Shown here: positions 1 through 64,000 of the stretch, one piece after another | How positions within the stretch are numbered: position 1 is the first letter of the stretch | Layout of the letters: each line of letters opens with the position of its first letter | DNA from: an uncultured Pseudobdellovibrionaceae bacterium | GTDB lineage: Bacteria; Bdellovibrionota; Bdellovibrionia; Bdellovibrionales; JAGQZY01 | Length of the DNA: 64,000 nt | Reading direction: 5' to 3' | NCBI GenBank assembly: GCA_964579625.1 | Contig: CAZOGU010000003.1 | Coordinates: 4,995 to 68,994 of the forward strand | Made by a program: the position numbers and the translations under genes | The notes under the pieces: generated by a model | The model's input: only the letters and a program-made list of their open reading frames with translations | Database searches by the model: none | What the model was told of the DNA's origin: nothing

Positions 1-1001
1 TCATCCAAACAAAACGCCGCTTGAAACAAAGGTTTAGTCTCAACAGTGGTCGCCGGCACTTCTTTTAAGGCTCGTAAGCAGGAGTTGTAATAGGTTTTTT
101 CGAATGCGTCCTGCCAGCAGATGAGGATTTGAAAATCTGTTCGAGATTCTGGAGGTGTTAAAAGAGTTTTTAAACTTGGTCCAGAGTAAGAAGCATCAAG
201 GAGCGGTCGACTTTCTCCCAAAGAAAAATCCAAAAAATCCAGTTCAAGCAGTAGCTCAAAAAGAATCAAATCATGGAGACTGATTTTACGAGGCGCTAAT
301 AGCGACTCGGGTTGAATTTCTAACTGAGAAACCAAGCCCGACCAACCCGGATGAGAAAACTGCTGATCAAAGACGTAGTGCCCATGCAGGTCTTCGCGCC
401 CAACAATCAATTTTAGGACATCCGCAAGTGTTGTTTTTGGATTGTGTAAAAGCGTCCAGGCTCTTCGCGAACCATAAGAAAAAAGAGAAATATAGGATTG
501 CTGATCCATTTTTCTTAAGGAGTCGAGAAAACCCGTTGAAGTGGCTGGAAACTTCCAAACCGAAATGCCCTGATCAAGATAGCCGCAGAGAATTCGAAAT
601 AAAAAAGAATGTGTTTTGCCGTCAATATCCAACTGGAACTGGTTCTTCCAAAGCCCTCGCAATAGAAAAGTGTTTTCTTCGGGCGGAGTGGGTTTGGTGA
701 CTTCGAATAACTTTTGTTTTTCGAAGAGCTTATTAAAACCATTTTTTAAATAAGACTCTTCGAGGTGATGCTCGTCGATTTTTCCTTGGCGAAAAAGTTC
801 TATATATTCTTGGTGGGAAAGATAGACTTGTGTTCCCAACAGTCGTGAGCAGTGTTCGAGTCCCGTATGGAAGGGCCAATGCTGAAACGCATGCAGTGTA
901 TTGTGGTGGATAAAATCTTTAAGCGGACCTTGAGAAGGCAAAAGATGTTTCAATTGATTTAAGGCATAATCAAGTGACAACGGATTCAATTCTTCTTTCA
1001 T
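1..1001 (-). CDS. dabA: DabA-like (DUF2309/UPF0753) putative inorganic-carbon transporter subunit. N-terminal 333 codons; the gene runs off the left edge.
   Basis: Hand translation of the minus strand from ATG at 1001 gives MKEELNPLSLDYALNQLKHLLPSQGPLKDFIHHNTLHAF... ending ...PLFQAAFCLD at the window edge, with no stops. AAGGA RBS lies 7 nt upstream. The LKDFIHHNTLH and FC(I/L)D strings resemble my memory of DUF2309/DabA. The ORF track omits it because it is truncated by the edge. Confidence 0.6.
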   Translation of the reverse strand, partial: MKEELNPLSLDYALNQLKHLLPSQGPLKDFIHHNTLHAFQHWPFHTGLEHCSRLLGTQVYLSHQEYIELFRQGKIDEHHLEESYLKNGFNKLFEKQKLFEVTKPTPPEENTFLLRGLWKNQFQLDIDGKTHSFLFRILCGYLDQGISVWKFPATSTGFLDSLRKMDQQSYISLFSYGSRRAWTLLHNPKTTLADVLKLIVGREDLHGHYVFDQQFSHPGWSGLVSQLEIQPESLLAPRKISLHDLILFELLLELDFLDFSLGESRPLLDASYSGPSLKTLLTPPESRTDFQILICWQDAFEKTYYNSCLRALKEVPATTVETKPLFQAAFCLD

Positions 1002-1011
1002 TTTTTAATCC

Positions 1012-2187
1012 TTATAAATCCAGTTTGAGACCCACTTCAAACACTTGCGCGTTTCGATAGGGAGACCAAAGAGCACGATCTGTGCTGGTCAGAACATGTT
1101 CGGTGTACAAAAATGCGGTTTCGAAAAAAGCGGTCATTCTCTTTTTAAATAAGTACTCATAACCAACACGAGCTGTGGCGTTTTGCACGATTCCATAACC
1201 CGAAGAAGGTCCGGCAATCAAATTCAATACAGGACGACCCGTCGTTGAGCTGTAAGAGGGAGTTAAATTTTCTGGGTTGAGAATTTTGGCAAAACCCAAG
1301 CCATAAAAGAATTTATTTTTCTCATTCAAAGTTCTTCGGGCGGTTATGAAAGCTCCCGTTTCTTCGAGTTTTGAAAGGCCTGCCGAGAATCCAAGACCTT
1401 GCAAGCTGAGATTCTCTGTATTGTGGCCATAATAGCTTTCAAAATTGACCTCATCGTTTTTATCCTGGTACCGAGCAAAGAGATTCACTGCAAAAGGAGT
1501 TTGTGATTTTTGCGTGGATTGGAGTTGTAAATGTCCAATGATTCCAGAGACGCCGGCTGACCAATGTTCGGAGCTGTAAGTTTCTCGAAGGCTGAGTGTT
1601 GGCCACTTTGAATATTCAGGAGTCGATTCCTGTGTCGAGTTGTTAAATGAGGGAAAACCAATGGCAACTCCATGCTCCAGATTTTCGTTTTTATAAAGAG
1701 CCTGGGCCTGTAAACGCATAAACCCAAGATCTCCCGATAAAAAGTAATGACCAATATAATTATAGGTTGTCGGAGCCAATGGAGAAAAGAGATCCCATTG
1801 CTGTCCCACATGAAAGGACCAGTTGTCTTCACCCCATGAGACCTTGAGTTGGCGTAAACGAGGTTGCGAAGCGACCGCAGGAGTGGATTTATTAAAATCT
1901 ACAAAATCAATTTCCACGAGAGCTTCGATATTTTCTTCGAACTTCGTCTTTAGACCCAAACGAGATTGTTGCGCCTGAAATGAGTTGCTACTTCGGCTCG
2001 GGTAGGCGGCCAAAACTGGGTTCGCGGCCGAATTGTAGGCCACCAGGTTATTTCGCCCGAGAGAATCGACTGCATTGACAGATGTCGTGGAGTTGAGCAG
2101 GAGAAATCCGTAAAAGTTTAAAGAGTTTTCTTCGGCCCAGCAGTTTTGTCTTAGGATCAGTACTAAAAATAAAAAAATGATTTTCAT
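1012..2187 (-). CDS. Putative outer-membrane porin-like beta-barrel protein
   Basis: 391-aa ORF with an N-terminal signal peptide (MKIIFLFLVLILRQNCWA). Sequence is rich in alternating hydrophobic/polar residues and Gly/Tyr/Asn. Its stop is 10 nt upstream of the dabA-like start, so the two are probably co-transcribed. Confidence 0.55.
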   Translation of the reverse strand: MKIIFLFLVLILRQNCWAEENSLNFYGFLLLNSTTSVNAVDSLGRNNLVAYNSAANPVLAAYPSRSSNSFQAQQSRLGLKTKFEENIEALVEIDFVDFNKSTPAVASQPRLRQLKVSWGEDNWSFHVGQQWDLFSPLAPTTYNYIGHYFLSGDLGFMRLQAQALYKNENLEHGVAIGFPSFNNSTQESTPEYSKWPTLSLRETYSSEHWSAGVSGIIGHLQLQSTQKSQTPFAVNLFARYQDKNDEVNFESYYGHNTENLSLQGLGFSAGLSKLEETGAFITARRTLNEKNKFFYGLGFAKILNPENLTPSYSSTTGRPVLNLIAGPSSGYGIVQNATARVGYEYLFKKRMTAFFETAFLYTEHVLTSTDRALWSPYRNAQVFEVGLKLDL

Positions 2188-2201
2188 AAAAAACCTCTGT
2201 T

Positions 2202-3746
2202 CTAATGAGATGGGATATCAATTTTGATATTTTTAAACAGAAGCACCTTTTGTTCATTCATTTTTTTTATCTGAAGATTGGCTAAAAGCTCACGCGTTGT
2301 GGCATCCACAAAAGTTCCGGGTGAAAAATCCAGAGTTAATAAGTGAGACTGACAGTCTTCGATATGCTTTTTAAGTGACAGCATGTTTGTAAAGACACAA
2401 GGATGACTAATATGCAAAACAGCTTCTTCAACAGACTCTTTAAGTTGTGCACTCATTTTAAAAAGCTTTGGTATTTTTTTTACCTGCCATGCGTTGAGTA
2501 GGAGCTCGACGATGGTTCCCGTAAAAATACCGATCAGTAAATCAGTGGACAGCGTTGTGATCAAGGTGATTAAAAAGATAAAGATCTGCTTCTGCCCAGT
2601 TTGATAGATGTGAATCATTTGTAGAGGATTTGCGAGGCGAAAGCCCACAAAAATAAGAACAGCGGCAAAAGCTGTTAGCGGTATTTTGCTTAAAAATTGT
2701 GGAAAGAGCAGAATAAAAATAAGAATAAAAAAGCCATGGAAGAGATTGGAGAGTCGGTTTGTGGCGCCACTGGATACATTCGCGGTGCTACGAACAATTT
2801 CCGAAATAATGGGAAGGCCGCCAATAAATCCGAGAAGAATGTTACTTGTTCCTTTAGAAATCAGATCCTTGTTAAGGTCAGATGTTCTTTTAAGAGGATC
2901 GAGTTTGTCAACAGCATAGGTACTGAGGAGGGATTCAATCGATGCGACCAATGCAATTGTCACAACAGCTTGAATAAAATGACTCGACAGCATATTTTCA
3001 AAAAGAGGCGAATGAAAGTAGCCGCTAAATTGAGTAGGGATTGATAAAAGGAATTCAGGTCCTACATGATATTCATGGTTAAAAATGTTCACAAAGTGGG
3101 AGTGCTCAATATCGATAATCAAACTCAGGGCGTACCCGGCAACGACCGCGAAAAGAGCTGGCGGAACAAACTTCTTAATCAGTGAGACTCTATTGATAAT
3201 AATCACTATGAGCAGGCAACACATCCCAATCGCAAGGATGACATAATTGTCATCAAAGATTCGTGATGGAAGTTCTATAATTTGTCCGATCAGATTTTTG
3301 GAATTGGGTTTAATGCCTCCCAAAACATACAGTTGTTTTGTAATAATAGTGACTCCGATGGACGCCATCATCCCATGAAGGGCGTTGATCGGAACGGCCA
3401 AACCGATCGTTCCGATTCGACAAACTCCCATCAGCAATTGCAAACCACCGGCGATGATGGTGGCGGCCAATGTCAGTTGGAAACCTCGCATGGCATCACC
3501 CTGGCCAAGGGAATTGATGCAATCTAAGACGACGACGATGAGGCCCGCCGCTGGCCCACTAATTGTAACATGACTTCCGCTGATTAAACTGGCTACGATG
3601 CCTCCGACAATGGCAGAGAGTAAGCCTGCGGAGGGAGGGGCGCCAGAAGCCACACTGATTCCTATCGAAAGGGGTAGCGCAATTAAGAAAACTGTAAAAC
3701 CAGAAATTAGATTACTTTTCAAATTATAGCGATCCATCGAAACCAT
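2202..3746 (-). CDS. SulP-family anion (sulfate/bicarbonate-type) transporter with C-terminal STAS-like domain
   Basis: 514 aa with many TM segments. N-terminus LISGFTVFLIALPLSIGISVASGAPPSAGLLSAIVGGIV is typical of SulP permeases. The soluble C-terminal ~100 aa is consistent with STAS. Confidence 0.85.
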   Translation of the reverse strand: MVSMDRYNLKSNLISGFTVFLIALPLSIGISVASGAPPSAGLLSAIVGGIVASLISGSHVTISGPAAGLIVVVLDCINSLGQGDAMRGFQLTLAATIIAGGLQLLMGVCRIGTIGLAVPINALHGMMASIGVTIITKQLYVLGGIKPNSKNLIGQIIELPSRIFDDNYVILAIGMCCLLIVIIINRVSLIKKFVPPALFAVVAGYALSLIIDIEHSHFVNIFNHEYHVGPEFLLSIPTQFSGYFHSPLFENMLSSHFIQAVVTIALVASIESLLSTYAVDKLDPLKRTSDLNKDLISKGTSNILLGFIGGLPIISEIVRSTANVSSGATNRLSNLFHGFFILIFILLFPQFLSKIPLTAFAAVLIFVGFRLANPLQMIHIYQTGQKQIFIFLITLITTLSTDLLIGIFTGTIVELLLNAWQVKKIPKLFKMSAQLKESVEEAVLHISHPCVFTNMLSLKKHIEDCQSHLLTLDFSPGTFVDATTRELLANLQIKKMNEQKVLLFKNIKIDIPSH

Positions 3747-3796
3747 AAAAGCCTCACGTCTTGAAGTTAAAATAAAAAATAGGGGACTTGATCTAC

Positions 3797-4150
3797 TTAA
3801 GCGAGATCAGCTGACGGAGGGCTATTTGTAAGCCGAGAATAATAACTTTGAAAGGGATTCCAGGGGAATCTATTTTGATCGGAGAAGAAAATCTGAGCTT
3901 TAATTTCTGGCAATGTCTGTCGCGGGAATGAGTAGAAGTTTTTATTTCCATCGCCATCGATACTTCCCTCTTCGATGTCGAAACTGATTTCATAATTTTG
4001 TGGAGCTTTAAATTGCACCCATTGAGGAAGGGGTGATTTTTGTACAATGTTCGAAGTTGGATAGGGTGCCGAAAAATCAGCTGAAAAAGCTGGAGGTAGT
4101 AAAAAGAAGAGGAAAAAGGGTAGAAAAAAAAACAGTTTCACAGACTTCAT
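3797..4150 (-). CDS. Small secreted hypothetical protein
   Basis: 117-aa ORF with a clear signal peptide (MKSVKLFFFLPFFLFFLLPPAFSA). No recognisable domain. Confidence 0.5.
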   Translation of the reverse strand: MKSVKLFFFLPFFLFFLLPPAFSADFSAPYPTSNIVQKSPLPQWVQFKAPQNYEISFDIEEGSIDGDGNKNFYSFPRQTLPEIKAQIFFSDQNRFPWNPFQSYYSRLTNSPPSADLA

Positions 4151-4351
4151 TGTTATTCCTCTTTTCGGCAGAACTCAAGTGGATATTAAATTCGACGTGC
4201 TCAATGTCGCAAAGAGAGACAATAGGCCTAAATATTCGTCGTTAGCTTAGGTAAAAAAGTGAAATTTCTTTTTGAAAAACAAACAGTACTCAAAGATGAG
4301 GGGTTTCGGTAGCTTGCCTTAGGGGATCTTGTATTTTTTTGGGAGGGCAAT

Positions 4352-5905
4352 GTGAATTCAATTGTTATCTTTTTGGGGTGTTTAGGAATCACTTTTTCTT
4401 TAGCGCAGACTCAGCCAACCCCATTTTCTGGTTATGATCTTAAACCAGATGTTGGAGATGATAAAACTTTCGAAAATTTTGTGCAGGTTTTAAAGACCAG
4501 TTCTGCAACCTCCATCGATGACTTTCTGGTGGATTGGAAAAGCACAGACCCTCTCATTTTTCGCTATTATTTACTCGCTTACCGTAGCCGAAGCTTACAA
4601 GGTGCGACACCTGAGTTTCCCCGCGCCATTGTCTTTTATCCAACAGGAGAATTCGCGGCCTCTTTTAATGGTCATCCTAAACAAAAAGGCTATCAGCAGA
4701 TTGAACTTTATCGTTTTAATTACCAAAAAAATAATTTCGAATTTTATGAACTGAGTTTTAGAGAAAATGAAAAACCAACATTGTCAGAACCCAATCCACA
4801 AAAGTGTTTGGACTGCCATCAGTCTTTGGGTAGAGAAACACCTGATCCTCGTCCCAATTGGGAGCCGTACTTTTTCTGGCCTGGATTTTATGGAAGCGTG
4901 AGTGGAGTTTTTAAAACCAAGCTAAGCAAGCTCACAGACAACGAAGCCGACAAAATTCATGTGGATAAAGATGCCCTCCTACTGAAGGAAATTCCTTATG
5001 AGCAGAAATGGTACTCACAATTTATGGGGATCATTCGCCCTAATCATCCACGCTATAAAGTCTTAGAACCCTATAATAAAGACCAGGCCCTAGTGGACGC
5101 CAAGATCTATGGAAGCCATTCGGCTGCCGATTTAAAAACGCTCATGTATACTCAGCGCGCCGCGCAACTTAATTTTCGCCGAGTGGCTCGCCTGATGCAG
5201 GAAGATGAAGAGGTATTTGAATATCTCAAGGAAGCTATTGTTGCGCTATTGAATTGCTCATCCAACAAGCTTCCGACAGACTTTGCAAAGTGGCTTTTTG
5301 AAAACTCATCTTTTAAAGGGCAAGGCCGAACACGTCCTCATGTTTTAAACATGGGTGATCAAATTCGTCTCCTATTTGAACCCTTTTATTTTAACACTGA
5401 TGATTGGTCGATGGACTTTAAAACAGATGGGCGTTTTGCTTTTTCCAACCGTTTTGGAACTCCAGGAAGACCCCACATCGAACTCCTATTGGCGATCAAC
5501 TCTTTATCACCGACCATGGCAAAAGCTTCAAGTTTAAGTTGTCGAGACCCTGAATTTGTAAGGTCCTTGGAAAAATACTACGATTTACGAACTGCGATTC
5601 GATTGCAAGAGAAGCGAAGTGGTAACAAAGAGAAATTTGAGAAATTAAAAAATGCACCATTGATCAATCGTTGTATCAGTTGTCACGCATCACCTTCGAG
5701 CCGTGATGTGCCCCACATTCCCTTCGATAATCCATCAGAACTCAAGAAGCTCTTGTTTGAAGTCAAATACAAACAGGGAACTTTGCTGGATGAGATTATT
5801 TATCGGACTGGGGCTCATGCGAATTCCGATGAGCAAATGCCTCCGCGTGGAATTCCAACGCAAAAGCAACGTGATGATATGATTTCCTATCTCAAGTCGC
5901 TTTAA
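4352..5905 (+). CDS. Secreted protein with two CxxCH haem-c binding motifs (di-haem cytochrome-c-like)
   Basis: 517-aa ORF with a GTG start preceded by GGGAGGG. Signal peptide present. Motifs CLDCH (near residue 150) and CISCH, followed by a distal MPP. Confidence 0.7.
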   Translation: MNSIVIFLGCLGITFSLAQTQPTPFSGYDLKPDVGDDKTFENFVQVLKTSSATSIDDFLVDWKSTDPLIFRYYLLAYRSRSLQGATPEFPRAIVFYPTGEFAASFNGHPKQKGYQQIELYRFNYQKNNFEFYELSFRENEKPTLSEPNPQKCLDCHQSLGRETPDPRPNWEPYFFWPGFYGSVSGVFKTKLSKLTDNEADKIHVDKDALLLKEIPYEQKWYSQFMGIIRPNHPRYKVLEPYNKDQALVDAKIYGSHSAADLKTLMYTQRAAQLNFRRVARLMQEDEEVFEYLKEAIVALLNCSSNKLPTDFAKWLFENSSFKGQGRTRPHVLNMGDQIRLLFEPFYFNTDDWSMDFKTDGRFAFSNRFGTPGRPHIELLLAINSLSPTMAKASSLSCRDPEFVRSLEKYYDLRTAIRLQEKRSGNKEKFEKLKNAPLINRCISCHASPSSRDVPHIPFDNPSELKKLLFEVKYKQGTLLDEIIYRTGAHANSDEQMPPRGIPTQKQRDDMISYLKSL

Positions 5906-5910
5906 TCGAT

Positions 5911-7599
5911 TTAGCGAGCGTCTGCTAAAAGCTGTTTGGCATGGGCGACGCTTGTGGCGGTGAGTTTTTCGCCGGAGATCAAGCGAGCGATCTCGTCGAT
6001 TTTGTCTTTTCCTTCCAGAGGAACGGCGGTCATATTCATTTGGCCTTTAACAGATTTTTTGGAAATAAAATAATGTTGGTTGGCAAAAGAGGCCACTTGG
6101 GGAAGGTGTGTGATGCAGATGACTTGCTGACCACTGGCGATCTCTTTGAGTTTCTTTCCTACTTTTTGCGCCGTAGGACCACTCACGCCGGTGTCTACTT
6201 CGTCAAAAAGATAAGTGCGAGGTGAATCCATCTCGCCAACAGAGAGCTTGAGAGACAACAAGATACGACTCAATTCGCCGCCACTCGCCGATTTTTGCAA
6301 AGCGCGCACTTCTCCCTTGGCTCCGTTTTGAATCGCAAAAACAACATGGTCTTGGCCAGTGGCATTGACCGGTGCCGTTTCGATCTGAATGCTAAACAAC
6401 ACGCCCTTCATATTGAGTTCGGCAAGCTCCTCATTCACACGCTCGGTGAGTTTGAGAGAACCCTTTTGTCTTTGCTGGGAAAGCTTTTGTAATAAAGGAG
6501 ACAGCTCTGTCGTGAGTGCTTTTTTTTCCATCTCCAATTGCGCGATTTTTTCATCACAATTTTCGAGGGAGTCCAATTCTTTTTTCATTTCGTCGAGGGC
6601 ATTCAAAATGTCGACAATCGTTGGGCCGAATTTTTTTTGCAAACGACGGAGATCGGAAAGGCGGGACTCTAACTTTTCTAACTCGTCGTCTTGAAACGAG
6701 TGCCCGGCGAGCTGATTGAGCTCAAACGCCGCTTGAGAGATCTGTTGTTTTGCTGAGTCCAAAGTATCGATGATTTGTTCGATGGCCTCGGGCTTGTATT
6801 TGAGAGCTAGTGCCGTCTTAAGGACTTTGTCGAGAATAGCAAGAGCCGAGGCGCCTTCACCCTCGAGAGTTTCTATCGAACTTTGATAAAATTGGGAAAG
6901 TGAACTTTTGTTTTTTAAAATTTTTAAGCGATCTTCAAGATCGAAGTCTTTTTCACCATCAAGTTCCAGATGAGAGATTTCTTCGATTTGAAATTTAATA
7001 AAATCCACGCGCTGGCTTCGATCACACGACGAATTTTGCAGATCTTCGATTTGCGTTTCAATCTCTAGACAGCGTGAGTAAAGAGTATTCACTTTTTTTC
7101 GCAAATCCCAAGTTTTGCAAAACTGATCCAGCATATCGAGATGATACTGAGGAGACAGAAGATTTTTATTTTCGTTTTGGCTAGTGACTTCGATGAGGGG
7201 AATGTTTCTGCCAGTGACTTCGACCAAAGGAGCCACGACATTTTTAAGATCCGCCAGTGTCGACAAATGTCCATTGATATAAACACGATTTTTTCCATCT
7301 CGGCTAATGATACGTCGGACGAGCAATTCACCCTCACTGGAGGTGAGGCCAGACTCTTTGAGAGATGTTAAAATATCTTTGCGCTTCGACAGATCAAAAT
7401 GGCCTTCCACTATCGATTGATCCAGCCCCTCACGCACATCATCCGTTTGCGATTTGGCGCCCATCAAAAGCCCAAGAGCTCGCACAATGACCGATTTTCC
7501 AGCGCCAGTCTCGCCGCTAATGATGTTGAGATTGGGTCCAAATTCTAGGTGAATCTGATCAATGATCGCAAAATTAGAAACTTTAAGTTCCATCAGCAT
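5911..7599 (-). CDS. recN: DNA repair protein RecN
   Basis: 562 aa. N-terminal LKVSNFAIIDQIHLEFGPNLNIISGETGAGKS (Walker A), a central coiled coil, and a C-terminal SGGELSRILLSLK ... LFDEVDTGVSG signature. Confidence 0.95.
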   Translation of the reverse strand: MLMELKVSNFAIIDQIHLEFGPNLNIISGETGAGKSVIVRALGLLMGAKSQTDDVREGLDQSIVEGHFDLSKRKDILTSLKESGLTSSEGELLVRRIISRDGKNRVYINGHLSTLADLKNVVAPLVEVTGRNIPLIEVTSQNENKNLLSPQYHLDMLDQFCKTWDLRKKVNTLYSRCLEIETQIEDLQNSSCDRSQRVDFIKFQIEEISHLELDGEKDFDLEDRLKILKNKSSLSQFYQSSIETLEGEGASALAILDKVLKTALALKYKPEAIEQIIDTLDSAKQQISQAAFELNQLAGHSFQDDELEKLESRLSDLRRLQKKFGPTIVDILNALDEMKKELDSLENCDEKIAQLEMEKKALTTELSPLLQKLSQQRQKGSLKLTERVNEELAELNMKGVLFSIQIETAPVNATGQDHVVFAIQNGAKGEVRALQKSASGGELSRILLSLKLSVGEMDSPRTYLFDEVDTGVSGPTAQKVGKKLKEIASGQQVICITHLPQVASFANQHYFISKKSVKGQMNMTAVPLEGKDKIDEIARLISGEKLTATSVAHAKQLLADAR

Positions 7600-8453
7600 T
7601 AATCGCGTTCTCCAAATTTTAATTTTTCACGCAAGAGCGAGAAAAAGTTGTGCGACGTCTTACGTAATACAATGTGTTCCAGCTTGTGGCGTTGGATTAA
7701 AATTTCACAATTTTCGTTAATGTCCGCACGCCGTTGTCCGTCGATGGACAAAATACCGGAACGTTGTTGGCCAAGAATTCGCACGGAAAGAACTTTGTCG
7801 TCGGGAAAAATGATCGGACGAGAGGTTAAACTGTGCGAACAAATGGGCGTCGCGACGATGGCGTGGACTTCCGGTTGAAGAATAGGGCCGCCGGCGGCGA
7901 GATTGTAGGCGGTGGAGCCGGTGGGGCTTGAGATAATCATTCCATCAGCTTTGGTTTCAGTCACAAGGTCACCATCCCAGTACATTCCGATGTTGAGAAG
8001 GTGGGTGCTTTGGCCACGCTCGATAACAATATCATTCAGCGCAATAAATTTTTGCGATTTTGGAGATTGAACCTCAACACTTAACAGAGCCACTGGTTCA
8101 CTCTTCATTTTTCCCTGGAGAGCGGCTTCAAGCACCTCGTAAATTTCATCCACACGGTTTTCGGTGAGAAAGCCAAGAGATCCCAAGTTGATTCCCAAAA
8201 CCGGGACCTGTTGGTCCCCCAAAAACCGAACAGCTTCGAGGTAAGTGCCATCGCCCCCAAGAACCACTACGAGCTGAAGACTCTTCATCTGTTCGGAGGT
8301 CTCCACGGTGGCGCAATCAGGATGAGTGGCTTTGTCTTTTTGAAAGTAAACAGTCAGTTTTTTTTGTTTGAGCCAGGCACAGACATCTTTGGCGAGAGAC
8401 TGCGCGCGGGGTGTTTGGTCGCGGTAAATAATAGCAATATTTTGGATTTTCAT
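7599..8453 (-). CDS. nadK: NAD kinase
   Basis: 284 aa with the GGDGTYL motif and TPTGSTAYNLAAGGPI-like motif (SPTGSTAYNLAAGGPI). Overlaps the recN start by 1 nt. Confidence 0.93.
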   Translation of the reverse strand: MKIQNIAIIYRDQTPRAQSLAKDVCAWLKQKKLTVYFQKDKATHPDCATVETSEQMKSLQLVVVLGGDGTYLEAVRFLGDQQVPVLGINLGSLGFLTENRVDEIYEVLEAALQGKMKSEPVALLSVEVQSPKSQKFIALNDIVIERGQSTHLLNIGMYWDGDLVTETKADGMIISSPTGSTAYNLAAGGPILQPEVHAIVATPICSHSLTSRPIIFPDDKVLSVRILGQQRSGILSIDGQRRADINENCEILIQRHKLEHIVLRKTSHNFFSLLREKLKFGERD

Positions 8454-8566
8454 GGTGAGGTCAGAGTAGGCTTTGGGTTTAGAATAGTAAAGAAGAAGGC
8501 GGCCTTTTGCCGTGCATTGACTCTTTCAACAAGGGTCAGTGTCGTCCTTATCGAGCCAAGGAGATG

Positions 8567-8604
8567 TATGCGGTGCCTCATTTTAAGGCACCGCATAGGT
8601 TTTT
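8567..8604 (+). terminator. Orphan rho-independent terminator-like hairpin
   Basis: 11-bp perfect stem TATGCGGTGCC / GGCACCGCATA with a 9-nt loop, followed by GGTTTTT. No annotated plus-strand gene lies upstream. Confidence 0.5.
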
Positions 8605-9198
8605 GACACTCATTTAAAATCAGAGCAAAATCTGTGAATTGCGATGTCTGATAGATAGGTTATTTCCTTTAGAGATAGCACGGATATTCCGATACCCCTA
8701 GCAAAAGGGGGATTATTGCAGAGTTGAGAATTCAAATAACACCTTTTTAGGGAACGTGGATGCAACACAATTTATTAGAGCGGCTCAAGAGTTTGCTCTC
8801 AAAAATAATTCGTGTGTTGTGACCAATGTAAAGAATGTGCAGAGGACTCGCGGACTTATCAGCACCCAAGGAGACATTTTGGAGACTCGCCTTACCGAAA
8901 AAGAAACAAGTCGAATGAAAAAAGATACGGCTTCGATCGTTGCCGCATTTTAACCTGCGACCTTCAGAAAGCCACTGTTGTGACAACTCCAGCCTATGAC
9001 ATGAATGGGATCTCCATTTTTCAGTAATTGAATCAAGTTCATATGGAGTGAAAGCAAACACGTTCACTCCATTGATGACAAAATAAGTCGCTACTCAGAC
9101 ATTAAAAGGCCACAAAACAGCATTAAACTATTGATAAGACGTCCATTTTTGTGGTGTTCATCTTGCAATGAGTCCTGTGGATAACAAAAGGATGTAAA

Positions 9199-9606
9199 AT
9201 GAATAACCTCTTAAATCTTTTTTTAGCAATTATTGTGATCCCCAATGCAGCGTTTGCTGGCGTCTTAGGTGGACAGGAAAATATCGAGATCGTCAGAACA
9301 GTGCGAGTCGATAAAATGATGATCGGAGTAACCAGTGATTTTAAAATGATTGCCTTCGATTGTAAAAACGACAGCTATTTTGAGAAAGCATCCGTAGCGA
9401 TCCTTGAAAACGATGAGAGTACAATTACTTTTAAAGAATCATCTCATGGCGGGGTTCAAATAGGCTTTCTTCGGTCGAACTTATCACCGTCAATTAAACT
9501 CACAAAACGAGCGACAAGTGCGATTTGCGGTTTAGAAAGCAAAGAGCAAAACATCGTTTTAAAGCTGAACAAATCCGAATTTGATTTAGCAAACACCGCG
9601 CTTTAA
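9199..9606 (+). CDS. Small secreted hypothetical protein
   Basis: 135-aa ORF with AAAGGA RBS and signal peptide MNNLLNLFLAIIVIPNAAFA. Confidence 0.55.
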   Translation: MNNLLNLFLAIIVIPNAAFAGVLGGQENIEIVRTVRVDKMMIGVTSDFKMIAFDCKNDSYFEKASVAILENDESTITFKESSHGGVQIGFLRSNLSPSIKLTKRATSAICGLESKEQNIVLKLNKSEFDLANTAL

Positions 9607-9619
9607 AACTCAAATTTCG

Positions 9620-11653
9620 TTAGGACATTAAACCCGATCGACGCAAAAGCGCCATCGGGTCGGGGTCGCGGCCACGAAAATCACGAAACAATTGCTCAGG
9701 CTCTGCAGTCCCGCCACGGCTTAGGATGCAATCGCGAAATTTCTTTGCGACCTCTTGATTGTAAATTCCCTTTTCTAAAAAAGCCTCAAAAGCATCGGCG
9801 TCGAGCACTTCGGCCCATTTGTAGCTATAATATCCCGCGGAATACCCACCCGCAAAAATATGCGAAAACGTGACCGAAAAATTGGTGTTAGGAATTCGTG
9901 GTAATACGGACAGTGGCGAGAGAATTTTTTCTTCCAACTCCATGGTTTTTAATTTTGTTCCAGGCACAACATCGTGCCAAGCCAAATCGACCAAGCAAAA
10001 ACTCAGTTGACGAAGGCTCGCGTAGCCGGCGTTAAAATTCTTACTTTTTTTAAGCTGTTTAAAGAGAGTTTCCGGAAGAGGAGCACCGGTTTGATAGTGT
10101 TTTGCAAACAGATCCAAAGTTTCTTTCTCGAGAGCCCAATTTTCCATGATTTGCGAAGGAAGTTCGACAAAATCCCAAAGCACATTGGTGCCAGCCAAAG
10201 ACGGGTAAGAGCAATCGGACAGCAGGCTGTGGAGGGCGTGACCGAACTCATGAAAGAGAGTTTGCACTTCATTAAAAGTCAAAAGCGATGGATTGTCTTT
10301 TGTGGGTTTTGAAAAGTTACAAACAATGCTCACATGCGGGCGATAGCGAGTTATGCCATCAGAGCCCTGCTCCAAAAAAGAGGTCATCCAAGCGCCACCG
10401 CGTTTGTTTTCGCGAGGAAAGACATCAAAATAAAGGAGACCAACAAATCCATTAGAGTCATGCACTTCGTATGTTTTAACATCTTCGTGGTAAGTAGGGA
10501 TGGACGAATTCACTTTAAATTCTAAGCCAAAAAGTTTTTGCGCGTGTAAAAAGAGCCCGGCAAGCGCCTTTTCCATTTGAAAATAAGGCCGCAAATCTTC
10601 TTCGCTAAACTGAAATAATTTTTCTTTGAGTTTTTCAGAATAATAAGCAAAATCCCAAGGCATGATTTCGGTTTCGCCCTCGAGCTCTTTGCGAAGTTGG
10701 CGAATGGCTTCGATTTCTTTTTCTGTGGCTGTGATCGAAGGTTTAAGAAGTTTTTCTAAAAACGTTTTCACCGTCGCGGTGGTTTTAGCCATTCGGCGCG
10801 ATAATACAAAATCAGCATGAGTTTTAAAACCCAGGAGCTGAGCGCGTGCGGCGCGCAGTTCGGCAAGGTGCTCGCAGAGTTCTGAGTTGCTAAATTCCCC
10901 GGTGAGAGAACGTTGGTTGGAGGCGAGCCACATCTGTCGACGGAGGTCGCGATTTTGTGCATAGGTCATAAAAGGAATATAACTTGGCGCTTGCAGCGAA
11001 AAAAACCAAGCCTCCGGTTCGTCCTTTTCTGTGGCGGCTTCTTTCGCGGCCAGCTTGGCCGAATCAGGCAAACCTGCAAGATCTGATTCCTTTGTGACTT
11101 TTAAAAGAAAGGCGTTTGTGGCCTTAAGAAGATTTTGGCCAAAGCGAGGAGTGAGCTGGGCCAATTCTTTATCGAGCTCACGCAATTTTTCTTTTAGTGC
11201 TTCATTGAGGAGGGCACCATTTCGGACGAAGTCTTCGTAGTATTTTTTAAGGAGCATTTTCTGCTCTTTGTTTAAGTTGAGAGAGTCCGCCTGATCATGC
11301 ACAGCTTTGATTTTAGCAAACAAACCAGCATCCAATTGGATGTCATTGCCATATTCAGCGAGTAAACCAGAAATGGCATCCGACTGCGCATCAATGTCGG
11401 GGTGGGTGCACGCATGCTGAAGATTAAAATACACGCCAGAGGCTCTTTCCAGAGGAAGGCTCGCAAACTCGAGCGCCTCGATTGTATTTTTAAAATCCGG
11501 CAGAGCTCGTTGGGTTTTTATTTTCTCGATGGCCGTTTTCGCTTGTTCGATGCCCGTGCGAATCACTTCGGTAAAGTGTTTGGGCTCGAGTTGGTTAAAG
11601 GGAATTGCACCGTAGGGAAGACCATTTTGGAGAGAAAAGAGTTGTAAATTCAT
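9620..11653 (-). CDS. dcp: M3-family zinc metallopeptidase, peptidyl-dipeptidase Dcp / oligopeptidase A type
   Basis: 677 aa with the HEFGHALH zinc motif and GGAWMTSFLEQGS. Overall layout resembles E. coli Dcp. Confidence 0.85.
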   Translation of the reverse strand: MNLQLFSLQNGLPYGAIPFNQLEPKHFTEVIRTGIEQAKTAIEKIKTQRALPDFKNTIEALEFASLPLERASGVYFNLQHACTHPDIDAQSDAISGLLAEYGNDIQLDAGLFAKIKAVHDQADSLNLNKEQKMLLKKYYEDFVRNGALLNEALKEKLRELDKELAQLTPRFGQNLLKATNAFLLKVTKESDLAGLPDSAKLAAKEAATEKDEPEAWFFSLQAPSYIPFMTYAQNRDLRRQMWLASNQRSLTGEFSNSELCEHLAELRAARAQLLGFKTHADFVLSRRMAKTTATVKTFLEKLLKPSITATEKEIEAIRQLRKELEGETEIMPWDFAYYSEKLKEKLFQFSEEDLRPYFQMEKALAGLFLHAQKLFGLEFKVNSSIPTYHEDVKTYEVHDSNGFVGLLYFDVFPRENKRGGAWMTSFLEQGSDGITRYRPHVSIVCNFSKPTKDNPSLLTFNEVQTLFHEFGHALHSLLSDCSYPSLAGTNVLWDFVELPSQIMENWALEKETLDLFAKHYQTGAPLPETLFKQLKKSKNFNAGYASLRQLSFCLVDLAWHDVVPGTKLKTMELEEKILSPLSVLPRIPNTNFSVTFSHIFAGGYSAGYYSYKWAEVLDADAFEAFLEKGIYNQEVAKKFRDCILSRGGTAEPEQLFRDFRGRDPDPMALLRRSGLMS

Positions 11654-11692
11654 TCGTTGAGACTAACAGGCTTCTCGAAAACTTTAAAGACT

Positions 11693-11856
11693 TAGGGCGT
11701 GTGGACAATTAAAAATCTGTCTATATGGACTTAAATTGATCTGACTCTTCGTTGCTCGTCGTCTTGTTAGCGCTTTGCTAGCAATTCCTCCTCGCGCCTC
11801 GATTCAAATCAATTTAAGTCCATTATAGACAGATTTTTAATTGTCCACACGCCCTA
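11693..11856. repeat. Foldback element copy 1: 48/49-bp arms around a ~67-nt core (MITE/ERIC-like)
   Basis: Left arm is TAGGGCGTGTGGACAATTAAAAATCTGTCTATATGGACTTAAATTGAT. The right arm is its reverse complement with one extra base. The core CTGACTCTTCGTTGCTCGTCGTCTTGTTAGCGCTTTGCTAGCAATTCCTCCTCGCGCCTCGATTCAA is shared with 15245-15405. Confidence 0.9.
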
Positions 11857-11866
11857 GGCCGCTGCG

Positions 11867-13762
11867 CTATCGAGGGGAGAGAATGACCTCGCGAGTCTCG
11901 TTCACGCGGACCGTGACGCGCGTCTCTTTGCTCGCACCAGAGATGGGATTCACTGATTTTAAAATGATTTCTTTGTCAGCGTCGACAACCAGCTTTTCGC
12001 CGTTTTTCAACTTCTGGGAGCCCATATAAGCTTCGCCGCCCACAATTCGAACAATGATCGCACCAGAGGGAATACTGGTCAGTTTGTAAGACACAAAATT
12101 ACCTGGCGGCAATCCATTATAACGACGTGTTTCACTGCGATAGCCGTTCATCGAGATAGACACAGTAAACGGCTTGTCGGTATTGACCTCAACCTCTGCT
12201 GGGGTCATTTGATTGGTGGGTTGAGAGTTCACATAAATATGAGCCCCAATTGGATCACTGGTGATTTTGAGTTTTGGAATTTTAGAAGCAAGCAAGGACT
12301 GCCCAGCAACGTTTTGATCTTGAAAGCAGCTCAATGGAACACCAAAAGATTTGAGCTGCAGGCAGGGCTTTGCAACAAGGTGAGGGCGAAACTCGTTGAT
12401 CGCGCCAAAACCACCAATCAAAATCGCAATCGCCAAAAAGAAAGCCCCAAACACCGAAGAAGCATTTGAGCTTGGAATATTTTGAATGCGAATATTGGGT
12501 TGCGATGGTCTGCTTGGAATGGATCTTTGTGAGACTGAACCTAAGCCTGAGTAGTTGGGAGCCTGACTGACGCTTAAATGCGACTGACTGATCTCGCCCA
12601 GCTGAGACATATTTGTCGTCAGTGTCGGTTGTCCGATTTTTTTAATTTCGAGATCTTCGAAGTTCATTTTTTCCGTGGTGTTTTTTGAGTAAGTGATCGA
12701 CTGCGTGACCACATCAGTGCGTGTATTTTTTTCGATGTACTGTTGAGAGTGGGACTGCTGTGGTGGCTCGACCACATGAGGAATATCAATTTTAGAATAG
12801 GCCACCTGGCGTTTACGTGCGTCGATGATTTCTTCGGAATAAGTTTCTTTAATAAACTCACTAAAATCCTGGCTCGAAAAATCCGGATTGTAACGATTTA
12901 GAAAACTCTGAAGATCTTTTTGCAGCTCGGCCGCGGTTTGGTAGCGCTGAGCTTTGTTGCGAGTGAGGGCTTTGTTAACAATTTTTTCGATTTCGATCGG
13001 GATATTGGGATCGATCTGGCGAAGACTTGGGATTTTGCAATCGCGAATCTTGCGTAAGGTGGTCATCTCGTTATTGCTCAAGAACAAGCGTTGCTCGCTG
13101 AGCATTTCCCAAATCATGATTCCCATGGCAAAAATATCTGTACGTCCATCCACCTCAAGTCCGTCGACTTGCTCGGGGCTCATGTAACCAAATTTTCCCT
13201 TGAGGGTTCCAACGCGGGTGTTTTCCTGCTGAGTTGTGGATTTGGCGATCCCAAAATCGATAATTTTAACTTCGCCTTCAAAACTCACCATCACGTTTTG
13301 CGGACTCATATCACGGTGGATAATGTTGAGTGGTTCTCCGGTGGTTGCATCGATAAGGCGGTGGGCGTGATCGAGGCCCGCGGCGATCATTTTTGAGGCG
13401 TAGACAATATGGCTGATCGAGAAGCGTTTGTGCAATTGTTTCAGACGATTGAGAATTTGTCGCAGGTTTTTTCCTTCGACATATTCCATAACGATGTAAA
13501 GCTGCTTGTTTTCGATCCCGAAGTCATGAATTCCCACCACGTTACTGTGCGAGAGATTGACGGCGATTTTGGCTTCGTCTTTAAACATGCGAATAAAATC
13601 TTCGGAGGCTGAATGCTGGGATAAAATTCTTTTAACGGCGACAAATTTTTGCAAACCTTCGGCGGCTAATTTTTTCGAAAGATAAATCTCGGCCATGCCA
13701 CCAGCCGCTAGCTTTTCGAGAAGGATGTAATTACCAAATCTTTCAAATTTCTCTTGTGCCAA
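11867..13762 (-). CDS. Hanks-type Ser/Thr protein kinase with a TM segment and a C-terminal PEGA-like domain
   Basis: 631 aa. Kinase motifs are GGMAEIY...VAVKRIL, HRDMSPQNVMV, DFGIAK and GYMSPEQ. TM segment is VFGAFFLAIAILIGGFGAI. The C-terminal ITSDPIGAHIYVNSQP... is PEGA-like. Confidence 0.9.
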   Translation of the reverse strand: MAQEKFERFGNYILLEKLAAGGMAEIYLSKKLAAEGLQKFVAVKRILSQHSASEDFIRMFKDEAKIAVNLSHSNVVGIHDFGIENKQLYIVMEYVEGKNLRQILNRLKQLHKRFSISHIVYASKMIAAGLDHAHRLIDATTGEPLNIIHRDMSPQNVMVSFEGEVKIIDFGIAKSTTQQENTRVGTLKGKFGYMSPEQVDGLEVDGRTDIFAMGIMIWEMLSEQRLFLSNNEMTTLRKIRDCKIPSLRQIDPNIPIEIEKIVNKALTRNKAQRYQTAAELQKDLQSFLNRYNPDFSSQDFSEFIKETYSEEIIDARKRQVAYSKIDIPHVVEPPQQSHSQQYIEKNTRTDVVTQSITYSKNTTEKMNFEDLEIKKIGQPTLTTNMSQLGEISQSHLSVSQAPNYSGLGSVSQRSIPSRPSQPNIRIQNIPSSNASSVFGAFFLAIAILIGGFGAINEFRPHLVAKPCLQLKSFGVPLSCFQDQNVAGQSLLASKIPKLKITSDPIGAHIYVNSQPTNQMTPAEVEVNTDKPFTVSISMNGYRSETRRYNGLPPGNFVSYKLTSIPSGAIIVRIVGGEAYMGSQKLKNGEKLVVDADKEIILKSVNPISGASKETRVTVRVNETREVILSPR

Positions 13763-13851
13763 AGGGAGTCCTCTTTTACTCTTTCTTTATCGGTTACGAA
13801 CCGGAAAAGAATGAGAAGTTTTAAACACTTCCACCAACAACTGGACCTTGG

Positions 13852-14460
13852 ATGAAGATGAAATGGATTGGGCTCACAGGCGGAATCGCGACCGGCAAAT
13901 CCACGGTTGCAAATTTATTCCAAAAAAAGGGAATTCCCGTTATTGATGCTGACGTCATTGCCCACAGGGCTTTGGTCGCGTCGAGTCCAGTTTTTGCGGA
14001 GTTGATCGCGACGTTTGGGCAAAATATTGTCGGGAGCGATGGAAATATCGATCGCAAACTCTTGGGTCAAAAGATTTTTCAGGACTCAAAAGCTCGTCTT
14101 CGTCTCGACAGTATCGTTCATCCTTTTGTACGAAACCAGGTGGCGATCGAAAAACAGAAGTTGATTCAAAATGGTACACCCATGGCGATTTATGATATTC
14201 CTCTCCTCTTCGAAAAAAAGATGCAAGGTGATTTCGATCTCGTCGTTGTTGTCAGTTGTGATTTAAAAATCCAAAAAGACCGATTGATGAAAAGAAATTC
14301 TCTCTCATCCCAAGAAGCCAACCAAAGAATGGCAGCACAACTTCCGCTCAGTGAAAAAACAAAACGCGCTGATCACGTGATCGATAACAGCGGCACGCTC
14401 GTCGACTTAGAAAAGCAAGTGGATACTTTTCTCAAAAGTGTTACGTACTCATTTCCTTAA
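13852..14460 (+). CDS. coaE: Dephospho-CoA kinase
   Basis: 202 aa with IGLTGGIATGKSTV P-loop, typical CoaE length and layout. Confidence 0.9.
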   Translation: MKMKWIGLTGGIATGKSTVANLFQKKGIPVIDADVIAHRALVASSPVFAELIATFGQNIVGSDGNIDRKLLGQKIFQDSKARLRLDSIVHPFVRNQVAIEKQKLIQNGTPMAIYDIPLLFEKKMQGDFDLVVVVSCDLKIQKDRLMKRNSLSSQEANQRMAAQLPLSEKTKRADHVIDNSGTLVDLEKQVDTFLKSVTYSFP

Positions 14461-14465
14461 GTGTT

Positions 14466-14587
14466 CAGCAGCAGCTACGGCATCAGAAGCGGTTTCAGTT
14501 CAGTTTGTGAGTTTAAGGGCTTAAATAATGAACTCATCACAGCTGAAAACTGAACTGAAACTGTTGCAGATACTGTGACTGCTGCTG
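14466..14587. repeat. Long imperfect hairpin between convergent genes
   Basis: CAGCAGCAG...TTTCAGTTCAGTT...TGTGAGTT pairs with AACTCATCACA...AACTGAACTGAAA...CTGCTGCTG. There are perfect blocks of 9 and 13 bp, but the 18-nt block between them pairs at only 10/18, and there is a bulge. Confidence 0.6.
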
Positions 14588-14602
14588 CCAACCTCTTCTC
14601 AC

Positions 14603-15223
14603 CTAGAATTGCAAAGTGTAACCGAGCAGTGCCTTGCCATACGCGCTTTCCAAGCCTTGATGGAAGCTGAGTTCAAAGCGCATGTTTTGTCTCTTGAGCA
14701 GTTGGAACTCCCAGCCGCCGGCTAAAAATAAATGATACGAATCCAAATCGACAAGCGGTCGCAGTTCGCGATCGGCATCAAGAATCAAACTGACTCCTCC
14801 ACCCCAGTAAAGGCGATAAAGATTTCGAGTCGGTAAACTGTGCGCAGCCAATTGAATCCAGCCAATATCTTCGTGAAGATCAACACCAATTTGAAATCGC
14901 GTCGTCGCAGTCATCCATGGGGCGGCATGAATTCCAACCCAACCGCTGTGATCTTCTTCGCTCACTTCGTAACCTCGACTGAGGGCGAGGGTTACGCTGG
15001 GGCGAGGTTCAAGGTGATAGGTTGGTGCTTTGGGTTGAGGGTGAATGCGTTGTTCTGGATCTAAGCCCGATTGCTCCATATCGACTTTTTTTGTCTCTGG
15101 GGGAGGTGTTTCTTGCTGAGGTGAGGGGGCCACATAAGTATGATCTGTCGGGGGTTTTGCATTCGCCACTGACAAACACAACCAAATGCCTAGGTTGCAA
15201 AGAAGAAAGATTTGTTTCGTCAT
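14603..15223 (-). CDS. Small secreted protein, probably an outer-membrane beta-barrel
   Basis: Start moved to MTKQIFLLCNLGIWLCLSVANA. The upstream 12 codons lie inside the foldback repeat. Signal peptide present. C-terminus ...LLGYTLQF has the terminal-Phe OMP signature. Confidence 0.6.
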   Translation of the reverse strand: MTKQIFLLCNLGIWLCLSVANAKPPTDHTYVAPSPQQETPPPETKKVDMEQSGLDPEQRIHPQPKAPTYHLEPRPSVTLALSRGYEVSEEDHSGWVGIHAAPWMTATTRFQIGVDLHEDIGWIQLAAHSLPTRNLYRLYWGGGVSLILDADRELRPLVDLDSYHLFLAGGWEFQLLKRQNMRFELSFHQGLESAYGKALLGYTLQF

Positions 15224-15244
15224 AAAATTATTATACTCTTTAAG

Positions 15245-15405
15245 AGGGCGTGTGGACAATTAAAAGTGTGTCTATATGTTTTAAAATTGATCTGACTCTT
15301 CGTTGCTCGTCGTCTTGTTAGCGCGTTGCTAGCAATTCCTCCTCGCGCCTCGATTCAGATCAATTTTAAAACATATAGACACACTTTTAATTATCCACAC
15401 GCCCT
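15245..15405. repeat. Foldback element copy 2: 51-bp arms with 1 mismatch, same core as copy 1
   Basis: Left arm is AGGGCGTGTGGACAATTAAAAGTGTGTCTATATGTTTTAAAATTGATCTGA, and the right arm is its reverse complement with one C/T difference. The core differs from copy 1 at only 2 positions. Same orientation as copy 1. Confidence 0.9.
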
Positions 15406-15447
15406 AGAACCGACTCAACGATAATCAGTTTGTTTCACAAGGATGTG

Positions 15448-16602
15448 ATGATGTTGCGCTTTGTTTTTATTATTTTTGCGGTTTCCTACTTTTTCGTTCG
15501 AACGTCGTTTGCTCAACAAGCGCTTTATTTTGGAATTCACCAGCAGTTTCAGTCGACACGTGCGCTGGGGATGGGAAATGCGCATGTGGCCGTGGCCGAT
15601 GACGAAAACGCGATTTTTTATAATCCGGCAGGAACACTTCGCTCCAAAGATCGTAAGATGAACTTTTTTTTAAAAGCAGGGGGCGATCCCGATATCAAAG
15701 ACTTTATGGATGAAATCAAAACGGCACAAGACGCCGCCGACTCTTCGCAGGCAATCGGTGATTTGATTGCATCGAAGTATGGACAGCACTATGCGCTTCG
15801 AGCGCCTTCATTGGGATTTATTTGGGCCACTCCAAAATGGTCACTCGCTTTAATTCCGGCTGACGTCACTGTCGAAATGGGTTTGCATCAAACAGTGGGG
15901 CCATCGATCAACCTAGTGGCTTTTCAAGATACAACTTTGGCTTACTCGCGCGCTTGGAATATGAAAAAAATGCGCTATGGACGACTGGATATGGGCGCAA
16001 CAGCCAAGGTGATTTATCGCGGCCACCTCGATAAAATTGTTAGCATCGTCGATATTCAAAACGACAATGTTATTAAAAAAGAAGATAGCAACGAAGGCAT
16101 GACGGCGGATTTGGACTTTGGAATGCTATGGCAGGCCCCCGAATACACTTCGGGATTTTTTAGTTATCTGCAACCGAGTCTTGGAATGAATGTGCGCAAC
16201 ATCGTCGACGCTGGATATTTTTCGAACCTTAAACTGTTTGCGGATGATAAAACAGGAGAGCCAGAAAAACTTCATCGTATGCTTGATGTTGGGACAGCGT
16301 TTAAGCTTCCAAACTGGTGGTTGTGGTCGTCAAAACTCGCGATTGATGTTCGCGATATTTTTCACCCCAATTGGACCTGGGAAAAGGGTTTGCACGCCGG
16401 TCTGGAGTTCAACTGGGAGATGTTTTCTTGGTGGAAAGGCGGCTGGCGCGTGGGGATGAATCAAATGTATTTTACCGCCGGCTTCACTGGGCAACTGTCC
16501 GTTTTTAAGCTCGATTTGGCCACTTTCGGCCGCGAAATCGGCACCTCATCAGCCAAAACAGAAGACCGCGTCTACATGCTCACAGCGAGTATCGACTTTT
16601 AG
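15448..16602 (+). CDS. PorV/FadL-like outer-membrane beta-barrel protein (paralogue 1 of 3)
   Basis: Start taken at ATG 15448, after AAGGA. Signal peptide present. N-terminal RALGMGNAHVAVADDENAIFYNPAG motif. C-terminal EDRVYMLTASIDF. Confidence 0.7.
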   Translation: MMLRFVFIIFAVSYFFVRTSFAQQALYFGIHQQFQSTRALGMGNAHVAVADDENAIFYNPAGTLRSKDRKMNFFLKAGGDPDIKDFMDEIKTAQDAADSSQAIGDLIASKYGQHYALRAPSLGFIWATPKWSLALIPADVTVEMGLHQTVGPSINLVAFQDTTLAYSRAWNMKKMRYGRLDMGATAKVIYRGHLDKIVSIVDIQNDNVIKKEDSNEGMTADLDFGMLWQAPEYTSGFFSYLQPSLGMNVRNIVDAGYFSNLKLFADDKTGEPEKLHRMLDVGTAFKLPNWWLWSSKLAIDVRDIFHPNWTWEKGLHAGLEFNWEMFSWWKGGWRVGMNQMYFTAGFTGQLSVFKLDLATFGREIGTSSAKTEDRVYMLTASIDF

Positions 16603-16770
16603 GGAATTCCTACACTGTGAGTTGGTCTCTTTAACGAATCCAAGCAAAGGAAGCTAAATCCTTCCTCTAAACTGGAAAATTTCTACAATTAAGTACATTT
16701 TGTTCCACAGAACTCCATTCATTGGATATGAACACGTCTTTCCGGGGTTGATTCTTCCTGAGGGGTGTTT

Positions 16771-18153
16771 ATGAAAATGGGTGCTTTTTTAATAGTCTTT
16801 TTTTCTTTGTTTCTTATGAAACCGATTGTCCACGCGGATGAAGTTCGTTACATCGCATATGATGAGCAATTTATTGCCGCAGTTGTTTCGTCGATTGAAT
16901 CCGCAAAAAAATCCATCGATATTGCGTACTTTATTTATGAACCCTGCCATCCTTCCACCAAGTTTGTGCGCCAACTTCTTGTTAAAAAAGCAAGTCAGGG
17001 AGTTCGAGTCCGTTTTTTGTTGGATGCCTTTATGTACAAGAAAAAAATGCGTCAAGCGATGGCACGGGACTTCGCAGATTCTGGTATTGAGTTTAAATTT
17101 TATAATCCCAAACCCCTCGTCAATCCGGCCGTGAATTTTCGAATGCATGTCAAATTGCTTTTGGTCGATAAAAAATCGTACATCTCTGGGGGAAGAAATA
17201 TTGCCGACGAATATTTTGGACTTTCTCCCGTTTACAATTTTATAGATGCGGATGTGTGGGTGACAGGGCGTTCTGCAACGCAAGTCTCAGCGTCTTTTGA
17301 AGAGTTGTGGAACGATCGATGGTCGCGATCAGTGAAGCTCAAAAAGGGCCCGTCCCTTGCTGAGCTATGCCAACAGAGCGAAGCCCCTCAAGACGAAAAG
17401 TGGACGAAACGGGTTCACAAATTTATGGGGCAAACAGCCAGCAAAGTGACACCTCGGATGACCAAACATTCGTGTCAGGCGCGTTTTGTCAGTGATGATC
17501 CGCAATTTTATAAATATCCAAGTCAAGCAAACTCAGAAGATAAGAACACGCCCATTCTTGGCGGGAAAAGATTACAAGCGAAGCGAGCCACTGTCGAATT
17601 TTTAGATTTTATTGGTCAAACACAAGAGAGCTTAGAACTCGAAAACTGGTCGTACATGCCACTCGATTTTATCAACCAGGAGCTGCGAAATTTACGACAA
17701 CAAAACATTCCCATTTTAGTGATGACAAACATGGATGCCGACAACAACGGCGTGATTAAAAATGCCGAGGATTTTTTAAATCATCGGTTTGCCAAACGCG
17801 ATACAGAAGACTCACAAATTGTGATTCAGTTGGCCTCACGCGGGCATCTTTCGGATCGTCATGCCCTCACACCTAAAAAAAGCTACTTTCGTTTGCATCA
17901 AAAGACGGGGCTTCGCGATCATCGCGATATCATGGTGGGGTCTTTTAATATCGATCCACGCTCTTATCACACCAATCTTGAGTCCATAGTGATTTTTGAG
18001 GGGTGCCGATCTTTTGCCAAGGAGTACGCGCAGCATGCCTCGGACTTGGTGCGGACTTATAACAAAGATTATGAGACGGGTTATCACAAAACCCCTCCAC
18101 CTCCAAAACTCGGGACCATTTTATTCTCCTTCTTTGGCTTCGACTTTTTGTGA
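16771..18153 (+). CDS. Secreted phospholipase-D superfamily protein (two HKD motifs)
   Basis: Start at ATG 16771, after GAGGGG. Signal peptide present. HKD motifs are HVKLLLVD..GGRNI and HQKTGLRD..GSFNIDPRS. Confidence 0.85.
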   Translation: MKMGAFLIVFFSLFLMKPIVHADEVRYIAYDEQFIAAVVSSIESAKKSIDIAYFIYEPCHPSTKFVRQLLVKKASQGVRVRFLLDAFMYKKKMRQAMARDFADSGIEFKFYNPKPLVNPAVNFRMHVKLLLVDKKSYISGGRNIADEYFGLSPVYNFIDADVWVTGRSATQVSASFEELWNDRWSRSVKLKKGPSLAELCQQSEAPQDEKWTKRVHKFMGQTASKVTPRMTKHSCQARFVSDDPQFYKYPSQANSEDKNTPILGGKRLQAKRATVEFLDFIGQTQESLELENWSYMPLDFINQELRNLRQQNIPILVMTNMDADNNGVIKNAEDFLNHRFAKRDTEDSQIVIQLASRGHLSDRHALTPKKSYFRLHQKTGLRDHRDIMVGSFNIDPRSYHTNLESIVIFEGCRSFAKEYAQHASDLVRTYNKDYETGYHKTPPPPKLGTILFSFFGFDFL

Positions 18154-18170
18154 TCGGCAAATGAGCTCCC

Positions 18171-18276
18171 CCGAAAAGGTGCCAAGCCTTTTCCGGCAAT
18201 ATATACGATTTGGGCCCAATTTGGGTTATATCTAAGTCCTTGTTTGTGCCCAAGTCGTATATATTGCCGGAAAAGG
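18171..18276. repeat. Palindromic element: 29-bp stem (one G-T) plus a third upstream GAAAAGG copy
   Basis: CCTTTTCCGGCAATATATACGATTTGGGC (18187-18215) pairs with GCCCAAGTCGTATATATTGCCGGAAAAGG (18248-18276). CCGAAAAGG at 18171 can also pair with 18187-18196. Confidence 0.8.
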
Positions 18277-18378
18277 GACATGGTACCTAATTATCGAGCA
18301 GGACTTTGATTGACGAACTCCCCTGCCTTGTGGGATACAAACCCTTCAAATTAATGTGTATTTAATGAAAGGTACATA

Positions 18379-19011
18379 ATGGCAGCAACAAAAAGACGTG
18401 CTCGTTTCAGAATTCAAAGACGCCTTGGGGTTGAACTTCCCGGACTTGGAAAAGCCGGAGCCCTTGAGAGACGTCCTTATCCTCCTGGACAGCATGGAAA
18501 CAAGCGTAAAAAGTTTTCGAACTACGCCCTTCAGCTCGAAGAGAAACAAAAAGTCATGTTTCACTACGGGCTTCGCGAAAAACAACTGCGTCGCTTTATT
18601 CGTGACGCACAAAAAGGAAGCGCTGATAAAAACTGGATCAGTCAGCTCGCAGGTCGTTTAGAACTGCGAATTGATAATTTTGTTTTTAGAGCCGGCTTCG
18701 CTCCAAGTATCATGTCCGCCCGTCAAATGGTGAGTCATGGTCATGTTTTCGTGAATGGAAAAAAGGTGAGCGTTGGTTCGGTGGTATTAAAAGTCGGTGA
18801 CGTTGTGACGTTGAGAGAAGACTCTTATCAACATCAGTGTTACCTCAAAGCAAAACAAGGTCCACGCCTTGAACTTCCAGATTACATCGAAAAATCGGAA
18901 GTTTCAGGCAAAGAAGTGGCGAAAGTGAAGATGGTTCCTGGAACAGAATTCTTCCCATTCCCATTCTCTGCAAACCTATTTGCGGAATACTACTCACTTC
19001 GTAGCGTTTAA
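18379..19011 (+). CDS. rpsD: 30S ribosomal protein S4
   Basis: 210 aa with RFRIQRRLG...PGQHG...LQLEEKQK..YGLREKQLRRF and a C-terminal S4 RNA-binding domain. Monocistronic. Confidence 0.95.
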   Translation: MAATKRRARFRIQRRLGVELPGLGKAGALERRPYPPGQHGNKRKKFSNYALQLEEKQKVMFHYGLREKQLRRFIRDAQKGSADKNWISQLAGRLELRIDNFVFRAGFAPSIMSARQMVSHGHVFVNGKKVSVGSVVLKVGDVVTLREDSYQHQCYLKAKQGPRLELPDYIEKSEVSGKEVAKVKMVPGTEFFPFPFSANLFAEYYSLRSV

Positions 19012-19035
19012 TTACGATCACGAAAATGAAAAACG

Positions 19036-19067
19036 AAAAAAGCCCGGCAAAAGCTGGGCTTTTTTTT
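19036..19067. terminator. Bidirectional intrinsic terminator (rpsD / convergent lipoprotein gene)
   Basis: AAAAA AGCCCGG caaaag CTGGGCT TTTTTTT. 7-bp stem (one G-U) flanked by A-run and T-run. Confidence 0.75.
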
Positions 19068-19075
19068 GCAAACTC

Positions 19076-19106
19076 GTCATCCCTCACTTCGCTCAGCTCA
19101 GATGAC
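19076..19106 (+). repeat. Short hairpin carrying the recurrent TTCGCT..GCTCA..GATGAC motif
   Basis: GTCATC cctcacTTCGCTCAGCTCA GATGAC. Shares CTCGTCATC, TTCGCT, GCTCA and GATGAC with the apex of the 22904-23030 palindrome. Confidence 0.6.
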
Positions 19107-19123
19107 AAGGATTCGCCTATTCG

Positions 19124-19792
19124 TTAGTTGTTATTGTTTTTCAACTGATTGATAAAGGCTTCACCTACAGTGGCGGGGTCGGAGCTGCCTGCGGTGGCAG
19201 TTGCGAAGTTGTCGCAGATTTCTGTACCGTAAAATGAGCCGCCCTGAACGCAGGCGGTGGTTTGCATACTCAAAACCGAATTTCCAATATCTGCGAGATC
19301 ATCAGCTGGAAGTGTGGATGGATCGCCTGTCCCAATCCAAGTGGCCAGATCGCCACCAGCTACAGCATCAAGAGCGGCTTGAATTTGTGTGGCAAGCTGT
19401 GCAGATTCGGCAAGGAGTTTCAAATTGCGTGAGCCACTCAATGTGCAATAGTTGACGGCCGTGGCTGCTTCGGTGGAATTGTTAAATTGAAAATCAGTAT
19501 AAAACTGCACAGACGGATCTGTAGTGCTCGAATCATTGTTGTCGTCGAGATTCTGTGTCGCCTGGATGATGGTGCTGGTTGTAATCCCTGCTCGTAAAAA
19601 TTCACCTGAACATCTGAGGACGTATGACTGGGGTGTTGTGATTCCTGCGATTTTAGCTAGACATATGTCGGCCGAGACACCATCCGTTGCGCGATCCATG
19701 CAAAGTTGAGCCGAATAAATTTGATCATCTTCTTTGTCTTCGCAGGCCGAAAAACACATCACGCACAAGGCAAACCACACGACTCTTTTCAC
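19124..19792 (-). CDS. Cys-rich lipoprotein (L1), paralogue of 20976-21770
   Basis: Lipobox MKRVVWFALCVMCFSAC. Motifs shared with L2 are Y..RC...F, a PxDD...IG block and scattered Cys. Confidence 0.7.
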   Translation of the reverse strand: MKRVVWFALCVMCFSACEDKEDDQIYSAQLCMDRATDGVSADICLAKIAGITTPQSYVLRCSGEFLRAGITTSTIIQATQNLDDNNDSSTTDPSVQFYTDFQFNNSTEAATAVNYCTLSGSRNLKLLAESAQLATQIQAALDAVAGGDLATWIGTGDPSTLPADDLADIGNSVLSMQTTACVQGGSFYGTEICDNFATATAGSSDPATVGEAFINQLKNNNN

Positions 19793-19921
19793 GGTCCCAC
19801 TCCTTCACAAGTATTGAGATTTTATCGTAGCTGATAAAGGCAGGAATTGCACTGATCCAACGTCTAATTTTCTCTCTGTGAAACGCTTTTTTAAACAACA
19901 TAAGAGATACTAAAATGAGAC

Positions 19922-20968
19922 ATGAAGTCATTGATTCTCCTCCTTATTTTAACTTTGGCTCTATCGGTGCGCGCTGATTTTTATCAAGGCATTCGGCAGA
20001 TGGGAATGGGTGGCGCTGCCGTTGCGGTTGTTAACGACGAAACCTCGTTGCTTTTAAATCCGATTGGCTTGGGTCGTTTGCGCGAACCTTATGTGACAAT
20101 CGTTGATCCCGAAGTGACAACCAATCAACAAAGTATTAGTAGCGTGCAAAGCTTATTGTTGGATTCTACTGACCTCAAAGAAGTCTATCCAGAACTGGCG
20201 AGTAACTTGGATCAAAGATATTTTGTGCGCACACAACTTTTTCCTTCCTACGCGGATCGACACTATGGTTTTGGTGCGCTCATCAAAAACGAAATGACGG
20301 CAACGCGTTCAAGTACCACCCAATTTTTGGATCTGAATTATGTGAGTGATTGGGCCGCAGTGGCGGGGCTGAATAAAAGTTTTTATGGCGGAGTGATCAA
20401 AGTGGGAGCCGCAGGACGTTGGGTCGATCGCGCTCAGTACGTAGGAGTTCTCGATCCAAACACGCAAGGTCTTGATTTGCAAAGACTGGCTGTGCAAGGT
20501 GCAGGTTTAGCGGCTGATGTGGGTTTAAGTCTTTCGTCGCCAACAGACTGGTTGCCAACACTTAGTGTGATGGCGAAAGACATTGGTGACACTTCGTTTA
20601 CTTTGAGCGATGGCTTACGGGATTACCTAACGACCGCCGATCCTACTAAAGTTCCCATGACTATGGATGTGGCGGTGGCTTTGTTTCCAATCTGGAACAA
20701 TTATACGCGTGGCACATTTACGATCGAATTTGATGACGTTCTCGAAGAGGGAGACACTGTTCGTAAGCTTCACGCCGGGATGGAAGTGAATCTTGCCGAT
20801 CGTTGGTTTTTTCGTAGTGGTTACAATCGCGGCTATTTAACCGGTGGTCTTGAGTGGACGATGCCTTTTGTTCAAGTTCAGTTTGCCTATTACGGGGAAG
20901 AGATTGGTACGGATGAAAATCCACTCAAAGACGAGCGGTATGCGATGAAGCTGGTGTTTCGTTTTTAG
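19922..20968 (+). CDS. PorV/FadL-like outer-membrane beta-barrel protein (paralogue 2)
   Basis: Signal peptide MKSLILLLILTLALSVRA. N-terminal RQMGMGGAAVAVVNDETSLLLNPIGL. C-terminal DERYAMKLVFRF. Confidence 0.7.
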   Translation: MKSLILLLILTLALSVRADFYQGIRQMGMGGAAVAVVNDETSLLLNPIGLGRLREPYVTIVDPEVTTNQQSISSVQSLLLDSTDLKEVYPELASNLDQRYFVRTQLFPSYADRHYGFGALIKNEMTATRSSTTQFLDLNYVSDWAAVAGLNKSFYGGVIKVGAAGRWVDRAQYVGVLDPNTQGLDLQRLAVQGAGLAADVGLSLSSPTDWLPTLSVMAKDIGDTSFTLSDGLRDYLTTADPTKVPMTMDVAVALFPIWNNYTRGTFTIEFDDVLEEGDTVRKLHAGMEVNLADRWFFRSGYNRGYLTGGLEWTMPFVQVQFAYYGEEIGTDENPLKDERYAMKLVFRF

Positions 20969-20975
20969 GAGTTTT

Positions 20976-21770
20976 ATGAAAAAGTTGATTCTTCTTTTTT
21001 TATTGTTGGGTTGTAGCAAAAATATTCTTGAAGAGACGGCAAAGCCAAACACACCGGAAGCCGTGTATTATCGCGCGAAGCTGGCGATGAATGATCAGGA
21101 CTACGACGCCGCTATTCTTCTTTTGCAATCGCTGGGGCCGACATATCTTTCGCGTCGTGATGTGGCCCTTGTTTATGCGTCTGCTTATTCGGGTCGCTGC
21201 GGATTAAACTTCGTGAATCTAATCACTCAGCTGGATACAGTTGGGACAGCCGCAAATTTGTTCTTATTTTTGATGGATATTTTTCCCGATGGATCGGACT
21301 CCAAAATTGGTGATTGTCAGTTTGCAGAGACGACGTTGAACACATTTGGAGCCTACACAGCACGCACAGCAGACGAAAATATTTTGATGGGACTCTCGAG
21401 CATTACTAAAGTTGGAACTATTTTAAATCGTTACGCAGATACAGACAATAACGGAGCTGCAGACGCCACTTTTGATCATTGTGATCTCACAGATTTTCCA
21501 GATGATGCCGTTCGCGAGATTGGAACAGGAATCGCTAATGCGATACTGAGTATTTCGCAAGTGAGTTCATCGATCTCGTCTGACACACTCACTGAAATCA
21601 CGTCTCTTTGTGCTCTCAATGTGAATCTCAATTCCTTTTGCACGACGACAGACAAGTCTACCTATACAGCACTTGAAGTGAGTTTTTTAAGATCCTTAGT
21701 GGCCTCCACCAGTGATGGAATCGGTGCCGCAACTTGCCCAGGGAGTTTCATCACTTGCATCTGTCCTTAA
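20976..21770 (+). CDS. Cys-rich lipoprotein (L2), paralogue of 19124-19792
   Basis: AGGAG RBS and lipobox LLFLLLGCSKN. Motifs shared with L1 include YSGRCGLNF and FPDDAVREIG. Confidence 0.75.
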   Translation: MKKLILLFLLLGCSKNILEETAKPNTPEAVYYRAKLAMNDQDYDAAILLLQSLGPTYLSRRDVALVYASAYSGRCGLNFVNLITQLDTVGTAANLFLFLMDIFPDGSDSKIGDCQFAETTLNTFGAYTARTADENILMGLSSITKVGTILNRYADTDNNGAADATFDHCDLTDFPDDAVREIGTGIANAILSISQVSSSISSDTLTEITSLCALNVNLNSFCTTTDKSTYTALEVSFLRSLVASTSDGIGAATCPGSFITCICP

Positions 21771-22903
21771 CCACACTCTTTATTTGTATTTTCTTTTTTG
21801 CATTTCATCGCGCGAGCGCGGAGGAACTGCCAGAGTATGGTCTTTCCGTGAAAGGTCTCGGAATGGGGAATGCTTACACCGGACACGCAAAGGGGCATGA
21901 CGCTCTCTTTTACAACCCCGCTGCATTTGCAAATCTGACGGGATTTCAGATGCGTTTGATGGGGCTTGGCGTGGGACTAAATGGAATTGATGTCTACGAT
22001 GAATACTCTGATCTTTTTGATAATTCCAATAACGTTGGAGACACACTCAATGCGCTGTATGGACAACCGATATGGGCTCGTGTGGATTATCAATTCTCAA
22101 TGAGTTCGGGACCATTTATTGTTGGTGCTTATTCGCGAGCCAATGTGGGCTTTACGCTTCTTAATCCAGCTCTACCGACTCTTGATGCTAATTATTACGC
22201 CGATTATGTTTTTTTTGGCGGAGCGGGTGTATCGATTGTGCCACAAATTTTTGATGTGGGTTTTGTTGTAAAAAGAATCACACGTTTTGCAGGCGGTGGG
22301 GATATTTCCGCGTCAACGCTGGCTTTTTTAGACTCGCAAGCCATCGAAGATGCTGCCAATCAAACAGGCGTTGCTTTTGGCGCTGATTTTGGAGCAAAGC
22401 TCACGTTGCCAGGCGAATGGCATCCCTCTGCGGCCTTTGCATGGCAAGATATTGGAAACACATCCTTTTCTTTCAGTGCAACGAATCCCGCACCAGCGAC
22501 GATTGAAGATCGAATGAACATTGCTCTTGGATTGGAGCGAGAATTTCTTGGACTGTTTACACTTCGTCCAGCCATTGAATACAAAATGATAAATAGCTCA
22601 TCAACAGAGGTGCAAGTCGGAAAAAAACTTCACGCGGGTCTCGAACTCGAACTTCCTGCAATCACTCTGCGTGGAGGTTTTTACCAGGGCTACTACACGT
22701 ACGGTGCGTCCTTTGATTTTTGGGTTTTCCAAATGGATTTTGCAACTTATGCTGTAGAACTGGGCGAATACGTGGGCCAGCACGAAGACCGTCGCTATAT
22801 GTTTCAGCTGACAATGGACTTCGGTATCGACGGAGTCTCTGGCGATTGGTTCAATTTCTCAAAATCCCGTCGCACCAAACGCGGTATCAAACAACGCCGT
22901 TAA
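21734..22903 (+). CDS. PorV/FadL-like outer-membrane beta-barrel protein (paralogue 3); start uncertain
   Basis: KGLGMGNAYTGHAKGHDALFYNPAAF and EDRRYMFQLTMDF, followed by a basic tail. The TTG start at 21734 overlaps the upstream gene. An in-frame TTG about 24 nt downstream is equally plausible. Confidence 0.7.
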   Translation: MPREFHHLHLSLTTLFICIFFFAFHRASAEELPEYGLSVKGLGMGNAYTGHAKGHDALFYNPAAFANLTGFQMRLMGLGVGLNGIDVYDEYSDLFDNSNNVGDTLNALYGQPIWARVDYQFSMSSGPFIVGAYSRANVGFTLLNPALPTLDANYYADYVFFGGAGVSIVPQIFDVGFVVKRITRFAGGGDISASTLAFLDSQAIEDAANQTGVAFGADFGAKLTLPGEWHPSAAFAWQDIGNTSFSFSATNPAPATIEDRMNIALGLEREFLGLFTLRPAIEYKMINSSSTEVQVGKKLHAGLELELPAITLRGGFYQGYYTYGASFDFWVFQMDFATYAVELGEYVGQHEDRRYMFQLTMDFGIDGVSGDWFNFSKSRRTKRGIKQRR

Positions 22904-23030
22904 AAAAGGTACGCCGTTCCTTTTCCTTAAGCTTTGTGTCATTTCTTTTTCTCGTCATCTTTCGCTTTGCTCAAGATGACGAGAAAAAGAAATGACACAA
23001 AGCTTAAGGAAAAGGAACGGCGTACCTTTT
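22904..23030. repeat. Perfect palindrome: 57-bp stem, 13-nt loop
   Basis: 22904-22960 is the exact reverse complement of 22974-23030. The loop is TTCGCTTTGCTCA. It starts at the base after the stop codon of the upstream gene. Confidence 0.95.
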
Positions 23031-23055
23031 GTGTTGGCTGGGTTATATTGGGCGA

Positions 23056-25788
23056 ATGCTTCAAGTTGTTCTGATGGGATCTCCCGATGATAAGAAAATT
23101 TATTTTGCGCAGAACTCTTCGATTGAGGATTTGTGGATTGTTTCGCATATGGAAGCGAAGAAGTGGTTACAGGAGCAGCATCTTAAAATGTCCTCAAGCA
23201 TTCCCACGCAGACGGTACTTCGTGCCACTGAATATTGGCAGTGGTTGTTTTCCATCAACTGTCCAGAGTGGCGAGTTATCAGTGAGAGTTTGATTTACGC
23301 GTTTATCGAAGACTGGTTCGAAAAAAATAAAACTCCTGCGCAGTACAGTGACATCGAGATGTTCTATAATTTTTTAACGCAGGTTTCACCGCTCCTTTAC
23401 TCGCCACAAAAGCAACTTTTTCCCGAATGGCTTCAGCAAGAGCCGCAGCGACGAGAAAAACTCTTTCCCTGGTATTCTCAAGCGGAAGCGTTTCAGCAAA
23501 CGCTCAATCATAAAAAATGGATGGGGCGGCCGTGGCTTTTAAGTTTTTTGGTGGGGAAAGAGGATGTTTATTTTGGGGAGTCGCAAAAAATTCATTTTGA
23601 TTTGGGTTTAGATCTTCAGCACGAAGAAGTAGAAATAATTCTGCGCCTTTCTCAGGAAAAAGATGTCAGCGTGCTTGTTCCGAATCCCTCCTGGGCCGGT
23701 GAGTATCCTTTTCAGTTGGCGGTTTACAATCGCCTTGTCGAAGCGGCCGATAAAAAAGACACTTGGCCGACGGAGGCTTTGGCAAAACCTCCACAGACCG
23801 TCGCAGAGAACAGTGTGTTGAAAGAAGTCAAAAGAGTGGTCGCACAAATTCGCGATCTTTTAAATCAAGGGGTTCAACCCCAAAAGATTGCCATTGGCAC
23901 AGCCGCGCTCGAAGACTATTGGCCTCTGCTAAAAAGTCATTTTGATATCGAGGGAGTTCCTCTCAATAAGAGAGTTGTCGCCCGCGTGATTTCCTTACCC
24001 GAAGTGCAGATTTGGCTCGCACGTCTTCAGCTTCTCAAAGAGGATTTTCATCAAGCGCAGCTTGAGGCGATGCTTTATTTTTCTGAGTCGCCCAAAACCA
24101 CCATTTCTTATCGCGATTTTAAAAAGAATTTCACCAACGTGTACGAAACAGACATTTTGCGCCAGTCGTTTCAACTTCCAGAGGCGATTTCTCAGCACAA
24201 GAATATTCGTCTCGCGGACCTTGTAGATATTCTCTATGCCCAATGGGAGCAGGAGGATGACGAAATTCTCGGAGAGATCATCGACCGTCTGGTGAAGGAT
24301 ATGAATCTTCAGGACGAGTTAACCTATCCCATTTGGCTCAAGTACCTGGAGCTTGTCATCAGTCGATACGAGATTCCCTTGTTTAAAGAGCAAGAGGCGG
24401 GGATTCAGTTTTATGGTATCAACGCCATGGACTGGAATGAGTGCGATTATTTATTTGTTCTTGGTTGTGAGCAAAAACTTTTAGTACAGACTCAGCGAAC
24501 GCCATTACAAATGGAAGATCTTTTTGCCATTGAAAGAGATTTAGGATTTTTTTTACAAAAGACAGAGAACCACAAACTGGAATTTGATCTCCGTTGGTGT
24601 TTAGAAAAAAAGGAGCAAAAAGCCATTCTTATCCACTCTGAGAGTGATTTTAATGGCGACCCACAATTGGCTTCTCATTATTGGATGAAAACCCATCTCA
24701 AAGCACAGACAAACAAAGAAGCCCTGTCGATCATCAACACTCGTTGGGATGAGGTGATGGTTTCGCCAACGGAAGCCATTGCACAATCGGCGGGATGGAA
24801 TGAGCAAGACGTCGCGGTGTTAACGCAGAAGTTGGTTTGCGAGCAATCCACAGAGAGCTACCCATCCGTACAATATCAACAGCGTCCACGTTTATCGGCA
24901 AGTCAGTTTCAAAAGGTGGATCAATGCAGTTTTCTCTTTTTTGCTGAAAAAATATTAAAGCTCAAAACGCAAGAAGAGTACGATCTCGAGATTGATCCTA
25001 TGTACAACGGCCAAATCCTCCACGCTGTTCTAGAAAAGCTGATGCTCGAAAAACCATCACTCAATATGACCTGGGACGAACTGAGCGAGATCTATGAAAA
25101 AGTGGTTTTACAGATGAGCTCGGAGCTTCCGTTGCAAACTTTTTGGCGTCATGAAAAAAAGCGTCAGATGAACTTGATTCAAAACTTTATCGAGTTAGAG
25201 AAAGAATATCGAAAAACCCATCCTCTGGTTCAAACGGTGGGAGTGGAAGTTCCCGTCCAAGGTTATGTCACGGCAATAGAGAACTCGCTTGTATGGTCGC
25301 GGGAACCCAAAAACACCTCTTCTTTTCCTTTTGCTGGAAAAATCGATCGTTTGGATCAAGATACACATAAAAATTATGCCATTGTTGATTACAAAACGTC
25401 CAAAACAGAAAATATCAAAGGATTTACTTCGTGGCTTAAGCAAAGTCAGTTTCAGATGTCGATATATGCTCAAGCGGTTGAGGCCGGCCTTGGGCAGGAG
25501 ATCGAGCCCAACCGCGTGGCCGCTGCTGAGTACATTTTTTTAAAAAACAAAAGTCGAGGATCTGGATTTATTATTAACGATGAGCAAAATGGCTTTGTGA
25601 GTCTAGAAAAACCAGAAAAAACGGTTTCGATCGAAGACAAAGAAGAACACGATCAACAGCTCAAGGAAAAACTATCGCAATTGATTCAACAGATCGAACG
25701 AGGGTCATTTCCTCCCAAACCGCAAGATGTAAAAATTTGCGAAAAATGTCAATGGAGTCCGCTATGTCGAGCGCCCCATCTTCGTTAA
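23056..25788 (+). CDS. addB: AddB-like PD-(D/E)XK nuclease subunit with C-terminal Fe-S cysteine cluster
   Basis: About 911 aa. C-terminal nuclease motif is DRLD...IVDYKTSK, with the cysteine cluster C...CEKCQWSPLC. It lies upstream of, and overlaps, a UvrD-type helicase-nuclease gene. Start taken at the first ATG outside the palindrome. Confidence 0.75.
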   Translation: MLQVVLMGSPDDKKIYFAQNSSIEDLWIVSHMEAKKWLQEQHLKMSSSIPTQTVLRATEYWQWLFSINCPEWRVISESLIYAFIEDWFEKNKTPAQYSDIEMFYNFLTQVSPLLYSPQKQLFPEWLQQEPQRREKLFPWYSQAEAFQQTLNHKKWMGRPWLLSFLVGKEDVYFGESQKIHFDLGLDLQHEEVEIILRLSQEKDVSVLVPNPSWAGEYPFQLAVYNRLVEAADKKDTWPTEALAKPPQTVAENSVLKEVKRVVAQIRDLLNQGVQPQKIAIGTAALEDYWPLLKSHFDIEGVPLNKRVVARVISLPEVQIWLARLQLLKEDFHQAQLEAMLYFSESPKTTISYRDFKKNFTNVYETDILRQSFQLPEAISQHKNIRLADLVDILYAQWEQEDDEILGEIIDRLVKDMNLQDELTYPIWLKYLELVISRYEIPLFKEQEAGIQFYGINAMDWNECDYLFVLGCEQKLLVQTQRTPLQMEDLFAIERDLGFFLQKTENHKLEFDLRWCLEKKEQKAILIHSESDFNGDPQLASHYWMKTHLKAQTNKEALSIINTRWDEVMVSPTEAIAQSAGWNEQDVAVLTQKLVCEQSTESYPSVQYQQRPRLSASQFQKVDQCSFLFFAEKILKLKTQEEYDLEIDPMYNGQILHAVLEKLMLEKPSLNMTWDELSEIYEKVVLQMSSELPLQTFWRHEKKRQMNLIQNFIELEKEYRKTHPLVQTVGVEVPVQGYVTAIENSLVWSREPKNTSSFPFAGKIDRLDQDTHKNYAIVDYKTSKTENIKGFTSWLKQSQFQMSIYAQAVEAGLGQEIEPNRVAAAEYIFLKNKSRGSGFIINDEQNGFVSLEKPEKTVSIEDKEEHDQQLKEKLSQLIQQIERGSFPPKPQDVKICEKCQWSPLCRAPHLR

Positions 25789-28781
25789 AAACCAAAGCCA
25801 TCCGCGCCGGTGCCGGTGCCGGAAAGACGTACAATCTCACACGCGAGGTGGTGGGGCAGGCCTTGGCCTTTCAACAAGAAAAACAGCGTTGGCCGCGCTT
25901 TGTGGTAACGACTTTTACTAAAAAAGCCACTCAAGAGTTGAGTGAGCGATTGATGGCCTTGGCTTTGGATGAATTTCCTCAAGCCATGGAATTTGTCTCC
26001 TCTCCGCAGCTTCTCAAGGTGAGCACTATTCACGGCGTACTCGATGACTTTCTTAAGGAGCAAGGCCACGTGATCGGTTTAAAAAGCGATTTTTCGTATC
26101 TTAAAGAAGGAGAGGCGCTCTTTCTCTCTAAGAAAACCCTCAAATCCATCGTCGAAGAAGGTGTTGCAAATATCCATTCTCTTTTTGCCTATTTTTCCTT
26201 TTCTCAACTGCATGATTTTCTGCGAACAAGTTCGCACAGAGATTTGTATGGCTACAAACCACTTTCTTTGTCCGAATCCTTAGAATTGCTGCAAACCAAA
26301 CTGACTGAGATACGTCTGCAAGTTCAGAAGGTTCTCTCCCTTATTCCTCAACACGAGCTTCCGCCCAAATGGAAGACCATTGAATCTGTTTTTGTACGAA
26401 TTGAGAATTTTCTCAATTTAGAAGCTTGGAAGAGTCCCGAGGAAGCCATTTCCCTGATTGATGATTTGGATTTGCGCAGCGGACTTAAACTCAAAAGTCA
26501 TCCCGATAGCGCTATCCTTTATGAGGGTCTTAAAGAGACCGTCGAAGCCTTAAGGGATTTAACTCATCCTTCCTGTCAGATCTCGACAATACAAAATCTA
26601 GCAAATTGCAATTTTGACTTTGAATCGCTTCGAAAAGAATATGGCCAGCGATTGAGCCACGCCAAAATATCGAGCAGTCGTATCGAAATGAGTGACCTCG
26701 AGATGTTCTCATTAATGGTCTTACGACAAGACCCGCGAAGCGCAGGACAGTGGGCGCATAAAAAAGACTATTGGTTTATCGATGAGTTCCAAGATACGAG
26801 CCCGCAACAATTAACAATTTTAAAAGCACTGATTCAAAATCGCCCTTATTACCTCGTGGGTGACCCTCAGCAGAGTATTTACCTGTTTCGAGGGGCTCGT
26901 TCCGAAGTGTTCTCCGAACAATTTCAGATCGTCGAGCAGGCGGGAGGAGAACTTTGCTTTTTAAATAAAAACTACCGCTCGACACCGCAAATTTTATCGC
27001 TGATCAATCACAGTGCGTTCTACCTGGGGGAAAATTTTGCCGAAATGGAAACTGCCAAAGAGCTCGCATCGAGTGCCGAGGACGTGGTTGTTTTTGTTGC
27101 TGCAGAGCCAGAGAATAAAAATGACTTTTCGGAAGAACTCAAATTTATCGAACAGTCGATTCATCAGCTGCAATCCGACGGAGTCACACTTGATCAAGTT
27201 GCTATTTTGGTGCGTAGAAATAAAGATTTAGAGCGCGTAGGTCAGTTTCTATCGCAAAAAAAGATCCCGGTGCATCTCCACTCTTCCGGTCTTTTTTGGA
27301 AACGACGTGAGGTGCGAGCGGCTTTAAGTCTTTTGCGTTTTTTAATTCAACCCCAAGACAACGAAAATCTCGTGCAACTTCTCAGAGTGCCATTAATGAC
27401 CATCACCGATCAAAATCTGGTCGATCTTATGTCCTTGCCTGGAGATTCTCTGTGGGAAAAAATGAAGGACGGCTGCTCAAACGGATTGTATGGACGATCA
27501 GGACGTCTCCTTTTTGAGGCTCGAAAGAACCAACAGACACTTGGACTTGTTGTTGCGTTTGAACAACTCCAGCGTGATTTGGGCTTCTTTGAATTTCATC
27601 TTCAAATGGACCCGACAGGGCGTGGAGAAGGAAATCTATGGAAGTTTTTGGGCCTTGTTAAAAACTTCGAAAGAGAACGGGGTGCTGCCTTTGTTCAGTT
27701 TGTGAACGATTGCGAAAAAGCGATCGACAACGAAGCCTCCGTGGATTCGCCGGGATCGGTTGAGAAAAACAAAGTCAATGTGATGACCGTTCACGCCTCA
27801 AAGGGACTGCAATTTGATTATTTATTTTTACCGTTTCTGGCTCCCAAGCCCTACCGAGAGCATCATTCCGTATTTTCTGTCGACGAACAGAATCAGCGCT
27901 GGTCGGTAAGAGCACCGGCAAGTGAGTTTGACACTCAATCCACATCCTCACTTTTTGAAAAAAATGTTCTAGCGCAATTTCACGAAAGACAAGATGAAGA
28001 AGATCTCCGTGTTCTTTATGTGGCGTTGACTCGCGCCATCCGCAAAGTTTACTTATCTTGGACGCCTCCTGCACACAAAGACTCTTGGGCTCAGGTCATG
28101 AGCTTTCTTTTGGAAAAAGAAAACCAAAAGAAGTTCGAGTTCCGTTTAAAAATAGTAGATTCTGCCGTTGATTTTAAAGAATCAGCGAAAGTGGATCAAT
28201 CTATCGCTCAGGGCGCCATCCGCCCTGTTTTTCAAAATCAGACGGCAGAGCAGCTACAGATTCGTTCACAAGCTGTGACTCAGCTCGTTTCTAAAAATCA
28301 AAAGAGCTACCGTGCGGCTTATATTAAAAAGCAGCAAGGGATTTTGTTTCATAAGCTGGTCGAGGTTATTAAGTATCCAGTGAGCAAAGATATTCCCGCA
28401 CTTTTAAACTCTTGGTTTGGTGAACAGCAAGAAGATGTATTAAAGGCACTGAACTACACCCTCACTTTGCAAGAGCCGCCTTTGGTTGAGATCATGAAAG
28501 TTGGTAAGGTTGAATGGGCCTTTCGTTTGATCAAAGACGATCAGACAATCGACGGACAAGTGGATCTCTGGGCGATTTACGAGGACACATTATGGATCGT
28601 GGATTACAAGTCCGGAGAAAAAATTCTCCTTGATAAATCATTTGCTCAGTTGGCGGTTTATGCAGAAGCAATTCAACAGCACCTCAAGTGGCAAGGACTA
28701 GTTAAAACATCTGTTCTCTATCCGTTTTTACAGACGAGTTTTGTGCGAACTCTTTATGAGATCGGCTCTAAGAATGAATAA
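25746..28781 (+). CDS. addA: AddA-like UvrD/Rep-family helicase with C-terminal PD-(D/E)XK nuclease
   Basis: Motifs are AGAGAGKTYNL (Walker A), DEFQDTSPQQ, VMTVHASKGLQFD and LYVALTRA, with C-terminal VDLW...IVDYKSG. Start is ambiguous among 25737, 25746, 25752 and 25764. Confidence 0.85.
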   Translation: MSMESAMSSAPSSLKTKAIRAGAGAGKTYNLTREVVGQALAFQQEKQRWPRFVVTTFTKKATQELSERLMALALDEFPQAMEFVSSPQLLKVSTIHGVLDDFLKEQGHVIGLKSDFSYLKEGEALFLSKKTLKSIVEEGVANIHSLFAYFSFSQLHDFLRTSSHRDLYGYKPLSLSESLELLQTKLTEIRLQVQKVLSLIPQHELPPKWKTIESVFVRIENFLNLEAWKSPEEAISLIDDLDLRSGLKLKSHPDSAILYEGLKETVEALRDLTHPSCQISTIQNLANCNFDFESLRKEYGQRLSHAKISSSRIEMSDLEMFSLMVLRQDPRSAGQWAHKKDYWFIDEFQDTSPQQLTILKALIQNRPYYLVGDPQQSIYLFRGARSEVFSEQFQIVEQAGGELCFLNKNYRSTPQILSLINHSAFYLGENFAEMETAKELASSAEDVVVFVAAEPENKNDFSEELKFIEQSIHQLQSDGVTLDQVAILVRRNKDLERVGQFLSQKKIPVHLHSSGLFWKRREVRAALSLLRFLIQPQDNENLVQLLRVPLMTITDQNLVDLMSLPGDSLWEKMKDGCSNGLYGRSGRLLFEARKNQQTLGLVVAFEQLQRDLGFFEFHLQMDPTGRGEGNLWKFLGLVKNFERERGAAFVQFVNDCEKAIDNEASVDSPGSVEKNKVNVMTVHASKGLQFDYLFLPFLAPKPYREHHSVFSVDEQNQRWSVRAPASEFDTQSTSSLFEKNVLAQFHERQDEEDLRVLYVALTRAIRKVYLSWTPPAHKDSWAQVMSFLLEKENQKKFEFRLKIVDSAVDFKESAKVDQSIAQGAIRPVFQNQTAEQLQIRSQAVTQLVSKNQKSYRAAYIKKQQGILFHKLVEVIKYPVSKDIPALLNSWFGEQQEDVLKALNYTLTLQEPPLVEIMKVGKVEWAFRLIKDDQTIDGQVDLWAIYEDTLWIVDYKSGEKILLDKSFAQLAVYAEAIQQHLKWQGLVKTSVLYPFLQTSFVRTLYEIGSKNE

Positions 28782-28784
28782 AGT

Positions 28785-29354
28785 TTATTTGGGGACGAAT
28801 TGGATGGACTTGTTGCCAAGAGGTCCGGTGATCGTGAGTTTGAGGCTTTGCCCTTCTATGGAGGCCAAAGCCACCGGGAACTCCAGCATATAAGCTGTGG
28901 TGAAGCGATTGTGATTAGGATAAATTGTCATAAGCTCTGTAGCACTTGTGCGAACGCGTTTAGCAGTTCCTGTGTAACGACCATAAGGGCCTTCTAAGTA
29001 CAAAGCCCAAATAGTTTTTGATGAAGAGAGGTTATCATCTCTGCGATTTGGAGTGTAGAAGCTTAAAAACACTTTTGTCATCGTACCATTGTCGGCCTGC
29101 ATGACAGATAGTTCTTGCTGTTTTTTAACAGCATCCCACAAATACAGAGTGGCTTTGCGGTCGATGATGGCATTTTGGATCACACTGTTCATCAAAGTCG
29201 CGCGGAAATTAAAATTATTATAAGCGCCCACATATTCAATTTGTCCATCGCTGTAAGAGTCGATCACTTTAATGTAATCATCAGGGGTCGCCGGTGTTTC
29301 TGTGGCACAGGCTGCAAACAAAAGGACGAAGGGAGCTAAAAAGATTTTCTTCAT
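28785..29354 (-). CDS. Lipoprotein, unknown function
   Basis: 189 aa with lipobox FVLLFAACATE. Confidence 0.65.
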   Translation of the reverse strand: MKKIFLAPFVLLFAACATETPATPDDYIKVIDSYSDGQIEYVGAYNNFNFRATLMNSVIQNAIIDRKATLYLWDAVKKQQELSVMQADNGTMTKVFLSFYTPNRRDDNLSSSKTIWALYLEGPYGRYTGTAKRVRTSATELMTIYPNHNRFTTAYMLEFPVALASIEGQSLKLTITGPLGNKSIQFVPK

Positions 29355-30250
29355 AGTTTAAATTCTCTTAAAAAGTGAACGAAGTCGTCAATAACTTCTT
29401 GTTTGTTGAGGTCATTAAAAATTTCATGATAGCTATCGGGATAAACTTTCAGCTCTTTTTTAGCCGTACCCACATGATTGTAAAACTCCTGAGTGGCCAG
29501 AGTGTCCACAATACGATCTAGACCGGCTGCCTGAATAAGAAGGGGCTGCTGAATCTCGCGAGCTCTCGCGTGTGTGTCCTTCATGGCATTGAGGATCCCA
29601 AAATACAATGGAGCCGAAAACTTATTGTGACGAAGGGGGTCTTTGTAATAAGTTTTAATCACCTCCGCGTCGCGACTAAGATCTTCATAAATAATTTGAT
29701 GGGGAATAGTCAATTTAGGAGCGACATGCATTAAAATGCGAGCGGCCTGATCTTTGATAAAAGGAACTTCCACTGTGACTCCAAGAGCCGGCGAGCTGAG
29801 ACAGTAGGCAGAAATTGGAAAGGTCGGATTTTGTAAAGCAAATTGCAACGTAATCAGTCCGCCCATGGAGTGTCCAAAAATAAAAAACGGCCTTGTTCCA
29901 GAGGATTTTTTAACCTCCAGAGCCACCTGCAAAAGCCGATCGGTGTACTCCGCAAACGAACTCACATACCCACGCTGCCCGTAGGACTTTCCGTGCCCCG
30001 GTAAATCCCATGCCCACACTTCAATATTTTTCTGATTCAAAGCCTCAGCAGTGAGATGGTAGCACTCCGAATGCTCAGCCACCCCATGAGTCATCAAAAC
30101 CGTGGCCGTAGGAGTTCCACTAGGAGTCCACTTTTGCAAAAAAAGCGACTCACCAAGAGGCCCACATTTAAAAACAATTTCAGCACGTTGTGACATAACC
30201 CGTAGACTATAACAATCCCAAGCACTTGGGTATTCATTTTGGCGGACCAT
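29351..30250 (-). CDS. Alpha/beta hydrolase (lysophospholipase / monoacylglycerol-lipase type)
   Basis: Motifs HGVAEHSECY and GHSMGG (nucleophile elbow). Start moved to ATG 30250, which has AGGGGA 5 nt upstream. The longer ORF start lies inside the 30282-30411 palindrome. Confidence 0.85.
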   Translation of the reverse strand: MVRQNEYPSAWDCYSLRVMSQRAEIVFKCGPLGESLFLQKWTPSGTPTATVLMTHGVAEHSECYHLTAEALNQKNIEVWAWDLPGHGKSYGQRGYVSSFAEYTDRLLQVALEVKKSSGTRPFFIFGHSMGGLITLQFALQNPTFPISAYCLSSPALGVTVEVPFIKDQAARILMHVAPKLTIPHQIIYEDLSRDAEVIKTYYKDPLRHNKFSAPLYFGILNAMKDTHARAREIQQPLLIQAAGLDRIVDTLATQEFYNHVGTAKKELKVYPDSYHEIFNDLNKQEVIDDFVHFLREFKL

Positions 30251-30281
30251 TTCAGTCCCCTGGCCAGTGCGGACATCGAAC

Positions 30282-30411
30282 GTCGAAGAAGGGGCCGTCT
30301 TTAAAACTCTCTTTTTTGGACCTCTCGCCAACAGGATGTTGGATCGTGCGAGCAGAGCCCCGGACGGGCGTGTCCAAAAAAGAGAGTTTTAAAGACGGCC
30401 CCTTCTTCGAC
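30282..30411. repeat. Perfect palindrome: 40-bp stem enclosing a 50-nt structured loop
   Basis: 30282-30321 (GTCGAAGAAGGGGCCGTCTTTAAAACTCTCTTTTTTGGAC) is the exact reverse complement of 30372-30411. The loop contains CCAACA-gga-TGTTGG and GCCC-cggac-GGGC mini-hairpins. Confidence 0.95.
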
Positions 30412-30515
30412 CGTTTGGGGGAGCTAGACTTTTGTCTAAGGTCGGGTCGAGAGCCTTTTGTTGATTAACAAAACAGCATACGATGGGGAAGGTGTTCGCT
30501 GTGATTTGGGGGACT

Positions 30516-31850
30516 ATGAAATTACGTTTAAAATACCTGGGTTTTTTAGCACTTTTTCTAACGGGATCTTTTTTGATCGTCACGTGGAAGGCCTATGATA
30601 TTTTTTCAAAAAAATATGCGCAAACGTATCAACATATGCAAATTCAGGATCTCGAAAAACAAGCGGTTGTCGTCAATCATCAATTCGAAAATCTGAAAAA
30701 TATTTTGCGCGCCAACGAAAACACCGAAGCCTTGCTTAAAGCACAAGGAATAGCACTTCTTGCGCATATTATTAAAGAAGATGGAAAGTGGAAAGCCCAA
30801 TGGTTTGAGGGGCAAGAAGGCATGCGCGCTCAGGCCAAGGGTGTTGCACAGCAAATTCCCTTTGATTCCTTATCGAGTTCCAAAAAATCGTGGCATTTTG
30901 TAAATATCAAAGATCACGGAAATCATTTGGCGTATGTCATCCCTGTTTTTACAGACGACAAAGTGAGTTATTACAGTTTCTTTTTTAAATCTGATTTTTT
31001 TGCAAAATGGTTTCAAGGTTCCAGCATGGCAGAAAACTTAACGGTAATGTCACCTCAAGTTGGGGAGATTTACACCTTTGGCGAAAAGGCTATCGAAGGT
31101 TTTGATAAACACAAAGGCATTCTTCAAAACAAACAAACGGGACTGTGGCCCATTTCTAAAAATTTGGCTTTGATTTCTTATTTTCATCCCGATTTGCAAC
31201 TCTTGTTTGTTAAAAACATTCATCTGCAAAGCCTTGTCATCGAAAGCTCGGCGTATTTGTGGGCGTTGTTTGCCATTATCGGCTTGCTAGTTGTGATGAG
31301 TCTTGTGGCACTGGATTTACTCTTCCGCGGTCTTTTTCAGCGCTTGGCTCTTTTAACCGGCGAAGTGCGCACGCATCAAAAAACCATTTCACTGCAAACA
31401 GATCGTTTTGTGGATGAACTTTCCGAACTGGAAGCGCGTTTGGATCATTGGCTACACGAGGAAGAAGCACCGACAGCGGCGAAGGCTCCAGTTGTTGCCG
31501 CTGAAGGGATTGTCGAAAAAGTCGCAGCTCCGACAGAGTCACTCATTCAAGAGCTACGTCCCAAGACGATCAACTGCTTGGGTTATCTCAACCGCCTCAA
31601 AACGCAGCTCAAAGAGGAGTCTCCCAATCTCCATCTGTTAGAAAAAGAACTGCGCGAGCTTCGCGCTCTGATGGAGCCTGCGCAAACGCCGCGACCTCCT
31701 CAACCGTCATTCAATCCTCTGGCCACTGCAGTCACTCCAGAGAGTGAGCTTCTGCCGAGTGACACCATTCAATCGGACCTCGATGTTCAGTCGCTTTTAA
31801 AATCGATTCGTAAGCCCAAAAGGGAGAGCCATGAATCTCAAAAGTTATAA
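30516..31850 (+). CDS. Membrane protein with a periplasmic-type domain between two TM segments and a coiled-coil/Pro-rich tail
   Basis: Start at MKLRLKYLGFLALFL, after GGGGGA. The second TM is LWALFAIIGLLVVMSLVALDLLF. No kinase or other catalytic motif is visible. Confidence 0.6.
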   Translation: MKLRLKYLGFLALFLTGSFLIVTWKAYDIFSKKYAQTYQHMQIQDLEKQAVVVNHQFENLKNILRANENTEALLKAQGIALLAHIIKEDGKWKAQWFEGQEGMRAQAKGVAQQIPFDSLSSSKKSWHFVNIKDHGNHLAYVIPVFTDDKVSYYSFFFKSDFFAKWFQGSSMAENLTVMSPQVGEIYTFGEKAIEGFDKHKGILQNKQTGLWPISKNLALISYFHPDLQLLFVKNIHLQSLVIESSAYLWALFAIIGLLVVMSLVALDLLFRGLFQRLALLTGEVRTHQKTISLQTDRFVDELSELEARLDHWLHEEEAPTAAKAPVVAAEGIVEKVAAPTESLIQELRPKTINCLGYLNRLKTQLKEESPNLHLLEKELRELRALMEPAQTPRPPQPSFNPLATAVTPESELLPSDTIQSDLDVQSLLKSIRKPKRESHESQKL

Positions 31851-33279
31851 TCACGAATTTTCTATTTTTGTTTTTGATGAGAACCCGGTGCAAGCGCGCT
31901 ATCTCAAAGAGACGTTGGCTCGTGAGGGCTATCAGGTGCAGTTTTATACGAGCGAAGATCTTTTTCAACAAGCCATTTACCTCACTCTGCCACACATTGT
32001 GATCTTACCGGCTGTCGAAAAAACCATTTTCCTCGCAGAGCAGGTGCAAAAAATCAGCCGCGAGATTCAAATCTTTGCGGTGGGTCCAGCGGCGGAAGGC
32101 GAAAGGCTACATCGTCTTTTGGAACTTAAAAAAATCTACGACTATGTTCTCGATCCAGTGACCCTTCCTGCCCAGTTTTTACATCGCATTGCTCGCGGAG
32201 TCGAAACTTGGATGCATACTATGATCAAAGAAGAAGTGGCTCAAGCCCCCATGGTTCCTGCGGCGGTGTCGACAGAAGAGATGCGGGCCTTGGATTTTAT
32301 CGAAGTGTCAGAGGGGCCATCTGAAACAAACGCCCCCGTGGTCGACACCACGCTCGGTGATTTGCTTCTTTGCGAAAGCGAAGAAGTGGCTGTGCAATTT
32401 GCTCTTAAACGTTTGCAAGATCTCTGTCGTAAAGATTTTATTTATCTCAAACATGATTTGCAAAACGAAACATTGATGTTGATGGATATTGCCTCGGGCA
32501 TGACGCCGCAACATCGTCAGCTGGGTTTAAAGTTGGATTTACTTCAAGACGTAGCTCATTTTTTCCTTCATCCGCACGATTACAAAATGTGGTCCGATTT
32601 TTTAACTCGAGTTTTTCATGCGGATCAAACCACCATTCGTTTGATTAAAAACAAAGACACTATTTTGGGAATGGTTGTCGCTCTAGGCGTGCTCAACGAT
32701 AGCGAAAATAAAGTGATGGATCACTTCTGTGGTGGGTTGACATTGATTTTGGACAATCATTTTAAATCGCGCTTGATCTTTGATCATCTGCCCCTCGAAA
32801 TGAAAACATTCTGTCTCAATAACAAATCGTTTTACGAAAAGCTCAATGGCGAGATTTCGCGAGCCCGGCGGCATGGAAACACGCTTTCGGTGGTGAGTTT
32901 TGAAGTCCGTTCTTCGCAAAAAGCATCGTTGCAAAAAGGCACCGCATTGCTGGCCAAAATTGCACAGCGATTCACTCGTGTCAGTGATTTTGTGGGACGA
33001 TTGGGTGACGCAAAAATCGCGATCGCCCTTCCGCAGACCGAACAAGACAAAGCCGCATTTGTGGCCAGTCGCCTGACATTGATTGCGCAAAAAGCGCTGA
33101 GCGAAAAGTATTTAAATGATGTCGAAATTGTTTGCGGCGTTAGCACCTTTCCGCAACTGGCAAATGATGCCATGAGTTTATTGCTCGGGAGCGAAGAGGC
33201 CAGCAGTCAAGCACAAGCATTTGAGGTTGTGCTTTACACCATTGAGTCAATTGAAGCTTTGGATTTACAAAACAGTTAA
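31831..33279 (+). CDS. Receiver-like N-terminal domain plus degenerate GGDEF-like C-terminal domain
   Basis: The C-terminus follows the GGDEF domain layout, but the signature is replaced by VGRLGDAKIAIALPQT. The N-terminus is REC-like (FVFDENP...) with VILPA where the phospho-Asp is expected. Overlaps the upstream gene by 20 nt. Confidence 0.6.
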   Translation: MNLKSYNHEFSIFVFDENPVQARYLKETLAREGYQVQFYTSEDLFQQAIYLTLPHIVILPAVEKTIFLAEQVQKISREIQIFAVGPAAEGERLHRLLELKKIYDYVLDPVTLPAQFLHRIARGVETWMHTMIKEEVAQAPMVPAAVSTEEMRALDFIEVSEGPSETNAPVVDTTLGDLLLCESEEVAVQFALKRLQDLCRKDFIYLKHDLQNETLMLMDIASGMTPQHRQLGLKLDLLQDVAHFFLHPHDYKMWSDFLTRVFHADQTTIRLIKNKDTILGMVVALGVLNDSENKVMDHFCGGLTLILDNHFKSRLIFDHLPLEMKTFCLNNKSFYEKLNGEISRARRHGNTLSVVSFEVRSSQKASLQKGTALLAKIAQRFTRVSDFVGRLGDAKIAIALPQTEQDKAAFVASRLTLIAQKALSEKYLNDVEIVCGVSTFPQLANDAMSLLLGSEEASSQAQAFEVVLYTIESIEALDLQNS

Positions 33280-33326
33280 GCTATTTTACAAAAACTTGAG
33301 CACCCTGAAAAAGAGAGACGACAGCG

Positions 33327-34472
33327 TTGGCAAAACCCCTCAGACCTTCTTATGTAGAGATTGATTTATTTTCTCTCGCTAAAAACTATCAGTTTTTTTC
33401 TGAGTCCTCTTTGGGAAAAAAATTCTTTTGTCCCATGGTCAAAGCCAATGCTTATGGGCACGGTGATGTTCAGATTGTTCCGCATCTCGAAAAATTAGGC
33501 TGTCAGCGTTTTGGAGTGGGACTTGTCGAAGAGGGTGTGCGTCTTCGCGAAAAAGCCAAAACCCGAGCGGAAATTCTTGTTTTTGGTTTTACTGGAGAAG
33601 AGGCGGTCAAAGAGCTTCTTCATCACTGCCTTACGCCCGTCGTGAGCGATTTCTACCAACTTGAACTTTTAGAAAAAATCAGTACGACATCTGTGGCTGT
33701 TCATCTCAAGTTCAACACCGGGATGAACCGTCTTGGTTTTACAGCCAGTGAAATCCCAAAACTGCTCACGCAACTCGATCAGTCTCAAAAAATCAAAGTC
33801 ATTGGTTTGGGAACCCATTTGATGTCGGCGGAAGATCTCGCCGACACGCAAGGACACTCGCGCACGCAATTGGAAATTTTTTCGCAAATTCTGCCTCAAT
33901 TTTCCTCACTTAAAAATCCTCTGATTCATGCGTATAACAGTTCTGGAGCTGCGCAAGCACTAGCGCTTCCTGATTATTCTCAAAAACATGCCTATGGTTT
34001 ACGCATTGGTTTGGGTTTATATGGTCTTCTCGCTTGTGATTCTGCTTTTCAACAAAAACTCTTCCCAGTGATGAGATTGAAATCTAAAATCGTGGCCGTG
34101 CAAAAAATAAAAAAGGGCCAGCCCGTCTCCTACGGAGCCACATGGGTGGCGGAGCGCGATACGGTTGTCGGGATTGTTCCGATGGGGTATGCCGATGGAA
34201 TTCCAACACAACTTTCCAATCGGGGAGTGGTGTGGGTGGGCGACAAAGGGTGTCCTGTTGTGGGGCGCGTGTGCATGGACTATACAATGATTGATGTGAC
34301 GGCGTTGCCAAACCCTCTCCATCTCGAAGTGGAATTTTTTGGCAAAGAGCACACCGCTGTGGACGTCGCTCATAAAGCATCGACCATTAGTTATGATGTG
34401 CTGACGCGGGTGTCGGAGCGTGTGCCGCGTGTCTTTATAGAGACCGCCGTGGAATCGGGAGCAAGTCAGTGA
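33327..34472 (+). CDS. alr: Alanine racemase
   Basis: 381 aa with a TTG start. VKANAYGHG PLP-lysine motif, and C-terminal CMDYTMIDV typical of Alr. Confidence 0.9.
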   Translation: MAKPLRPSYVEIDLFSLAKNYQFFSESSLGKKFFCPMVKANAYGHGDVQIVPHLEKLGCQRFGVGLVEEGVRLREKAKTRAEILVFGFTGEEAVKELLHHCLTPVVSDFYQLELLEKISTTSVAVHLKFNTGMNRLGFTASEIPKLLTQLDQSQKIKVIGLGTHLMSAEDLADTQGHSRTQLEIFSQILPQFSSLKNPLIHAYNSSGAAQALALPDYSQKHAYGLRIGLGLYGLLACDSAFQQKLFPVMRLKSKIVAVQKIKKGQPVSYGATWVAERDTVVGIVPMGYADGIPTQLSNRGVVWVGDKGCPVVGRVCMDYTMIDVTALPNPLHLEVEFFGKEHTAVDVAHKASTISYDVLTRVSERVPRVFIETAVESGASQ

Positions 34473-35305
34473 GTTGGATGCAGGTTCGTGAAAAATTAAA
34501 TGTCTTTCTGGATGATCTTGTCAAAGGCGTCGTCGATCTTTTTGCCGATTTTGTTTTTCAAATCGGTTTGTTGTTTCGTTTTTCCTCGCAAGGCATTCGA
34601 CTTTTTTTTAAGCGGCCCTATCGCTGGTCCGATCTCATTCAGCACATGGAGTTTGTTGGCAATAAATCAGTATTTATTATTGTCCTCACCGGAGTGTTTA
34701 CCGGAATGGCAGTTTCGTTTCAAATTTATCTCGGTTTTAAATTGATCAACGCCACAACTCTTGTGGGGCCAACGGTGGCTCTGGGTATCACTCGCGAACT
34801 GGGTCCAGTGCTTTCGGGTCTCATCGTGGCGGCGCGAGCCGGTGGAGCCATGGCTGCAAACTTAGGATCCATGCGTGTTTCCGAGCAGATTGATGCCATC
34901 GAAGTGATGGGTGTGGATCCCATTCGTTACTTGGTCTCGCCGCGAATCATGGCGGCAACGCTCACGATGCCTTTTTTAACTGGGATTTTTGATTTTGTGG
35001 CCATTGTGGGATCGTACTTTTTATGTGTTAAAATTTTAGATATTGATGATGCCATCTTTTGGGAAAAAACAAACTTGTGGTTGGACCCCAATCATATCAA
35101 CGAAGGATTGATCAAAGCGGCCGTGTTTGGTTTTATTTTTGCCTCTATTTGTTGCTACCGAGGATTTTTTACCAAAGGTGGCGCCAAAGATGTGGGCGAC
35201 GCAACCAATCGTGGTGTTGTTTTAAGCATGGTGCTGATCATTATCGTCGATTTCTTTTTGATGAACCTTATCGATCTTTACTATAAAATCACCGCCCATG
35301 TCTAA
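34469..35305 (+). CDS. mlaE: MlaE-like ABC transporter permease
   Basis: 278 aa, multi-TM, with the ITRELGPVLSGLIVAARAGGAMAA motif typical of MlaE/Ttg2B. Confidence 0.88.
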   Translation: MSWMQVREKLNVFLDDLVKGVVDLFADFVFQIGLLFRFSSQGIRLFFKRPYRWSDLIQHMEFVGNKSVFIIVLTGVFTGMAVSFQIYLGFKLINATTLVGPTVALGITRELGPVLSGLIVAARAGGAMAANLGSMRVSEQIDAIEVMGVDPIRYLVSPRIMAATLTMPFLTGIFDFVAIVGSYFLCVKILDIDDAIFWEKTNLWLDPNHINEGLIKAAVFGFIFASICCYRGFFTKGGAKDVGDATNRGVVLSMVLIIIVDFFLMNLIDLYYKITAHV

Positions 35306-36062
35306 AATCGTAAATGCCATCGAAGTTATAGATCTCTGCAAAACCTTTAATGGTGTGGACTATGTGCTGAATAGCCTCGATCTCGTGGTTCCTAAAGGAA
35401 AGATCACTGTGATCATTGGCTTTAGCGGAACGGGAAAGAGTGTTTTGCTTCGGCATATTTTGGGATTGATCAAACCAACTTCGGGACATATTAAAATTTT
35501 GGGACAAGACATCACCACTCTGTCAGACGATGCTGCCATTCAGATGCGAATGAAGTTTGGAGTTTTATTTCAGTATGCGGCGCTGTTTGACGATATGTCT
35601 GTTTTGGGAAATGTGTTATTTCCACTCAAAGAACACCGCAAGGATTTGTCCGTGCAACAGATGAAAGACATCGCTTACGAAAAACTGAGACTCGCTGGAC
35701 TAGACGAAAAGCACTATAACAAATTGCCTTCGGAGATTAGCGGCGGGATGAGAAAACGCTGTGGTCTTGCGCGCGCCCTGGCTCTTGATCCAGACGTTCT
35801 AGTGTATGACGAACCAACGACTGGGTTGGACCCTATTCTCACAGAAATGGTGGATAATCTCATCCTAACTACGCATAATCATAAGGAAGGGTCGTCCACT
35901 TTGGTCGTCTCACATGATTTGCATGCAGCGTTCCGCATCGGAGATTACGTAGCTATGTTGGACAGTGGTAAAGTCTTACTTCACGGACCCCCTAAGGTTT
36001 TCTTCGAAACTGATATTCCACTTGTTAAAAAGTTTGTTGATAAAGGGGTTCATAAAAAATGA
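35298..36062 (+). CDS. mlaF: MlaF-like ABC transporter ATP-binding protein
   Basis: Walker A GFSGTGKS, signature SGGMRKR, Walker B LVYDEPTTGLD. Confidence 0.9.
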   Translation: MSKIVNAIEVIDLCKTFNGVDYVLNSLDLVVPKGKITVIIGFSGTGKSVLLRHILGLIKPTSGHIKILGQDITTLSDDAAIQMRMKFGVLFQYAALFDDMSVLGNVLFPLKEHRKDLSVQQMKDIAYEKLRLAGLDEKHYNKLPSEISGGMRKRCGLARALALDPDVLVYDEPTTGLDPILTEMVDNLILTTHNHKEGSSTLVVSHDLHAAFRIGDYVAMLDSGKVLLHGPPKVFFETDIPLVKKFVDKGVHKK

Positions 36063-37384
36063 GCCCAGTTTTAAAAACGCCAGAATTCAAGGTAGGGCTT
36101 CTTGTTCTCGTTGTTTCGGGAATTATTGGCGCCATGTCTTTGCAAGTCAGCGAGAGTGCGGGCTTTATGGGCGGAAAAAAACTGTGGTTCACTCTCGAGA
36201 ACGCTGCGGGGTTGATTAAAAATGGCCCCGTGCATGTGGCGGGAATTCGTGTGGGTGTTGTAAAAACAATCAGCCTTGCCGAAGATGGACAAGCGCGCAT
36301 TGATGTGGTGGTACAGCCCGAAGTGCGTTTGAGTAAATCATCCAAAGTGCAAATTCGTCCCAACGGAATTTTAGGTGATAAACATATCGAAATCGTTCCC
36401 GGGAATCCCAACGATCCGATGCTCGAATCAGGCGATCGCATTAGCGGTGTTGAAGACTCTGCAAGTTTGGACAAACTCATCACACAAGTGAACAAAGTCG
36501 CTACGTCCCTCACCGTGGTGGTGGATAATCTTCGCGATGCCACAGAGGGTGATGATAGCAAACCTGTTGGAAAAATTATTAAGAATTTCGAAAGTCTCAC
36601 GAGCGACTTAGCGCAATTGGTTCGCGAGAAAAAAGGCGAAGTGGGTGAGATTATCACCACCATGAAAAACGCGATGGCCCGTATCGATCGTGCAATGGTG
36701 AATATTGAATCCATCTCTACCAAAATCAACGAAGGCCAGGGGCCGATTGGTCGTTTGATCAATGATGAGCAAATGGGCGACTCTTTGGATTCGACGATCG
36801 AAACCTTCGGTTTCTTCTCAGATTTAACAATGAAAACAGATATCAGCTTGGAAGCGCACTCGAATTCCATTCCGCGTCAGGATGGATTTCGTTCTTACAT
36901 AGGCGCCAATATTCGCACCGGTCTTGACCGGTTTTACGAGGCGGGGCTTGTGTCCACGCCCGTGGGCGTAATGAATGAGAAAACCACCACAACCACAGTG
37001 GGACCAGGGCCATCAACAATCACCAATGAAAAAGTTGTCTTTGAAAATAAGTACCGTTTTACCGCCTTATTTGGTAAGAACTTTTATGATTTCGGTCTCA
37101 AAGCGGGGTTGATTGAAAACACCGGTGGGGTTGGAATCGAGTACACGGCGTTGCGAAAGCGTCTTAAAGTTGGTGTGGATGCTTTTGACTTCGGTGGCAG
37201 TGATAACGAAGAAGATGATATGAAGCTTCGACCGTATGTACGCTATAACATTATGAAAGGCGTATTTGTTCAAGGCGGTGGTGAAGATATGCTCAATGAA
37301 CGCAAACGTTCGGTCTTCTTTGGAGCGGGTGTGTTCTTGTCGAGCGATGATCTTAAAGGTCTACTGTCGAGAGTAAATCTATAA
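36059..37384 (+). CDS. MCE/MlaD-domain protein with a long C-terminal extension
   Basis: N-terminal TM plus MCE domain (VAGIRVGVVKTISL...VQIRPNGILGDKHIEIVPG). At 441 aa it is much longer than canonical MlaD. ATGA overlap with mlaF. Confidence 0.8.
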   Translation: MSPVLKTPEFKVGLLVLVVSGIIGAMSLQVSESAGFMGGKKLWFTLENAAGLIKNGPVHVAGIRVGVVKTISLAEDGQARIDVVVQPEVRLSKSSKVQIRPNGILGDKHIEIVPGNPNDPMLESGDRISGVEDSASLDKLITQVNKVATSLTVVVDNLRDATEGDDSKPVGKIIKNFESLTSDLAQLVREKKGEVGEIITTMKNAMARIDRAMVNIESISTKINEGQGPIGRLINDEQMGDSLDSTIETFGFFSDLTMKTDISLEAHSNSIPRQDGFRSYIGANIRTGLDRFYEAGLVSTPVGVMNEKTTTTTVGPGPSTITNEKVVFENKYRFTALFGKNFYDFGLKAGLIENTGGVGIEYTALRKRLKVGVDAFDFGGSDNEEDDMKLRPYVRYNIMKGVFVQGGGEDMLNERKRSVFFGAGVFLSSDDLKGLLSRVNL

Positions 37385-37390
37385 TAAAAT

Positions 37391-38917
37391 ATGTTTCAAA
37401 AAATTCTCACAAGCGTTTCCGATAAAACCGGTTTGGTTTCTTTTTTATCTCCATTTGCAGAAAACGGAGCCAAAATTATTTCATCCGGCGGAACGGCAAA
37501 GACACTTCGCGAATCAGGTTTGAATGTCACAGATGTTTCCGATTACACGGGTTTTCCTGAATGCATGGACGGCCGAGTGAAAACGTTGCATCCCAAAGTG
37601 CACATGGGACTCCTTTATCGCCCCAGCATCGAAGAAGATTTGGATCTGCTTACCAAACACGAAGTGGTTCCCTTTGATCTTGTGGTTGTAAATCTTTATC
37701 CCTTTGAGCAGGCCAAGAAAAAGGGCCTTGCGGGAAAAGAGCTGATTGAATTTATTGATGTCGGTGGGCCGTCAATGTTACGGGCGGCGGCTAAAAATTT
37801 CGAAAACATCTGTGTGGTTTGCGATCCGGGTGATTACGCGTGGATTGCGCGCAAAGACGGGCAACTCACTTTGGATGATCGCAAGTATCTTGCTGCAAAA
37901 GTGTTCCAGTGGACTTCTCAGTACGATCAAATGATTGCGCAAAACTTTTACGAAGAGCTCAAACAACAAAACGAAACCAGTGTTCCTTTGTTAATCAAAG
38001 GGGACATTCAGTCGGCCCTTCGCTATGGGGAAAATCCCCATCAATCAGCAAAATGGTACCGCACAGAGGAAACAGGACTTCACCGCGCCAGTCTCTTGCA
38101 AGGAAAAGCGCTCTCTTACAATAATATTCTCGATTTGCAGGCGGCCTGTGCCACCGTACGGATGTTTAACGATCCCACATCCGTGGCGATCAAACACAAC
38201 AACCCTTGCGCCGTAGCAACGCATTCAGATCCCGATAAGAGCTTGGAAAAATGTTTAGCTTCAGATCCCGTGAGTGTTTTTGGCGGTATTGTGGCTTGTA
38301 ATTTTATACTTACTGAAAAACACGCGTTAAAACTGAGCGAGATTTTCTTAGAATGCATCATCGCACCAGAAATCAGTGTCGAAGCGGCGACTGTTTTCGA
38401 AAATAAAAAGAATCTTCGAATTTTAACCTGGCCAGAGATGCTGGATTTTTCTGCCGCCGATGAGATCAAAGGAATTGACGGTGGTCTCCTCGTGCAAGAT
38501 GTGGATCAGGTGGCGGAGGATCTATCTCAGTGGAAGTGGATGGGCGAAAAACCTTCAGAGGATGTACAGCAAGATCTTCTTTTTGCATGGAAAGTTTGTG
38601 CCTCATTAAAAAGCAATGCGATCAGTGTTTGCAAAGCGGGACAAACATTAGGTCTGGGCATGGGCCAGGTCAATCGTGTGGATGCCGTTCGTCAGGCGCT
38701 TTCGCGCGCCAAACAACATCATCCCCAACAGACGGAATTGATTCTCGCCAGTGATGCCTTTTTTCCATTCCCTGATTCGATCGAGATTGCTGCGCAAAAT
38801 GGCGTAAAATGGATTGTGCAACCCGGAGGATCTGTGAAAGACGAAGAAGTGATCGCAGCAGTGCAAAAAATGGGTCTTCAGATGGTATTAACCGGCCAAA
38901 GACACTTCCGCCATTAA
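37391..38917 (+). CDS. purH: Bifunctional AICAR transformylase / IMP cyclohydrolase
   Basis: 508 aa with SVSDKTG...SSGGTAKTL...GRVKTLHPKVH and the C-terminal AICARFT region. Confidence 0.95.
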   Translation: MFQKILTSVSDKTGLVSFLSPFAENGAKIISSGGTAKTLRESGLNVTDVSDYTGFPECMDGRVKTLHPKVHMGLLYRPSIEEDLDLLTKHEVVPFDLVVVNLYPFEQAKKKGLAGKELIEFIDVGGPSMLRAAAKNFENICVVCDPGDYAWIARKDGQLTLDDRKYLAAKVFQWTSQYDQMIAQNFYEELKQQNETSVPLLIKGDIQSALRYGENPHQSAKWYRTEETGLHRASLLQGKALSYNNILDLQAACATVRMFNDPTSVAIKHNNPCAVATHSDPDKSLEKCLASDPVSVFGGIVACNFILTEKHALKLSEIFLECIIAPEISVEAATVFENKKNLRILTWPEMLDFSAADEIKGIDGGLLVQDVDQVAEDLSQWKWMGEKPSEDVQQDLLFAWKVCASLKSNAISVCKAGQTLGLGMGQVNRVDAVRQALSRAKQHHPQQTELILASDAFFPFPDSIEIAAQNGVKWIVQPGGSVKDEEVIAAVQKMGLQMVLTGQRHFRH

Positions 38918-38926
38918 ACACGCCAG

Positions 38927-38956
38927 GATTCTTCCCTTCGCTCCGAATGACGAATC
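38927..38956 (+). repeat. Short intergenic motif of the TTCGCT..GAATGAC class
   Basis: GATTCTTCCCTTCGCTCCGAATGACGAATC. The ends GATTC/GAATC are complementary. About 19/26 identical to 42797-42822. Confidence 0.5.
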
Positions 38957-39020
38957 AAATAAGCATTTTTTGTGCTTTTCTATTTGTCAGACAAGGCCTA
39001 GGATATTTGATAGGGTGTAA

Positions 39021-40730
39021 ATGACAGAATTCAATCGACGCTTTAGTGATACAGATCCTTGCTGGCTGATTAAAGTCGATGCCCATATTTCGGGGCCCTT
39101 TTCTTTTAACGAAGTCATTACGAGATTAACAACTGGAACCTTGGCTCCCCATCATGAAGCAATGTCGCCCCTGGATCGTTGGCGACCGCTGCAGTCGCAG
39201 GCTTTGTTTGTCGCTGCCATCGAAAAGTTACGTCGTCGACAAGAAGAAGCGGTCGAGCATACGATGACCAAAACCGAAAGATCCAATGTGACAAAAACAA
39301 TGGATCTGACTCCCGACCGACAAACTCCAACGCCATTTCAGGATGCCCTGACACCTCCGCCACTGTTTAAACCAACAGCGGTGTCTCAGCGGGTCACTAC
39401 TGATTTTTCCCAAACAACGATGGGGCCCTCTCGAAAGCTTCCTTTACTCTACATCGGGCTTGCAGCCTTTGTGATAGTGATGGGCGCTTTGTATGTGATC
39501 AGCGGTTCCAACACGACAAGCGTGCCACTTGAAAAAAAATCAGATTTTGTTTCTTATTTTGATCAAGGTTTAAATCTTAAAAAAACCGCTCATTGGTCGG
39601 AAGCTCTCAAAAACTTTTCTTTAGCTCATCAGCTCAATCCGCGGGACGTAGATCTAACTTTAGAGATGGCGCCTCTTTTGATTCAACTCGAAGGGCAAAC
39701 AAGCTATGCTCGAAGTCTTGTCGAAAAGGCTTTGGTCGGACAATACAAAAAAGACACCATCGCCTTGGGTCAAAATTTATTGGGTCTTTCCCATTCTTAT
39801 GAGTCACAACAGCAGGCCTCAGCGTATTCGATGGCGCTGAAGCATTTTAATGAGTCGTTACAAAGTGACCCCGAAAACGAATACATTCCCACTCTCATTA
39901 ACAAAGGGTGGTTGTTGATTTCGCAAGGGCGCTATCGCGAAGCAGAAACTGTTCTTGTAAAAACCATTAACAAGAACCCCTATTCTCAAACGGGAGTTCT
40001 TTATCTGATTGAGGGATACCTTCTCGAAGGATCCAAGGACAACAATAAATCGGCTTACCAAAAAGCTCAGCAGCTCACCTCACAACTGGTGAATCATAAA
40101 ATATATGATGGTCAGCAAGAGATTTTACTTTTCCATGCCTTCTTGATGATGAAACTTGGCGGAGATCGAATTGCAATTCAACGCTTTTTGCAAAATGGCC
40201 TCTCTTTGGATCCCGATTTGACCAATGATCATGTGCATTCGCCACTTGTCGACTGGCGAGGTTATCAGTGGAAGCTGTTTACTTTTATTTGTCAGGATCT
40301 GAGTAAATTTACGACGGCGGAACAAAGTCAATTGCTGCAATTTGTTTGTAAATACAAAGGGCAGGGTGTTCTCGCGGCCCAACAATCCATCGACAGTTGG
40401 ATGGTGCGCTACCAAAAAGACCCGCGGGCGCATGTTGCCAGTGCCATCGCTTCACAGAGTGTGGGTGAGCTTGAAAAGGCACGTGAATCCCTTGCGCTTG
40501 CGCACAACATGGGAGCACAAGATCGTTTGTATTATCAGGTTCTTTTTAAAGTGTGTTTAAAATTAAAAGACAACTCGTGTTTAAAAGACATCCTGCCAAC
40601 GTTACTCAAGGTTTCTCCGCTTCATGCACATACGGCGCAAGTGGCTTTAAATCCCGAAGACTCCAACAGTTTTTTGCGCGGAGTGAAAGAATCATCTAAC
40701 TATTCACCGCTTTTGAGTCTGCAAAGATGA
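39021..40730 (+). CDS. GYF_2-like N-terminal domain, one TM segment and TPR-like repeats
   Basis: 569 aa. N-terminal WLIKVDAHISGPFSFNEVITRL resembles the GYF_2/DUF4339 motif. TM is LLYIGLAAFVIVMGALYVI. The C-terminal half is helical-repeat rich. Confidence 0.55.
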   Translation: MTEFNRRFSDTDPCWLIKVDAHISGPFSFNEVITRLTTGTLAPHHEAMSPLDRWRPLQSQALFVAAIEKLRRRQEEAVEHTMTKTERSNVTKTMDLTPDRQTPTPFQDALTPPPLFKPTAVSQRVTTDFSQTTMGPSRKLPLLYIGLAAFVIVMGALYVISGSNTTSVPLEKKSDFVSYFDQGLNLKKTAHWSEALKNFSLAHQLNPRDVDLTLEMAPLLIQLEGQTSYARSLVEKALVGQYKKDTIALGQNLLGLSHSYESQQQASAYSMALKHFNESLQSDPENEYIPTLINKGWLLISQGRYREAETVLVKTINKNPYSQTGVLYLIEGYLLEGSKDNNKSAYQKAQQLTSQLVNHKIYDGQQEILLFHAFLMMKLGGDRIAIQRFLQNGLSLDPDLTNDHVHSPLVDWRGYQWKLFTFICQDLSKFTTAEQSQLLQFVCKYKGQGVLAAQQSIDSWMVRYQKDPRAHVASAIASQSVGELEKARESLALAHNMGAQDRLYYQVLFKVCLKLKDNSCLKDILPTLLKVSPLHAHTAQVALNPEDSNSFLRGVKESSNYSPLLSLQR

Positions 40731-41302
40731 AACAATTTGTATCCACTTTGATCGTTCTTGTCTTTTGTTTTTCGTCATTCGCAGAGATGACTCAAGGTTC
40801 TGTGTTTGTTCCGAAAGAGCTGTTCGAAAAAATTCAAACGGAATTTGGAATTAAAAACTTTGATTTCAACTCCGAATTTTTTGATGTCGAGGTGGCGATT
40901 CAAGGAGAAAAGGGATCTGTTCAAAAATTAAAAGTCGGCTACACTCAAGAAGTTCTCGATCTCTCAAGCTATGTCGATAAGATTTGGCCCAAATTTACAA
41001 TCACATTCAAAGCGCCCTTTGATCTCGAGGGAGAAACCTCTCTTTATTTTATCAGCCGCTATAAAAAGATGGATCTCGGCACTCAGCAACTGGGGCTGGG
41101 TTGTGGGCAGGCTGTTAAAATAAAGTCACAAATCGGAAAAATCTTTTCTTCAAGTGGCGTGGCGCTGATGACCAAGGCAGGTCATTATCTCAATTTGCTT
41201 GGGGGAGATTACCTCTTGATTCAAAAAGAGGGACAAAAAATTAAAATGGTTTATTTTCGCATTCGCGACGGTCGTTGGTCCCATCGGCTTTGTGCCACCT
41301 AG
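40727..41302 (+). CDS. Small secreted hypothetical protein
   Basis: 191 aa with signal peptide MKQFVSTLIVLVFCFSSFA. ATGA overlap with the upstream gene. Confidence 0.55.
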   Translation: MKQFVSTLIVLVFCFSSFAEMTQGSVFVPKELFEKIQTEFGIKNFDFNSEFFDVEVAIQGEKGSVQKLKVGYTQEVLDLSSYVDKIWPKFTITFKAPFDLEGETSLYFISRYKKMDLGTQQLGLGCGQAVKIKSQIGKIFSSSGVALMTKAGHYLNLLGGDYLLIQKEGQKIKMVYFRIRDGRWSHRLCAT

Positions 41303-41316
41303 GAAATGAGTTCAAA

Positions 41317-42276
41317 ATGGAAAAAGTTTACATCTCGCAACTTCAAGACAAACAATCTGTTCAATCTTTGTTTTTAGCCAAAAGCAAAACATTGCTCAAA
41401 GATAAAAAAGGCAAAAGCTACATGAGCTTTTTGCTCAGTGATTCCACTGGCGACGTCGATGCTAAGGCCTGGGACAATGTGGATCAGCTCGAAGGTCAGT
41501 TTGATTCGGGTGATATCATTCTGGTTAAGGGGATCGTGCAACTTTATCAAAATCGCAAGCAAGTTGTGATTCATAAAATCGAAAGATATGAGGGCGAAGT
41601 GGATCTAAAAGATTATATTCAGTCTTCCAAAGTTCATCCAGAGAACTTGTATTTAGAGCTCACAAAGATTGTCGACGAAGTGAAGAGTGTGGCCCTAAGA
41701 ACTTTGATCTTGGGAGTGCTGAGTGACCCAACCATCAAGCCTCTTCTTCTGATTGCACCTGCTGCAAAATCAGTTCATCACGCCAAATTTGGTGGTCTTC
41801 TTGAGCACATTGTTTCGATCGTGAAGTTGGCGAAACTTGTTGGACAAAATTATCCGCAAATCAACATGGACCTTCTAGTTTTTGGCGCCATTTTTCATGA
41901 TATCGGAAAGATATGGGAACTTAAAATCGATGACGGTGGCATTCGTTACACCGATCGCGGTCGTTTGATTGGCCATATGGTGATGGCATGTGAGCTTGTC
42001 GAAAAAAAGACGCAGTCCATTTTTAATTTCCCACAGGAGCTTAAAGATATTTGTAAACACATGATCCTCAGCCACCATGGCAAGCATGAGTATGGTTCGC
42101 CTAAACTTCCACAAACGCTTGAGGCCTATGTTTTATGGATGCTGGACGAAATGGACAGTAAAATTGACTCCATCCAAACCGCGATGTCGTTGACACAAGG
42201 GGAGGAGCCGTGGTCATTGTATTCCCAGTTATTTGAGCGCAATTTTTATCTCAAAGGGAATCAGTGGTCGGAATGA
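41317..42276 (+). CDS. yhaM: YhaM-like 3'-5' exoribonuclease (OB-fold plus HD domain)
   Basis: N-terminal OB fold ([17 protein letters not shown]...). HD motifs are [17 protein letters not shown] and [12 protein letters not shown]. Confidence 0.8.
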
Positions 42277-42779
42277 TCGAGTTTTTAAAAGTCTATCGCA
42301 GAAACGACCCAGCTGCGCGGTCGTATTTAGAAGTGCTGTTATTGTATCCAGGTCCTAAAGCGATTTTCTTTCATCGCATCGCTCATTGTCTGTATAAATT
42401 GAGACTCTACTTTTTAGCTCGTTTGGTGAGCGAGATTTCCCGCTGGTTCACGCTGATCGAAATTCACCCCGGCGCCAAGCTTGGTAAAAAACTATTTATC
42501 GATCATGGTTCAGGCGTCGTCATCGGCGAAACCGCAATCGTAGGCGATAACTGTATGATCTATCACGGAGTCACCTTGGGAGGCGTTTCACTCAGCCAAT
42601 TTAAGCGTCACCCCACGCTGGAAGACGGTGTCATGGTCGGAGCCGGCGCCAAAGTCTTAGGCTCAATCACCATTGGCAAAAACGCCAAAGTCGGCGCCAA
42701 CTCAGTCGTCACAAAAGACGTCGCTCCTGGAATTGCAGTCGCCGGCGTCCCCGCAAAAGAGCTAGGCACTCTGTCTTAA
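42273..42779 (+). CDS. cysE: Serine O-acetyltransferase (short form)
   Basis: Motifs RIAHCLY...[27 protein letters not shown]...VTLGG...[10 protein letters not shown], with hexapeptide repeats. ATGA overlap with the yhaM-like stop. Confidence 0.85.
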
Positions 42780-42796
42780 AGCAGTCGCACAGTCCC

Positions 42797-42822
42797 CTTC
42801 TTTCCGGTCAGGATGATGAATC
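42797..42822 (+). repeat. Degenerate copy of the short TTC..GGATGA..GAATC motif
   Basis: CTTCTTTCCGGTCAGGATGATGAATC, about 19/26 identical to the motif at 38931-38956. Confidence 0.4.
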
Positions 42823-42932
42823 CATAGTGGCCCTAAAACGTCACTTTGGCTATAAAATAGCTCTAAAAACCAATATATTCGATTTGGGCTGGTCTTTGAA
42901 TTGCTCCATTGATGGGTATTTGGGAGGACTTT

Positions 42933-43697
42933 GTGTTTAAGACGATTATTACTTTGATTGCGATCAGTGGCTTGCTTGTGGCCTGTGGGAATGATGAGAA
43001 TTCGATTCCGTATAAGGCCTCTATTAAAACGAATGTTTTACCGCAGTCTTTAGAGGAAAAAGCATTGAGTTTATCTCAGCAAGGAAAATCCCTTGTTTCA
43101 TCGGTTTCAAGCAGAAACATTAAACACGAAACAATTGGGGTTAATCTAGATATCACAAATAAGAATACAGATGCGCCAGAAATTAAAGTAACGGTGTCTT
43201 ATTCACAATCACCGGGGACTTGTTCGCAAGCTCTCTATCGCGGGGCCGAGGCTTTCGATAGCAATTCTTTGGCGACTTTAGGTCGAAAAATTGAAATTGA
43301 AGAGTTTGGTAATATCCAATGTATGGTTTACGATAAGAAAAATAAACGCTGTGACTTCTTATTTGTTATGATCACTCAAACACCAAGTTCTGTTGTTGCG
43401 GATAAAGATGCCTTGTCGAGAGATGATGGCATGGTTCCAGCCGCTGTTTTCCTTGTCATGGAAAATATGTCTGGTAGTAGCAACAGTGATCAGTTTGTTC
43501 CCGCCCAATTTCAAGTGGATAACTTTCTTAAAATTCCAAGAAACGAAACTGAATATCAGTTTTGTATGAAGCCACAACAAATCATTCAAAATACATCCGA
43601 TATTCTTTACCCAATCGATCCAACCGGAGACTTGGATGAAGATTATTACTACGAAGATTATTACAACAACTACGACTTCGGCGGATTTTACAATTAA
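42933..43697 (+). CDS. Lipoprotein, unknown function
   Basis: GTG start after GGGAGGA. Lipobox ISGLLVACGNDE. Tyr/Asp-rich C-terminus. Confidence 0.65.
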   Translation: MFKTIITLIAISGLLVACGNDENSIPYKASIKTNVLPQSLEEKALSLSQQGKSLVSSVSSRNIKHETIGVNLDITNKNTDAPEIKVTVSYSQSPGTCSQALYRGAEAFDSNSLATLGRKIEIEEFGNIQCMVYDKKNKRCDFLFVMITQTPSSVVADKDALSRDDGMVPAAVFLVMENMSGSSNSDQFVPAQFQVDNFLKIPRNETEYQFCMKPQQIIQNTSDILYPIDPTGDLDEDYYYEDYYNNYDFGGFYN

Positions 43698-43743
43698 TCG
43701 AAGTCATCGATAACTACCGTTCTCACAATTCTGAACTTCCCAA

Positions 43744-43771
43744 AAGCCGTCTATTATAAGGACGGCTTTTT
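43744..43771 (+). terminator. Intrinsic terminator
   Basis: AAGCCGTC tattataag GACGGCTT TTT. Confidence 0.75.
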
Positions 43772-43793
43772 CGTTGAAGTGGACACAGAGAGG

Positions 43794-43826
43794 GACATCC
43801 TGAGCTGAGCGAAGCGAAGAAAGACC
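43794..43826 (-). repeat. Reverse-orientation copy of the TTCGCTCAGCTCAG motif
   Basis: The reverse complement reads GGTCTTTCTTCGCTTCGCTCAGCTCAGGATGTC. Compare 19086-19106, CTTCGCTCAGCTCAGATGAC. Confidence 0.55.
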
Positions 43827-44002
43827 TTGGTGTCTTGCAAGCCTTTCACGGTGCCAAAAATTGTACATTTCAGACGCTCTCAATCCAAAATGTCACCGCT
43901 TCGAACGTCTAAGTCCGTTCATTAAGATCTGAGGTGGTCTGTGTATTGCTCTTTAGGGCCTTTGAGAAATTAATCTCGTTTATTTTATTTTGGAGGACTC
44001 AA

Positions 44003-45133
44003 ATGAAGAAACAAGTACTAATAACAATGACTCTGGTCGGAATGACCCTGGCAGCTTGCTCCAAAAAGGACAGCTACCGCGCTGGCAAGCTTGATAATGA
44101 CATCAACGGCGGCTTGAAGGGCGATTCACAAACAGAAGCTTCAATCGCTGTAGAACAAAAAGCCCTTGAGATCCTCGAAAAAGACACATCATTTATGTCA
44201 GTTCAGGACAACCAACTGAGCGAAAATTTAAAAGACAGTATCAATGGGATCGAAGTTAAACAAATGGTCCAAGAAACAGAAAATACAGATATCTCAGTTA
44301 CTCAGTTTACAATTCTTGATAAAGAGTCTAAAGATTGTTCTCCCGTCCAATTTAATACTCAAGGTTACACACAAGAAGCGCTTCGTAAGGGTGTAAAAAT
44401 CAAAGGCAAATATCGTTTGCAGTGTATTAATTCGGATTGTAATGACTTACTTCTTTTTAGTGAGAAATATATCACTGCAGGTCCGCAATCTGTAGAAGCC
44501 ATTCAGGCCAGTGCTGTCGTTCGCTTGAGCAAAGACGAAAACGGTGTCTATAAGCCAGTTCAAAGTGAAAGTGATGTATTTGCAAAAGTTCAAAGCATCG
44601 ATGACGCCATCCAAACATGTTTAACGGATAAAGCAACCAAAGCACTTCCAGAAGCTCACGGTACCAACGCTGAAAGTCGAAAAGCCTCTGATGCCAACGT
44701 TGATGCAGACAAGCGTCGTCTTTATCAAGTGAATCAAGACATCGGAAAGCTTCAATCTCAATTAAAGAATTCTTCGAACAGTCTTGGCCGTCAAGCGATC
44801 CAAGCTGAAATCGATTCCTTAAACGCCGAGCGCGTCCAACTTCAAAAAAGTATCCAACAAAAACAAAAAGACGATGTTCAAGCTCGCGATGTAAAAGCTC
44901 GTAAAGAGTATGCAGCATCACGCAAAGAAGCCCGTCTGTTACAAATCGAAGCTGACATCAAAGCTCTGGATGCAGAACTTGCAAACACAGGAACCTTCAG
45001 CTTCTTAAAGCGCGGCGAATTGAACAAAAAGCGCGCTGACCTTGTAAGAGCTCAAGAAGCATTAAGTGAAAGCATGGAAAAGACCGAAAAAGCAGACGAC
45101 ATCGAAATGATCGATCCTACAGGCGATATGTAA
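44003..45133 (+). CDS. Lipoprotein with a C-terminal coiled-coil region
   Basis: ATG after GGAGGA. Lipobox LVGMTLAACSKKD. The C-terminal third is rich in K/E/Q/A heptad-like sequence. Confidence 0.65.
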   Translation: MKKQVLITMTLVGMTLAACSKKDSYRAGKLDNDINGGLKGDSQTEASIAVEQKALEILEKDTSFMSVQDNQLSENLKDSINGIEVKQMVQETENTDISVTQFTILDKESKDCSPVQFNTQGYTQEALRKGVKIKGKYRLQCINSDCNDLLLFSEKYITAGPQSVEAIQASAVVRLSKDENGVYKPVQSESDVFAKVQSIDDAIQTCLTDKATKALPEAHGTNAESRKASDANVDADKRRLYQVNQDIGKLQSQLKNSSNSLGRQAIQAEIDSLNAERVQLQKSIQQKQKDDVQARDVKARKEYAASRKEARLLQIEADIKALDAELANTGTFSFLKRGELNKKRADLVRAQEALSESMEKTEKADDIEMIDPTGDM

Positions 45134-45162
45134 GCTTTCTGTGACCGAAATTTAAAAACCCA

Positions 45163-45190
45163 AAAGGCTGCACAGTGTGCGGCCTTTTTT
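45163..45190 (+). terminator. Intrinsic terminator
   Basis: AAGGCTGCAC agt GTGCGGCCTT followed by TTTTT (one G-U pair). Confidence 0.75.
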
Positions 45191-45331
45191 TGGTCAAAAT
45201 TATCCCAAAAATCTCAACCATTTTCGGGTTTTTGGTGTTCTGGCCCTCGCGGCATAGGACCGTCAAGATTGACGCCGCCCGCGTCCTCTGTTAGCAAGAA
45301 ACTTCAATCATTTTTGTATGAGGGTTTTTGC

Positions 45332-46489
45332 ATGAAAAATTATCTCTTTACCAGCGAATCTGTATCCGAAGGCCACCCCGATAAAATGGCCGATCAAATC
45401 AGCGATGGCATTCTTGACGAAATTCTCCGCCAAGATCCAAAAGGCCGCGTGGCCGCTGAAACCCTTGTGACAACCGGCTTATGTGTAGTGGCTGGTGAGA
45501 TCACGACCAAAGCGAACTTCAGTGTCCCCGAGATCGCTCGCAAAGTGATTAAAGAAATTGGTTACGATAGCAGCGACAAAGGCTTTGACTACAAAACCTG
45601 CGCTGTGGTCACCACGCTCGACAAACAGAGCCCTGATATTGCCATGGGCGTTGATGATGGCGCACAAAAAGAACAAGGCGCCGGCGATCAAGGAATCATG
45701 TTTGGCTACGCCATTAACGAAACGACTGAAGCGATGCCACTCACGATTTCCCTCTCTCATAAATTGATGCAAAATTTAGCAGCCATGCGAAAGCAAAACA
45801 AAGTCAATTTTTTACGCCCAGATAGCAAAAGCCAAGTCACTGTGGAATACGTTGATGGCAAAGCAAAACGAGTGGATGCCGTTGTGATCTCCACTCAGCA
45901 TTCCGAAGAAGTGAGCCACGCCACGCTCAAAGAATTTATTATGGATCAAGTGATCCCCGAGAGCATTCCAAGCCAGTGGCTGGACAAAAACACAAAATAC
46001 TTTATCAATCCAACAGGTCGTTTTGTGATCGGCGGTCCTCAGGGCGATTGCGGATTAACAGGACGAAAAATTATCGTTGATACTTACGGCGGCCATGGAG
46101 CCCACGGTGGTGGTGCATTTTCGGGCAAAGACCCTTCGAAGGTGGATCGCTCGGCGGCCTATGCAGCTCGTCATATTGCAAAGAACATTGTCTCTGCTGG
46201 TTTAGCGGAAAAGTGTTTGGTTCAATTGGCCTACGCCATTGGCGTCGCAGAGCCTGTCAGCGTGATGGTGAATGATTACGGAACAAGCAAAGTGGGTTCG
46301 GAAAAGCTATCTGCGGCCGTAAAAGCGATCTGGGGATTAAAGCCAGCGCAAATCACCGAGCAGTTTGATCTTTTAAAACCTCGCTACAGCAAAACTGCTG
46401 CCTATGGTCATTTTGGTCGCACCGAAGAGAGCTTTACTTGGGAAAAATTAAATAAAGTCGACGCTCTCAAAGATTACTTTTCTCGATAG
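45332..46489 (+). CDS. metK: S-adenosylmethionine synthase
   Basis: [37 protein letters not shown] and [16 protein letters not shown]. Confidence 0.96.
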
Positions 46490-46536
46490 ATCTTTATTGT
46501 CCCACCCATTGAATCCGTGTATTTTCGGTGGTTCCC

Positions 46537-48336
46537 ATGGAATCATCGAAAATTCGTAACTTTTCTATTATTGCTCACATTGATCACGGAAAATCCACAT
46601 TGGCTGATGGATTGATCCAAGCCACTGGTGCGCTCTCGGATCGTGAAATGAAGGAGCAAGTTCTCGATAGCATGGACATCGAGCGCGAGCGTGGAATCAC
46701 CATCAAAGCGCAAACTGTGCGCCTCAATTACAAAGCGTCCGATGGACAAATTTACCAAATGAATTTGATCGACACTCCCGGGCACGTGGATTTTAGTTAC
46801 GAAGTGTCACGTTCGCTCGCTGCCTGCGAGGGCGCGATTCTTGTGGTGGACGCGGCCCAAGGTGTCGAAGCCCAAACACTGGCGAATGTGTATTTGGCTC
46901 TCGATAACAATCTCGAAATCATTCCTGTACTCAACAAAATCGATCTTCCTTCAGCAGATCCCGAGGGAGTTAAAACACAAATCGAAGATGGAATTGGCAT
47001 CGATTGCTCCGAGATCATTCACGCCAGTGCCAAAACGCGCGTGGGAATCACGGACATTCTTGAAGCCGTTGTTAAAAAAATCCCAGCGCCCAAGGGCGAA
47101 AGCACGGCTCCGCTTCGTGCTTTGGTTTTTGATTCTTGGTTTGATATTTATCAAGGTGTCGTCGTGCTCTGTCGGATCGTTGATGGCACCATTCGCAAAG
47201 GTGAGCGGATTCAATTTATGTCCAATGACGCCCAATTCGAGGTGCTCAAATTGGGTTACTTCACGCCTGCTGCCATCGAGCTTTCGGAACTTTCGGCGGG
47301 CGAAGTAGGTTACTTTATCTGCGGGATTAAAAGTATTAAAGACGTCTCAGTTGGTGACACCATAACGAGCGCTAAAAAACCCGCGACAGAACCGCTTGCC
47401 GGTTTTCAAAAAGTAAAACCCATGGTCTTTGCGGGAATTTACCCAGTGGATTCCACGGATTATAAAAACCTCGAAGTGGCTCTCGAAAAACTCACGCTCA
47501 ACGATTCCAGTCTGACCTACGAAACGGAATCCTCTGCGGCTTTAGGTTTTGGATTTCGCTGTGGCTTTTTAGGTCTTTTGCATATGGAGATTGTGCAAGA
47601 GCGCTTGGAGCGCGAGTTCAACCTCAACCTGATCACGACAGCTCCAACGGTTGTGTACCGTGTCTTTCTTAATACGGGCGAACAATTGGAACTCGAAAAT
47701 CCAACAGATCTTCCAGATCCCACCCGAATAGCAAAGCTCGAAGAACCCTGTGTCAAAATCACTTTGCACACACCCGCCGAATTTATCGGTTCCATCATGA
47801 AGTTGTGTGAGGCCAAACGGGGCTCGCAAATCAGTCTTGATTATCTCACCGAAAAAAAGGTGATGCTCAATTACAAGCTTCCGATGAACGAAATGGTGAT
47901 CGATTTTTACGACAAACTCAAAACCATCACGCGTGGTTATGCCTCGATGGAATATGAGATCATCGGCTACGAAGAGGCTGACCTGGTAAAACTAGATATT
48001 ATGATCAACGGCGATGCCATTGACGCTTTATCGTTGATTGTTCATAAAAGTCAGGCGCAAAATAAAGGACGGTCCTTGTGTGCAAAGATGAAAGAGCTGA
48101 TTCCCAGACAGCAGTTTCAAATTGCCATCCAGGCGGCCATTGGTGCAAAAATTGTCGCACGTGAGACAATCAGTGCGATCAGAAAAGATGTGACAGCAAA
48201 GTGTTATGGAGGAGATATTTCTCGAAAAAGAAAGCTTCTCGATAAGCAAAAAGAGGGCAAAAAGCGCATGAAGCAAATTGGTACGGTCGATGTGCCACAA
48301 GAGGCTTTTTTAGCGATTTTAAAAGTGGAGGATTAG
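46537..48336 (+). CDS. lepA: Elongation factor 4
   Basis: [32 protein letters not shown] and the C-terminal LepA-specific region. Confidence 0.96.
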
Positions 48337-49101
48337 ATGTGGACGAAAAAGTTTTGGACTGAAGGGGCGGGTTCGTATTTTTTAGCGATTCTTCTCGCTT
48401 TGACCATTCGTTGGGGATTTATGGAAGCCTATGTGATTCCCACAGGGAGCATGCTTCCGAGCCTTTTGATTCGCGATCATATTTTTGTGAACAAATTCGT
48501 CTACGGACTGCGTGTTCCCTTTAGCGAAAGTTGGTTGACCAAGTTTCGCATGCCCAGTCGCGGAGAAGTGATTGTTTTTAAAAAGCCCGAAGATAAATCC
48601 ATCTTTTTTATCAAACGTGTGGTCGGGTTACCTGGTGATTCGGTGGCTTTTAAAGAAGGCAAAATCTATATCAACGACGAAGTCGTGGGTTTGGTGAAAC
48701 CCGAAGAGTCTGGTGATTTGGCCAAAGCCAACCAGAATTACTCGTGGTTGCGCGACCGTGATTTTCAAGAAGGCGGATCTGTGGATGCCGTAAACGATTA
48801 TGAACACTGGCGTGAAAAATTAGGACCGGTGGAGCATGATGTTTTACTTCGCAAAGGCCGAGCCCAAGAAGAAGCTCCCTTTGGCCCTGTCACTGTGCCT
48901 CCGAATTCTCTCTTTGTGATGGGTGACAACCGTCACCGCTCGCACGATTCTCGCGGCTGGGGTTTTGTTCCCGAGGAAAATATTTTAGGCCGCGCGATGT
49001 TTGTGTGGTTGTCTTGCGAAGAGGTCTTTGCGTCTCTGCCGATTCCGCTTTGTAAACCCACAACGATTCGTTGGGGTCGATTTTTTCATTGGGTGGAATA
49101 A
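48337..49101 (+). CDS. lepB: Signal peptidase I (copy 1)
   Basis: Catalytic-Ser box PTGSMLPSL, KRVVGLPGD and GDNRHRSHDSRGWGFVP. Confidence 0.9.
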   Translation: MWTKKFWTEGAGSYFLAILLALTIRWGFMEAYVIPTGSMLPSLLIRDHIFVNKFVYGLRVPFSESWLTKFRMPSRGEVIVFKKPEDKSIFFIKRVVGLPGDSVAFKEGKIYINDEVVGLVKPEESGDLAKANQNYSWLRDRDFQEGGSVDAVNDYEHWREKLGPVEHDVLLRKGRAQEEAPFGPVTVPPNSLFVMGDNRHRSHDSRGWGFVPEENILGRAMFVWLSCEEVFASLPIPLCKPTTIRWGRFFHWVE

Positions 49102-49799
49102 TGAAAACAAATTTGCAGGGTCGATGGTCACAAGTGGCAAAAGATTTTTTTCTTGTTGTCCTTGTGGTTTGCACTCTGCGCTGGGCTCTGGGTGAGCCCT
49201 TTTTAGTTCCGTCCGGGAGCATGATCCCCACGCTTTTAATTAAAGATTACATTTTGGTGTCCAAATTTTCGTATGGTCTGCGCATTCCATTTACGAAAAC
49301 CTGGCTGTGGGGCCCACGCCTACCCACTCGTGGTGACGTGGTGGTGTTTCGCTCCAAAGAAGACAATTATTATTTTATGGTGAAGAGAGTGGTGGGTTTG
49401 CCGGGGGATACCATCGTGGTGGGCCGAGCGGGTCAGCGTCTGCTGATTAATGGCCAGGAGCAAAAACAAGTCGCAAAACCAGAGGCGGATGTCGATGGCG
49501 CATTGCTTTGGATGGAAACCTTGGGCGAGCGCGAACATATTGTTCGCTATGATCCCGACGAGGACTGGCAGCAGGAACAAGAGCGCGAGTTTGTGGTTCC
49601 AGAGGGGCATATTTTTCTGATGGGCGACAATCGAGATCGATCTTCCGACAGCCGCATTTGGGGAGCCTTGCCGGTTGAAAATCTTTTAGGCAAGGCCCAA
49701 TTTATCTGGATGAGCTGTAAAGAAGAGGCACCGGCGGCGTCTGTCTTTTGTTTGGGCGAAGATATGCGCCAAGACCGTGTATTTACGAAAATAAGATAA
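49101..49799 (+). CDS. lepB: Signal peptidase I (copy 2, tandem paralogue)
   Basis: PSGSMIPTL, KRVVGLPGD and GDNRDRSSDSRIWGALP. TAATG overlap with copy 1. Confidence 0.88.
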   Translation: MKTNLQGRWSQVAKDFFLVVLVVCTLRWALGEPFLVPSGSMIPTLLIKDYILVSKFSYGLRIPFTKTWLWGPRLPTRGDVVVFRSKEDNYYFMVKRVVGLPGDTIVVGRAGQRLLINGQEQKQVAKPEADVDGALLWMETLGEREHIVRYDPDEDWQQEQEREFVVPEGHIFLMGDNRDRSSDSRIWGALPVENLLGKAQFIWMSCKEEAPAASVFCLGEDMRQDRVFTKIR

Positions 49800-49844
49800 C
49801 GATCCTTTGACAAGGTTCTGACCCCTAACTATGCTGTTTTTTTA

Positions 49845-50792
49845 ATGAGCTCCCCAGTCTTTTCGTTTCTCGAAACTGACGATCTTGCTCCCCAGGAGAT
49901 CGATGGCCTGTTTGCGCAGGCTCGAAACATTAAAAATGATTTTTTAAGCCGTCGAACTTTTTCTCAAAGCTCTTTTCAATCCCAAAAACTTCTACTGAGT
50001 TTATTATTTTTCGAACCCAGCACGCGAACTCGCGCGAGCTTCGAGATGGCAGCCCTTCGCATGGGATGGCAAACCACGTTTTTTGATGGGGCCTCCAAAG
50101 AGGGCTCAAGTCTTATCAAAGGCGAAACCTTCGAAGACACGTTTTGGACCTTGCATGCGATGGGTCCCAATCTGCTTGTGGTTCGCTGTGGAGATGAGCT
50201 TAAATTACGCCAACTGAGTGAGAAAGTAAAAATTCCTTTAATCAATGCCGGTTTTGGCACTCAATCTCACCCGACCCAAGCTCTGCTGGATGTCTTTACC
50301 ATGCTCGAATCCTTTGCAGATTTAAAATCAAAAAATATCCTTTTCGTCGGTGATGTCCGTCACAGTCGTGTGGCGCAATCCCACTTTAAACTACTTCCGC
50401 GGCTTGGGGCCAACGTGGGTGTTGTGGGACCTCAAGAATTCCTCAAAGGGGTTCCTGCCAGTGCACAAACCTTCACAGAACTGTCTGCGGCGTTACCATG
50501 GGCCGATGTGGTTGTGGGTTTACGCGTTCAGTTTGAGCGCCACGGCGAAAAGTCCACGTTTCTGCATGAAGAGTATATTCAAAAATATCAACTGACCGCG
50601 GCTCATAAAAAGTTTTTAAAACCATCGTCACTGCTGTTTCACCCCGGTCCGGTCAACTGGGGCTTGGAGTTTGATCCCAGCCTTCGTGAGCTTCCACAGT
50701 TTAAAATGTGGCAACAAAAACAAAATGGTGTTTATGTGAGAGCGGCTCTTCTCGACCTCGTCGCGCGAAAGAATGGGTATGGAAATGGATAA
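49845..50792 (+). CDS. pyrB: Aspartate carbamoyltransferase catalytic subunit
   Basis: FFEPSTRTRASFE, HPTQALLD and HPGP motifs. Confidence 0.92.
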   Translation: MSSPVFSFLETDDLAPQEIDGLFAQARNIKNDFLSRRTFSQSSFQSQKLLLSLLFFEPSTRTRASFEMAALRMGWQTTFFDGASKEGSSLIKGETFEDTFWTLHAMGPNLLVVRCGDELKLRQLSEKVKIPLINAGFGTQSHPTQALLDVFTMLESFADLKSKNILFVGDVRHSRVAQSHFKLLPRLGANVGVVGPQEFLKGVPASAQTFTELSAALPWADVVVGLRVQFERHGEKSTFLHEEYIQKYQLTAAHKKFLKPSSLLFHPGPVNWGLEFDPSLRELPQFKMWQQKQNGVYVRAALLDLVARKNGYGNG

Positions 50793-51855
50793 AGGTTATT
50801 TAATTCTCGAAGATGGCAAGACTTACCAAGGTGAATGGCTCGGTGGTCAATCCCGTGCAGGAGAAGTGATTTTTAACACCTCTCATAACGGCTACGAGGA
50901 GATTGCCACAGATCCTTCTTATTACGGGCAGATCATGGTGATGTGTGCACCGATGCAAGGCAACTACGGCGTGGATAAAGCTTTTTGGGAATCACAAAAT
51001 TTATGGATCGAAGGTTTTGTGGCACTCGATGTGTACAAGCATGATGATTCGTGGATTCGTCGCCTCAGTGATGCAGGAATTCCTCTTCTCAATGGAATCG
51101 ACACACGCGATTTGGTTCTGCACTTGCGTGACAAAGGCACAATGCTTGGGGCGCTCGTCAAAGCCGCCACTCTCGAAATGGCACAAGCTGAAGCAAAAAA
51201 ACTGATCGATAAGCACCTCAAGCTCGACAAAGACTGGGTTCATCATGTGTCCACGAAGCAGACCAAGGTTCTCAGCGGTGCCTCTTCCTCTGGCCCGCGT
51301 GTTGCGGTTTTGGATTATGGCTGTAAACAAAATATCATTCGCGAACTTTTAAAGCGCTGTCGGGAAGTGGCGATATTTCCATCTCGCTCCACTTACGAAG
51401 ACATTCAAAAATGGAATCCCGATGGACTTCTACTTTCCAACGGCCCTGGCGATCCCGCAGAGGTGCAAAAGACTGTGGACGTGGTGCAAAAGTTTTTAGG
51501 ACAAAAAGTAATCTTCGGTATTTGCATGGGTCATCAGATTTTGGCTCGTGCTTTGGGAGCTAAAACCTACCGTCTTAAGTTTGGTCATCACGGTGCCAAT
51601 CATCCTGTGAAAGATTTGCGAACCAACGAAATTTACGTAACCAGCCAAAACCATGGTTATGCCATTGAAGATCAATCGCTGCCTTCCGATGTGATCGTGA
51701 GTCATAAAAACCTCAACGATCAAACCATTTCAGGAATTTATTATAAAAATAAAAAATGCTTCAGTGTTCAGTTTCACCCCGAGTGTTATCCGGGGCCACG
51801 GGATGCCGGGGTTTTATTTGATGAGTACATCGATTGGATTCAACATGCATTATGA
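50785..51855 (+). CDS. carA: Carbamoyl-phosphate synthase small (glutaminase) subunit
   Basis: MDKGYLILEDGKTYQG, GICMGHQIL (catalytic Cys) and QFHPE. Confidence 0.93.
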   Translation: MDKGYLILEDGKTYQGEWLGGQSRAGEVIFNTSHNGYEEIATDPSYYGQIMVMCAPMQGNYGVDKAFWESQNLWIEGFVALDVYKHDDSWIRRLSDAGIPLLNGIDTRDLVLHLRDKGTMLGALVKAATLEMAQAEAKKLIDKHLKLDKDWVHHVSTKQTKVLSGASSSGPRVAVLDYGCKQNIIRELLKRCREVAIFPSRSTYEDIQKWNPDGLLLSNGPGDPAEVQKTVDVVQKFLGQKVIFGICMGHQILARALGAKTYRLKFGHHGANHPVKDLRTNEIYVTSQNHGYAIEDQSLPSDVIVSHKNLNDQTISGIYYKNKKCFSVQFHPECYPGPRDAGVLFDEYIDWIQHAL

Positions 51856-52489
51856 TCAATTCCTAGAAAAACTCACCGAGTATTTTTCCTCCTCCAAATA
51901 TCAAAAAGAGGTGGTGAAGGCCAAGGAGCAATTTTTTGGCGACATCGGCGTCAGCGAAACAGACACCTCTGATTTTGAACGTCACCTGACACTTTTTTTT
52001 GATTGGTATTTACTCACGCGACCGCTCCAGGGAACACTTTTAACTCCCGCCAAGATGGCACTCAATCTCGAAGGTTTCGAAATGTCGCAAGACAGTCGAC
52101 CGTTTTACGAGGGTTTGGCCGGCGCACGATTTGCACTTTTTGAATATATCAAATCCAAGGGGCAGGATCACTACGCCAAAAACTTATTTACCGGTGAAAA
52201 AGTGGTCGTTAAAAAATCCTCGGTTCATTTTTTGATTCCCAAGGGCACCATTTTTAGCACTCACTATGTGAGTGACAAACAAAATAACTTTTTTACCAGT
52301 GGACTTGTTTGTCATCCGCTCGAAACGCGCAAGTTTATTTTAGAACAAGCCAAAAAAGCTCAAAAGGTTTCTTACGAGGAGCAAGTCGCTTTGATTTACA
52401 GTTTAACGCGAATGTATTTTAAATTGGATCGTTATCCGCATGTAACGCATCAACAGATTTACAGCCTGAATAGCGCTGTGAGGTTTTAA
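51845..52489 (+). CDS. Hypothetical protein inserted between carA and carB
   Basis: 214-aa ORF starting [10 protein letters not shown]. It overlaps the carA stop by 11 nt and shares a TAATG junction with carB. No recognisable motif. Confidence 0.6.
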
Positions 52490-55400
52490 TGGCACTGAAC
52501 CCAAAGTACAAAAAAGTTTTAATTCTTGGTAGTGGGCCCATTGTGATTGGCCAAGCCTGTGAGTTCGACTACTCGGGAACACAGGCCTGCAAAGCTTTGC
52601 GCAGTTTGGGAATCGAAGTGGTTTTAATCAATTCAAATCCAGCCACAATCATGACAGACCCCGATGTGGCCAACAAAGTCTACATCGAGCCGCTGAAAGT
52701 TGCTTTTGTCGAAAAAATTCTCGAGAAAGAAAAGCCAGACGCCCTGATTCCCACCTTGGGTGGGCAGACCGCTCTCAACTTAGGGCTCGAATTATCGTCA
52801 GCAGGTGTTCTAAAGCGTTTAGGCATCGAGATGATCGGTGCCACCGCCGAAGTGATTCGCGCGGCTGAAGATCGCGAACAGTTTCGTCAAATTTTAAAAA
52901 ATCTAGGTGCTAAATATCCAAAGAGTGAAATGGTGCGAAACCTCAAAGAAGGTCTCGACGCTGCAAAAGTGATCGGCTTTCCAATTATTCTACGTCCCAA
53001 TTACACGCTGGGCGGCGGTGGTGGTGGTATTGCCTATTCTTTGGAAGAGTACGAACGCATGATCGCGAAAGCTCTCAGCGAAAGTCCTACGTCCGAAGTT
53101 TTGGTCGAAGAGAGTATTCTCGGCTGGAAAGAATTTGAGCTCGAAGTGATGCGCGATAGTAAGGGCGTTTTTGTCACCATCTGCAGTATCGAAAATCTCG
53201 ATCCATGCGGAGTGCATACGGGCGATAGTATTACAATTGCACCCCAACAAACTCTCTCCGAGCGAGCGTATCAAGATATGCGCGACGAAGCTCGAAAAAT
53301 TCTCGATGCCGTGGGGCTCGAGTGCGGCGGCGCAAACATTCAGTTTGCCGTGCATCCAGACAGCGGGAAAAGAGTGGTTATCGAAATGAATCCTCGAGTG
53401 AGTCGTTCCTCGGCACTGGCGAGCAAGGCCACGGGATTTCCTATTGCCAAAATTGCAGCGATGTTGGCGGTGGGTTTTACATTGGAAGAGATCACAAACG
53501 ACGTTACAAAATCGACGCCCTCTTGTTACGAGCCGGCTCTCGACTATGTTGTTACCAAAATTCCACGTTTTGCTTTCGAAAAGTTTAGTGGTTCAAAAGA
53601 TCTCCTCTCTACGCAAATGAAGAGCGTCGGTGAGGTGATGAGTATTGGTCGAACGTTTAAGGAATCCCTGCAAAAAGCCATCGTCTCCATGGAGATGCAT
53701 GCCGGCCTCGAAGAGGTTAATTTTCTTCCCGAGAAATTATCTTATCCCAATTCGCAAAGACTCTTCCATCTTGCGCAAGCCTTCCGTCAGGGCTTAACTA
53801 TCGATCAAGTTTACGAACTCACTCAGATCAATCGCTGGTTTCTCCATCAGATCCATGATTTGATCGATCTCGAAAAACAAATTATTCAAAAAAATTCTTT
53901 GGATGCAGATTTTTTACTCGTTCTTAAAAAGAATGGCTTTTCGGACTTACGAATTGCTCAACTTCTTAAAACGTCGGAACTTGCAATTCGCGAAAAACGC
54001 CAGACATGGAAAATCCATCCGGGTTTTTACCAAGTGGATACTTGCGCTGGAGAATTTGAATCCAAAACGCCTTATTACTACTCAACGTATTGGACCACTC
54101 ATCGTCCACAAATAAAAGCCGCAAAAAGTCCCATCATGATTTTGGGAAGCGGACCCAATCGCATTGGCCAAGGGATTGAGTTTGATTACTGTTGCGTACG
54201 AGGTGTTAAAGCCTTTCAAAAAAATGGTTATCCGGTCGCCATGGTGAATTCCAACCCCGAAACTGTTTCAACAGATTATGACACCAGTGACTTCTTGTTC
54301 TTTGAACCTTTAGTGCCTGAATATCTTCTCGAGATTGCTTCGCTCATCCAGCCGCAAGGTGTGGTTGTACAGCTCGGCGGTCAAACTCCAATCAATGTGG
54401 CAAAAGACTTACAAGCAGCGGGATTGCATTTGATGGGATCATCGCTGAACACGATTGATTTGGCAGAAGATCGTTCGCGCTTTAAAAAAGTGTGTGACGA
54501 ACTGGGCTTGCAAGTGCCACAGGCTGGTGTGGCCTCGGATGTATCTATGGCGCTCAAAGTGGCGCAAGAAATTGGCTATCCCATTATTTGTCGTCCAAGT
54601 TATGTTCTCGGTGGACGTCGCATGGAAGTGATCGAAAACAATGAGGAGCTCGCCGAGTACTTTCAAAAACATGCGCCCGTGATTTCGCCCTCCGCTCCGT
54701 GTTTTATGGATCAATTTCTCGAAGGAGCTCTCGAAGTCGATGTTGATGTTGTTCGTGGAGTGGATTGGTGTTTTGTGGGCGGTGTGATTGAACACATCGA
54801 AGCCGCTGGGGTTCACTCGGGTGACAGTATGGGTGTCATTCCTCCGCAGCGTCTCAAAGGTGCTGTTCTTGATAGCATCGAAGAGGTTTGCAAAAAATTA
54901 GCGAACAAATTAGAAGTTCTCGGTCATATGAATGCGCAGCTCGCACTCAAAGACAATGTGATCTACGTTCTTGAAGCCAATCCGCGATGCTCGCGCACAG
55001 TCCCGTTTGTGGCCAAAGCAGCTCGTTTGCCGCTTGTGGATCTTGGCGTCCAAGCTGTATTGGGTGTGAAGAAAAGCGAAATCAATCTCGAAGCCTACAA
55101 TTACAGAACGATCCAACAAGTGTGTGTGAAGGGCGTGGTATTCCCTTTTAATAAGTTTACAGATTCCGATTCGATTTTAGGGCCGGAGATGAAATCCACC
55201 GGTGAGAGCATGGGTCGCGGTGCTGACTACGGCGAAGCGCTGTGGAAAGCCTTTATTTCGAGCCATCATCGGCTCTCGCAAAGTGGGGAGATTTTTCTTT
55301 CCCTGCGTGAAAAAGACAAAGAGGCGTTGTTGCCTGTGATTCAAGGTCTTCAGAGCTTGGGCTACACCTTTTCGGCAACGCTTGGCACTGCTAAATTTTT

Positions 55401-55662
55401 ATTCGAAAAAGGCATTGATTGCATCCCAGTTAAAAAAGTTCACGAAGGTCGCCCGCATTGCGTGGATCGCATTCGCTCGGGAAAAGTAGCCATGGTGATC
55501 AATACAACATCGGGCCGTCTCTCGATCGATGCCAGCTTTCAAATCCGTCGCAGTTGCACAGACTACGGAGTTCCGTGCATCACAGAGGATCATGCCGCCG
55601 AAGCGTTGTTGTTGGCTTTACGAAAATTGCACACCGGTCAATTCGGAGTCATTGCAATCTAG
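52489..55662 (+). CDS. carB: Carbamoyl-phosphate synthase large subunit
   Basis: 1057 aa with duplicated ATP-grasp halves ([19 protein letters not shown] and [18 protein letters not shown]) and a C-terminal MGS-like domain. Confidence 0.97.
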
Positions 55663-55825
55663 TATTCCAACCAGTTATTCTTTTCCCCTTGAACTCAGTC
55701 TTTTTTCCAAAATTCAATTTGCTCCTCCTTGAATTGGCTTTGGGCCAGTCCTTCGTCGTCACGCATTGAATTTTGGAAAAAATCCTATCGTTCAAGGGGA
55801 AAAGAATAACTGGTTGGAATACTAG
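55659..55825. repeat. Nested palindrome: 36-bp outer stem, 18-bp inner stem, 46-nt apical region
   Basis: 55659-55694 is the exact reverse complement of 55790-55825. 55701-55718 is the exact reverse complement of 55765-55782. The carB TAG stop (55660-55662) lies inside the left arm. Confidence 0.95.
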
Positions 55826-55863
55826 GACTTGATTTCAAGCTCTGACATCTTTAGACTTTTGAT

Positions 55864-56742
55864 ATGTCTTTGGAAGTCAATCAGCTCTGTAAAACATTTC
55901 GCGATAAGCTCACTTTACAAAAACGCCAGGTTTTGTTTGATGTTTCTTTTAAGGTGCCCGCACAAACAGTGACAGGATTTTTAGGCAGCAATGGAGCGGG
56001 CAAAACAACAACGATGAAGACTCTTTTGGGTCTTTTGCAACATGATCGCGGACAAATTTCTTTTTTTAATAACAAATATGCAGACTATCGCGAGCACATT
56101 GGCTACATGCCAGAGAGACCTTACTTCTACGAATATTTGACAGGCAAAGAGTTTCTTTTGTTTTACGGACAACTTTCACTGAAAGAACGTAAATCCGAAA
56201 TTAAAAAAAGAGCGGATCAGCTGTTAGAAAAAGTAGGTCTTGGTCACGCCAAAGATAAACTTTTACGAAACTACTCCAAGGGGATGCTCCAGCGAGTGGG
56301 GTTGGCGCAGGCCATTCTTCATGAGCCCAAGTTTATCATTTTGGACGAACCGATGTCTGGCCTTGATCCCGATGGTCGCTATCAAATCACAGAGTTGATT
56401 AAAGAGTTGGGGCAAAAAGGCACAACGCTCTTTTTTAGCAGCCATTTGCTAGACGATGTCGAAAAACTTTGTGACCGCTTGGTGATCATCGATCGTGGTG
56501 TCATTCTCTTTGAGGGATCAAAAAATGATTTTATGTCCTCCGGCCGAAGTGGATACGAAATTCTTTCGATTCCCAAGGGGCAAACTCAACCCCTGAAAAA
56601 AACGGCCGCCGATTTAAACGAAGTGCAAAAATTCCTTATGGAAATTCAACAGCAATCGGGACTGCTTATTTCCGTGACAGAGTCTCGGGTCACTCTGGAA
56701 GAAGCTTTTGCCCAGTTAAAGAGAGAGAAGAGTTTAACGTGA
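55864..56742 (+). CDS. ABC transporter ATP-binding protein (ABC-2 exporter type)
   Basis: Walker A GSNGAGKTT, signature YSKGMLQR, Walker B IILDEPMSGLD. Confidence 0.9.
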   Translation: MSLEVNQLCKTFRDKLTLQKRQVLFDVSFKVPAQTVTGFLGSNGAGKTTTMKTLLGLLQHDRGQISFFNNKYADYREHIGYMPERPYFYEYLTGKEFLLFYGQLSLKERKSEIKKRADQLLEKVGLGHAKDKLLRNYSKGMLQRVGLAQAILHEPKFIILDEPMSGLDPDGRYQITELIKELGQKGTTLFFSSHLLDDVEKLCDRLVIIDRGVILFEGSKNDFMSSGRSGYEILSIPKGQTQPLKKTAADLNEVQKFLMEIQQQSGLLISVTESRVTLEEAFAQLKREKSLT

Positions 56743-57506
56743 AAAATATTTTTGTGATTTCGCAAAATTCTTTTAAAGAGCTGATTCGTAACCGCGTGCT
56801 CTATGCTTTTTTATTTTTTGCTGTTTTTTTACTCATGCTCATGTTGGCTTTGGGGCAACTGAGTTTTACCGAGCAGTTTCGTCTTTCCATCAGTCTTGGT
56901 TTGGCCAGCATCCATTTGTGCTTGGTAGGTCTCACTATTTTTTTGGGTGGCTCGATCATTTATCGCGAAATCGATCGTCTGACCATCCTCACAGTTCTCG
57001 TTCGGCCACTCTCCAGAGCGCAGTTTTTATTGGGTAAATACTTGGGCTTTTTACAACTTATGCTGGTTTTTAATTTTGGCTTTTTTCTTCTTTATTTTTT
57101 AAGTCTTCAGTTTATGGCATTTAATTTTCTAGTGGAGGATTTGTTCCTTGTTTTCGTAGGCTTTGCTTTAGAAATCATGATTTTACTTGCCGTGACGTTA
57201 TTTTTTTCTACCTTTAGCGCCTCTTTTTTGACGATCATTTTTACCATTTGTTTTTTTATTATTGGCCACTGGTCCGAGGCCCTTGCCAACATGCTTATGA
57301 CAAGTGGTACGAGTCACTATTTGATGGTTGCAAAGTTTGTACATATCGTTCTCCCCAATCTCGAAATATTCAATTGGCGCATCCAACCGCTCGAAGCGTT
57401 TCTCTTGTCTGGATATATATTGCGCTCTGTGGGTGTTTCTCTTTTATGGACACTGACATTTTTGTCGTTATCAGCACTTATTTTTGGAAAGCGTGACCTT
57501 GCTTAA
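56739..57506 (+). CDS. ABC-2-type transporter permease
   Basis: 255 aa, about 6 TM segments, GTGA overlap with the ATPase gene. Confidence 0.75.
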   Translation: MKNIFVISQNSFKELIRNRVLYAFLFFAVFLLMLMLALGQLSFTEQFRLSISLGLASIHLCLVGLTIFLGGSIIYREIDRLTILTVLVRPLSRAQFLLGKYLGFLQLMLVFNFGFFLLYFLSLQFMAFNFLVEDLFLVFVGFALEIMILLAVTLFFSTFSASFLTIIFTICFFIIGHWSEALANMLMTSGTSHYLMVAKFVHIVLPNLEIFNWRIQPLEAFLLSGYILRSVGVSLLWTLTFLSLSALIFGKRDLA

Positions 57507-58290
57507 TTCTGTAGAGTTTTCTACTTTTTCAGCCATTTTCTTTTTTATCTTCGGAGCCATCTGGGGAAGTTTTGCCAACGTTCTTATTTTGCGCCTTCCC
57601 GAAAAGAAAAGTCTTTTACCCGGGAGTGCTTGTACAAAATGTCGCAAACCCATTCGCTGGTTTCATAACATTCCCATTTTCTCGTGGATATTTTTGGGCG
57701 GAAAATGTGCGTATTGCAAAAAGGCCATTTCTCATCAGTATTTTATCGTCGAAGCCGTGATGGCTGTTTTGTTTTGTTTGGCGTTTATGGTCTATGGCTG
57801 GACATTGTTTTTTGTCGAAATGCTTATTTTTATTTTTGCGGCTGTGACCGCTTCGTTTATCGATCTCAAGCACTACATTCTCCCAGATGTTTTCACTCTC
57901 GGTGGACTCTGTATTGGTTTGTTAGGTGCCGCTCTCAATCCCGAAAGATCTTTTTGGGATGCCGTGATTGGATTTGTTGTGGGCGGTGGTTTTCTGTATC
58001 TCACGGCGTATGTTCATTTTCTTATCCGCGGGATCGAGGGGATGGGTGGCGGAGATATTAAGTTGGTGGCTTGGATTGGAGCCGTTTTGGGTTGGCAAAG
58101 TCTACTTTTTGTATTTCTCGTTGCATCGGTCACAGGTTCCATCGTTGGAGTTACATCGGCCAGTGTTTTTAAGCGCAGTCTCAAGGAGCCGATTCCGTTT
58201 GGACCGTTTCTCACGGGAGCCGCACTTATTTACGCATTGGCAGATGGACCTACAATGGTCCAGTGGATGATTCAGATCTCCGCGCCCTAA
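57484..58290 (+). CDS. pilD: Prepilin peptidase / N-methyltransferase (A24 family)
   Basis: CTKCRKPIRWFHNIPIFSWIFLGGKCAYCKKAIS zinc-ribbon-like box. Also GGGDIKL and multi-TM topology. Start (TTG 57484 or GTG 57493) is uncertain. Confidence 0.88.
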   Translation: MESVTLLNSVEFSTFSAIFFFIFGAIWGSFANVLILRLPEKKSLLPGSACTKCRKPIRWFHNIPIFSWIFLGGKCAYCKKAISHQYFIVEAVMAVLFCLAFMVYGWTLFFVEMLIFIFAAVTASFIDLKHYILPDVFTLGGLCIGLLGAALNPERSFWDAVIGFVVGGGFLYLTAYVHFLIRGIEGMGGGDIKLVAWIGAVLGWQSLLFVFLVASVTGSIVGVTSASVFKRSLKEPIPFGPFLTGAALIYALADGPTMVQWMIQISAP

Positions 58291-58310
58291 GGATAGGTTC
58301 TGTCGTCTAG

Positions 58311-58339
58311 TTTGACTTTAGGATAGCCCAATTATTTAA
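58311..58339 (+). promoter_or_regulatory. Candidate sigma-70-like promoter for pilMNOPQ
   Basis: TTGACT - 17 nt - TTTAAT, about 43 nt upstream of the pilM ATG. Sequence match only. Confidence 0.35.
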
Positions 58340-58381
58340 TTTACATTGGACCAAGGTGTATCAACATAAGGTGTTGCAACG

Positions 58382-59419
58382 ATGTTTTTTAAGAAACCTC
58401 TATTAGGGCTCGATCTAGGGTCTAGCTCAGTTAAAATTGCAGACCTCAAGATATCAGGCAAAAAAGCAATCCTGAATGATTTGAGTATGGTCCCAGTTCA
58501 AAAGGGTGCCATCGAAGCGGGTGATATCATCAGCCCAGACATTGTCGCCGGTTCCCTAAAAGCAGTGGCTGATCGCAAAAATTATAAAAATTATCCTGCT
58601 GCGGTTGGAATGTTTGGCGGATCCGTCCTCGTTAAAAAAATCACGATGCCCAAAATGGATCCAAAAATTGTTCATGAACAGCTTCGTTGGGAAGCCGAAC
58701 AATACATTCCCTTCAATATCGACGAATCCGTTTTTGATTTTCATATTATAAACACCTCAAGCAGCGAGACGATGGATGTTCTTCTGGTAGCTGCTCGACA
58801 AGATCATATTTTTCGTTATTTTGAGTCGGTCGAAAGTGCCGGTCTTAAGTGCGCTGTTGTGGACGTGAATGGTTTGGCTCTCGCCAACTGCTTTGAGTTC
58901 AATTACGGAGTCATTCCAGGAGCTGTGGCACTGGTGAATATCGGAGCCAGTGTTACAAATCTTGTTATTATTGATTCTGGAAGTGTGGTGTTCTCGCGCG
59001 ATATTCCTTATGGTGGTCATCTTTACGACACAGAAATTTCGCGCGATCTGGGTGTGGGCATGCAAGAAGCCGAAAGTCTAAAAATCGGGCTTTCGTTTCA
59101 GCAGGAAACTCCTCAAGAAGTTTTAGCTGCCATCAACAACATCAATGACACTTTGGCCATGGAAATCAATAACAGTTTTGATTTTTACAAATCAAGCGGT
59201 GGTTCTCAAGCGGTGGCACAGATTTTTTCTTCAGGCGGAGTGATTCGTACACCAGGCCTCGTCCAAAAAATTCAGGAAGTGACCAATACGTCCTGCACAC
59301 TGTTGGATCCTTTTATTAAAGTCGAAGTGAATCCTCGAAAAATATCACAAGATCTTAAGGAACAAATCCGTTTGTTTTGCCCAGTGGCCATCGGACTTGG
59401 ACTGCGAGGTAGCCGATGA
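58382..59419 (+). CDS. pilM: Type IV pilus assembly protein PilM (actin-like ATPase fold)
   Basis: 345 aa with LGLDLGSSSVKIA N-terminus. First gene of the pilMNOPQ order. Confidence 0.9.
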   Translation: MFFKKPLLGLDLGSSSVKIADLKISGKKAILNDLSMVPVQKGAIEAGDIISPDIVAGSLKAVADRKNYKNYPAAVGMFGGSVLVKKITMPKMDPKIVHEQLRWEAEQYIPFNIDESVFDFHIINTSSSETMDVLLVAARQDHIFRYFESVESAGLKCAVVDVNGLALANCFEFNYGVIPGAVALVNIGASVTNLVIIDSGSVVFSRDIPYGGHLYDTEISRDLGVGMQEAESLKIGLSFQQETPQEVLAAINNINDTLAMEINNSFDFYKSSGGSQAVAQIFSSGGVIRTPGLVQKIQEVTNTSCTLLDPFIKVEVNPRKISQDLKEQIRLFCPVAIGLGLRGSR

Positions 59420-60021
59420 TTCGCATCAATCTAGCCAATGCCCTGATGAGAAGCATGGACTCTGTGGCGAAGCCGACAGTGGCTGTCTCGTCGGCCGACA
59501 ATAAGCAAATGCGTGACAACATCGTCAAAGTTGCGATGATACTTATTCCTGTCGTTGCTTTGATCTTTTACGAAAAAACAAATCTCAGTACAAAACAAAA
59601 AGTGCTAGATGCAGTCATGGTTGAGAAGCAAGCGCTGGACGCAAAACTGGTGCAAGTTGGAAGCGTGGATGATGTGGTCCAGCAGACCAAGCTTCAAAAA
59701 GACGAAGTGGATCGTAAAGTGGGCGTGGTTCGTAAAATTTTTTCTATGCGCAAGCAAAAATTAAATTCAATTTTAGCCCTCCAGACACACATTCCTCGCT
59801 CTGCATGGCTCCGAATATTAGAGTTTAATGCCGACGAAATTAAAATTGGCGGAACGGCAAGCAATACGGAAGATGCGCAAAACTACGCTTCGATCTTATC
59901 TCAAGAAAAAGATTTATTTTTAGAGCTGACAAATAAAGGAATCACAAAGGTAGAAACAATTACTAATGAAGTAAAAGTTGAATCCTTTCAATTTGAATAT
60001 CTTGGAAAGATAAAGGAGTGA
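59416..60021 (+). CDS. pilN: Type IV pilus assembly protein PilN
   Basis: 201 aa with MIRINL N-terminus, a single TM, and position after pilM with ATGA overlap. Confidence 0.8.
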   Translation: MIRINLANALMRSMDSVAKPTVAVSSADNKQMRDNIVKVAMILIPVVALIFYEKTNLSTKQKVLDAVMVEKQALDAKLVQVGSVDDVVQQTKLQKDEVDRKVGVVRKIFSMRKQKLNSILALQTHIPRSAWLRILEFNADEIKIGGTASNTEDAQNYASILSQEKDLFLELTNKGITKVETITNEVKVESFQFEYLGKIKE

Positions 60022-60022
60022 A

Positions 60023-60625
60023 ATGGGTCTCAAAGAAGATTTTCAAGACTTAACTCCCTCCAAGTGTCTGGCCGGCGGCTTACTGCTCGCGGGAGTTTAT
60101 TTTGGATTTTTATTTGATTCGGGAGGCGACCTTGATAAGCAAACAACGGCAACTCAAGGCATGCTTCTCGAAACCAAGAAGCGTTTGGACGAAGTCGAAA
60201 ATGCGCTAGAAGATAAGACCACGTGGGAAGCGAGAGCCACAGCAATTACCAAGGAGCTTGAAGAGCTTCTCAAATTCTTTCCTGCCAATATTAATATCAA
60301 TGATTTTCAAAAAGAAGTGGCGGCGAGCCTTAAAAAAACCAACAACCGCTTGTTAAAGATGCAAGATGAAAAAGTAGAGAGTCGTTTTCCAGGCTATATC
60401 GAACAAGGGATTAAATTGGAATCCGAAGGCGGTTTCCATGAGATTATGGATTTTTTGGCAGCCATCACACAAATGTCGCGCATGATAGATATCAAAAATC
60501 TTAAATTCGAATCCAGTGGATCGACGGATGACATGTCATTGGTCAAAGTAGAAATGACACTAACAATTTTTAGTTATGATTCGACAGCAGCCACTCCGGC
60601 GAAGCCTCCAGGAGCTGGCGGATGA
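60023..60625 (+). CDS. pilO: Type IV pilus assembly protein PilO
   Basis: 200 aa with a single N-terminal TM followed by a coiled coil. Called on synteny. Confidence 0.75.
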   Translation: MGLKEDFQDLTPSKCLAGGLLLAGVYFGFLFDSGGDLDKQTTATQGMLLETKKRLDEVENALEDKTTWEARATAITKELEELLKFFPANININDFQKEVAASLKKTNNRLLKMQDEKVESRFPGYIEQGIKLESEGGFHEIMDFLAAITQMSRMIDIKNLKFESSGSTDDMSLVKVEMTLTIFSYDSTAATPAKPPGAGG

Positions 60626-61179
60626 TGAGAATCCCTATCCTCGTTCTATTCCATTTTCTTTTCTTACAGCAGGGCTGGTCGCAATCGACGCCAGAGATTA
60701 AGTTGCCAAAGGTCGATAGTTCGACATCGGTCGAAGACGCGACCTCTCCTGTGCCTGTTAAAAACACTGGACCAGTGTCTGTGTTTGATGAAGAAGAAGG
60801 AACGCTGGTCAAGCGGCTTACGGCTCCGTTCGAATACGACCGCCAATCCAAACGCGACCCATTTCGTTTGCCTGAAGTGAGTGGCATCGAAATTCCTCTG
60901 GGTGCCTACTTTGGCCCCTTCTTAGAGCTCCAGGAAGTAAAGCTCGACGAAATTAAAATCAAGGCGCTTCTCCTTGATCCGGTAAGACCTAAGGCAGTGA
61001 TTTCCTTTAAAAACTATGAAAATAAATTTGTTAATCGTAAAATATTTATTGGTGATTATGTTGGAGAAAACTTTGGTATCGTCCAAGCCATTCGTGAGGG
61101 GCAGGTTGTGATTGTCCAGACGTTTGTTGAGGGAGATCAAAAATTGACTACGACGAAGACACTAAATATTAGAAAATAG
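60622..61179 (+). CDS. pilP: PilP-like pilus assembly protein
   Basis: 185 aa with a signal peptide, located between pilO and pilQ. No lipobox Cys, so the call rests on synteny. Confidence 0.6.
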   Translation: MMRIPILVLFHFLFLQQGWSQSTPEIKLPKVDSSTSVEDATSPVPVKNTGPVSVFDEEEGTLVKRLTAPFEYDRQSKRDPFRLPEVSGIEIPLGAYFGPFLELQEVKLDEIKIKALLLDPVRPKAVISFKNYENKFVNRKIFIGDYVGENFGIVQAIREGQVVIVQTFVEGDQKLTTTKTLNIRK

Positions 61180-61219
61180 TCAGTAGAAGACACCCAAGCA
61201 AGAAGCATCGGGAGATGAT

Positions 61220-63445
61220 ATGACACGGAAGTTTTTAAACCTCATAACACCATTTCTTTTTTTATCGACCGTTTCTTGTTCGATGATGAGCAATGATGCA
61301 CCCTCAGAGCCCAGCGAAATTGAAGGTGAACTTGCAAGCTTCGAAGACGGTGCCAGTGAAGAGAGTGCGGATGAGACAGAAGATGCGCTTGACGAACTGG
61401 ATGTCGAGACTGCTGAGACAAAGCCAAAGACAACAACGGCCTCAAAAACAGATTCTTTTTCTGATATCGAAAACTTTAACGAAGATTTAATTGAAGGCGA
61501 ACTCTCCGATGAGGACTTCTCAACAGAAGACAGCGCGCCTGTTGCCGGATCGAACCTTTCGCAAATCGAAGAAATTCCAAAAGACGAAGCTGATGAGTTT
61601 TCGGATCTCGACATCGAAACAGCAGCCACAGAGCCAGAGACCACACCACCGCCCGTGGCAGAAGCGACTGTGGTTGAGCCACCACCGGTGTTTGCTCCAG
61701 AAGATGTGGTTGTTGCGGCGACAAACAACATTACGAACTTAGAGTACAAATCCCAAGAGTCTGGTGGTTCGGTTGTGATTTCGGCTGATAAAGCCTTCGA
61801 ATATCAGGTTCGCGAAGAGCCCCAGTTCAATCAGACGATTATCGAAGTTTTGGATGTCAATCTGGGTTCGCGCTTTAAACAGCCATACATCGCAAAAGAT
61901 TTTGGACAAGCAGTCGCAACCATCAATGCGTATCAAGAGCGTGGCTCCAACGTGGCGACGATTGTGATCCAGTATAAAGAAGCGATGAAGCCAACGGTTT
62001 CTATGGCTGGGAACAGTTTGATTGTCAAAAGCAGTGGGATCTCTTCAAGCAAACCTTCTTACACCGCCAGTGCCGATGCCACCGGCGAAAATTCGATCAC
62101 GTCCAGTGTGGTCACTGTTCCTGGCGAAGATCGACGCATCAATATTCAGTTGGATGATATTCTGGTTTCGGATCTCATTAAGCTGATTGCGGATGAAATC
62201 GGATTCAACGTTATCGTTGATGAAGACGTCACGGGAAAAGTGAACAACGTCAAATTGATCGATGTGCCTTGGAAAGAAGCTTTGTCTTCGATTTTAGGAG
62301 CGCAAGGTTTGGCCTATGAACGCAAAGGACAAATCGTTCGCGTTGCAACCGTGGCTAAACTCACAAAAGAATTGAATGCGACCAGAGAGCGCCTCGAAGC
62401 AGAGCAGGGCGCACGAACTGCCGCATCGACTCTTGCCATTAAAGTGGTTCCAGTGAGTTATGCGGACATTACAGCGCTCGTCACTCAAATCCAGCCGGTC
62501 TTAACTCCTGGCAAAGGCAAGGTCACTCCCGATCTTCGCTCAAGCTCGGTTGTGATTTATGATCTCGAAGACAACGTGAAGCGCGCAGAGCAAGTGATTC
62601 GTTCCTTGGATGTGAAGCCCATCCAAGTTCTTGTCGAAGGCCGAATCATCGAAGCGCAAAGTGAGTTCCTCAGACAATTTGGTATCAATTGGAATACGCA
62701 GGCCTCGCCTGGCTCCACAAGTATTTCAGCAAGCGCAGGAACATTTCCAACTCCTGGTCCAGGACTTTTTGGAAATGTGTCCTTTGGAACAGTGGGGGGA
62801 TTGGATTCTTTATCCGCCACGCTCGCCATTTTTGAGTCAGAACAAAAAATTAAGATTCTTTCTTCGCCACGTATCACTACAATCAATAAAGAAAAAGCTA
62901 TGATTTCTCAAAACCAACAAGTGCCATTGAGAACCATCACTGTCACTCAAGGGATCACTCAAGAGACCGTGGCCTTTCGCGATGCCGTTTTAAAAATCGA
63001 AGTCACACCACAGGTGACGTTTAATTCGGACATGATTCTCGATATCAATGTAAAGCGAGATATTCCAGGATCTGATTTTGAAGGTTCACGAGCGATTAAC
63101 ACCCGCGAGGCTCAAGCGAAGGTTCTTGTCAAAGATGGTCAGTCTGTCGTGATGGGCGGGATCTTAAGTATGGATGATCGCATGGTCGAAGCCGGCCTTC
63201 CTTGGTTAAAAGATATTCCGATTTTGGGCTATCTTTTTAAATCAAAGAGAAAAGAAATTGCTAAAAATGAATTGGTGATTTTTTTACAGCCCAAAATTAT
63301 TAACAGTGACTTTATCAATAAAGATTTAGAGTTAAGTGAGCTGGAAAGCGTTACGCCACCTTTGGCGCCACCGCCGTCTCAAAATGAAAAGAGTGAATCA
63401 GAGTTCGAAACAGAAGATCTTGAAACTGAAATGGAGACCCTGTAA
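61220..63445 (+). CDS. pilQ: Type IV pilus secretin PilQ
   Basis: 741 aa. Secretin C-terminal domain (VLVEGRIIEA..., GLPWLKDIPILGYLFK...ELVIFLQPKI). AMIN-like domain lies after a ~150-aa acidic low-complexity region. Confidence 0.92.
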   Translation: MTRKFLNLITPFLFLSTVSCSMMSNDAPSEPSEIEGELASFEDGASEESADETEDALDELDVETAETKPKTTTASKTDSFSDIENFNEDLIEGELSDEDFSTEDSAPVAGSNLSQIEEIPKDEADEFSDLDIETAATEPETTPPPVAEATVVEPPPVFAPEDVVVAATNNITNLEYKSQESGGSVVISADKAFEYQVREEPQFNQTIIEVLDVNLGSRFKQPYIAKDFGQAVATINAYQERGSNVATIVIQYKEAMKPTVSMAGNSLIVKSSGISSSKPSYTASADATGENSITSSVVTVPGEDRRINIQLDDILVSDLIKLIADEIGFNVIVDEDVTGKVNNVKLIDVPWKEALSSILGAQGLAYERKGQIVRVATVAKLTKELNATRERLEAEQGARTAASTLAIKVVPVSYADITALVTQIQPVLTPGKGKVTPDLRSSSVVIYDLEDNVKRAEQVIRSLDVKPIQVLVEGRIIEAQSEFLRQFGINWNTQASPGSTSISASAGTFPTPGPGLFGNVSFGTVGGLDSLSATLAIFESEQKIKILSSPRITTINKEKAMISQNQQVPLRTITVTQGITQETVAFRDAVLKIEVTPQVTFNSDMILDINVKRDIPGSDFEGSRAINTREAQAKVLVKDGQSVVMGGILSMDDRMVEAGLPWLKDIPILGYLFKSKRKEIAKNELVIFLQPKIINSDFINKDLELSELESVTPPLAPPPSQNEKSESEFETEDLETEMETL

Positions 63446-63446
63446 A

Positions 63447-64000
63447 ATGGGAACCATGATAAACAAACTCGGTCTTGCAGTTTTCGCGCTTCTCTTTTGT
63501 GCCACTCTTGTCGGCTGTTCCGAAGAGGATAGCGAAAAGGTCGATATCACCTTCGCCCCAGAAAATCCGCGAGTTCAGTTTTTCGATCAGCCGTTAATTC
63601 TCTACACCTCCACGAGCGGAGATCTTGTGAAAGAAACGATCAAGGCGCCGTGGTTTCGCATAAAAATGAATGTGAATAACGGTTCTGGAAAAAATGTGGT
63701 GATCTCAAATTTTAAATTCAACGTAAAAGGGATTAGCTCATCGCAAGGATTTTCTTCTTCAACAATTCAAGTCACACCATCTGCGCTGTATGTAAATAAG
63801 AATGAGTTGTCCGATGATGATATTACTTACATCGGCGAGAGCGCTGCTGGCGAGGTGAAACTGATTCCAACTGCAAGTGACGTGTCTGATAACGTGGATT
63901 ACATTTATGTTCAGGGGCTTCCTTCCGACGTGACAACAGGCGTATTTAACGTGGAAGTCGAAGCTCAGGGATGGTTTGGCACAACCGTCGCTCCCACAGC
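63447..64000 (+). CDS. Lipoprotein downstream of pilQ (truncated by the window end)
   Basis: Hand translation gives MGTMINKLGLAVFALLFCATLVGCSEED..., a lipobox. The frame stays open to the window end. Confidence 0.6.
   Translation, partial: MGTMINKLGLAVFALLFCATLVGCSEEDSEKVDITFAPENPRVQFFDQPLILYTSTSGDLVKETIKAPWFRIKMNVNNGSGKNVVISNFKFNVKGISSSQGFSSSTIQVTPSALYVNKNELSDDDITYIGESAAGEVKLIPTASDVSDNVDYIYVQGLPSDVTTGVFNVEVEAQGWFGTTVAPT

Follow-up and report, generated by a model that had tools for sequence, protein, structure and literature searches.

REPINs are characterized by conserved ends, a variable spacer, frequent compensatory changes and singlet remnants (PMC3116915), and the pneumococcal MITEs and repeats BOX, RUP and SPRITE insert into one another to form intergenic mosaics (PMC10969869). 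The Correia elements (NEMIS) of Neisseria and the RUP elements, for which we rely in part on the latter source (PMC10969869), are non-coding sequences of 100–160 nt with long inverted ends and a TA at either end; they come in a long and a short form, insert beside genes, and may carry promoter-like hexamers. Integron attC sites are imperfect palindromes that come directly after an accessory gene's stop codon, and they have a conserved structure and a variable sequence. These are the known systems closest to seven long foldbacks (E1–E7) in a 64-kb stretch of DNA, hereafter the window, from the MAG of an uncultured predatory bacterium of the Bdellovibrionales. Predators of the Bdellovibrio type are usually considered to carry little mobile DNA, and a literature search on mobile elements and palindromes of Bdellovibrio and Bdellovibrionota returned nothing relevant.

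The seven foldbacks were first listed in an earlier note on this DNA, and a repeat search of the window recovered all of them at the listed coordinates; they are real (parts in Table 1). A seed-and-extend scan (arm at least 25 nt, loop at most 300 nt) detected seven inverted repeats in the window versus none in each of 100 windows simulated with a Markov-1 model. The elements are 106–167 nt long with inverted arms of 33–58 nt, and the 33–58 bp stems are 94–100% paired, except for E2 (80%), with predicted folding energies from -56 to -101 kcal/mol. They are flanked by syntenic housekeeping genes, and overlap with ORFs of 100 aa or more is confined to over-extended ORF ends and the carB stop codon. 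Foldback MITEs, structured RNAs and cruciform or protein-binding sites had been offered as explanations with none chosen; our analysis supports the first and disfavours the second. The palindromes are probably non-autonomous foldback mobile elements (MITE/REPIN-like) of this Bdellovibrionales lineage, and are best explained as about three modular families, all new, of a kind of element that is already known. The modules are GGGCGTGTGGACAATTAAAA, GTATTCCAACCAGTTATTC, the units M and Ma, and GGTCTTTTTTAGGAC with the C1 core. The statement that five elements are sequence-unique and share no common family holds true within the window only, since related modules are present in relatives (sequences used for comparison carry L numbers).

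Table 1. Positions of the seven foldbacks, their parts and one neighbouring gene in the window.
Feature	Position	Strand	Description
E1	11693-11856	no strand	Composite foldback, GGGCG family, TA(GGGCGTGTGGACAATTAAAA...)TA
E1 outer arms	11693-11725, 11824-11856		33 nt, 100% paired
E1 inner unit arms	11725-11747, 11801-11823		23 nt, 91% paired
E1 apical core	11748-11800
E2	14466-14587	no strand	Degenerate foldback, 41-nt arms, 80% paired, convergent gap after coaE
E3	15245-15405	no strand	Second GGGCG-family copy, divergent promoter gap
E3 arms	15245-15298, 15352-15405		54 nt, 96% paired
E3 core	15299-15351
PLD-family gene	16771-18153	+	Strain-specific insertion between PorV-like gene and E4; PLD domains seen
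E4	18174-18290	no strand	Inverted doublet of unit M (AGGTACCAAGTACCTTTTCCGGCAATATAYRCGATYTGRGC), just upstream of rpsD promoter
E4 M	18174-18219
E4 loop	18220-18243
E4 M'	18244-18290
E5	22904-23030	no strand	Perfect 58-bp palindrome, 100% paired, loop 11 nt
E5 outer unit Ma	22904-22925, 23009-23030		Outer 22 nt per side (AAAAGGTACGCCGTTCCTTTT), own mini-hairpin inside
E6	30282-30411	no strand	Foldback in divergent gap
E6 arms	30282-30321, 30372-30411		40 bp, perfect (100%)
E6 core, family C1	30322-30371		50 nt
E6 putative inner unit U	~30309-30384		CTCTTTTTTGGAC...GTCCAAAAAAGAG
E7	55659-55825	no strand	Composite foldback within TA of carB stop codon
E7 outer arms	55659-55694, 55790-55825		36 nt, 100% paired
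E7 inner arms	55701-55718, 55765-55782		18 nt, 100% paired; asymmetric bubble between inner and outer arms
E7 core	55719-55764
E7 duplicated TA	55660-55661, 55823-55824

Mobility is indicated by comparison of orthologous gaps, a check proposed in the earlier note, in which presence and absence were found to vary between strains and between species. Clean empty TA sites exist for E7 and E3. In L067/L068, an 83%-identical relative, the gap corresponding to E7 is 38 nt compared with 201 nt in the window (a net gain of 163 nt), and the empty site reads ...ATC-TA-AGGCTTGATTTC... with a clean TA. The flanks ATCTA/GGMCTTGATTTC are kept in this relative, and the arms of E7 are unrelated to the flank. 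E7 is also missing in L058 and L059, and its outer arms have no relatives among the sequences compared. The carB stop codon (55660-55662), as had been claimed, is inside the element, and has been rebuilt from the TA and a G supplied by E7. As for E3, the empty site in the 81%-identical relative L069 is ...CTCTTTAA-TA-GTGCTGAC... (also given as TTTAA-TA-GTGCTGAC). The left TA of E3 reads GA, so that the filled site is GA/TA. E3 is missing in L007 and L008, and a short coreless relative occupies the same position in L010. Because TA is self-complementary, its presence on both sides cannot by itself be separated from a longer palindrome. The duplications at E7 and E3 are equally compatible with a size of 2 bp, 3 bp (TAG) or 4 bp (CTAG). 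As for MITEs, the elements are small (less than ~300 bp) and non-coding, they have terminal inverted repeats, and insertion polymorphism with target-site duplication is observed for E7 and E3.

E1 and E3, already recognized as a pair, constitute the GGGCGTGTGG/TA family in the window, and are 90% identical over their full length. All six arm differences between them are mirrored in the partner arm, and the core has one change. The end of E1 is 10 nt from a kinase stop codon, and the element is missing from the orthologous gap in L008 and L010, which measures ~45–50 nt there versus 213 nt in the window; E1 and E2 are not present in a ~71%-identical relative, and L008 has none of E1, E2 and E3. 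The short form in L010 (65 nt) matches the long form of E1/E3, and E1 can be described as a nested structure in which L010-type coreless arms surround an inner unit and a core. The foldbacks resemble Correia and RUP elements in length, inverted ends, flanking TA, the coexistence of long and short forms (E1/E3) and location beside genes, and the terminus of E3 carries promoter-like hexamers. They differ in having no sequence similarity to these elements, in belonging to another lineage, and in arms that are almost completely paired over the full element and not only at 26-bp ends; no match to an IHF site was seen by eye in the elements. The terminus of E1/E3 had no matches in an exact scan of representative genomes, and three in a metagenome scan (L004, L005 and L006). 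Only L004, where the terminus stands directly after a stop codon and has no partner arm, looks related, and the other two look like chance matches.

In E4 and E5, a REP-like unit, AAAGGTAC...CCTTTT, occurs singly or as inverted doublets, and the CTTTTCC/GGAAAAG thread noticed earlier in three elements is real for these two, where it is part of the end module. The arms of E4 are 33 nt and 94% paired. Orthologous doublets are present in L069 and L010; the second M lies to the right of the first in the window and in L069, and to the left, giving the opposite arrangement, in L010. L008 has a single M, and L002, a 97%-identical strain, lacks E4 and any M at this site. Arm variants of E4 are lineage-specific and common to both arms (window, L069 and L010). 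E5 begins immediately past a stop codon. Its unit Ma recurs as singlets in L007 (at 10751 and 14594) and as a doublet in L062/L063, at a different locus that is empty in the window. Other palindromes with the same AAAGGTACG ends are located at the orthologous E5 site in L010 and L008. A search for the mini-hairpin pattern returned 19 occurrences in 440 kb versus ~5 expected, only ~9 of which are true M/Ma units; in all, the sequence available for comparison came to ~1 Mb of scattered loci.

E4 and E5 resemble REPINs in several respects. Both are built from short extragenic units with a mini-hairpin, present as inverted doublets (E4, E5, L069, L010 and L062) or as singlets (L008 and L007), that form a hairpin of ~100–130 nt. 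Conserved ends, a variable spacer, persistence at orthologous positions and singlet remnants are likewise shared, as are compensatory changes that keep the hairpin, which are seen among the E4 orthologues and also between E1 and E3. Unlike in REPINs, the units are longer (~22–45 nt), the stems reach 58 perfect base pairs, and no RAYT is seen in the window. A TA target, as for E1, E3 and E7, is to our knowledge not a REPIN trait.

E4 starts 17 nt past the stop codon of the PLD-family gene, and in this respect, and in its conserved structure with variable sequence, it is reminiscent of an integron attC site. This position results from insertion of the PLD gene between the PorV-like gene and E4, and the gene is not part of the foldback; it is missing in L002, L069, L007, L008, L010 and L012. 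Identification as an attC site or integron cassette was rejected. The stems lack the asymmetry of extrahelical bases, no R'' (RYYYAAC) or R' (GTTRRRY) sites were found at most 25 nt from the ends of any element on either strand, the window contains no integrase, and L069 has E4 without the PLD gene.

The third family is defined by an apical core, C1, of ~55 nt, which in E6 is bounded by TTTTAGGAC/GTCCTAAAA. The core is asymmetric, internally structured and conserved across loci and species as CTCTCG...CGAGCAGAG...CGT, with (T)nAGGAC/GTCCT(A)n as boundaries. Copies in E6, L007a, L007b, L058, L059 and L064b represent four loci in four genomes, and three lie within ~61 kb of one relative; L064a has a core with an additional insertion. 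Outside the window, the family thus far numbers at least six copies in three other genomes. Both orientations are found, even at one locus (L058 versus L059). The inner unit of E7 probably belongs to the same family; the core of E7 shares GCTCCTCCTTGA and TCACGC with that of L058. The gap orthologous to E6 holds no element in L064, and in L065 and L062 it is occupied by other foldbacks or repeats. A C1 covariance model gave five strong matches in 450 kb (E6, L007a, L007b, L058 and L059) and one weak match in a further 83 kb, and no "naked" copies outside foldbacks in about 530 kb. Because a consensus structure of 12 pairs, 4 of them with a compensated change, is weak and naked copies are absent from this sequence, we do not claim an RNA fold for the core. 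A single homologous core for all elements was also considered and rejected, since pairwise tests were strong only for E1 and E3, L007a and L007b, and L021a and L021b, and weak for E6 and L007. A link between the core of E1/E3 and C1 depends on the short word CTTGTTAGCGC, and is not significant.

E2 stands apart from these families. It starts 5 nt past the coaE stop codon, and no relatives were found among the sequences compared; it is treated here as an orphan, and is possibly a decayed element. E2 is missing in L008, and two other foldbacks are present at its position in L007.

In the window and three close relatives, there is about one element per 9–15 kb. Such a density of long foldbacks in the core chromosome of an uncultured clade would mean hundreds per genome. 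The number of copies per family is low, with 1–3 per genome fragment in the sequence sampled and two for the E1/E3 family in the window. Among distant relatives, L021 alone has elements (two in 11 kb), and none were found in roughly 230 kb of the others. NCBIfam and Pfam scans of 38 ORFs revealed no transposase, RAYT, integrase or reverse transcriptase in the window, and the ORFs scanned included no protein of the Y1_Tnp type. BLAST comparison of the elements with phage and plasmid collections gave no match, and neither the E1/E3 terminus nor unit M matched viral contigs. We therefore also rejected the idea that the hairpin arms are spacers directed against foreign DNA. For the host, the elements have several consequences: stop codons are rebuilt, promoters are occupied, and strain-level differences are marked.

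The observations are consistent with a mechanism in which a transposase, presumably encoded elsewhere in the genome, would insert a short non-coding element with long inverted ends. The target for E7, E3 and E1 would be a TA dinucleotide that is left on both sides, as seen at E7 and E3. The TA of TAA and TAG stop codons would be a frequent target in a tightly packed genome, and elements would for this reason tend to abut or contain stop codons. New units may then enter resident palindromes at the apical loop, whether because they prefer it or because insertions elsewhere would disrupt the hairpin, thereby building nested composites that could move as one unit by means of their outer ends. E1/E3 and E7 are nested and have been inserted as units. 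As for BOX, RUP and SPRITE, small repeat families are here nested into mosaics, but the nesting is apical, with a hairpin inside a hairpin, and the composite therefore remains one long palindrome that can itself be mobilised. The arms of E1 and E3, and of the orthologous E4 copies, have stayed complementary through concerted change, which could reflect intrastrand templated repair, or else selection for a single-stranded intermediate able to fold into a hairpin, an idea put forward for REPINs. Possible by-products for the host include termination, RNase III processing, mRNA stabilisation and promoter donation.

A bolder version of this mechanism would have the core target the single-stranded apex of extruded hairpins, with active arm-to-arm copying that keeps stems of up to 58 bp perfect, i.e., a hairpin-in-hairpin replicator with a dedicated enzyme and an undescribed mode of propagation. 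We view this version as speculative and rather unlikely, the alternative being ordinary nested MITEs combined with survivorship bias. Ten of 21 stems are perfect (100%), some of them at old sites, which is unexpected under plain neutral decay of MITEs. Concerted arms at orthologous sites offer a natural setting in which to study the tolerance and upkeep of long perfect palindromes by bacteria.

Elements that are selected by the host at the RNA level, as very long terminators acting in both directions, stabilisers of 3'-UTRs or substrates of RNase III, and that are not mobile, would agree with the ORF ends, according to which five of the seven are at or near stop codons, as had been reported. 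The same reading is favoured by the compensated changes that keep stems paired, by the occurrence of foldbacks in the same gaps of several species, and by E5, which like its orthologous counterparts has an A-tract on one side and a T-tract on the other (AAAAGGTACG...CGTACCTTTT), and in whose place L007 has only a terminator-like mini-hairpin. However, E3 and E6 are located in gaps between divergent promoters, where transcripts do not terminate, and the actual terminators of the organism, at ~19036, 43744 and 45163 in the window, have GC-rich stems of 7–10 bp followed by T5–T8; both points bear out the earlier view that the foldbacks are not ordinary terminators. An intrinsic terminator has a GC-rich stem of about 5–12 bp, a small loop and then a T-run; a terminator scan flagged none of the seven, and TTTT is found only at the end of E5. 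E1, E2, E3 and E7 are furthermore missing in relatives with the same genes, and the same units adjoin unrelated genes. Among 880 arm positions there are 832 Watson-Crick pairs, along with 11 G:T and 12 A:C, and the absence of a G:U bias, together with the lack of an orientation bias among the cores, argues against strand-specific RNA genes. Rfam 15 gave no match at the gathering score, and relaxed searches gave only sub-threshold plant miRNA-precursor models on both strands, i.e., a generic hairpin signal; tRNA and tmRNA were searched for and none were found. An RNA-level origin is thus improbable. Foldbacks do occur in several species at the E3, E4 and E5 positions and in the gaps after rarA and at E6, which may point to function or to hot spots and not to random insertion.

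Local formation without transposition would start at small pre-existing hairpins, where template switching during replication, or snap-back synthesis, would duplicate neighbouring sequence in inverted orientation and keep the duplications perfect. Unit M, single in L008 and inversely duplicated to the right (window and L069) or left (L010), fits this process, as does a tandem duplication in one arm of L007b with an exact mirror image in the other arm; the stems are unusually perfect, and concerted evolution of the arms requires some copying between them. On the other hand, the arms of E7 and E3 are unlike the flanks of their empty sites, a single 160-nt sequence is present at two loci as E1 and E3, and copies of the C1 core and of unit Ma lie at unrelated loci, also in other genomes. 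Local copying may help doublets to grow and arms to be maintained, but most of the elements cannot have originated in this way, and as a general explanation it has little likelihood.

If the palindromes instead served the host as cruciform or protein-binding DNA sites (for nucleoid proteins, gyrase or a recombinase, for example, a role suggested for BIMEs), proteins would bind at the conserved core in the apex. The conservation of the ~55-nt core across species with differing arms, the recurrence of positions across species, and the symmetry at the DNA level are in line with such a role. No candidate binding protein was identified, the cores are few (five strong matches in 450 kb and a weak one in another 83 kb), the families are unrelated in sequence, and close relatives do without the elements, which makes this reading very improbable.

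That the palindromes are artefacts of short-read metagenome assembly is hardly credible: one L008 contig end is an obvious turn-round at a hairpin with 126-nt perfect arms and public contigs break at element sites, but the elements are internal with correct syntenic flanks on both sides, the independent Logan contig L001 equals window positions 15363-22933 at 100%, including all of E4, and similar elements are present in assemblies that differ in pipeline and sample (NCBI MAGs, JGI and Logan). In three runs, Logan contigs end inside the arms of E3, E5 and E7 and beside E4, as would be expected of true inverted repeats longer than k. The elements break short-read assemblies and make contig ends fold back artificially, and the MAGs of this clade are therefore fragmented at exactly these sites.

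A repeat search recovered all seven long foldbacks (E1–E7) described in the earlier note, and its stop-codon distances and two divergent-gap placements match the ORF ends and repeat coordinates. Inverted repeats of this type number seven in the window vs none in 100 Markov-1 simulated windows (seed-and-extend scan), and the predicted folding energies of E1–E7 are −56 to −101 kcal/mol. The set stands out by stems that are very long and perfect, by nesting at the apex and by conserved cores. The reading with most support is that E1–E7 are non-autonomous mobile elements of the foldback type. This agrees with the MITE option of the earlier note, but its view of five foldbacks as sequence-unique is not borne out, since their modules form families common to relatives.

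Positions of foldbacks and associated features
Feature	Contig	Position	Properties
E1	window	11693–11856	arms 33 nt + inner 23 nt, paired 100% / 91%
E2	window	14466–14587	arms 41 nt, paired 80%
E3	window	15245–15405	arms 54 nt, paired 96%
E4	window	18171–18276	arms 33 nt, paired 94%
E5	window	22904–23030	arms 58 nt, paired 100%; loop 11 nt
E6	window	30282–30411	arms 40 nt, paired 100%
E7	window	55659–55825	arms 36 nt + inner 18 nt, paired 100% / 100%
Ordinary terminators	window	~19036, 43744, 45163	short GC-rich stems, T5–T8 tails
PLD-family gene	window	16771–18153 (region 16609–18170)	462 aa, two phospholipase D/nuclease domains
E3 terminus with TATAAT	window	15230–15259 (−)	promoter-like
Gene behind TATAAT	window	14603–15220 (−)	
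rpsD upstream region	window	18300–18378	TTGACG...TGTGGGATACAAACCCTTC...
Independently assembled segment	window	15363–22933	includes E4
Terminal foldback	L008	14429–14691	126 nt, "perfect"
Tandem units	L062	2975–3090	two of ~50 nt (TTCCCCGCCGCAACGAGCTYCGCTCGTAAACGAGGACCGAAGGTC)
Foldback pair	L007	7695–8008	spacing 27 nt
Foldback pair	L021	7501–8444	spacing about 640 nt
Foldback pair	L064	16149–16689	spacing 170 nt
Isolated E1 terminus	L004	106–129	24 nt (TAGGGCGTGTGGACAATTAAAAAG)
Short hairpin	L069	2812–2860	TGCCATT...AATGGCA enclosing GCGAGCAGAGC

Insertion is seen by comparison with relatives. The E7 site is empty in L067 and L068 (~83% DNA identity), where a carB–ABC gap of 38 nt has the sequence ...GTCATTGCTATC-TA-AGGCTTGATTTCAAC, and the filled site in the window reads ...GTCATTGCAATC-TA-[GTATTCC...GGAATAC]-TA-GGACTTGATTTCAAG. 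E7 adds 163 nt net; its arms bear no similarity to the flank, its first G together with TA restores the carB stop codon, and L058 and L059 lack the element as well. For E3, the empty site in L069 (~81% identity), ...CTCTTTAA-TA-GTGCTGACTCAACGA, corresponds to ...CTCTTTAA-GA-[GGGCGTG...CACGCCC]-TA-GAACCGACTCAACGA in the window. E1 has the layout TA[GGGCG...CGCCC]TA and is absent from the orthologous gaps of L008 and L010, which are only 45–50 nt long; L008 also lacks E2. A 97%-identical strain (L002) has neither E4 nor the phospholipase D-family (PLD) gene on its 5' side, and L069 carries E4 without this gene, which points to a later, separate insertion of the latter. Judged from such sequence comparisons, E1–E4 and E7 are insertions.

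The PLD gene, located between a PorV-like gene and E4, is missing from L002, L069 and all other relatives compared, and is thus a strain-specific accessory insertion in a conserved housekeeping stretch. The window genes are housekeeping genes in an order shared with relatives (syntenic are dcp, a Ser/Thr kinase gene, coaE, PorV-like genes, rpsD, addAB, purH, metK, lepA, pyrB, carAB and pilMNOPQ), and the 64 kb encode neither a transposase nor an integrase or reverse transcriptase. By a ribosomal protein S4 search, the window belongs with MAGs of uncultured Bdellovibrionales/Pseudobdellovibrionaceae.

With an arm length of 25 nt or more as the cut-off, the 64-kb window has 7 foldbacks, ~61 kb of GCA_041736155.1 has 4, ~38 kb of GCA_043757265.1 also has 4, a JGI contig has 3 in ~39 kb and L021 has 2 in 11 kb; none were found in ~230 kb from other, more distant relatives. 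Several gaps hold different foldbacks in different species (3' of coaE, 5' of rpsD, 3' of a FadL-like gene, upstream of a 455-aa gene, and after rarA), and represent hot spots or else old insertions with contents that have turned over. The position orthologous to E6 in L062 is occupied by tandem units with small hairpins and no foldback.

Modules are dispersed among these genomes. In family F1 ("GGGCG"), E1 and E3 are 90% identical across 160 nt, and a coreless 65-nt short form (TA-GAGGGGATGCGGTGAATTAAAAAACTGTCTA...) sits at the E3 position in L010, where it is enclosed by two M-like half units. F2 comprises the REP-like units M (AGGTACCAAGTACCTTTTCCGGCAATATAYRCGATYTGRGC) and Ma (AAAGGTACSSCGWWCCTTTT), each containing its own mini-hairpin AAAAGG..CCTTTT. 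M forms doublets (M-loop-M' in E4 and L069, M'-loop-M in L010) and is single in L008; E5 has Ma at both outer ends, and further Ma copies are found singly in L007 and doubled in L062/L063, there at a site where the window has no gap. The CTTTTCC/GGAAAAG thread noticed earlier is accounted for in E4 and E5 only, because both carry M/Ma units. F3 is a small unit riding in the apex of other palindromes, the core C1 (~50–57 nt, usually with (T)nAGGAC/GTCCT(A)n at its borders), found in E6, L058, L059 and the individual foldbacks L007a, L007b and L064b. C1 copies have largely unrelated outer arms and are found in either orientation; L058 and L059 differ in core orientation at the same locus. The inner unit of E7, which starts GTCTTTTTT, is a probable C1 member by sequence, and the E7 core has GCTCCTCCTTGA and TCACGC in common with L058. 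The two L021 foldbacks have a common 63-nt core of their own and unrelated arms. No relatives of E2 or of the E7 outer arms were found among the sequences compared.

The L069 hairpin, just 3' of the rpsD terminator, encloses the most conserved C1-core word and may be a core remnant. The terminus in L004 (a 76%-identity relative) lies directly 3' of a stop codon, has no partner arm nearby and is followed 130 nt downstream by a further GGGCGTGATGG word; it may be a decayed half-element. Paired foldbacks with a near-identical, inverted core and unrelated arms recur in L007, L021 and L064, and simple independent insertion does not explain such pairs in three genomes.

Nesting is apparent in E1 (F1 outer arms, then the inner unit TGGAC...GTCCA, then a core), in E7 (outer arms, an asymmetric bubble TCAGTC/TCCTATC, inner arms and a core), and in L064a, where a longer C1 version has itself taken up a further apical insertion. 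Most simply, hairpin elements would have inserted repeatedly into one another's loops, and selection would keep only those loop insertions that leave the host hairpin intact. The match between E1 and E3, together with the empty E7 site, shows that whole composites then inserted as single units. Small repeats in pneumococcus are likewise known to insert into one another (PMC10969869).

In behaviour, F1 and E7 resemble MITEs that target TA, above all Correia elements, and F2 resembles REP/REPIN units, so that the window foldbacks are putative members of these two kinds. The enzyme or enzymes that move them, the transposition intermediate and effects on the host, if any, are inferred. The foldbacks are new families of an already known kind of element, in a poorly studied lineage, and a mechanistically new replicator that targets hairpin apices is improbable.

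The arms evolve in concert. Each of the six arm differences between E1 and E3 has its counterpart in the partner arm, against a single difference in the 53-nt core. At the orthologous E4 locus both arms carry a lineage-specific variant (window ATATACGAYTTGGGC, L069 ATATGCGATCTGAGC, L010 ATACGCGATYTGA), and a tandem duplication in one arm of L007b has an exact copy in the other. The same pattern in REPINs has been ascribed to selection for the hairpin (PMC3116915); intrastrand templated repair is an alternative cause. Local arm-to-arm copying probably contributes to doublet growth and arm perfection. As a full account, purely local template-switch palindromes are a weaker explanation than mobile elements, considering the empty sites and dispersed modules.

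Weaker, too, are functional terminators or RNAs, and protein-binding cruciforms. As the earlier note held, the long palindromes are a class apart from the ordinary terminators of the window. Across 21 stems (10 of them perfect) and 880 positions, 832 are Watson-Crick, 11 G:T, 12 A:C and 25 other mismatches, and G:T pairs are not in excess, which speaks against selection acting on a single RNA strand. Rfam gave no matches for E1–E7 at gathering score, and relaxed searches gave plant miRNA-precursor models only, on both strands, a signal that means "long hairpin" and nothing more.

Assembly artefacts are likewise a weaker explanation, as an independent Logan contig reproduces the segment around E4 at 100%, and Logan contigs from three runs end inside the arms of E3, E5 and E7 and beside E4, exactly the breaks that true inverted repeats longer than k cause. 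The terminal foldback of L008, which runs back into coding sequence, arose where the assembler turned round at a genuine hairpin. Ends of the public short-read contigs L001, L003, L056 and L057 fall within palindrome arms. The foldbacks thus fragment and locally corrupt MAG assemblies of the clade.

Two observations concern promoters. The outward-facing terminus of E3 gives a −35-like TTGTCC, 18 nt 5' of a TATAAT that is kept in relatives and precedes a minus-strand gene; at 10/12 this is the top predicted promoter-like match in a 20-kb scan. The rpsD upstream region is strongly conserved across L002, L007, L008, L010 and L069 and may represent a promoter and S4 autoregulatory leader, and the DNA immediately 5' of it turns over among relatives.

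Follow-up and report, generated by a model that had tools for sequence, protein, structure and literature searches.

Two foldback copies in intergenic DNA

The window, by which we mean the whole 64-kb stretch of DNA analyzed from an uncultured Pseudobdellovibrionaceae bacterium, contains two copies of a non-coding foldback element, in the same orientation as had been predicted and about 90% identical. Copy 1 (11693-11856, counting the flanking TA at 11693-11694 and 11855-11856) lies between the stop codon (11867) of a Ser/Thr protein kinase gene with a PEGA domain (11867-13762) and the start codon (11653) of a peptidase M3 gene (9620-11653), both on the minus strand. Copy 2 (15244-15406) lies between the start of a 206-aa ORF on the minus strand (15223) and that of a divergent TraF_2-like gene on the plus strand (about 15451). 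The 206-aa ORF, which had been called a small OMP, has no Pfam match. The bracketing of the kinase-coaE-ORF segment by the two copies is incidental; relatives keep the gene order without the elements.

Each copy measures 160-164 nt and folds into a stem of 52 pairs enclosing a 59-nt core. Copy 1 consists of a left arm of 52 nt (11693-11744), the core (11745-11803), which is unpaired except for a small apical hairpin (TTAGCGCTTTGCTAGCAA), and a right arm of 53 nt (11804-11856), in which a single base bulges out at 11823. In copy 2 the corresponding parts are 15244-15295, 15296-15354 and 15355-15406. With 96-98% complementarity, the 52-nt arms have the character of terminal inverted repeats, the outer 21-23 nt being the conserved part. 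Both the outer and the inner arms are shared between the copies, in line with the original prediction. The outer arm AGGGCGTGTGGACAATTAAAA, for which 0 chance occurrences are expected, is exact in three of the four arms and has one mismatch in the remaining arm, and the inner arm ATTGATCTGA is common to the copies, the right arm of copy 1 being ATTGATTTGA. The terminal repeat in the right arm of copy 2 carries one C-to-T change (GGATAA). The core had been described as ~65 nt long with two differences; its near-identity holds, but it comprises 59 nt with a single T/G difference at 11774, and the second difference (A/G at 11807) falls inside the inner right arm.

RNA folding of the copies gave about -94 kcal/mol (z about -18) and DNA folding -55 and -58 kcal/mol (z about -15), and the minus-strand fold was 3 kcal/mol more stable. 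The minus strand contains the string AGGAGGAATTGCTAGC, as had been noticed. The motif CGCTTTGCT, in contrast, could not be upheld as recurrent, since it occurs 2 times in the window against 0.97 expected, a count equaled by 24 of 100 shuffles. The window contains four other foldbacks that are nearly perfect, their arms measuring about 29-58 bp.

Only trivial ORFs overlap the element, which has no Pfam or Rfam content. Rfam covariance models produced no gathering-score match in the window and none on the element up to E = 10, and neither a promoter nor a terminator was found within the element. A search for further genomic copies with the core had been suggested as a check; nhmmer detected no homologue of the core among the sequences searched, and no third copy appeared in any collection scanned, leaving the two within the window.

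Assemblers are well known to fail at inverted repeats, and the arms are where the Logan contigs break off, about 30 nt inward, as might be expected if the metagenome-assembled genome owed the element to a foldback chimera or to the misjoining of a repeat. However, contigs from independent assemblies of three sequencing runs (L001, L046, L047 and L048) reproduced three of the four junctions, the left-arm junction of copy 2 being matched by L001, L046 and L047. The flank-to-arm junctions were identical among the runs and included the copy-specific bases at variable positions 23 and 25. The element is not an artefact of a single assembly and, given that relatives carry related elements, an assembly artefact is extremely improbable.

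Insertion sites and terminal repeats

The comparison of orthologous sites, which had been suggested as a check for mobility, revealed an insertion polymorphism of the kind that characterizes MITEs. The copy 1 site is empty in six related Bdellovibrionota loci with conserved gene order (L002, L003, L004, L005, L008 and L050), in which the kinase-peptidase M3 spacer is 51-67 nt long. Relatives have 2 nt (AA) in place of TA-element-TA. At the copy 2 site, L004, L008 and L050 have no terminal repeat, and L005 carries a 65-nt relative of the element 16 nt from that site. The element is also non-coding and well within the size of MITEs (under about 300 bp).

Copy 1 is flanked by TA on both sides, in the context TTAG/CTAG, and copy 2 has a left flank of GA and a right flank of TA, so the evidence for a duplication consists of one clean site and one empty-site comparison. 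All family members in other contigs are TA-flanked, and the TA may alternatively belong to the repeat. The flank context is CTAG, CTAA or TTAG in L005, L012, L015, L018, L033, L034 and L040. The sequence TAGGGCGTGTG(G/A)(A/T)CAATT terminates other small TA-flanked elements in metagenomes, including cyanobacterial-type contigs, with the outer 18-23 nt recurring. Elements with the same terminal repeat are found in L015 (165 nt), L012 (121 nt) and L018 (59 nt), and single ends in L033, L034 and L040.

An IS630/Tc1-mariner-like enzyme, and membership in that group, are suggested only by the TA flanks in their YTAR context. IS630 prefers CTAG, and the plant Stowaway elements are hairpin-like along their whole length. 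The likeness to IS630/Tc1-mariner MITEs such as Stowaway and the pneumococcal RUP elements would lie in the putative TA target duplication. In this group, for which the bacterial ISY100 transposase has been studied, nothing is needed in cis beyond a terminal repeat of about 24 bp: for an IS630-family transposase with TA as its target, a 24-bp inverted repeat serves both as footprint and as minimal cis requirement (PMC2170065), which agrees with the conserved outer 21-23 nt found here. The ISY100 repeat (TAGTAGTTTCAAATAAAGC), the sole IS630-family repeat compared, is unrelated to the terminal repeat of the element. No transposase gene is encoded within the window, and no autonomous element carrying this terminal repeat was found. 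The outer 21-23 bp would be bound by a DDE transposase encoded elsewhere, which would move the element, and the inner 30 bp of the arms prolong the repeat into the stem of about 52 bp around the conserved core.

We also considered the cyanobacterial MITE Nezha, which has a 10-bp direct repeat (PMC6042816), taking 10-bp direct repeats and an ISNpu3-type terminal repeat as the criteria. Membership was rejected, as the flank is TA both here and in the cyanobacterial-type relatives.

Mirrored changes in the arms

The left arms of the two copies differ at six positions (alignment columns 23, 25, 36, 37, 38 and 40), and all six differences are mirrored on the right arm, preserving a helix of about 50 bp as originally described. 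Among the 52 stem pairs, six have changed on both sides and none on one side only, while three cells are unpaired. The changes are confined to one 18-nt block, located at 11715-11732 and 15266-15283 in the left arms and mirrored at 11816-11834 and 15367-15384 in the right arms. They comprise four transversions, and three of the six lie next to one another. The divergence amounts to 6/18 in the variable block, 1/59 in the core and 1/42 in the outer arms. Within a copy the arms mismatch at about 2% of positions, and the element outside the block also differs by about 2%. In a covariation test, which has little power with two copies, 13 of 500 shuffles reached the observed value.

Six mirrored changes out of six cannot be due to chance, so either selection for pairing or arm-to-arm homogenization must hold, the two options already posed by the original prediction. 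The evidence leans to the DNA level. Copying between the arms is favored by the transversions, by the three adjacent changes and by the confinement to a single block in an element that otherwise differs by about 2%. It is further favored by a second, unrelated foldback family in a relative. The members of that pair (L008, 9005-9318) share a core, with 4 differences in 48 positions, and have arms that are set apart by 11 substitutions and 7 gap columns over 52 positions, although each foldback is 100% self-complementary. Their mirrored indels are hard for selection to produce.

Template switching creates and repairs perfect stems and yields multi-base compensatory changes (PMC8794818). A multi-base change in one arm would have been copied to the other by intramolecular template switching, a step also termed quasipalindrome correction or hairpin-templated repair, and six separate rounds of RNA-level compensation would not be the origin of the mirrored differences. 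Template-switch mutagenesis is a replication-linked mutational process and not an element family; it fits both the clustered mirrored substitutions of the present element and the L008 indels, which are mirrored as well, and is a more likely source of the mirrored changes than stepwise RNA-level compensation. By itself, however, it leaves the ~10-fold faster divergence of the stem than of the core unexplained. Arm homogenization is also not universal, given the imperfect arms of the L005 relative (3 mismatches in 26) and of a foldback upstream of rpsD in L051 (5 in 22). To our knowledge, regular template switching in the stems of bacterial MITEs has not been described.

Purifying selection on the helix of a structured host RNA, either a cis-regulatory hairpin or a small RNA, would also preserve pairing. 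The two arm mismatches that lack compensation read C.A on the plus strand and G.U on the minus strand. The minus strand is the sense strand at copy 1 and the one with the more stable fold; tolerance at the RNA level predicts such G.U pairs, although the same outcome has a chance probability of 0.25. Copy 1 is situated in a probable co-transcript, and there are precedents in bcr1, which is transcribed and shows compensatory changes (PMC3184786), and in the Correia elements, which are cut by RNase III (PMC10969869). However, four of the six changes are transversions, for which no G.U intermediate is possible, and copy 2 is equally well paired although it lies in the intergenic DNA between divergent genes, where the promoter-like site closest to it is located downstream. 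Both sites exist without the element in relatives, so it is dispensable. Together with the lack of any Rfam family match even at E = 10 and of an internal promoter or terminator, these observations make a structured host RNA improbable, and the part of the original prediction that allowed for a structured RNA gene found no support.

Alternatively, the copies could represent two old subfamilies, or one could have recombined with an unseen third copy, the perfect arms merely reflecting youth, so that no continuing maintenance of pairing would be required. The long foldbacks in these genomes are either perfect (58/58, 51/51, 46/46, 40/40 and 36/36) or decaying (80%, 77% and 88%), a pattern resembling birth followed by decay, and the mismatch between arms within a copy (about 2%) equals the core divergence between copies. 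Nevertheless, at least one arm-copying event would still be required to mirror the six changes, and the near-identical core of both subfamilies would be left unexplained. As a third copy was also missing from every collection searched, we give this explanation little credence.

Comparison with known elements

The Correia elements (CREE/NEMIS) of Neisseria share with this element a length of 100-160 bp, the non-coding and intergenic nature and the TA-flanked terminal inverted repeats. They are associated with a TA duplication. A comparison made without alignment recognized no sequence resemblance, and the Correia repeats are about 26 bp long as opposed to the 52-bp stem here. Moreover, Correia elements occur in hundreds of copies whereas two were seen here, and they are not noted for mirrored variation in their stems. 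The bcr1 element of the Bacillus cereus group is about 155 bp long, strain-mobile and transcribed, with compensatory changes that keep its structure (PMC3184786), but it has 5-bp direct repeats, an unrelated sequence and a cruciform-like fold instead of a single long stem, and belongs to another phylum.

The closest known match to the conservation pattern is the RAYT-mobilised REPINs, which have invariant inverted ends, a less conserved pairing middle and frequent compensatory changes across the hairpin (PMC3116915), as in the six two-sided changes observed here. REPINs have a short loop where this element has its conserved core, and the element differs further in its TA flanks. A REP is defined as a short, imperfectly palindromic sequence that carries a conserved GTAG (or CGTC) tag (PMC3733652); we rejected REP ends, because the outer arm AGGGCGTGTGGACAATTAAAA is not self-complementary and the ends read YTAGGG, not GTAG. 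Clear target-site duplications, together with the lack of a transcript, had been proposed as refuting evidence, but mobility as a MITE and maintenance of pairing are compatible, as REPINs and bcr1 illustrate.

The likeness to REPINs raises a further explanation, namely selection on the element itself for the hairpin, of the kind put forward for REPINs: if transposition proceeded through single-stranded DNA hairpins and only pairing copies replicated, the ends and the core would be conserved for recognition while the stem varied freely as long as it paired. Such selection accounts for a fast-evolving stem beside constant ends and core, and agrees with the very stable single-stranded DNA folding and with a Y1_Tnp (HUH) transposase gene in the same neighborhood of the relative L003. 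On the other hand, the arms are neither REPs nor palindromic themselves, and tblastn found no Y1 transposase or RAYT in the window. Furthermore, TA flanks in a YTAR context are the signature of DDE (IS630-type) and not of HUH enzymes, and the mirrored adjacent triple and the L008 indels would still require a templated mutational step. We regard this explanation as possible but rather unlikely.

A candidate MITE and probable copying between its arms

With moderate confidence, we favor a non-coding, non-autonomous, TA-flanked foldback MITE that is mobilised by a DDE transposase and whose mirrored changes arose by copying between the arms at the DNA level. It would constitute a previously undescribed MITE family in relatives of predatory bacteria (Bdellovibrionota), belonging to a known class and not to a new kind of system. 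The element offers a compact, clean case of mirrored stem changes spanning several bases. Such changes could be mistaken for RNA covariation although DNA template switching is more likely, which calls for caution in covariation-based RNA discovery in repeat-rich intergenic DNA.

A bolder reading, to which we assign only a small chance, is that the foldbacks of this clade regularly regenerate one arm from the other during replication or transposition, for instance by fold-back or hairpin-primed synthesis. Such self-templating would explain why two unrelated families (this one and the L008 pair) combine conserved cores with arms that have diverged strongly yet are perfectly complementary, as well as the mirrored indels in L008, the four other foldbacks in the window and a stem divergence about ten times that of the core. 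Each new copy would then start out as a perfect palindrome. The heritable unit would consist of the ends plus the core, and the stems would evolve fast as self-templated sequence. If this held systematically across families, it would be a new aspect of the evolution of bacterial foldback elements.

Possible effects on neighboring genes

Correia elements are co-transcribed with their neighbors, form hairpins cut by RNase III and can contribute outward promoter elements (PMC10969869, PMC3184786). The kinase and peptidase M3 genes share a strand, with the kinase gene upstream of copy 1, so copy 1 is probably inside a kinase-peptidase M3 co-transcript, to which it would add a hairpin of about 50 bp. 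By analogy with the Correia elements, this hairpin would likely serve as an RNase III or stability site.

For copy 2, the best promoter-like site of the region (15230-15259, minus strand) matches the consensus at 10 of 12 positions. It combines a -35 hexamer (TTGTCC) within the terminal repeat of copy 2 with a native -10 (TATAAT) across an 18-nt spacer. Judged from this consensus match, the insertion may have created a hybrid promoter, in which the terminal repeat would provide the 206-aa gene with a -35-like hexamer. The -10 is invariant in relatives and is located 7 nt ahead of the ATG of the ORF.

Two copies of the foldback element

The studied element, a non-coding foldback of ~160 nt, was confirmed by direct reading and a repeat finder as two copies in the same orientation, at 11693-11856 (copy 1) and 15244-15406 (copy 2; 15245-15405 without flanking bases). 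The window contains the outer 21-mer, AGGGCGTGTGGACAATTAAAA, four times, once in each arm of each copy and nowhere else (0 expected by chance), and a 29-nt core string twice; the terminal repeat takes the form TAGGGCGTGTG...CAATT. Pairwise alignment of the copies gave 16 mismatches and one gap over 164 columns. The six arm differences reported in the original prediction are indeed mirrored in the opposite arm: 43 of the 52 stem pairs are invariant, six are changed on both sides, none is changed on one side while remaining paired, and three cells are unpaired. The near-identical core was also confirmed, albeit with one difference in 59 nt instead of the claimed two in ~65 nt. However, CGCTTTGCT, which had been considered a recurrent motif, is not enriched in the window (2 found vs 0.97 expected), and the three matches to the AAAGGTAC unit, against one expected, are not significant.

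Contigs of the same sites from three independent sequencing runs (L001, L046, L047 and L048) terminate ~30 nt inside the arms; they reproduce three of the four junctions, together with the bases that distinguish the copies at positions 23 and 25. Because these junctions and bases recur in independent runs, the element is real and an assembly artefact is excluded.

Each copy is predicted to fold at about -94 kcal/mol as RNA (z ~ -18) and at -55 and -58 kcal/mol, respectively, as DNA (z ~ -15). Could the element be a structured RNA of the host? Both uncompensated transitions give G.U on the minus strand, which is the sense strand at copy 1, and the minus strand folds ~3 kcal/mol better, a weak point in favor of an RNA. 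However, neither the Rfam gathering scan of the whole window nor a permissive scan of 11500-15600 matched the element, and no promoter or terminator lies within it. Relatives lack the element, and copy 2 is located upstream of the closest promoter-like site. A structured RNA thus has little support.

Filled and empty insertion sites

We compared the gene order with contigs of related Bdellovibrionota, whose kinase is 74-91% identical. The spacer between the kinase and peptidase genes is 213 nt in the window vs 51-67 nt in L002, L003, L004, L005, L008 and L050, so that the copy 1 site is empty in all six, and the alignment showed the whole of copy 1 as a clean insertion. Relatives read GATC-AA-A(C/G) where the window reads GGCC-TA-[GGGCG...CGCCC]-TA-AGTC, a pattern consistent with a TA duplication of 2 bp. 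Copy 2, with GA on one side and TA on the other, is a single base short of TA/TA. The terminal repeat is absent from the copy 2 site in L004, L008 and L050, and was not seen in L051, the closest relative at this site, whose contig stops 62 nt upstream of the gene. We assign the element to the MITE class as a new member, and consider mobility of the MITE type probable. A composite transposon carrying the kinase, coaE and the 206-aa ORF was rejected because relatives keep the identical gene order without the elements.

The window encodes no transposase gene, in agreement with the annotations of its left part in relatives. No match to a Y1 transposase was obtained with tblastn, and no autonomous partner was found in the searches made. 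Exact patterns of the 29-nt core and the 20-nt terminal repeat had no matches in genome contigs, nor did terminal repeat and core in viral contigs; BLASTN of the element against plasmids and phages found no match, and a cyanobacterial-type relative gave only a chance match against plasmids. A literature search with the terminal-repeat string returned nothing relevant.

The terminal-repeat family

A degenerate terminal-repeat scan of metagenome contigs returned 37 loci, mostly chance or coding matches in termite-gut and marine groups, and six were informative. L015 carries a TA-flanked 165-nt element at 480-644 with the repeat TAGGGYGTGTGATCAATT, L018 a 59-nt deletion derivative at 4008-4066, and L012 a 121-nt element at 107-227 with one end exact over 23 nt and the other degenerate; single ends are found in L040 (1-229), L033 (~9400-9592) and L034 (3654 onward). 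TA adjoins GGGCG in all six, in a YTAR context. The L033 and L034 ends adjoin sequence rich in GCGATCGC, an octamer common in cyanobacteria. The GCGATCGC-rich contigs L015, L018, L040, L033 and L034 carry TA-flanked MITEs of one family, with the terminal repeat TAGGGCGTGTGATCAATT. Since TA-flanked relatives share the outer 18-23 nt across very different hosts, with unrelated interiors, this segment appears to behave like a transposase-binding end.

For ISY100 of the IS630 family, the 24-bp inverted repeat is the transposase footprint and probably all that is required in cis, and TA is duplicated upon insertion (PMC2170065). The conserved outer 18-23 nt and the TA flanks resemble this arrangement, but the repeat sequence is unrelated, which rejects ISY100 itself as the parent; we propose a partner of the IS630 type tentatively. 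Identity with Nezha was rejected on its 10-bp direct repeat, in which it differs (PMC6042816). L034 also contains an IS982-like element (DDE_Tnp_1_3) 170 nt inside the end; its own inverted repeats mark it as a separate insertion, and its transposase was dismissed as a partner.

A 65-nt foldback at L005 8498-8562 has related arms (AGGGCATGCGATGAATTACAAAA) with three mismatches in 26. Its right arm contains TAGACAGTTTTTTAATT, a match to copy 1 that points to the copy 1 bases at positions 23 and 25 as ancestral. This foldback is enclosed by an outer palindrome (AAAAGGTAYCAAGTA...) at L005 8481-8579. As it sits 16 nt from the orthologous copy 2 position, the site is a possible hot spot for insertions.

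Origin of the mirrored changes

Differences between the copies are concentrated in the mid-arm block, where 6 of 18 positions differ on both arms, vs 1 of 59 in the core and 1 of 42 in the outer arms; arm mismatch within a copy is ~2%. Six independent compensations while the rest changed by ~2% are implausible, whereas all six mirrored differences would follow from one or two events that each changed several bases and were copied from arm to arm. The pair changes are A-T to G-C, C-G to G-C, G-C to T-A, A-T to T-A, C-G to T-A and T-A to A-T; four are transversions and three are adjacent (GAC to TTT), which fits arm copying because G.U intermediates cannot bridge transversions. Template switching during replication is documented as a source of perfect stems and of compensatory changes that span several bases (PMC8794818).

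The most serious rival is selection for a single-stranded DNA hairpin, as proposed for REPINs, in which invariant inverted ends likewise enclose a middle that varies with compensation (PMC3116915). Against this reading, the arms are not REPs and lack a GTAG tag, and the window has no Y1 gene. The compensation pattern of the stem is REPIN- or bcr1-like and is most simply explained by DNA template switching. Between the two readings of the original prediction, arm homogenization at the DNA level is favored over selection for pairing, and we lean slightly towards a DNA-level origin of the mirrored changes.

The strongest evidence of arm-to-arm templating in the clade is a tandem pair of foldbacks in L008, at 9005-9152 and 9179-9318. 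Over 48 positions, their cores, which are in opposite orientation, differ by two substitutions and two gap columns; the stems agree in their inner 10 bp. The arms differ by 11 substitutions and seven gap columns in 52, yet each foldback is 100% self-complementary (51/51 and 46/46), and the mirrored 6-nt and 1-nt indels are the product expected of arm-to-arm templating. Decaying foldbacks argue against constant homogenization: arm complementarity is 80% at window 14466-14587, 77% in the inner arms of L051 and 88% in the L005 relative. The faster divergence of stems than of cores is explained by neither model alone.

Genomic setting and possible host effects

The flanking genes encode a peptidase M3, a PEGA-domain Ser/Thr kinase, CoaE, a 206-aa ORF without a Pfam family, a TraF_2-like protein and a PLD-domain protein. 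Where kinase homologues carry a source name, the label is that of a Bdellovibrionaceae or Bdellovibrionales metagenome-assembled genome. Copy 1 sits in the spacer between the kinase and peptidase M3 genes, both on the minus strand, and would add a ~50-bp helix to their probable co-transcript; Correia elements in co-transcripts are cut by RNase III (PMC10969869).

Copy 2 separates the 206-aa and TraF_2-like genes, which are divergent. The best promoter-like match of the region consists of TTGTCC inside its terminal repeat and a TATAAT that is conserved in relatives, 7 nt before the ATG of the 206-aa gene. Judging from this consensus match, the terminal repeat may supply a -35-like element to the 206-aa gene, and the position of the perfect TATAAT may imply a leaderless mRNA. 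The upstream sequence TAAGAGTATAATA...ATGA (window 15223-15240 and relatives) is invariant across four genomes. In L003, a gene for a 160-aa Y1 transposase (IS200/RAYT-type, PF01797; 234-716) adjoins coaE where others carry the 206-aa gene; no REP-like flank was seen.

Other foldbacks in the window and relatives

A 167-nt foldback at 55659-55825, between a probable carB gene and an ABC-transporter gene, has 36 perfect and 18 further pairs, a 46-nt core and the terminal repeat GTATTCCAACCAG. Because CTAG flanks both sides, it is probably a TA-targeting MITE, presumably of a second family, as its terminal repeat is unrelated. Its core is weakly similar to that of the studied element, but homology was not established (local alignment z = 3.2; nhmmer negative).

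The degenerate foldback at 14466-14587, with 41-nt arms (80% complementary), lies between the convergent coaE and 206-aa genes and gave weak microRNA-precursor matches in the permissive Rfam scan. At the corresponding position, L008 has two perfect foldbacks, L005 has a short stem, and L004 and L050 have neither. The foldback in a divergent intergenic region at 30282-30411 is perfect, with arms of 40 nt around a core of 50 nt; it resembles the L008 9005-9318 foldbacks in its inner stem (TTTTTTGGAC/GTCCAAAAAA) and, more loosely, in its core.

The perfect foldback at 22904-23030, with 58-nt arms (100% complementary) and the 11-nt loop TCGCTTTGCTC, exactly fills the gap between the ORF at 21734-22903 and an AddB-like gene. 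At this site, L049, the closest relative, has the inner left arm in common and a different outer 15 nt, L005 and L050 match only in the outer AAAGGTACG, and L008 has only a 23-nt hairpin, identical in sequence to the end of the right arm in the window.

The REP-like palindromic unit AAGGTAC-N4-GTACCTT, absent in simple form from the window, recurs intergenically at L005 7152, L008 6245 and L051 1215, 1313 and 2136. The PLD-domain gene (16765-18153), which in the window separates the TraF_2-like gene from rpsD, is missing in L005, L008, L050 and L051, and is a lineage-specific gain or loss beside the foldback at 18187. This foldback upstream of rpsD (window 18187-18276; L005 7114-7233; L051 1205-1330) is conserved but circularly permuted: with P as the AAAAGGTACTTGGTACC unit, the window and L051 read P'-X-loop-X'-P and L005 reads X'-P-loop-P'-X.
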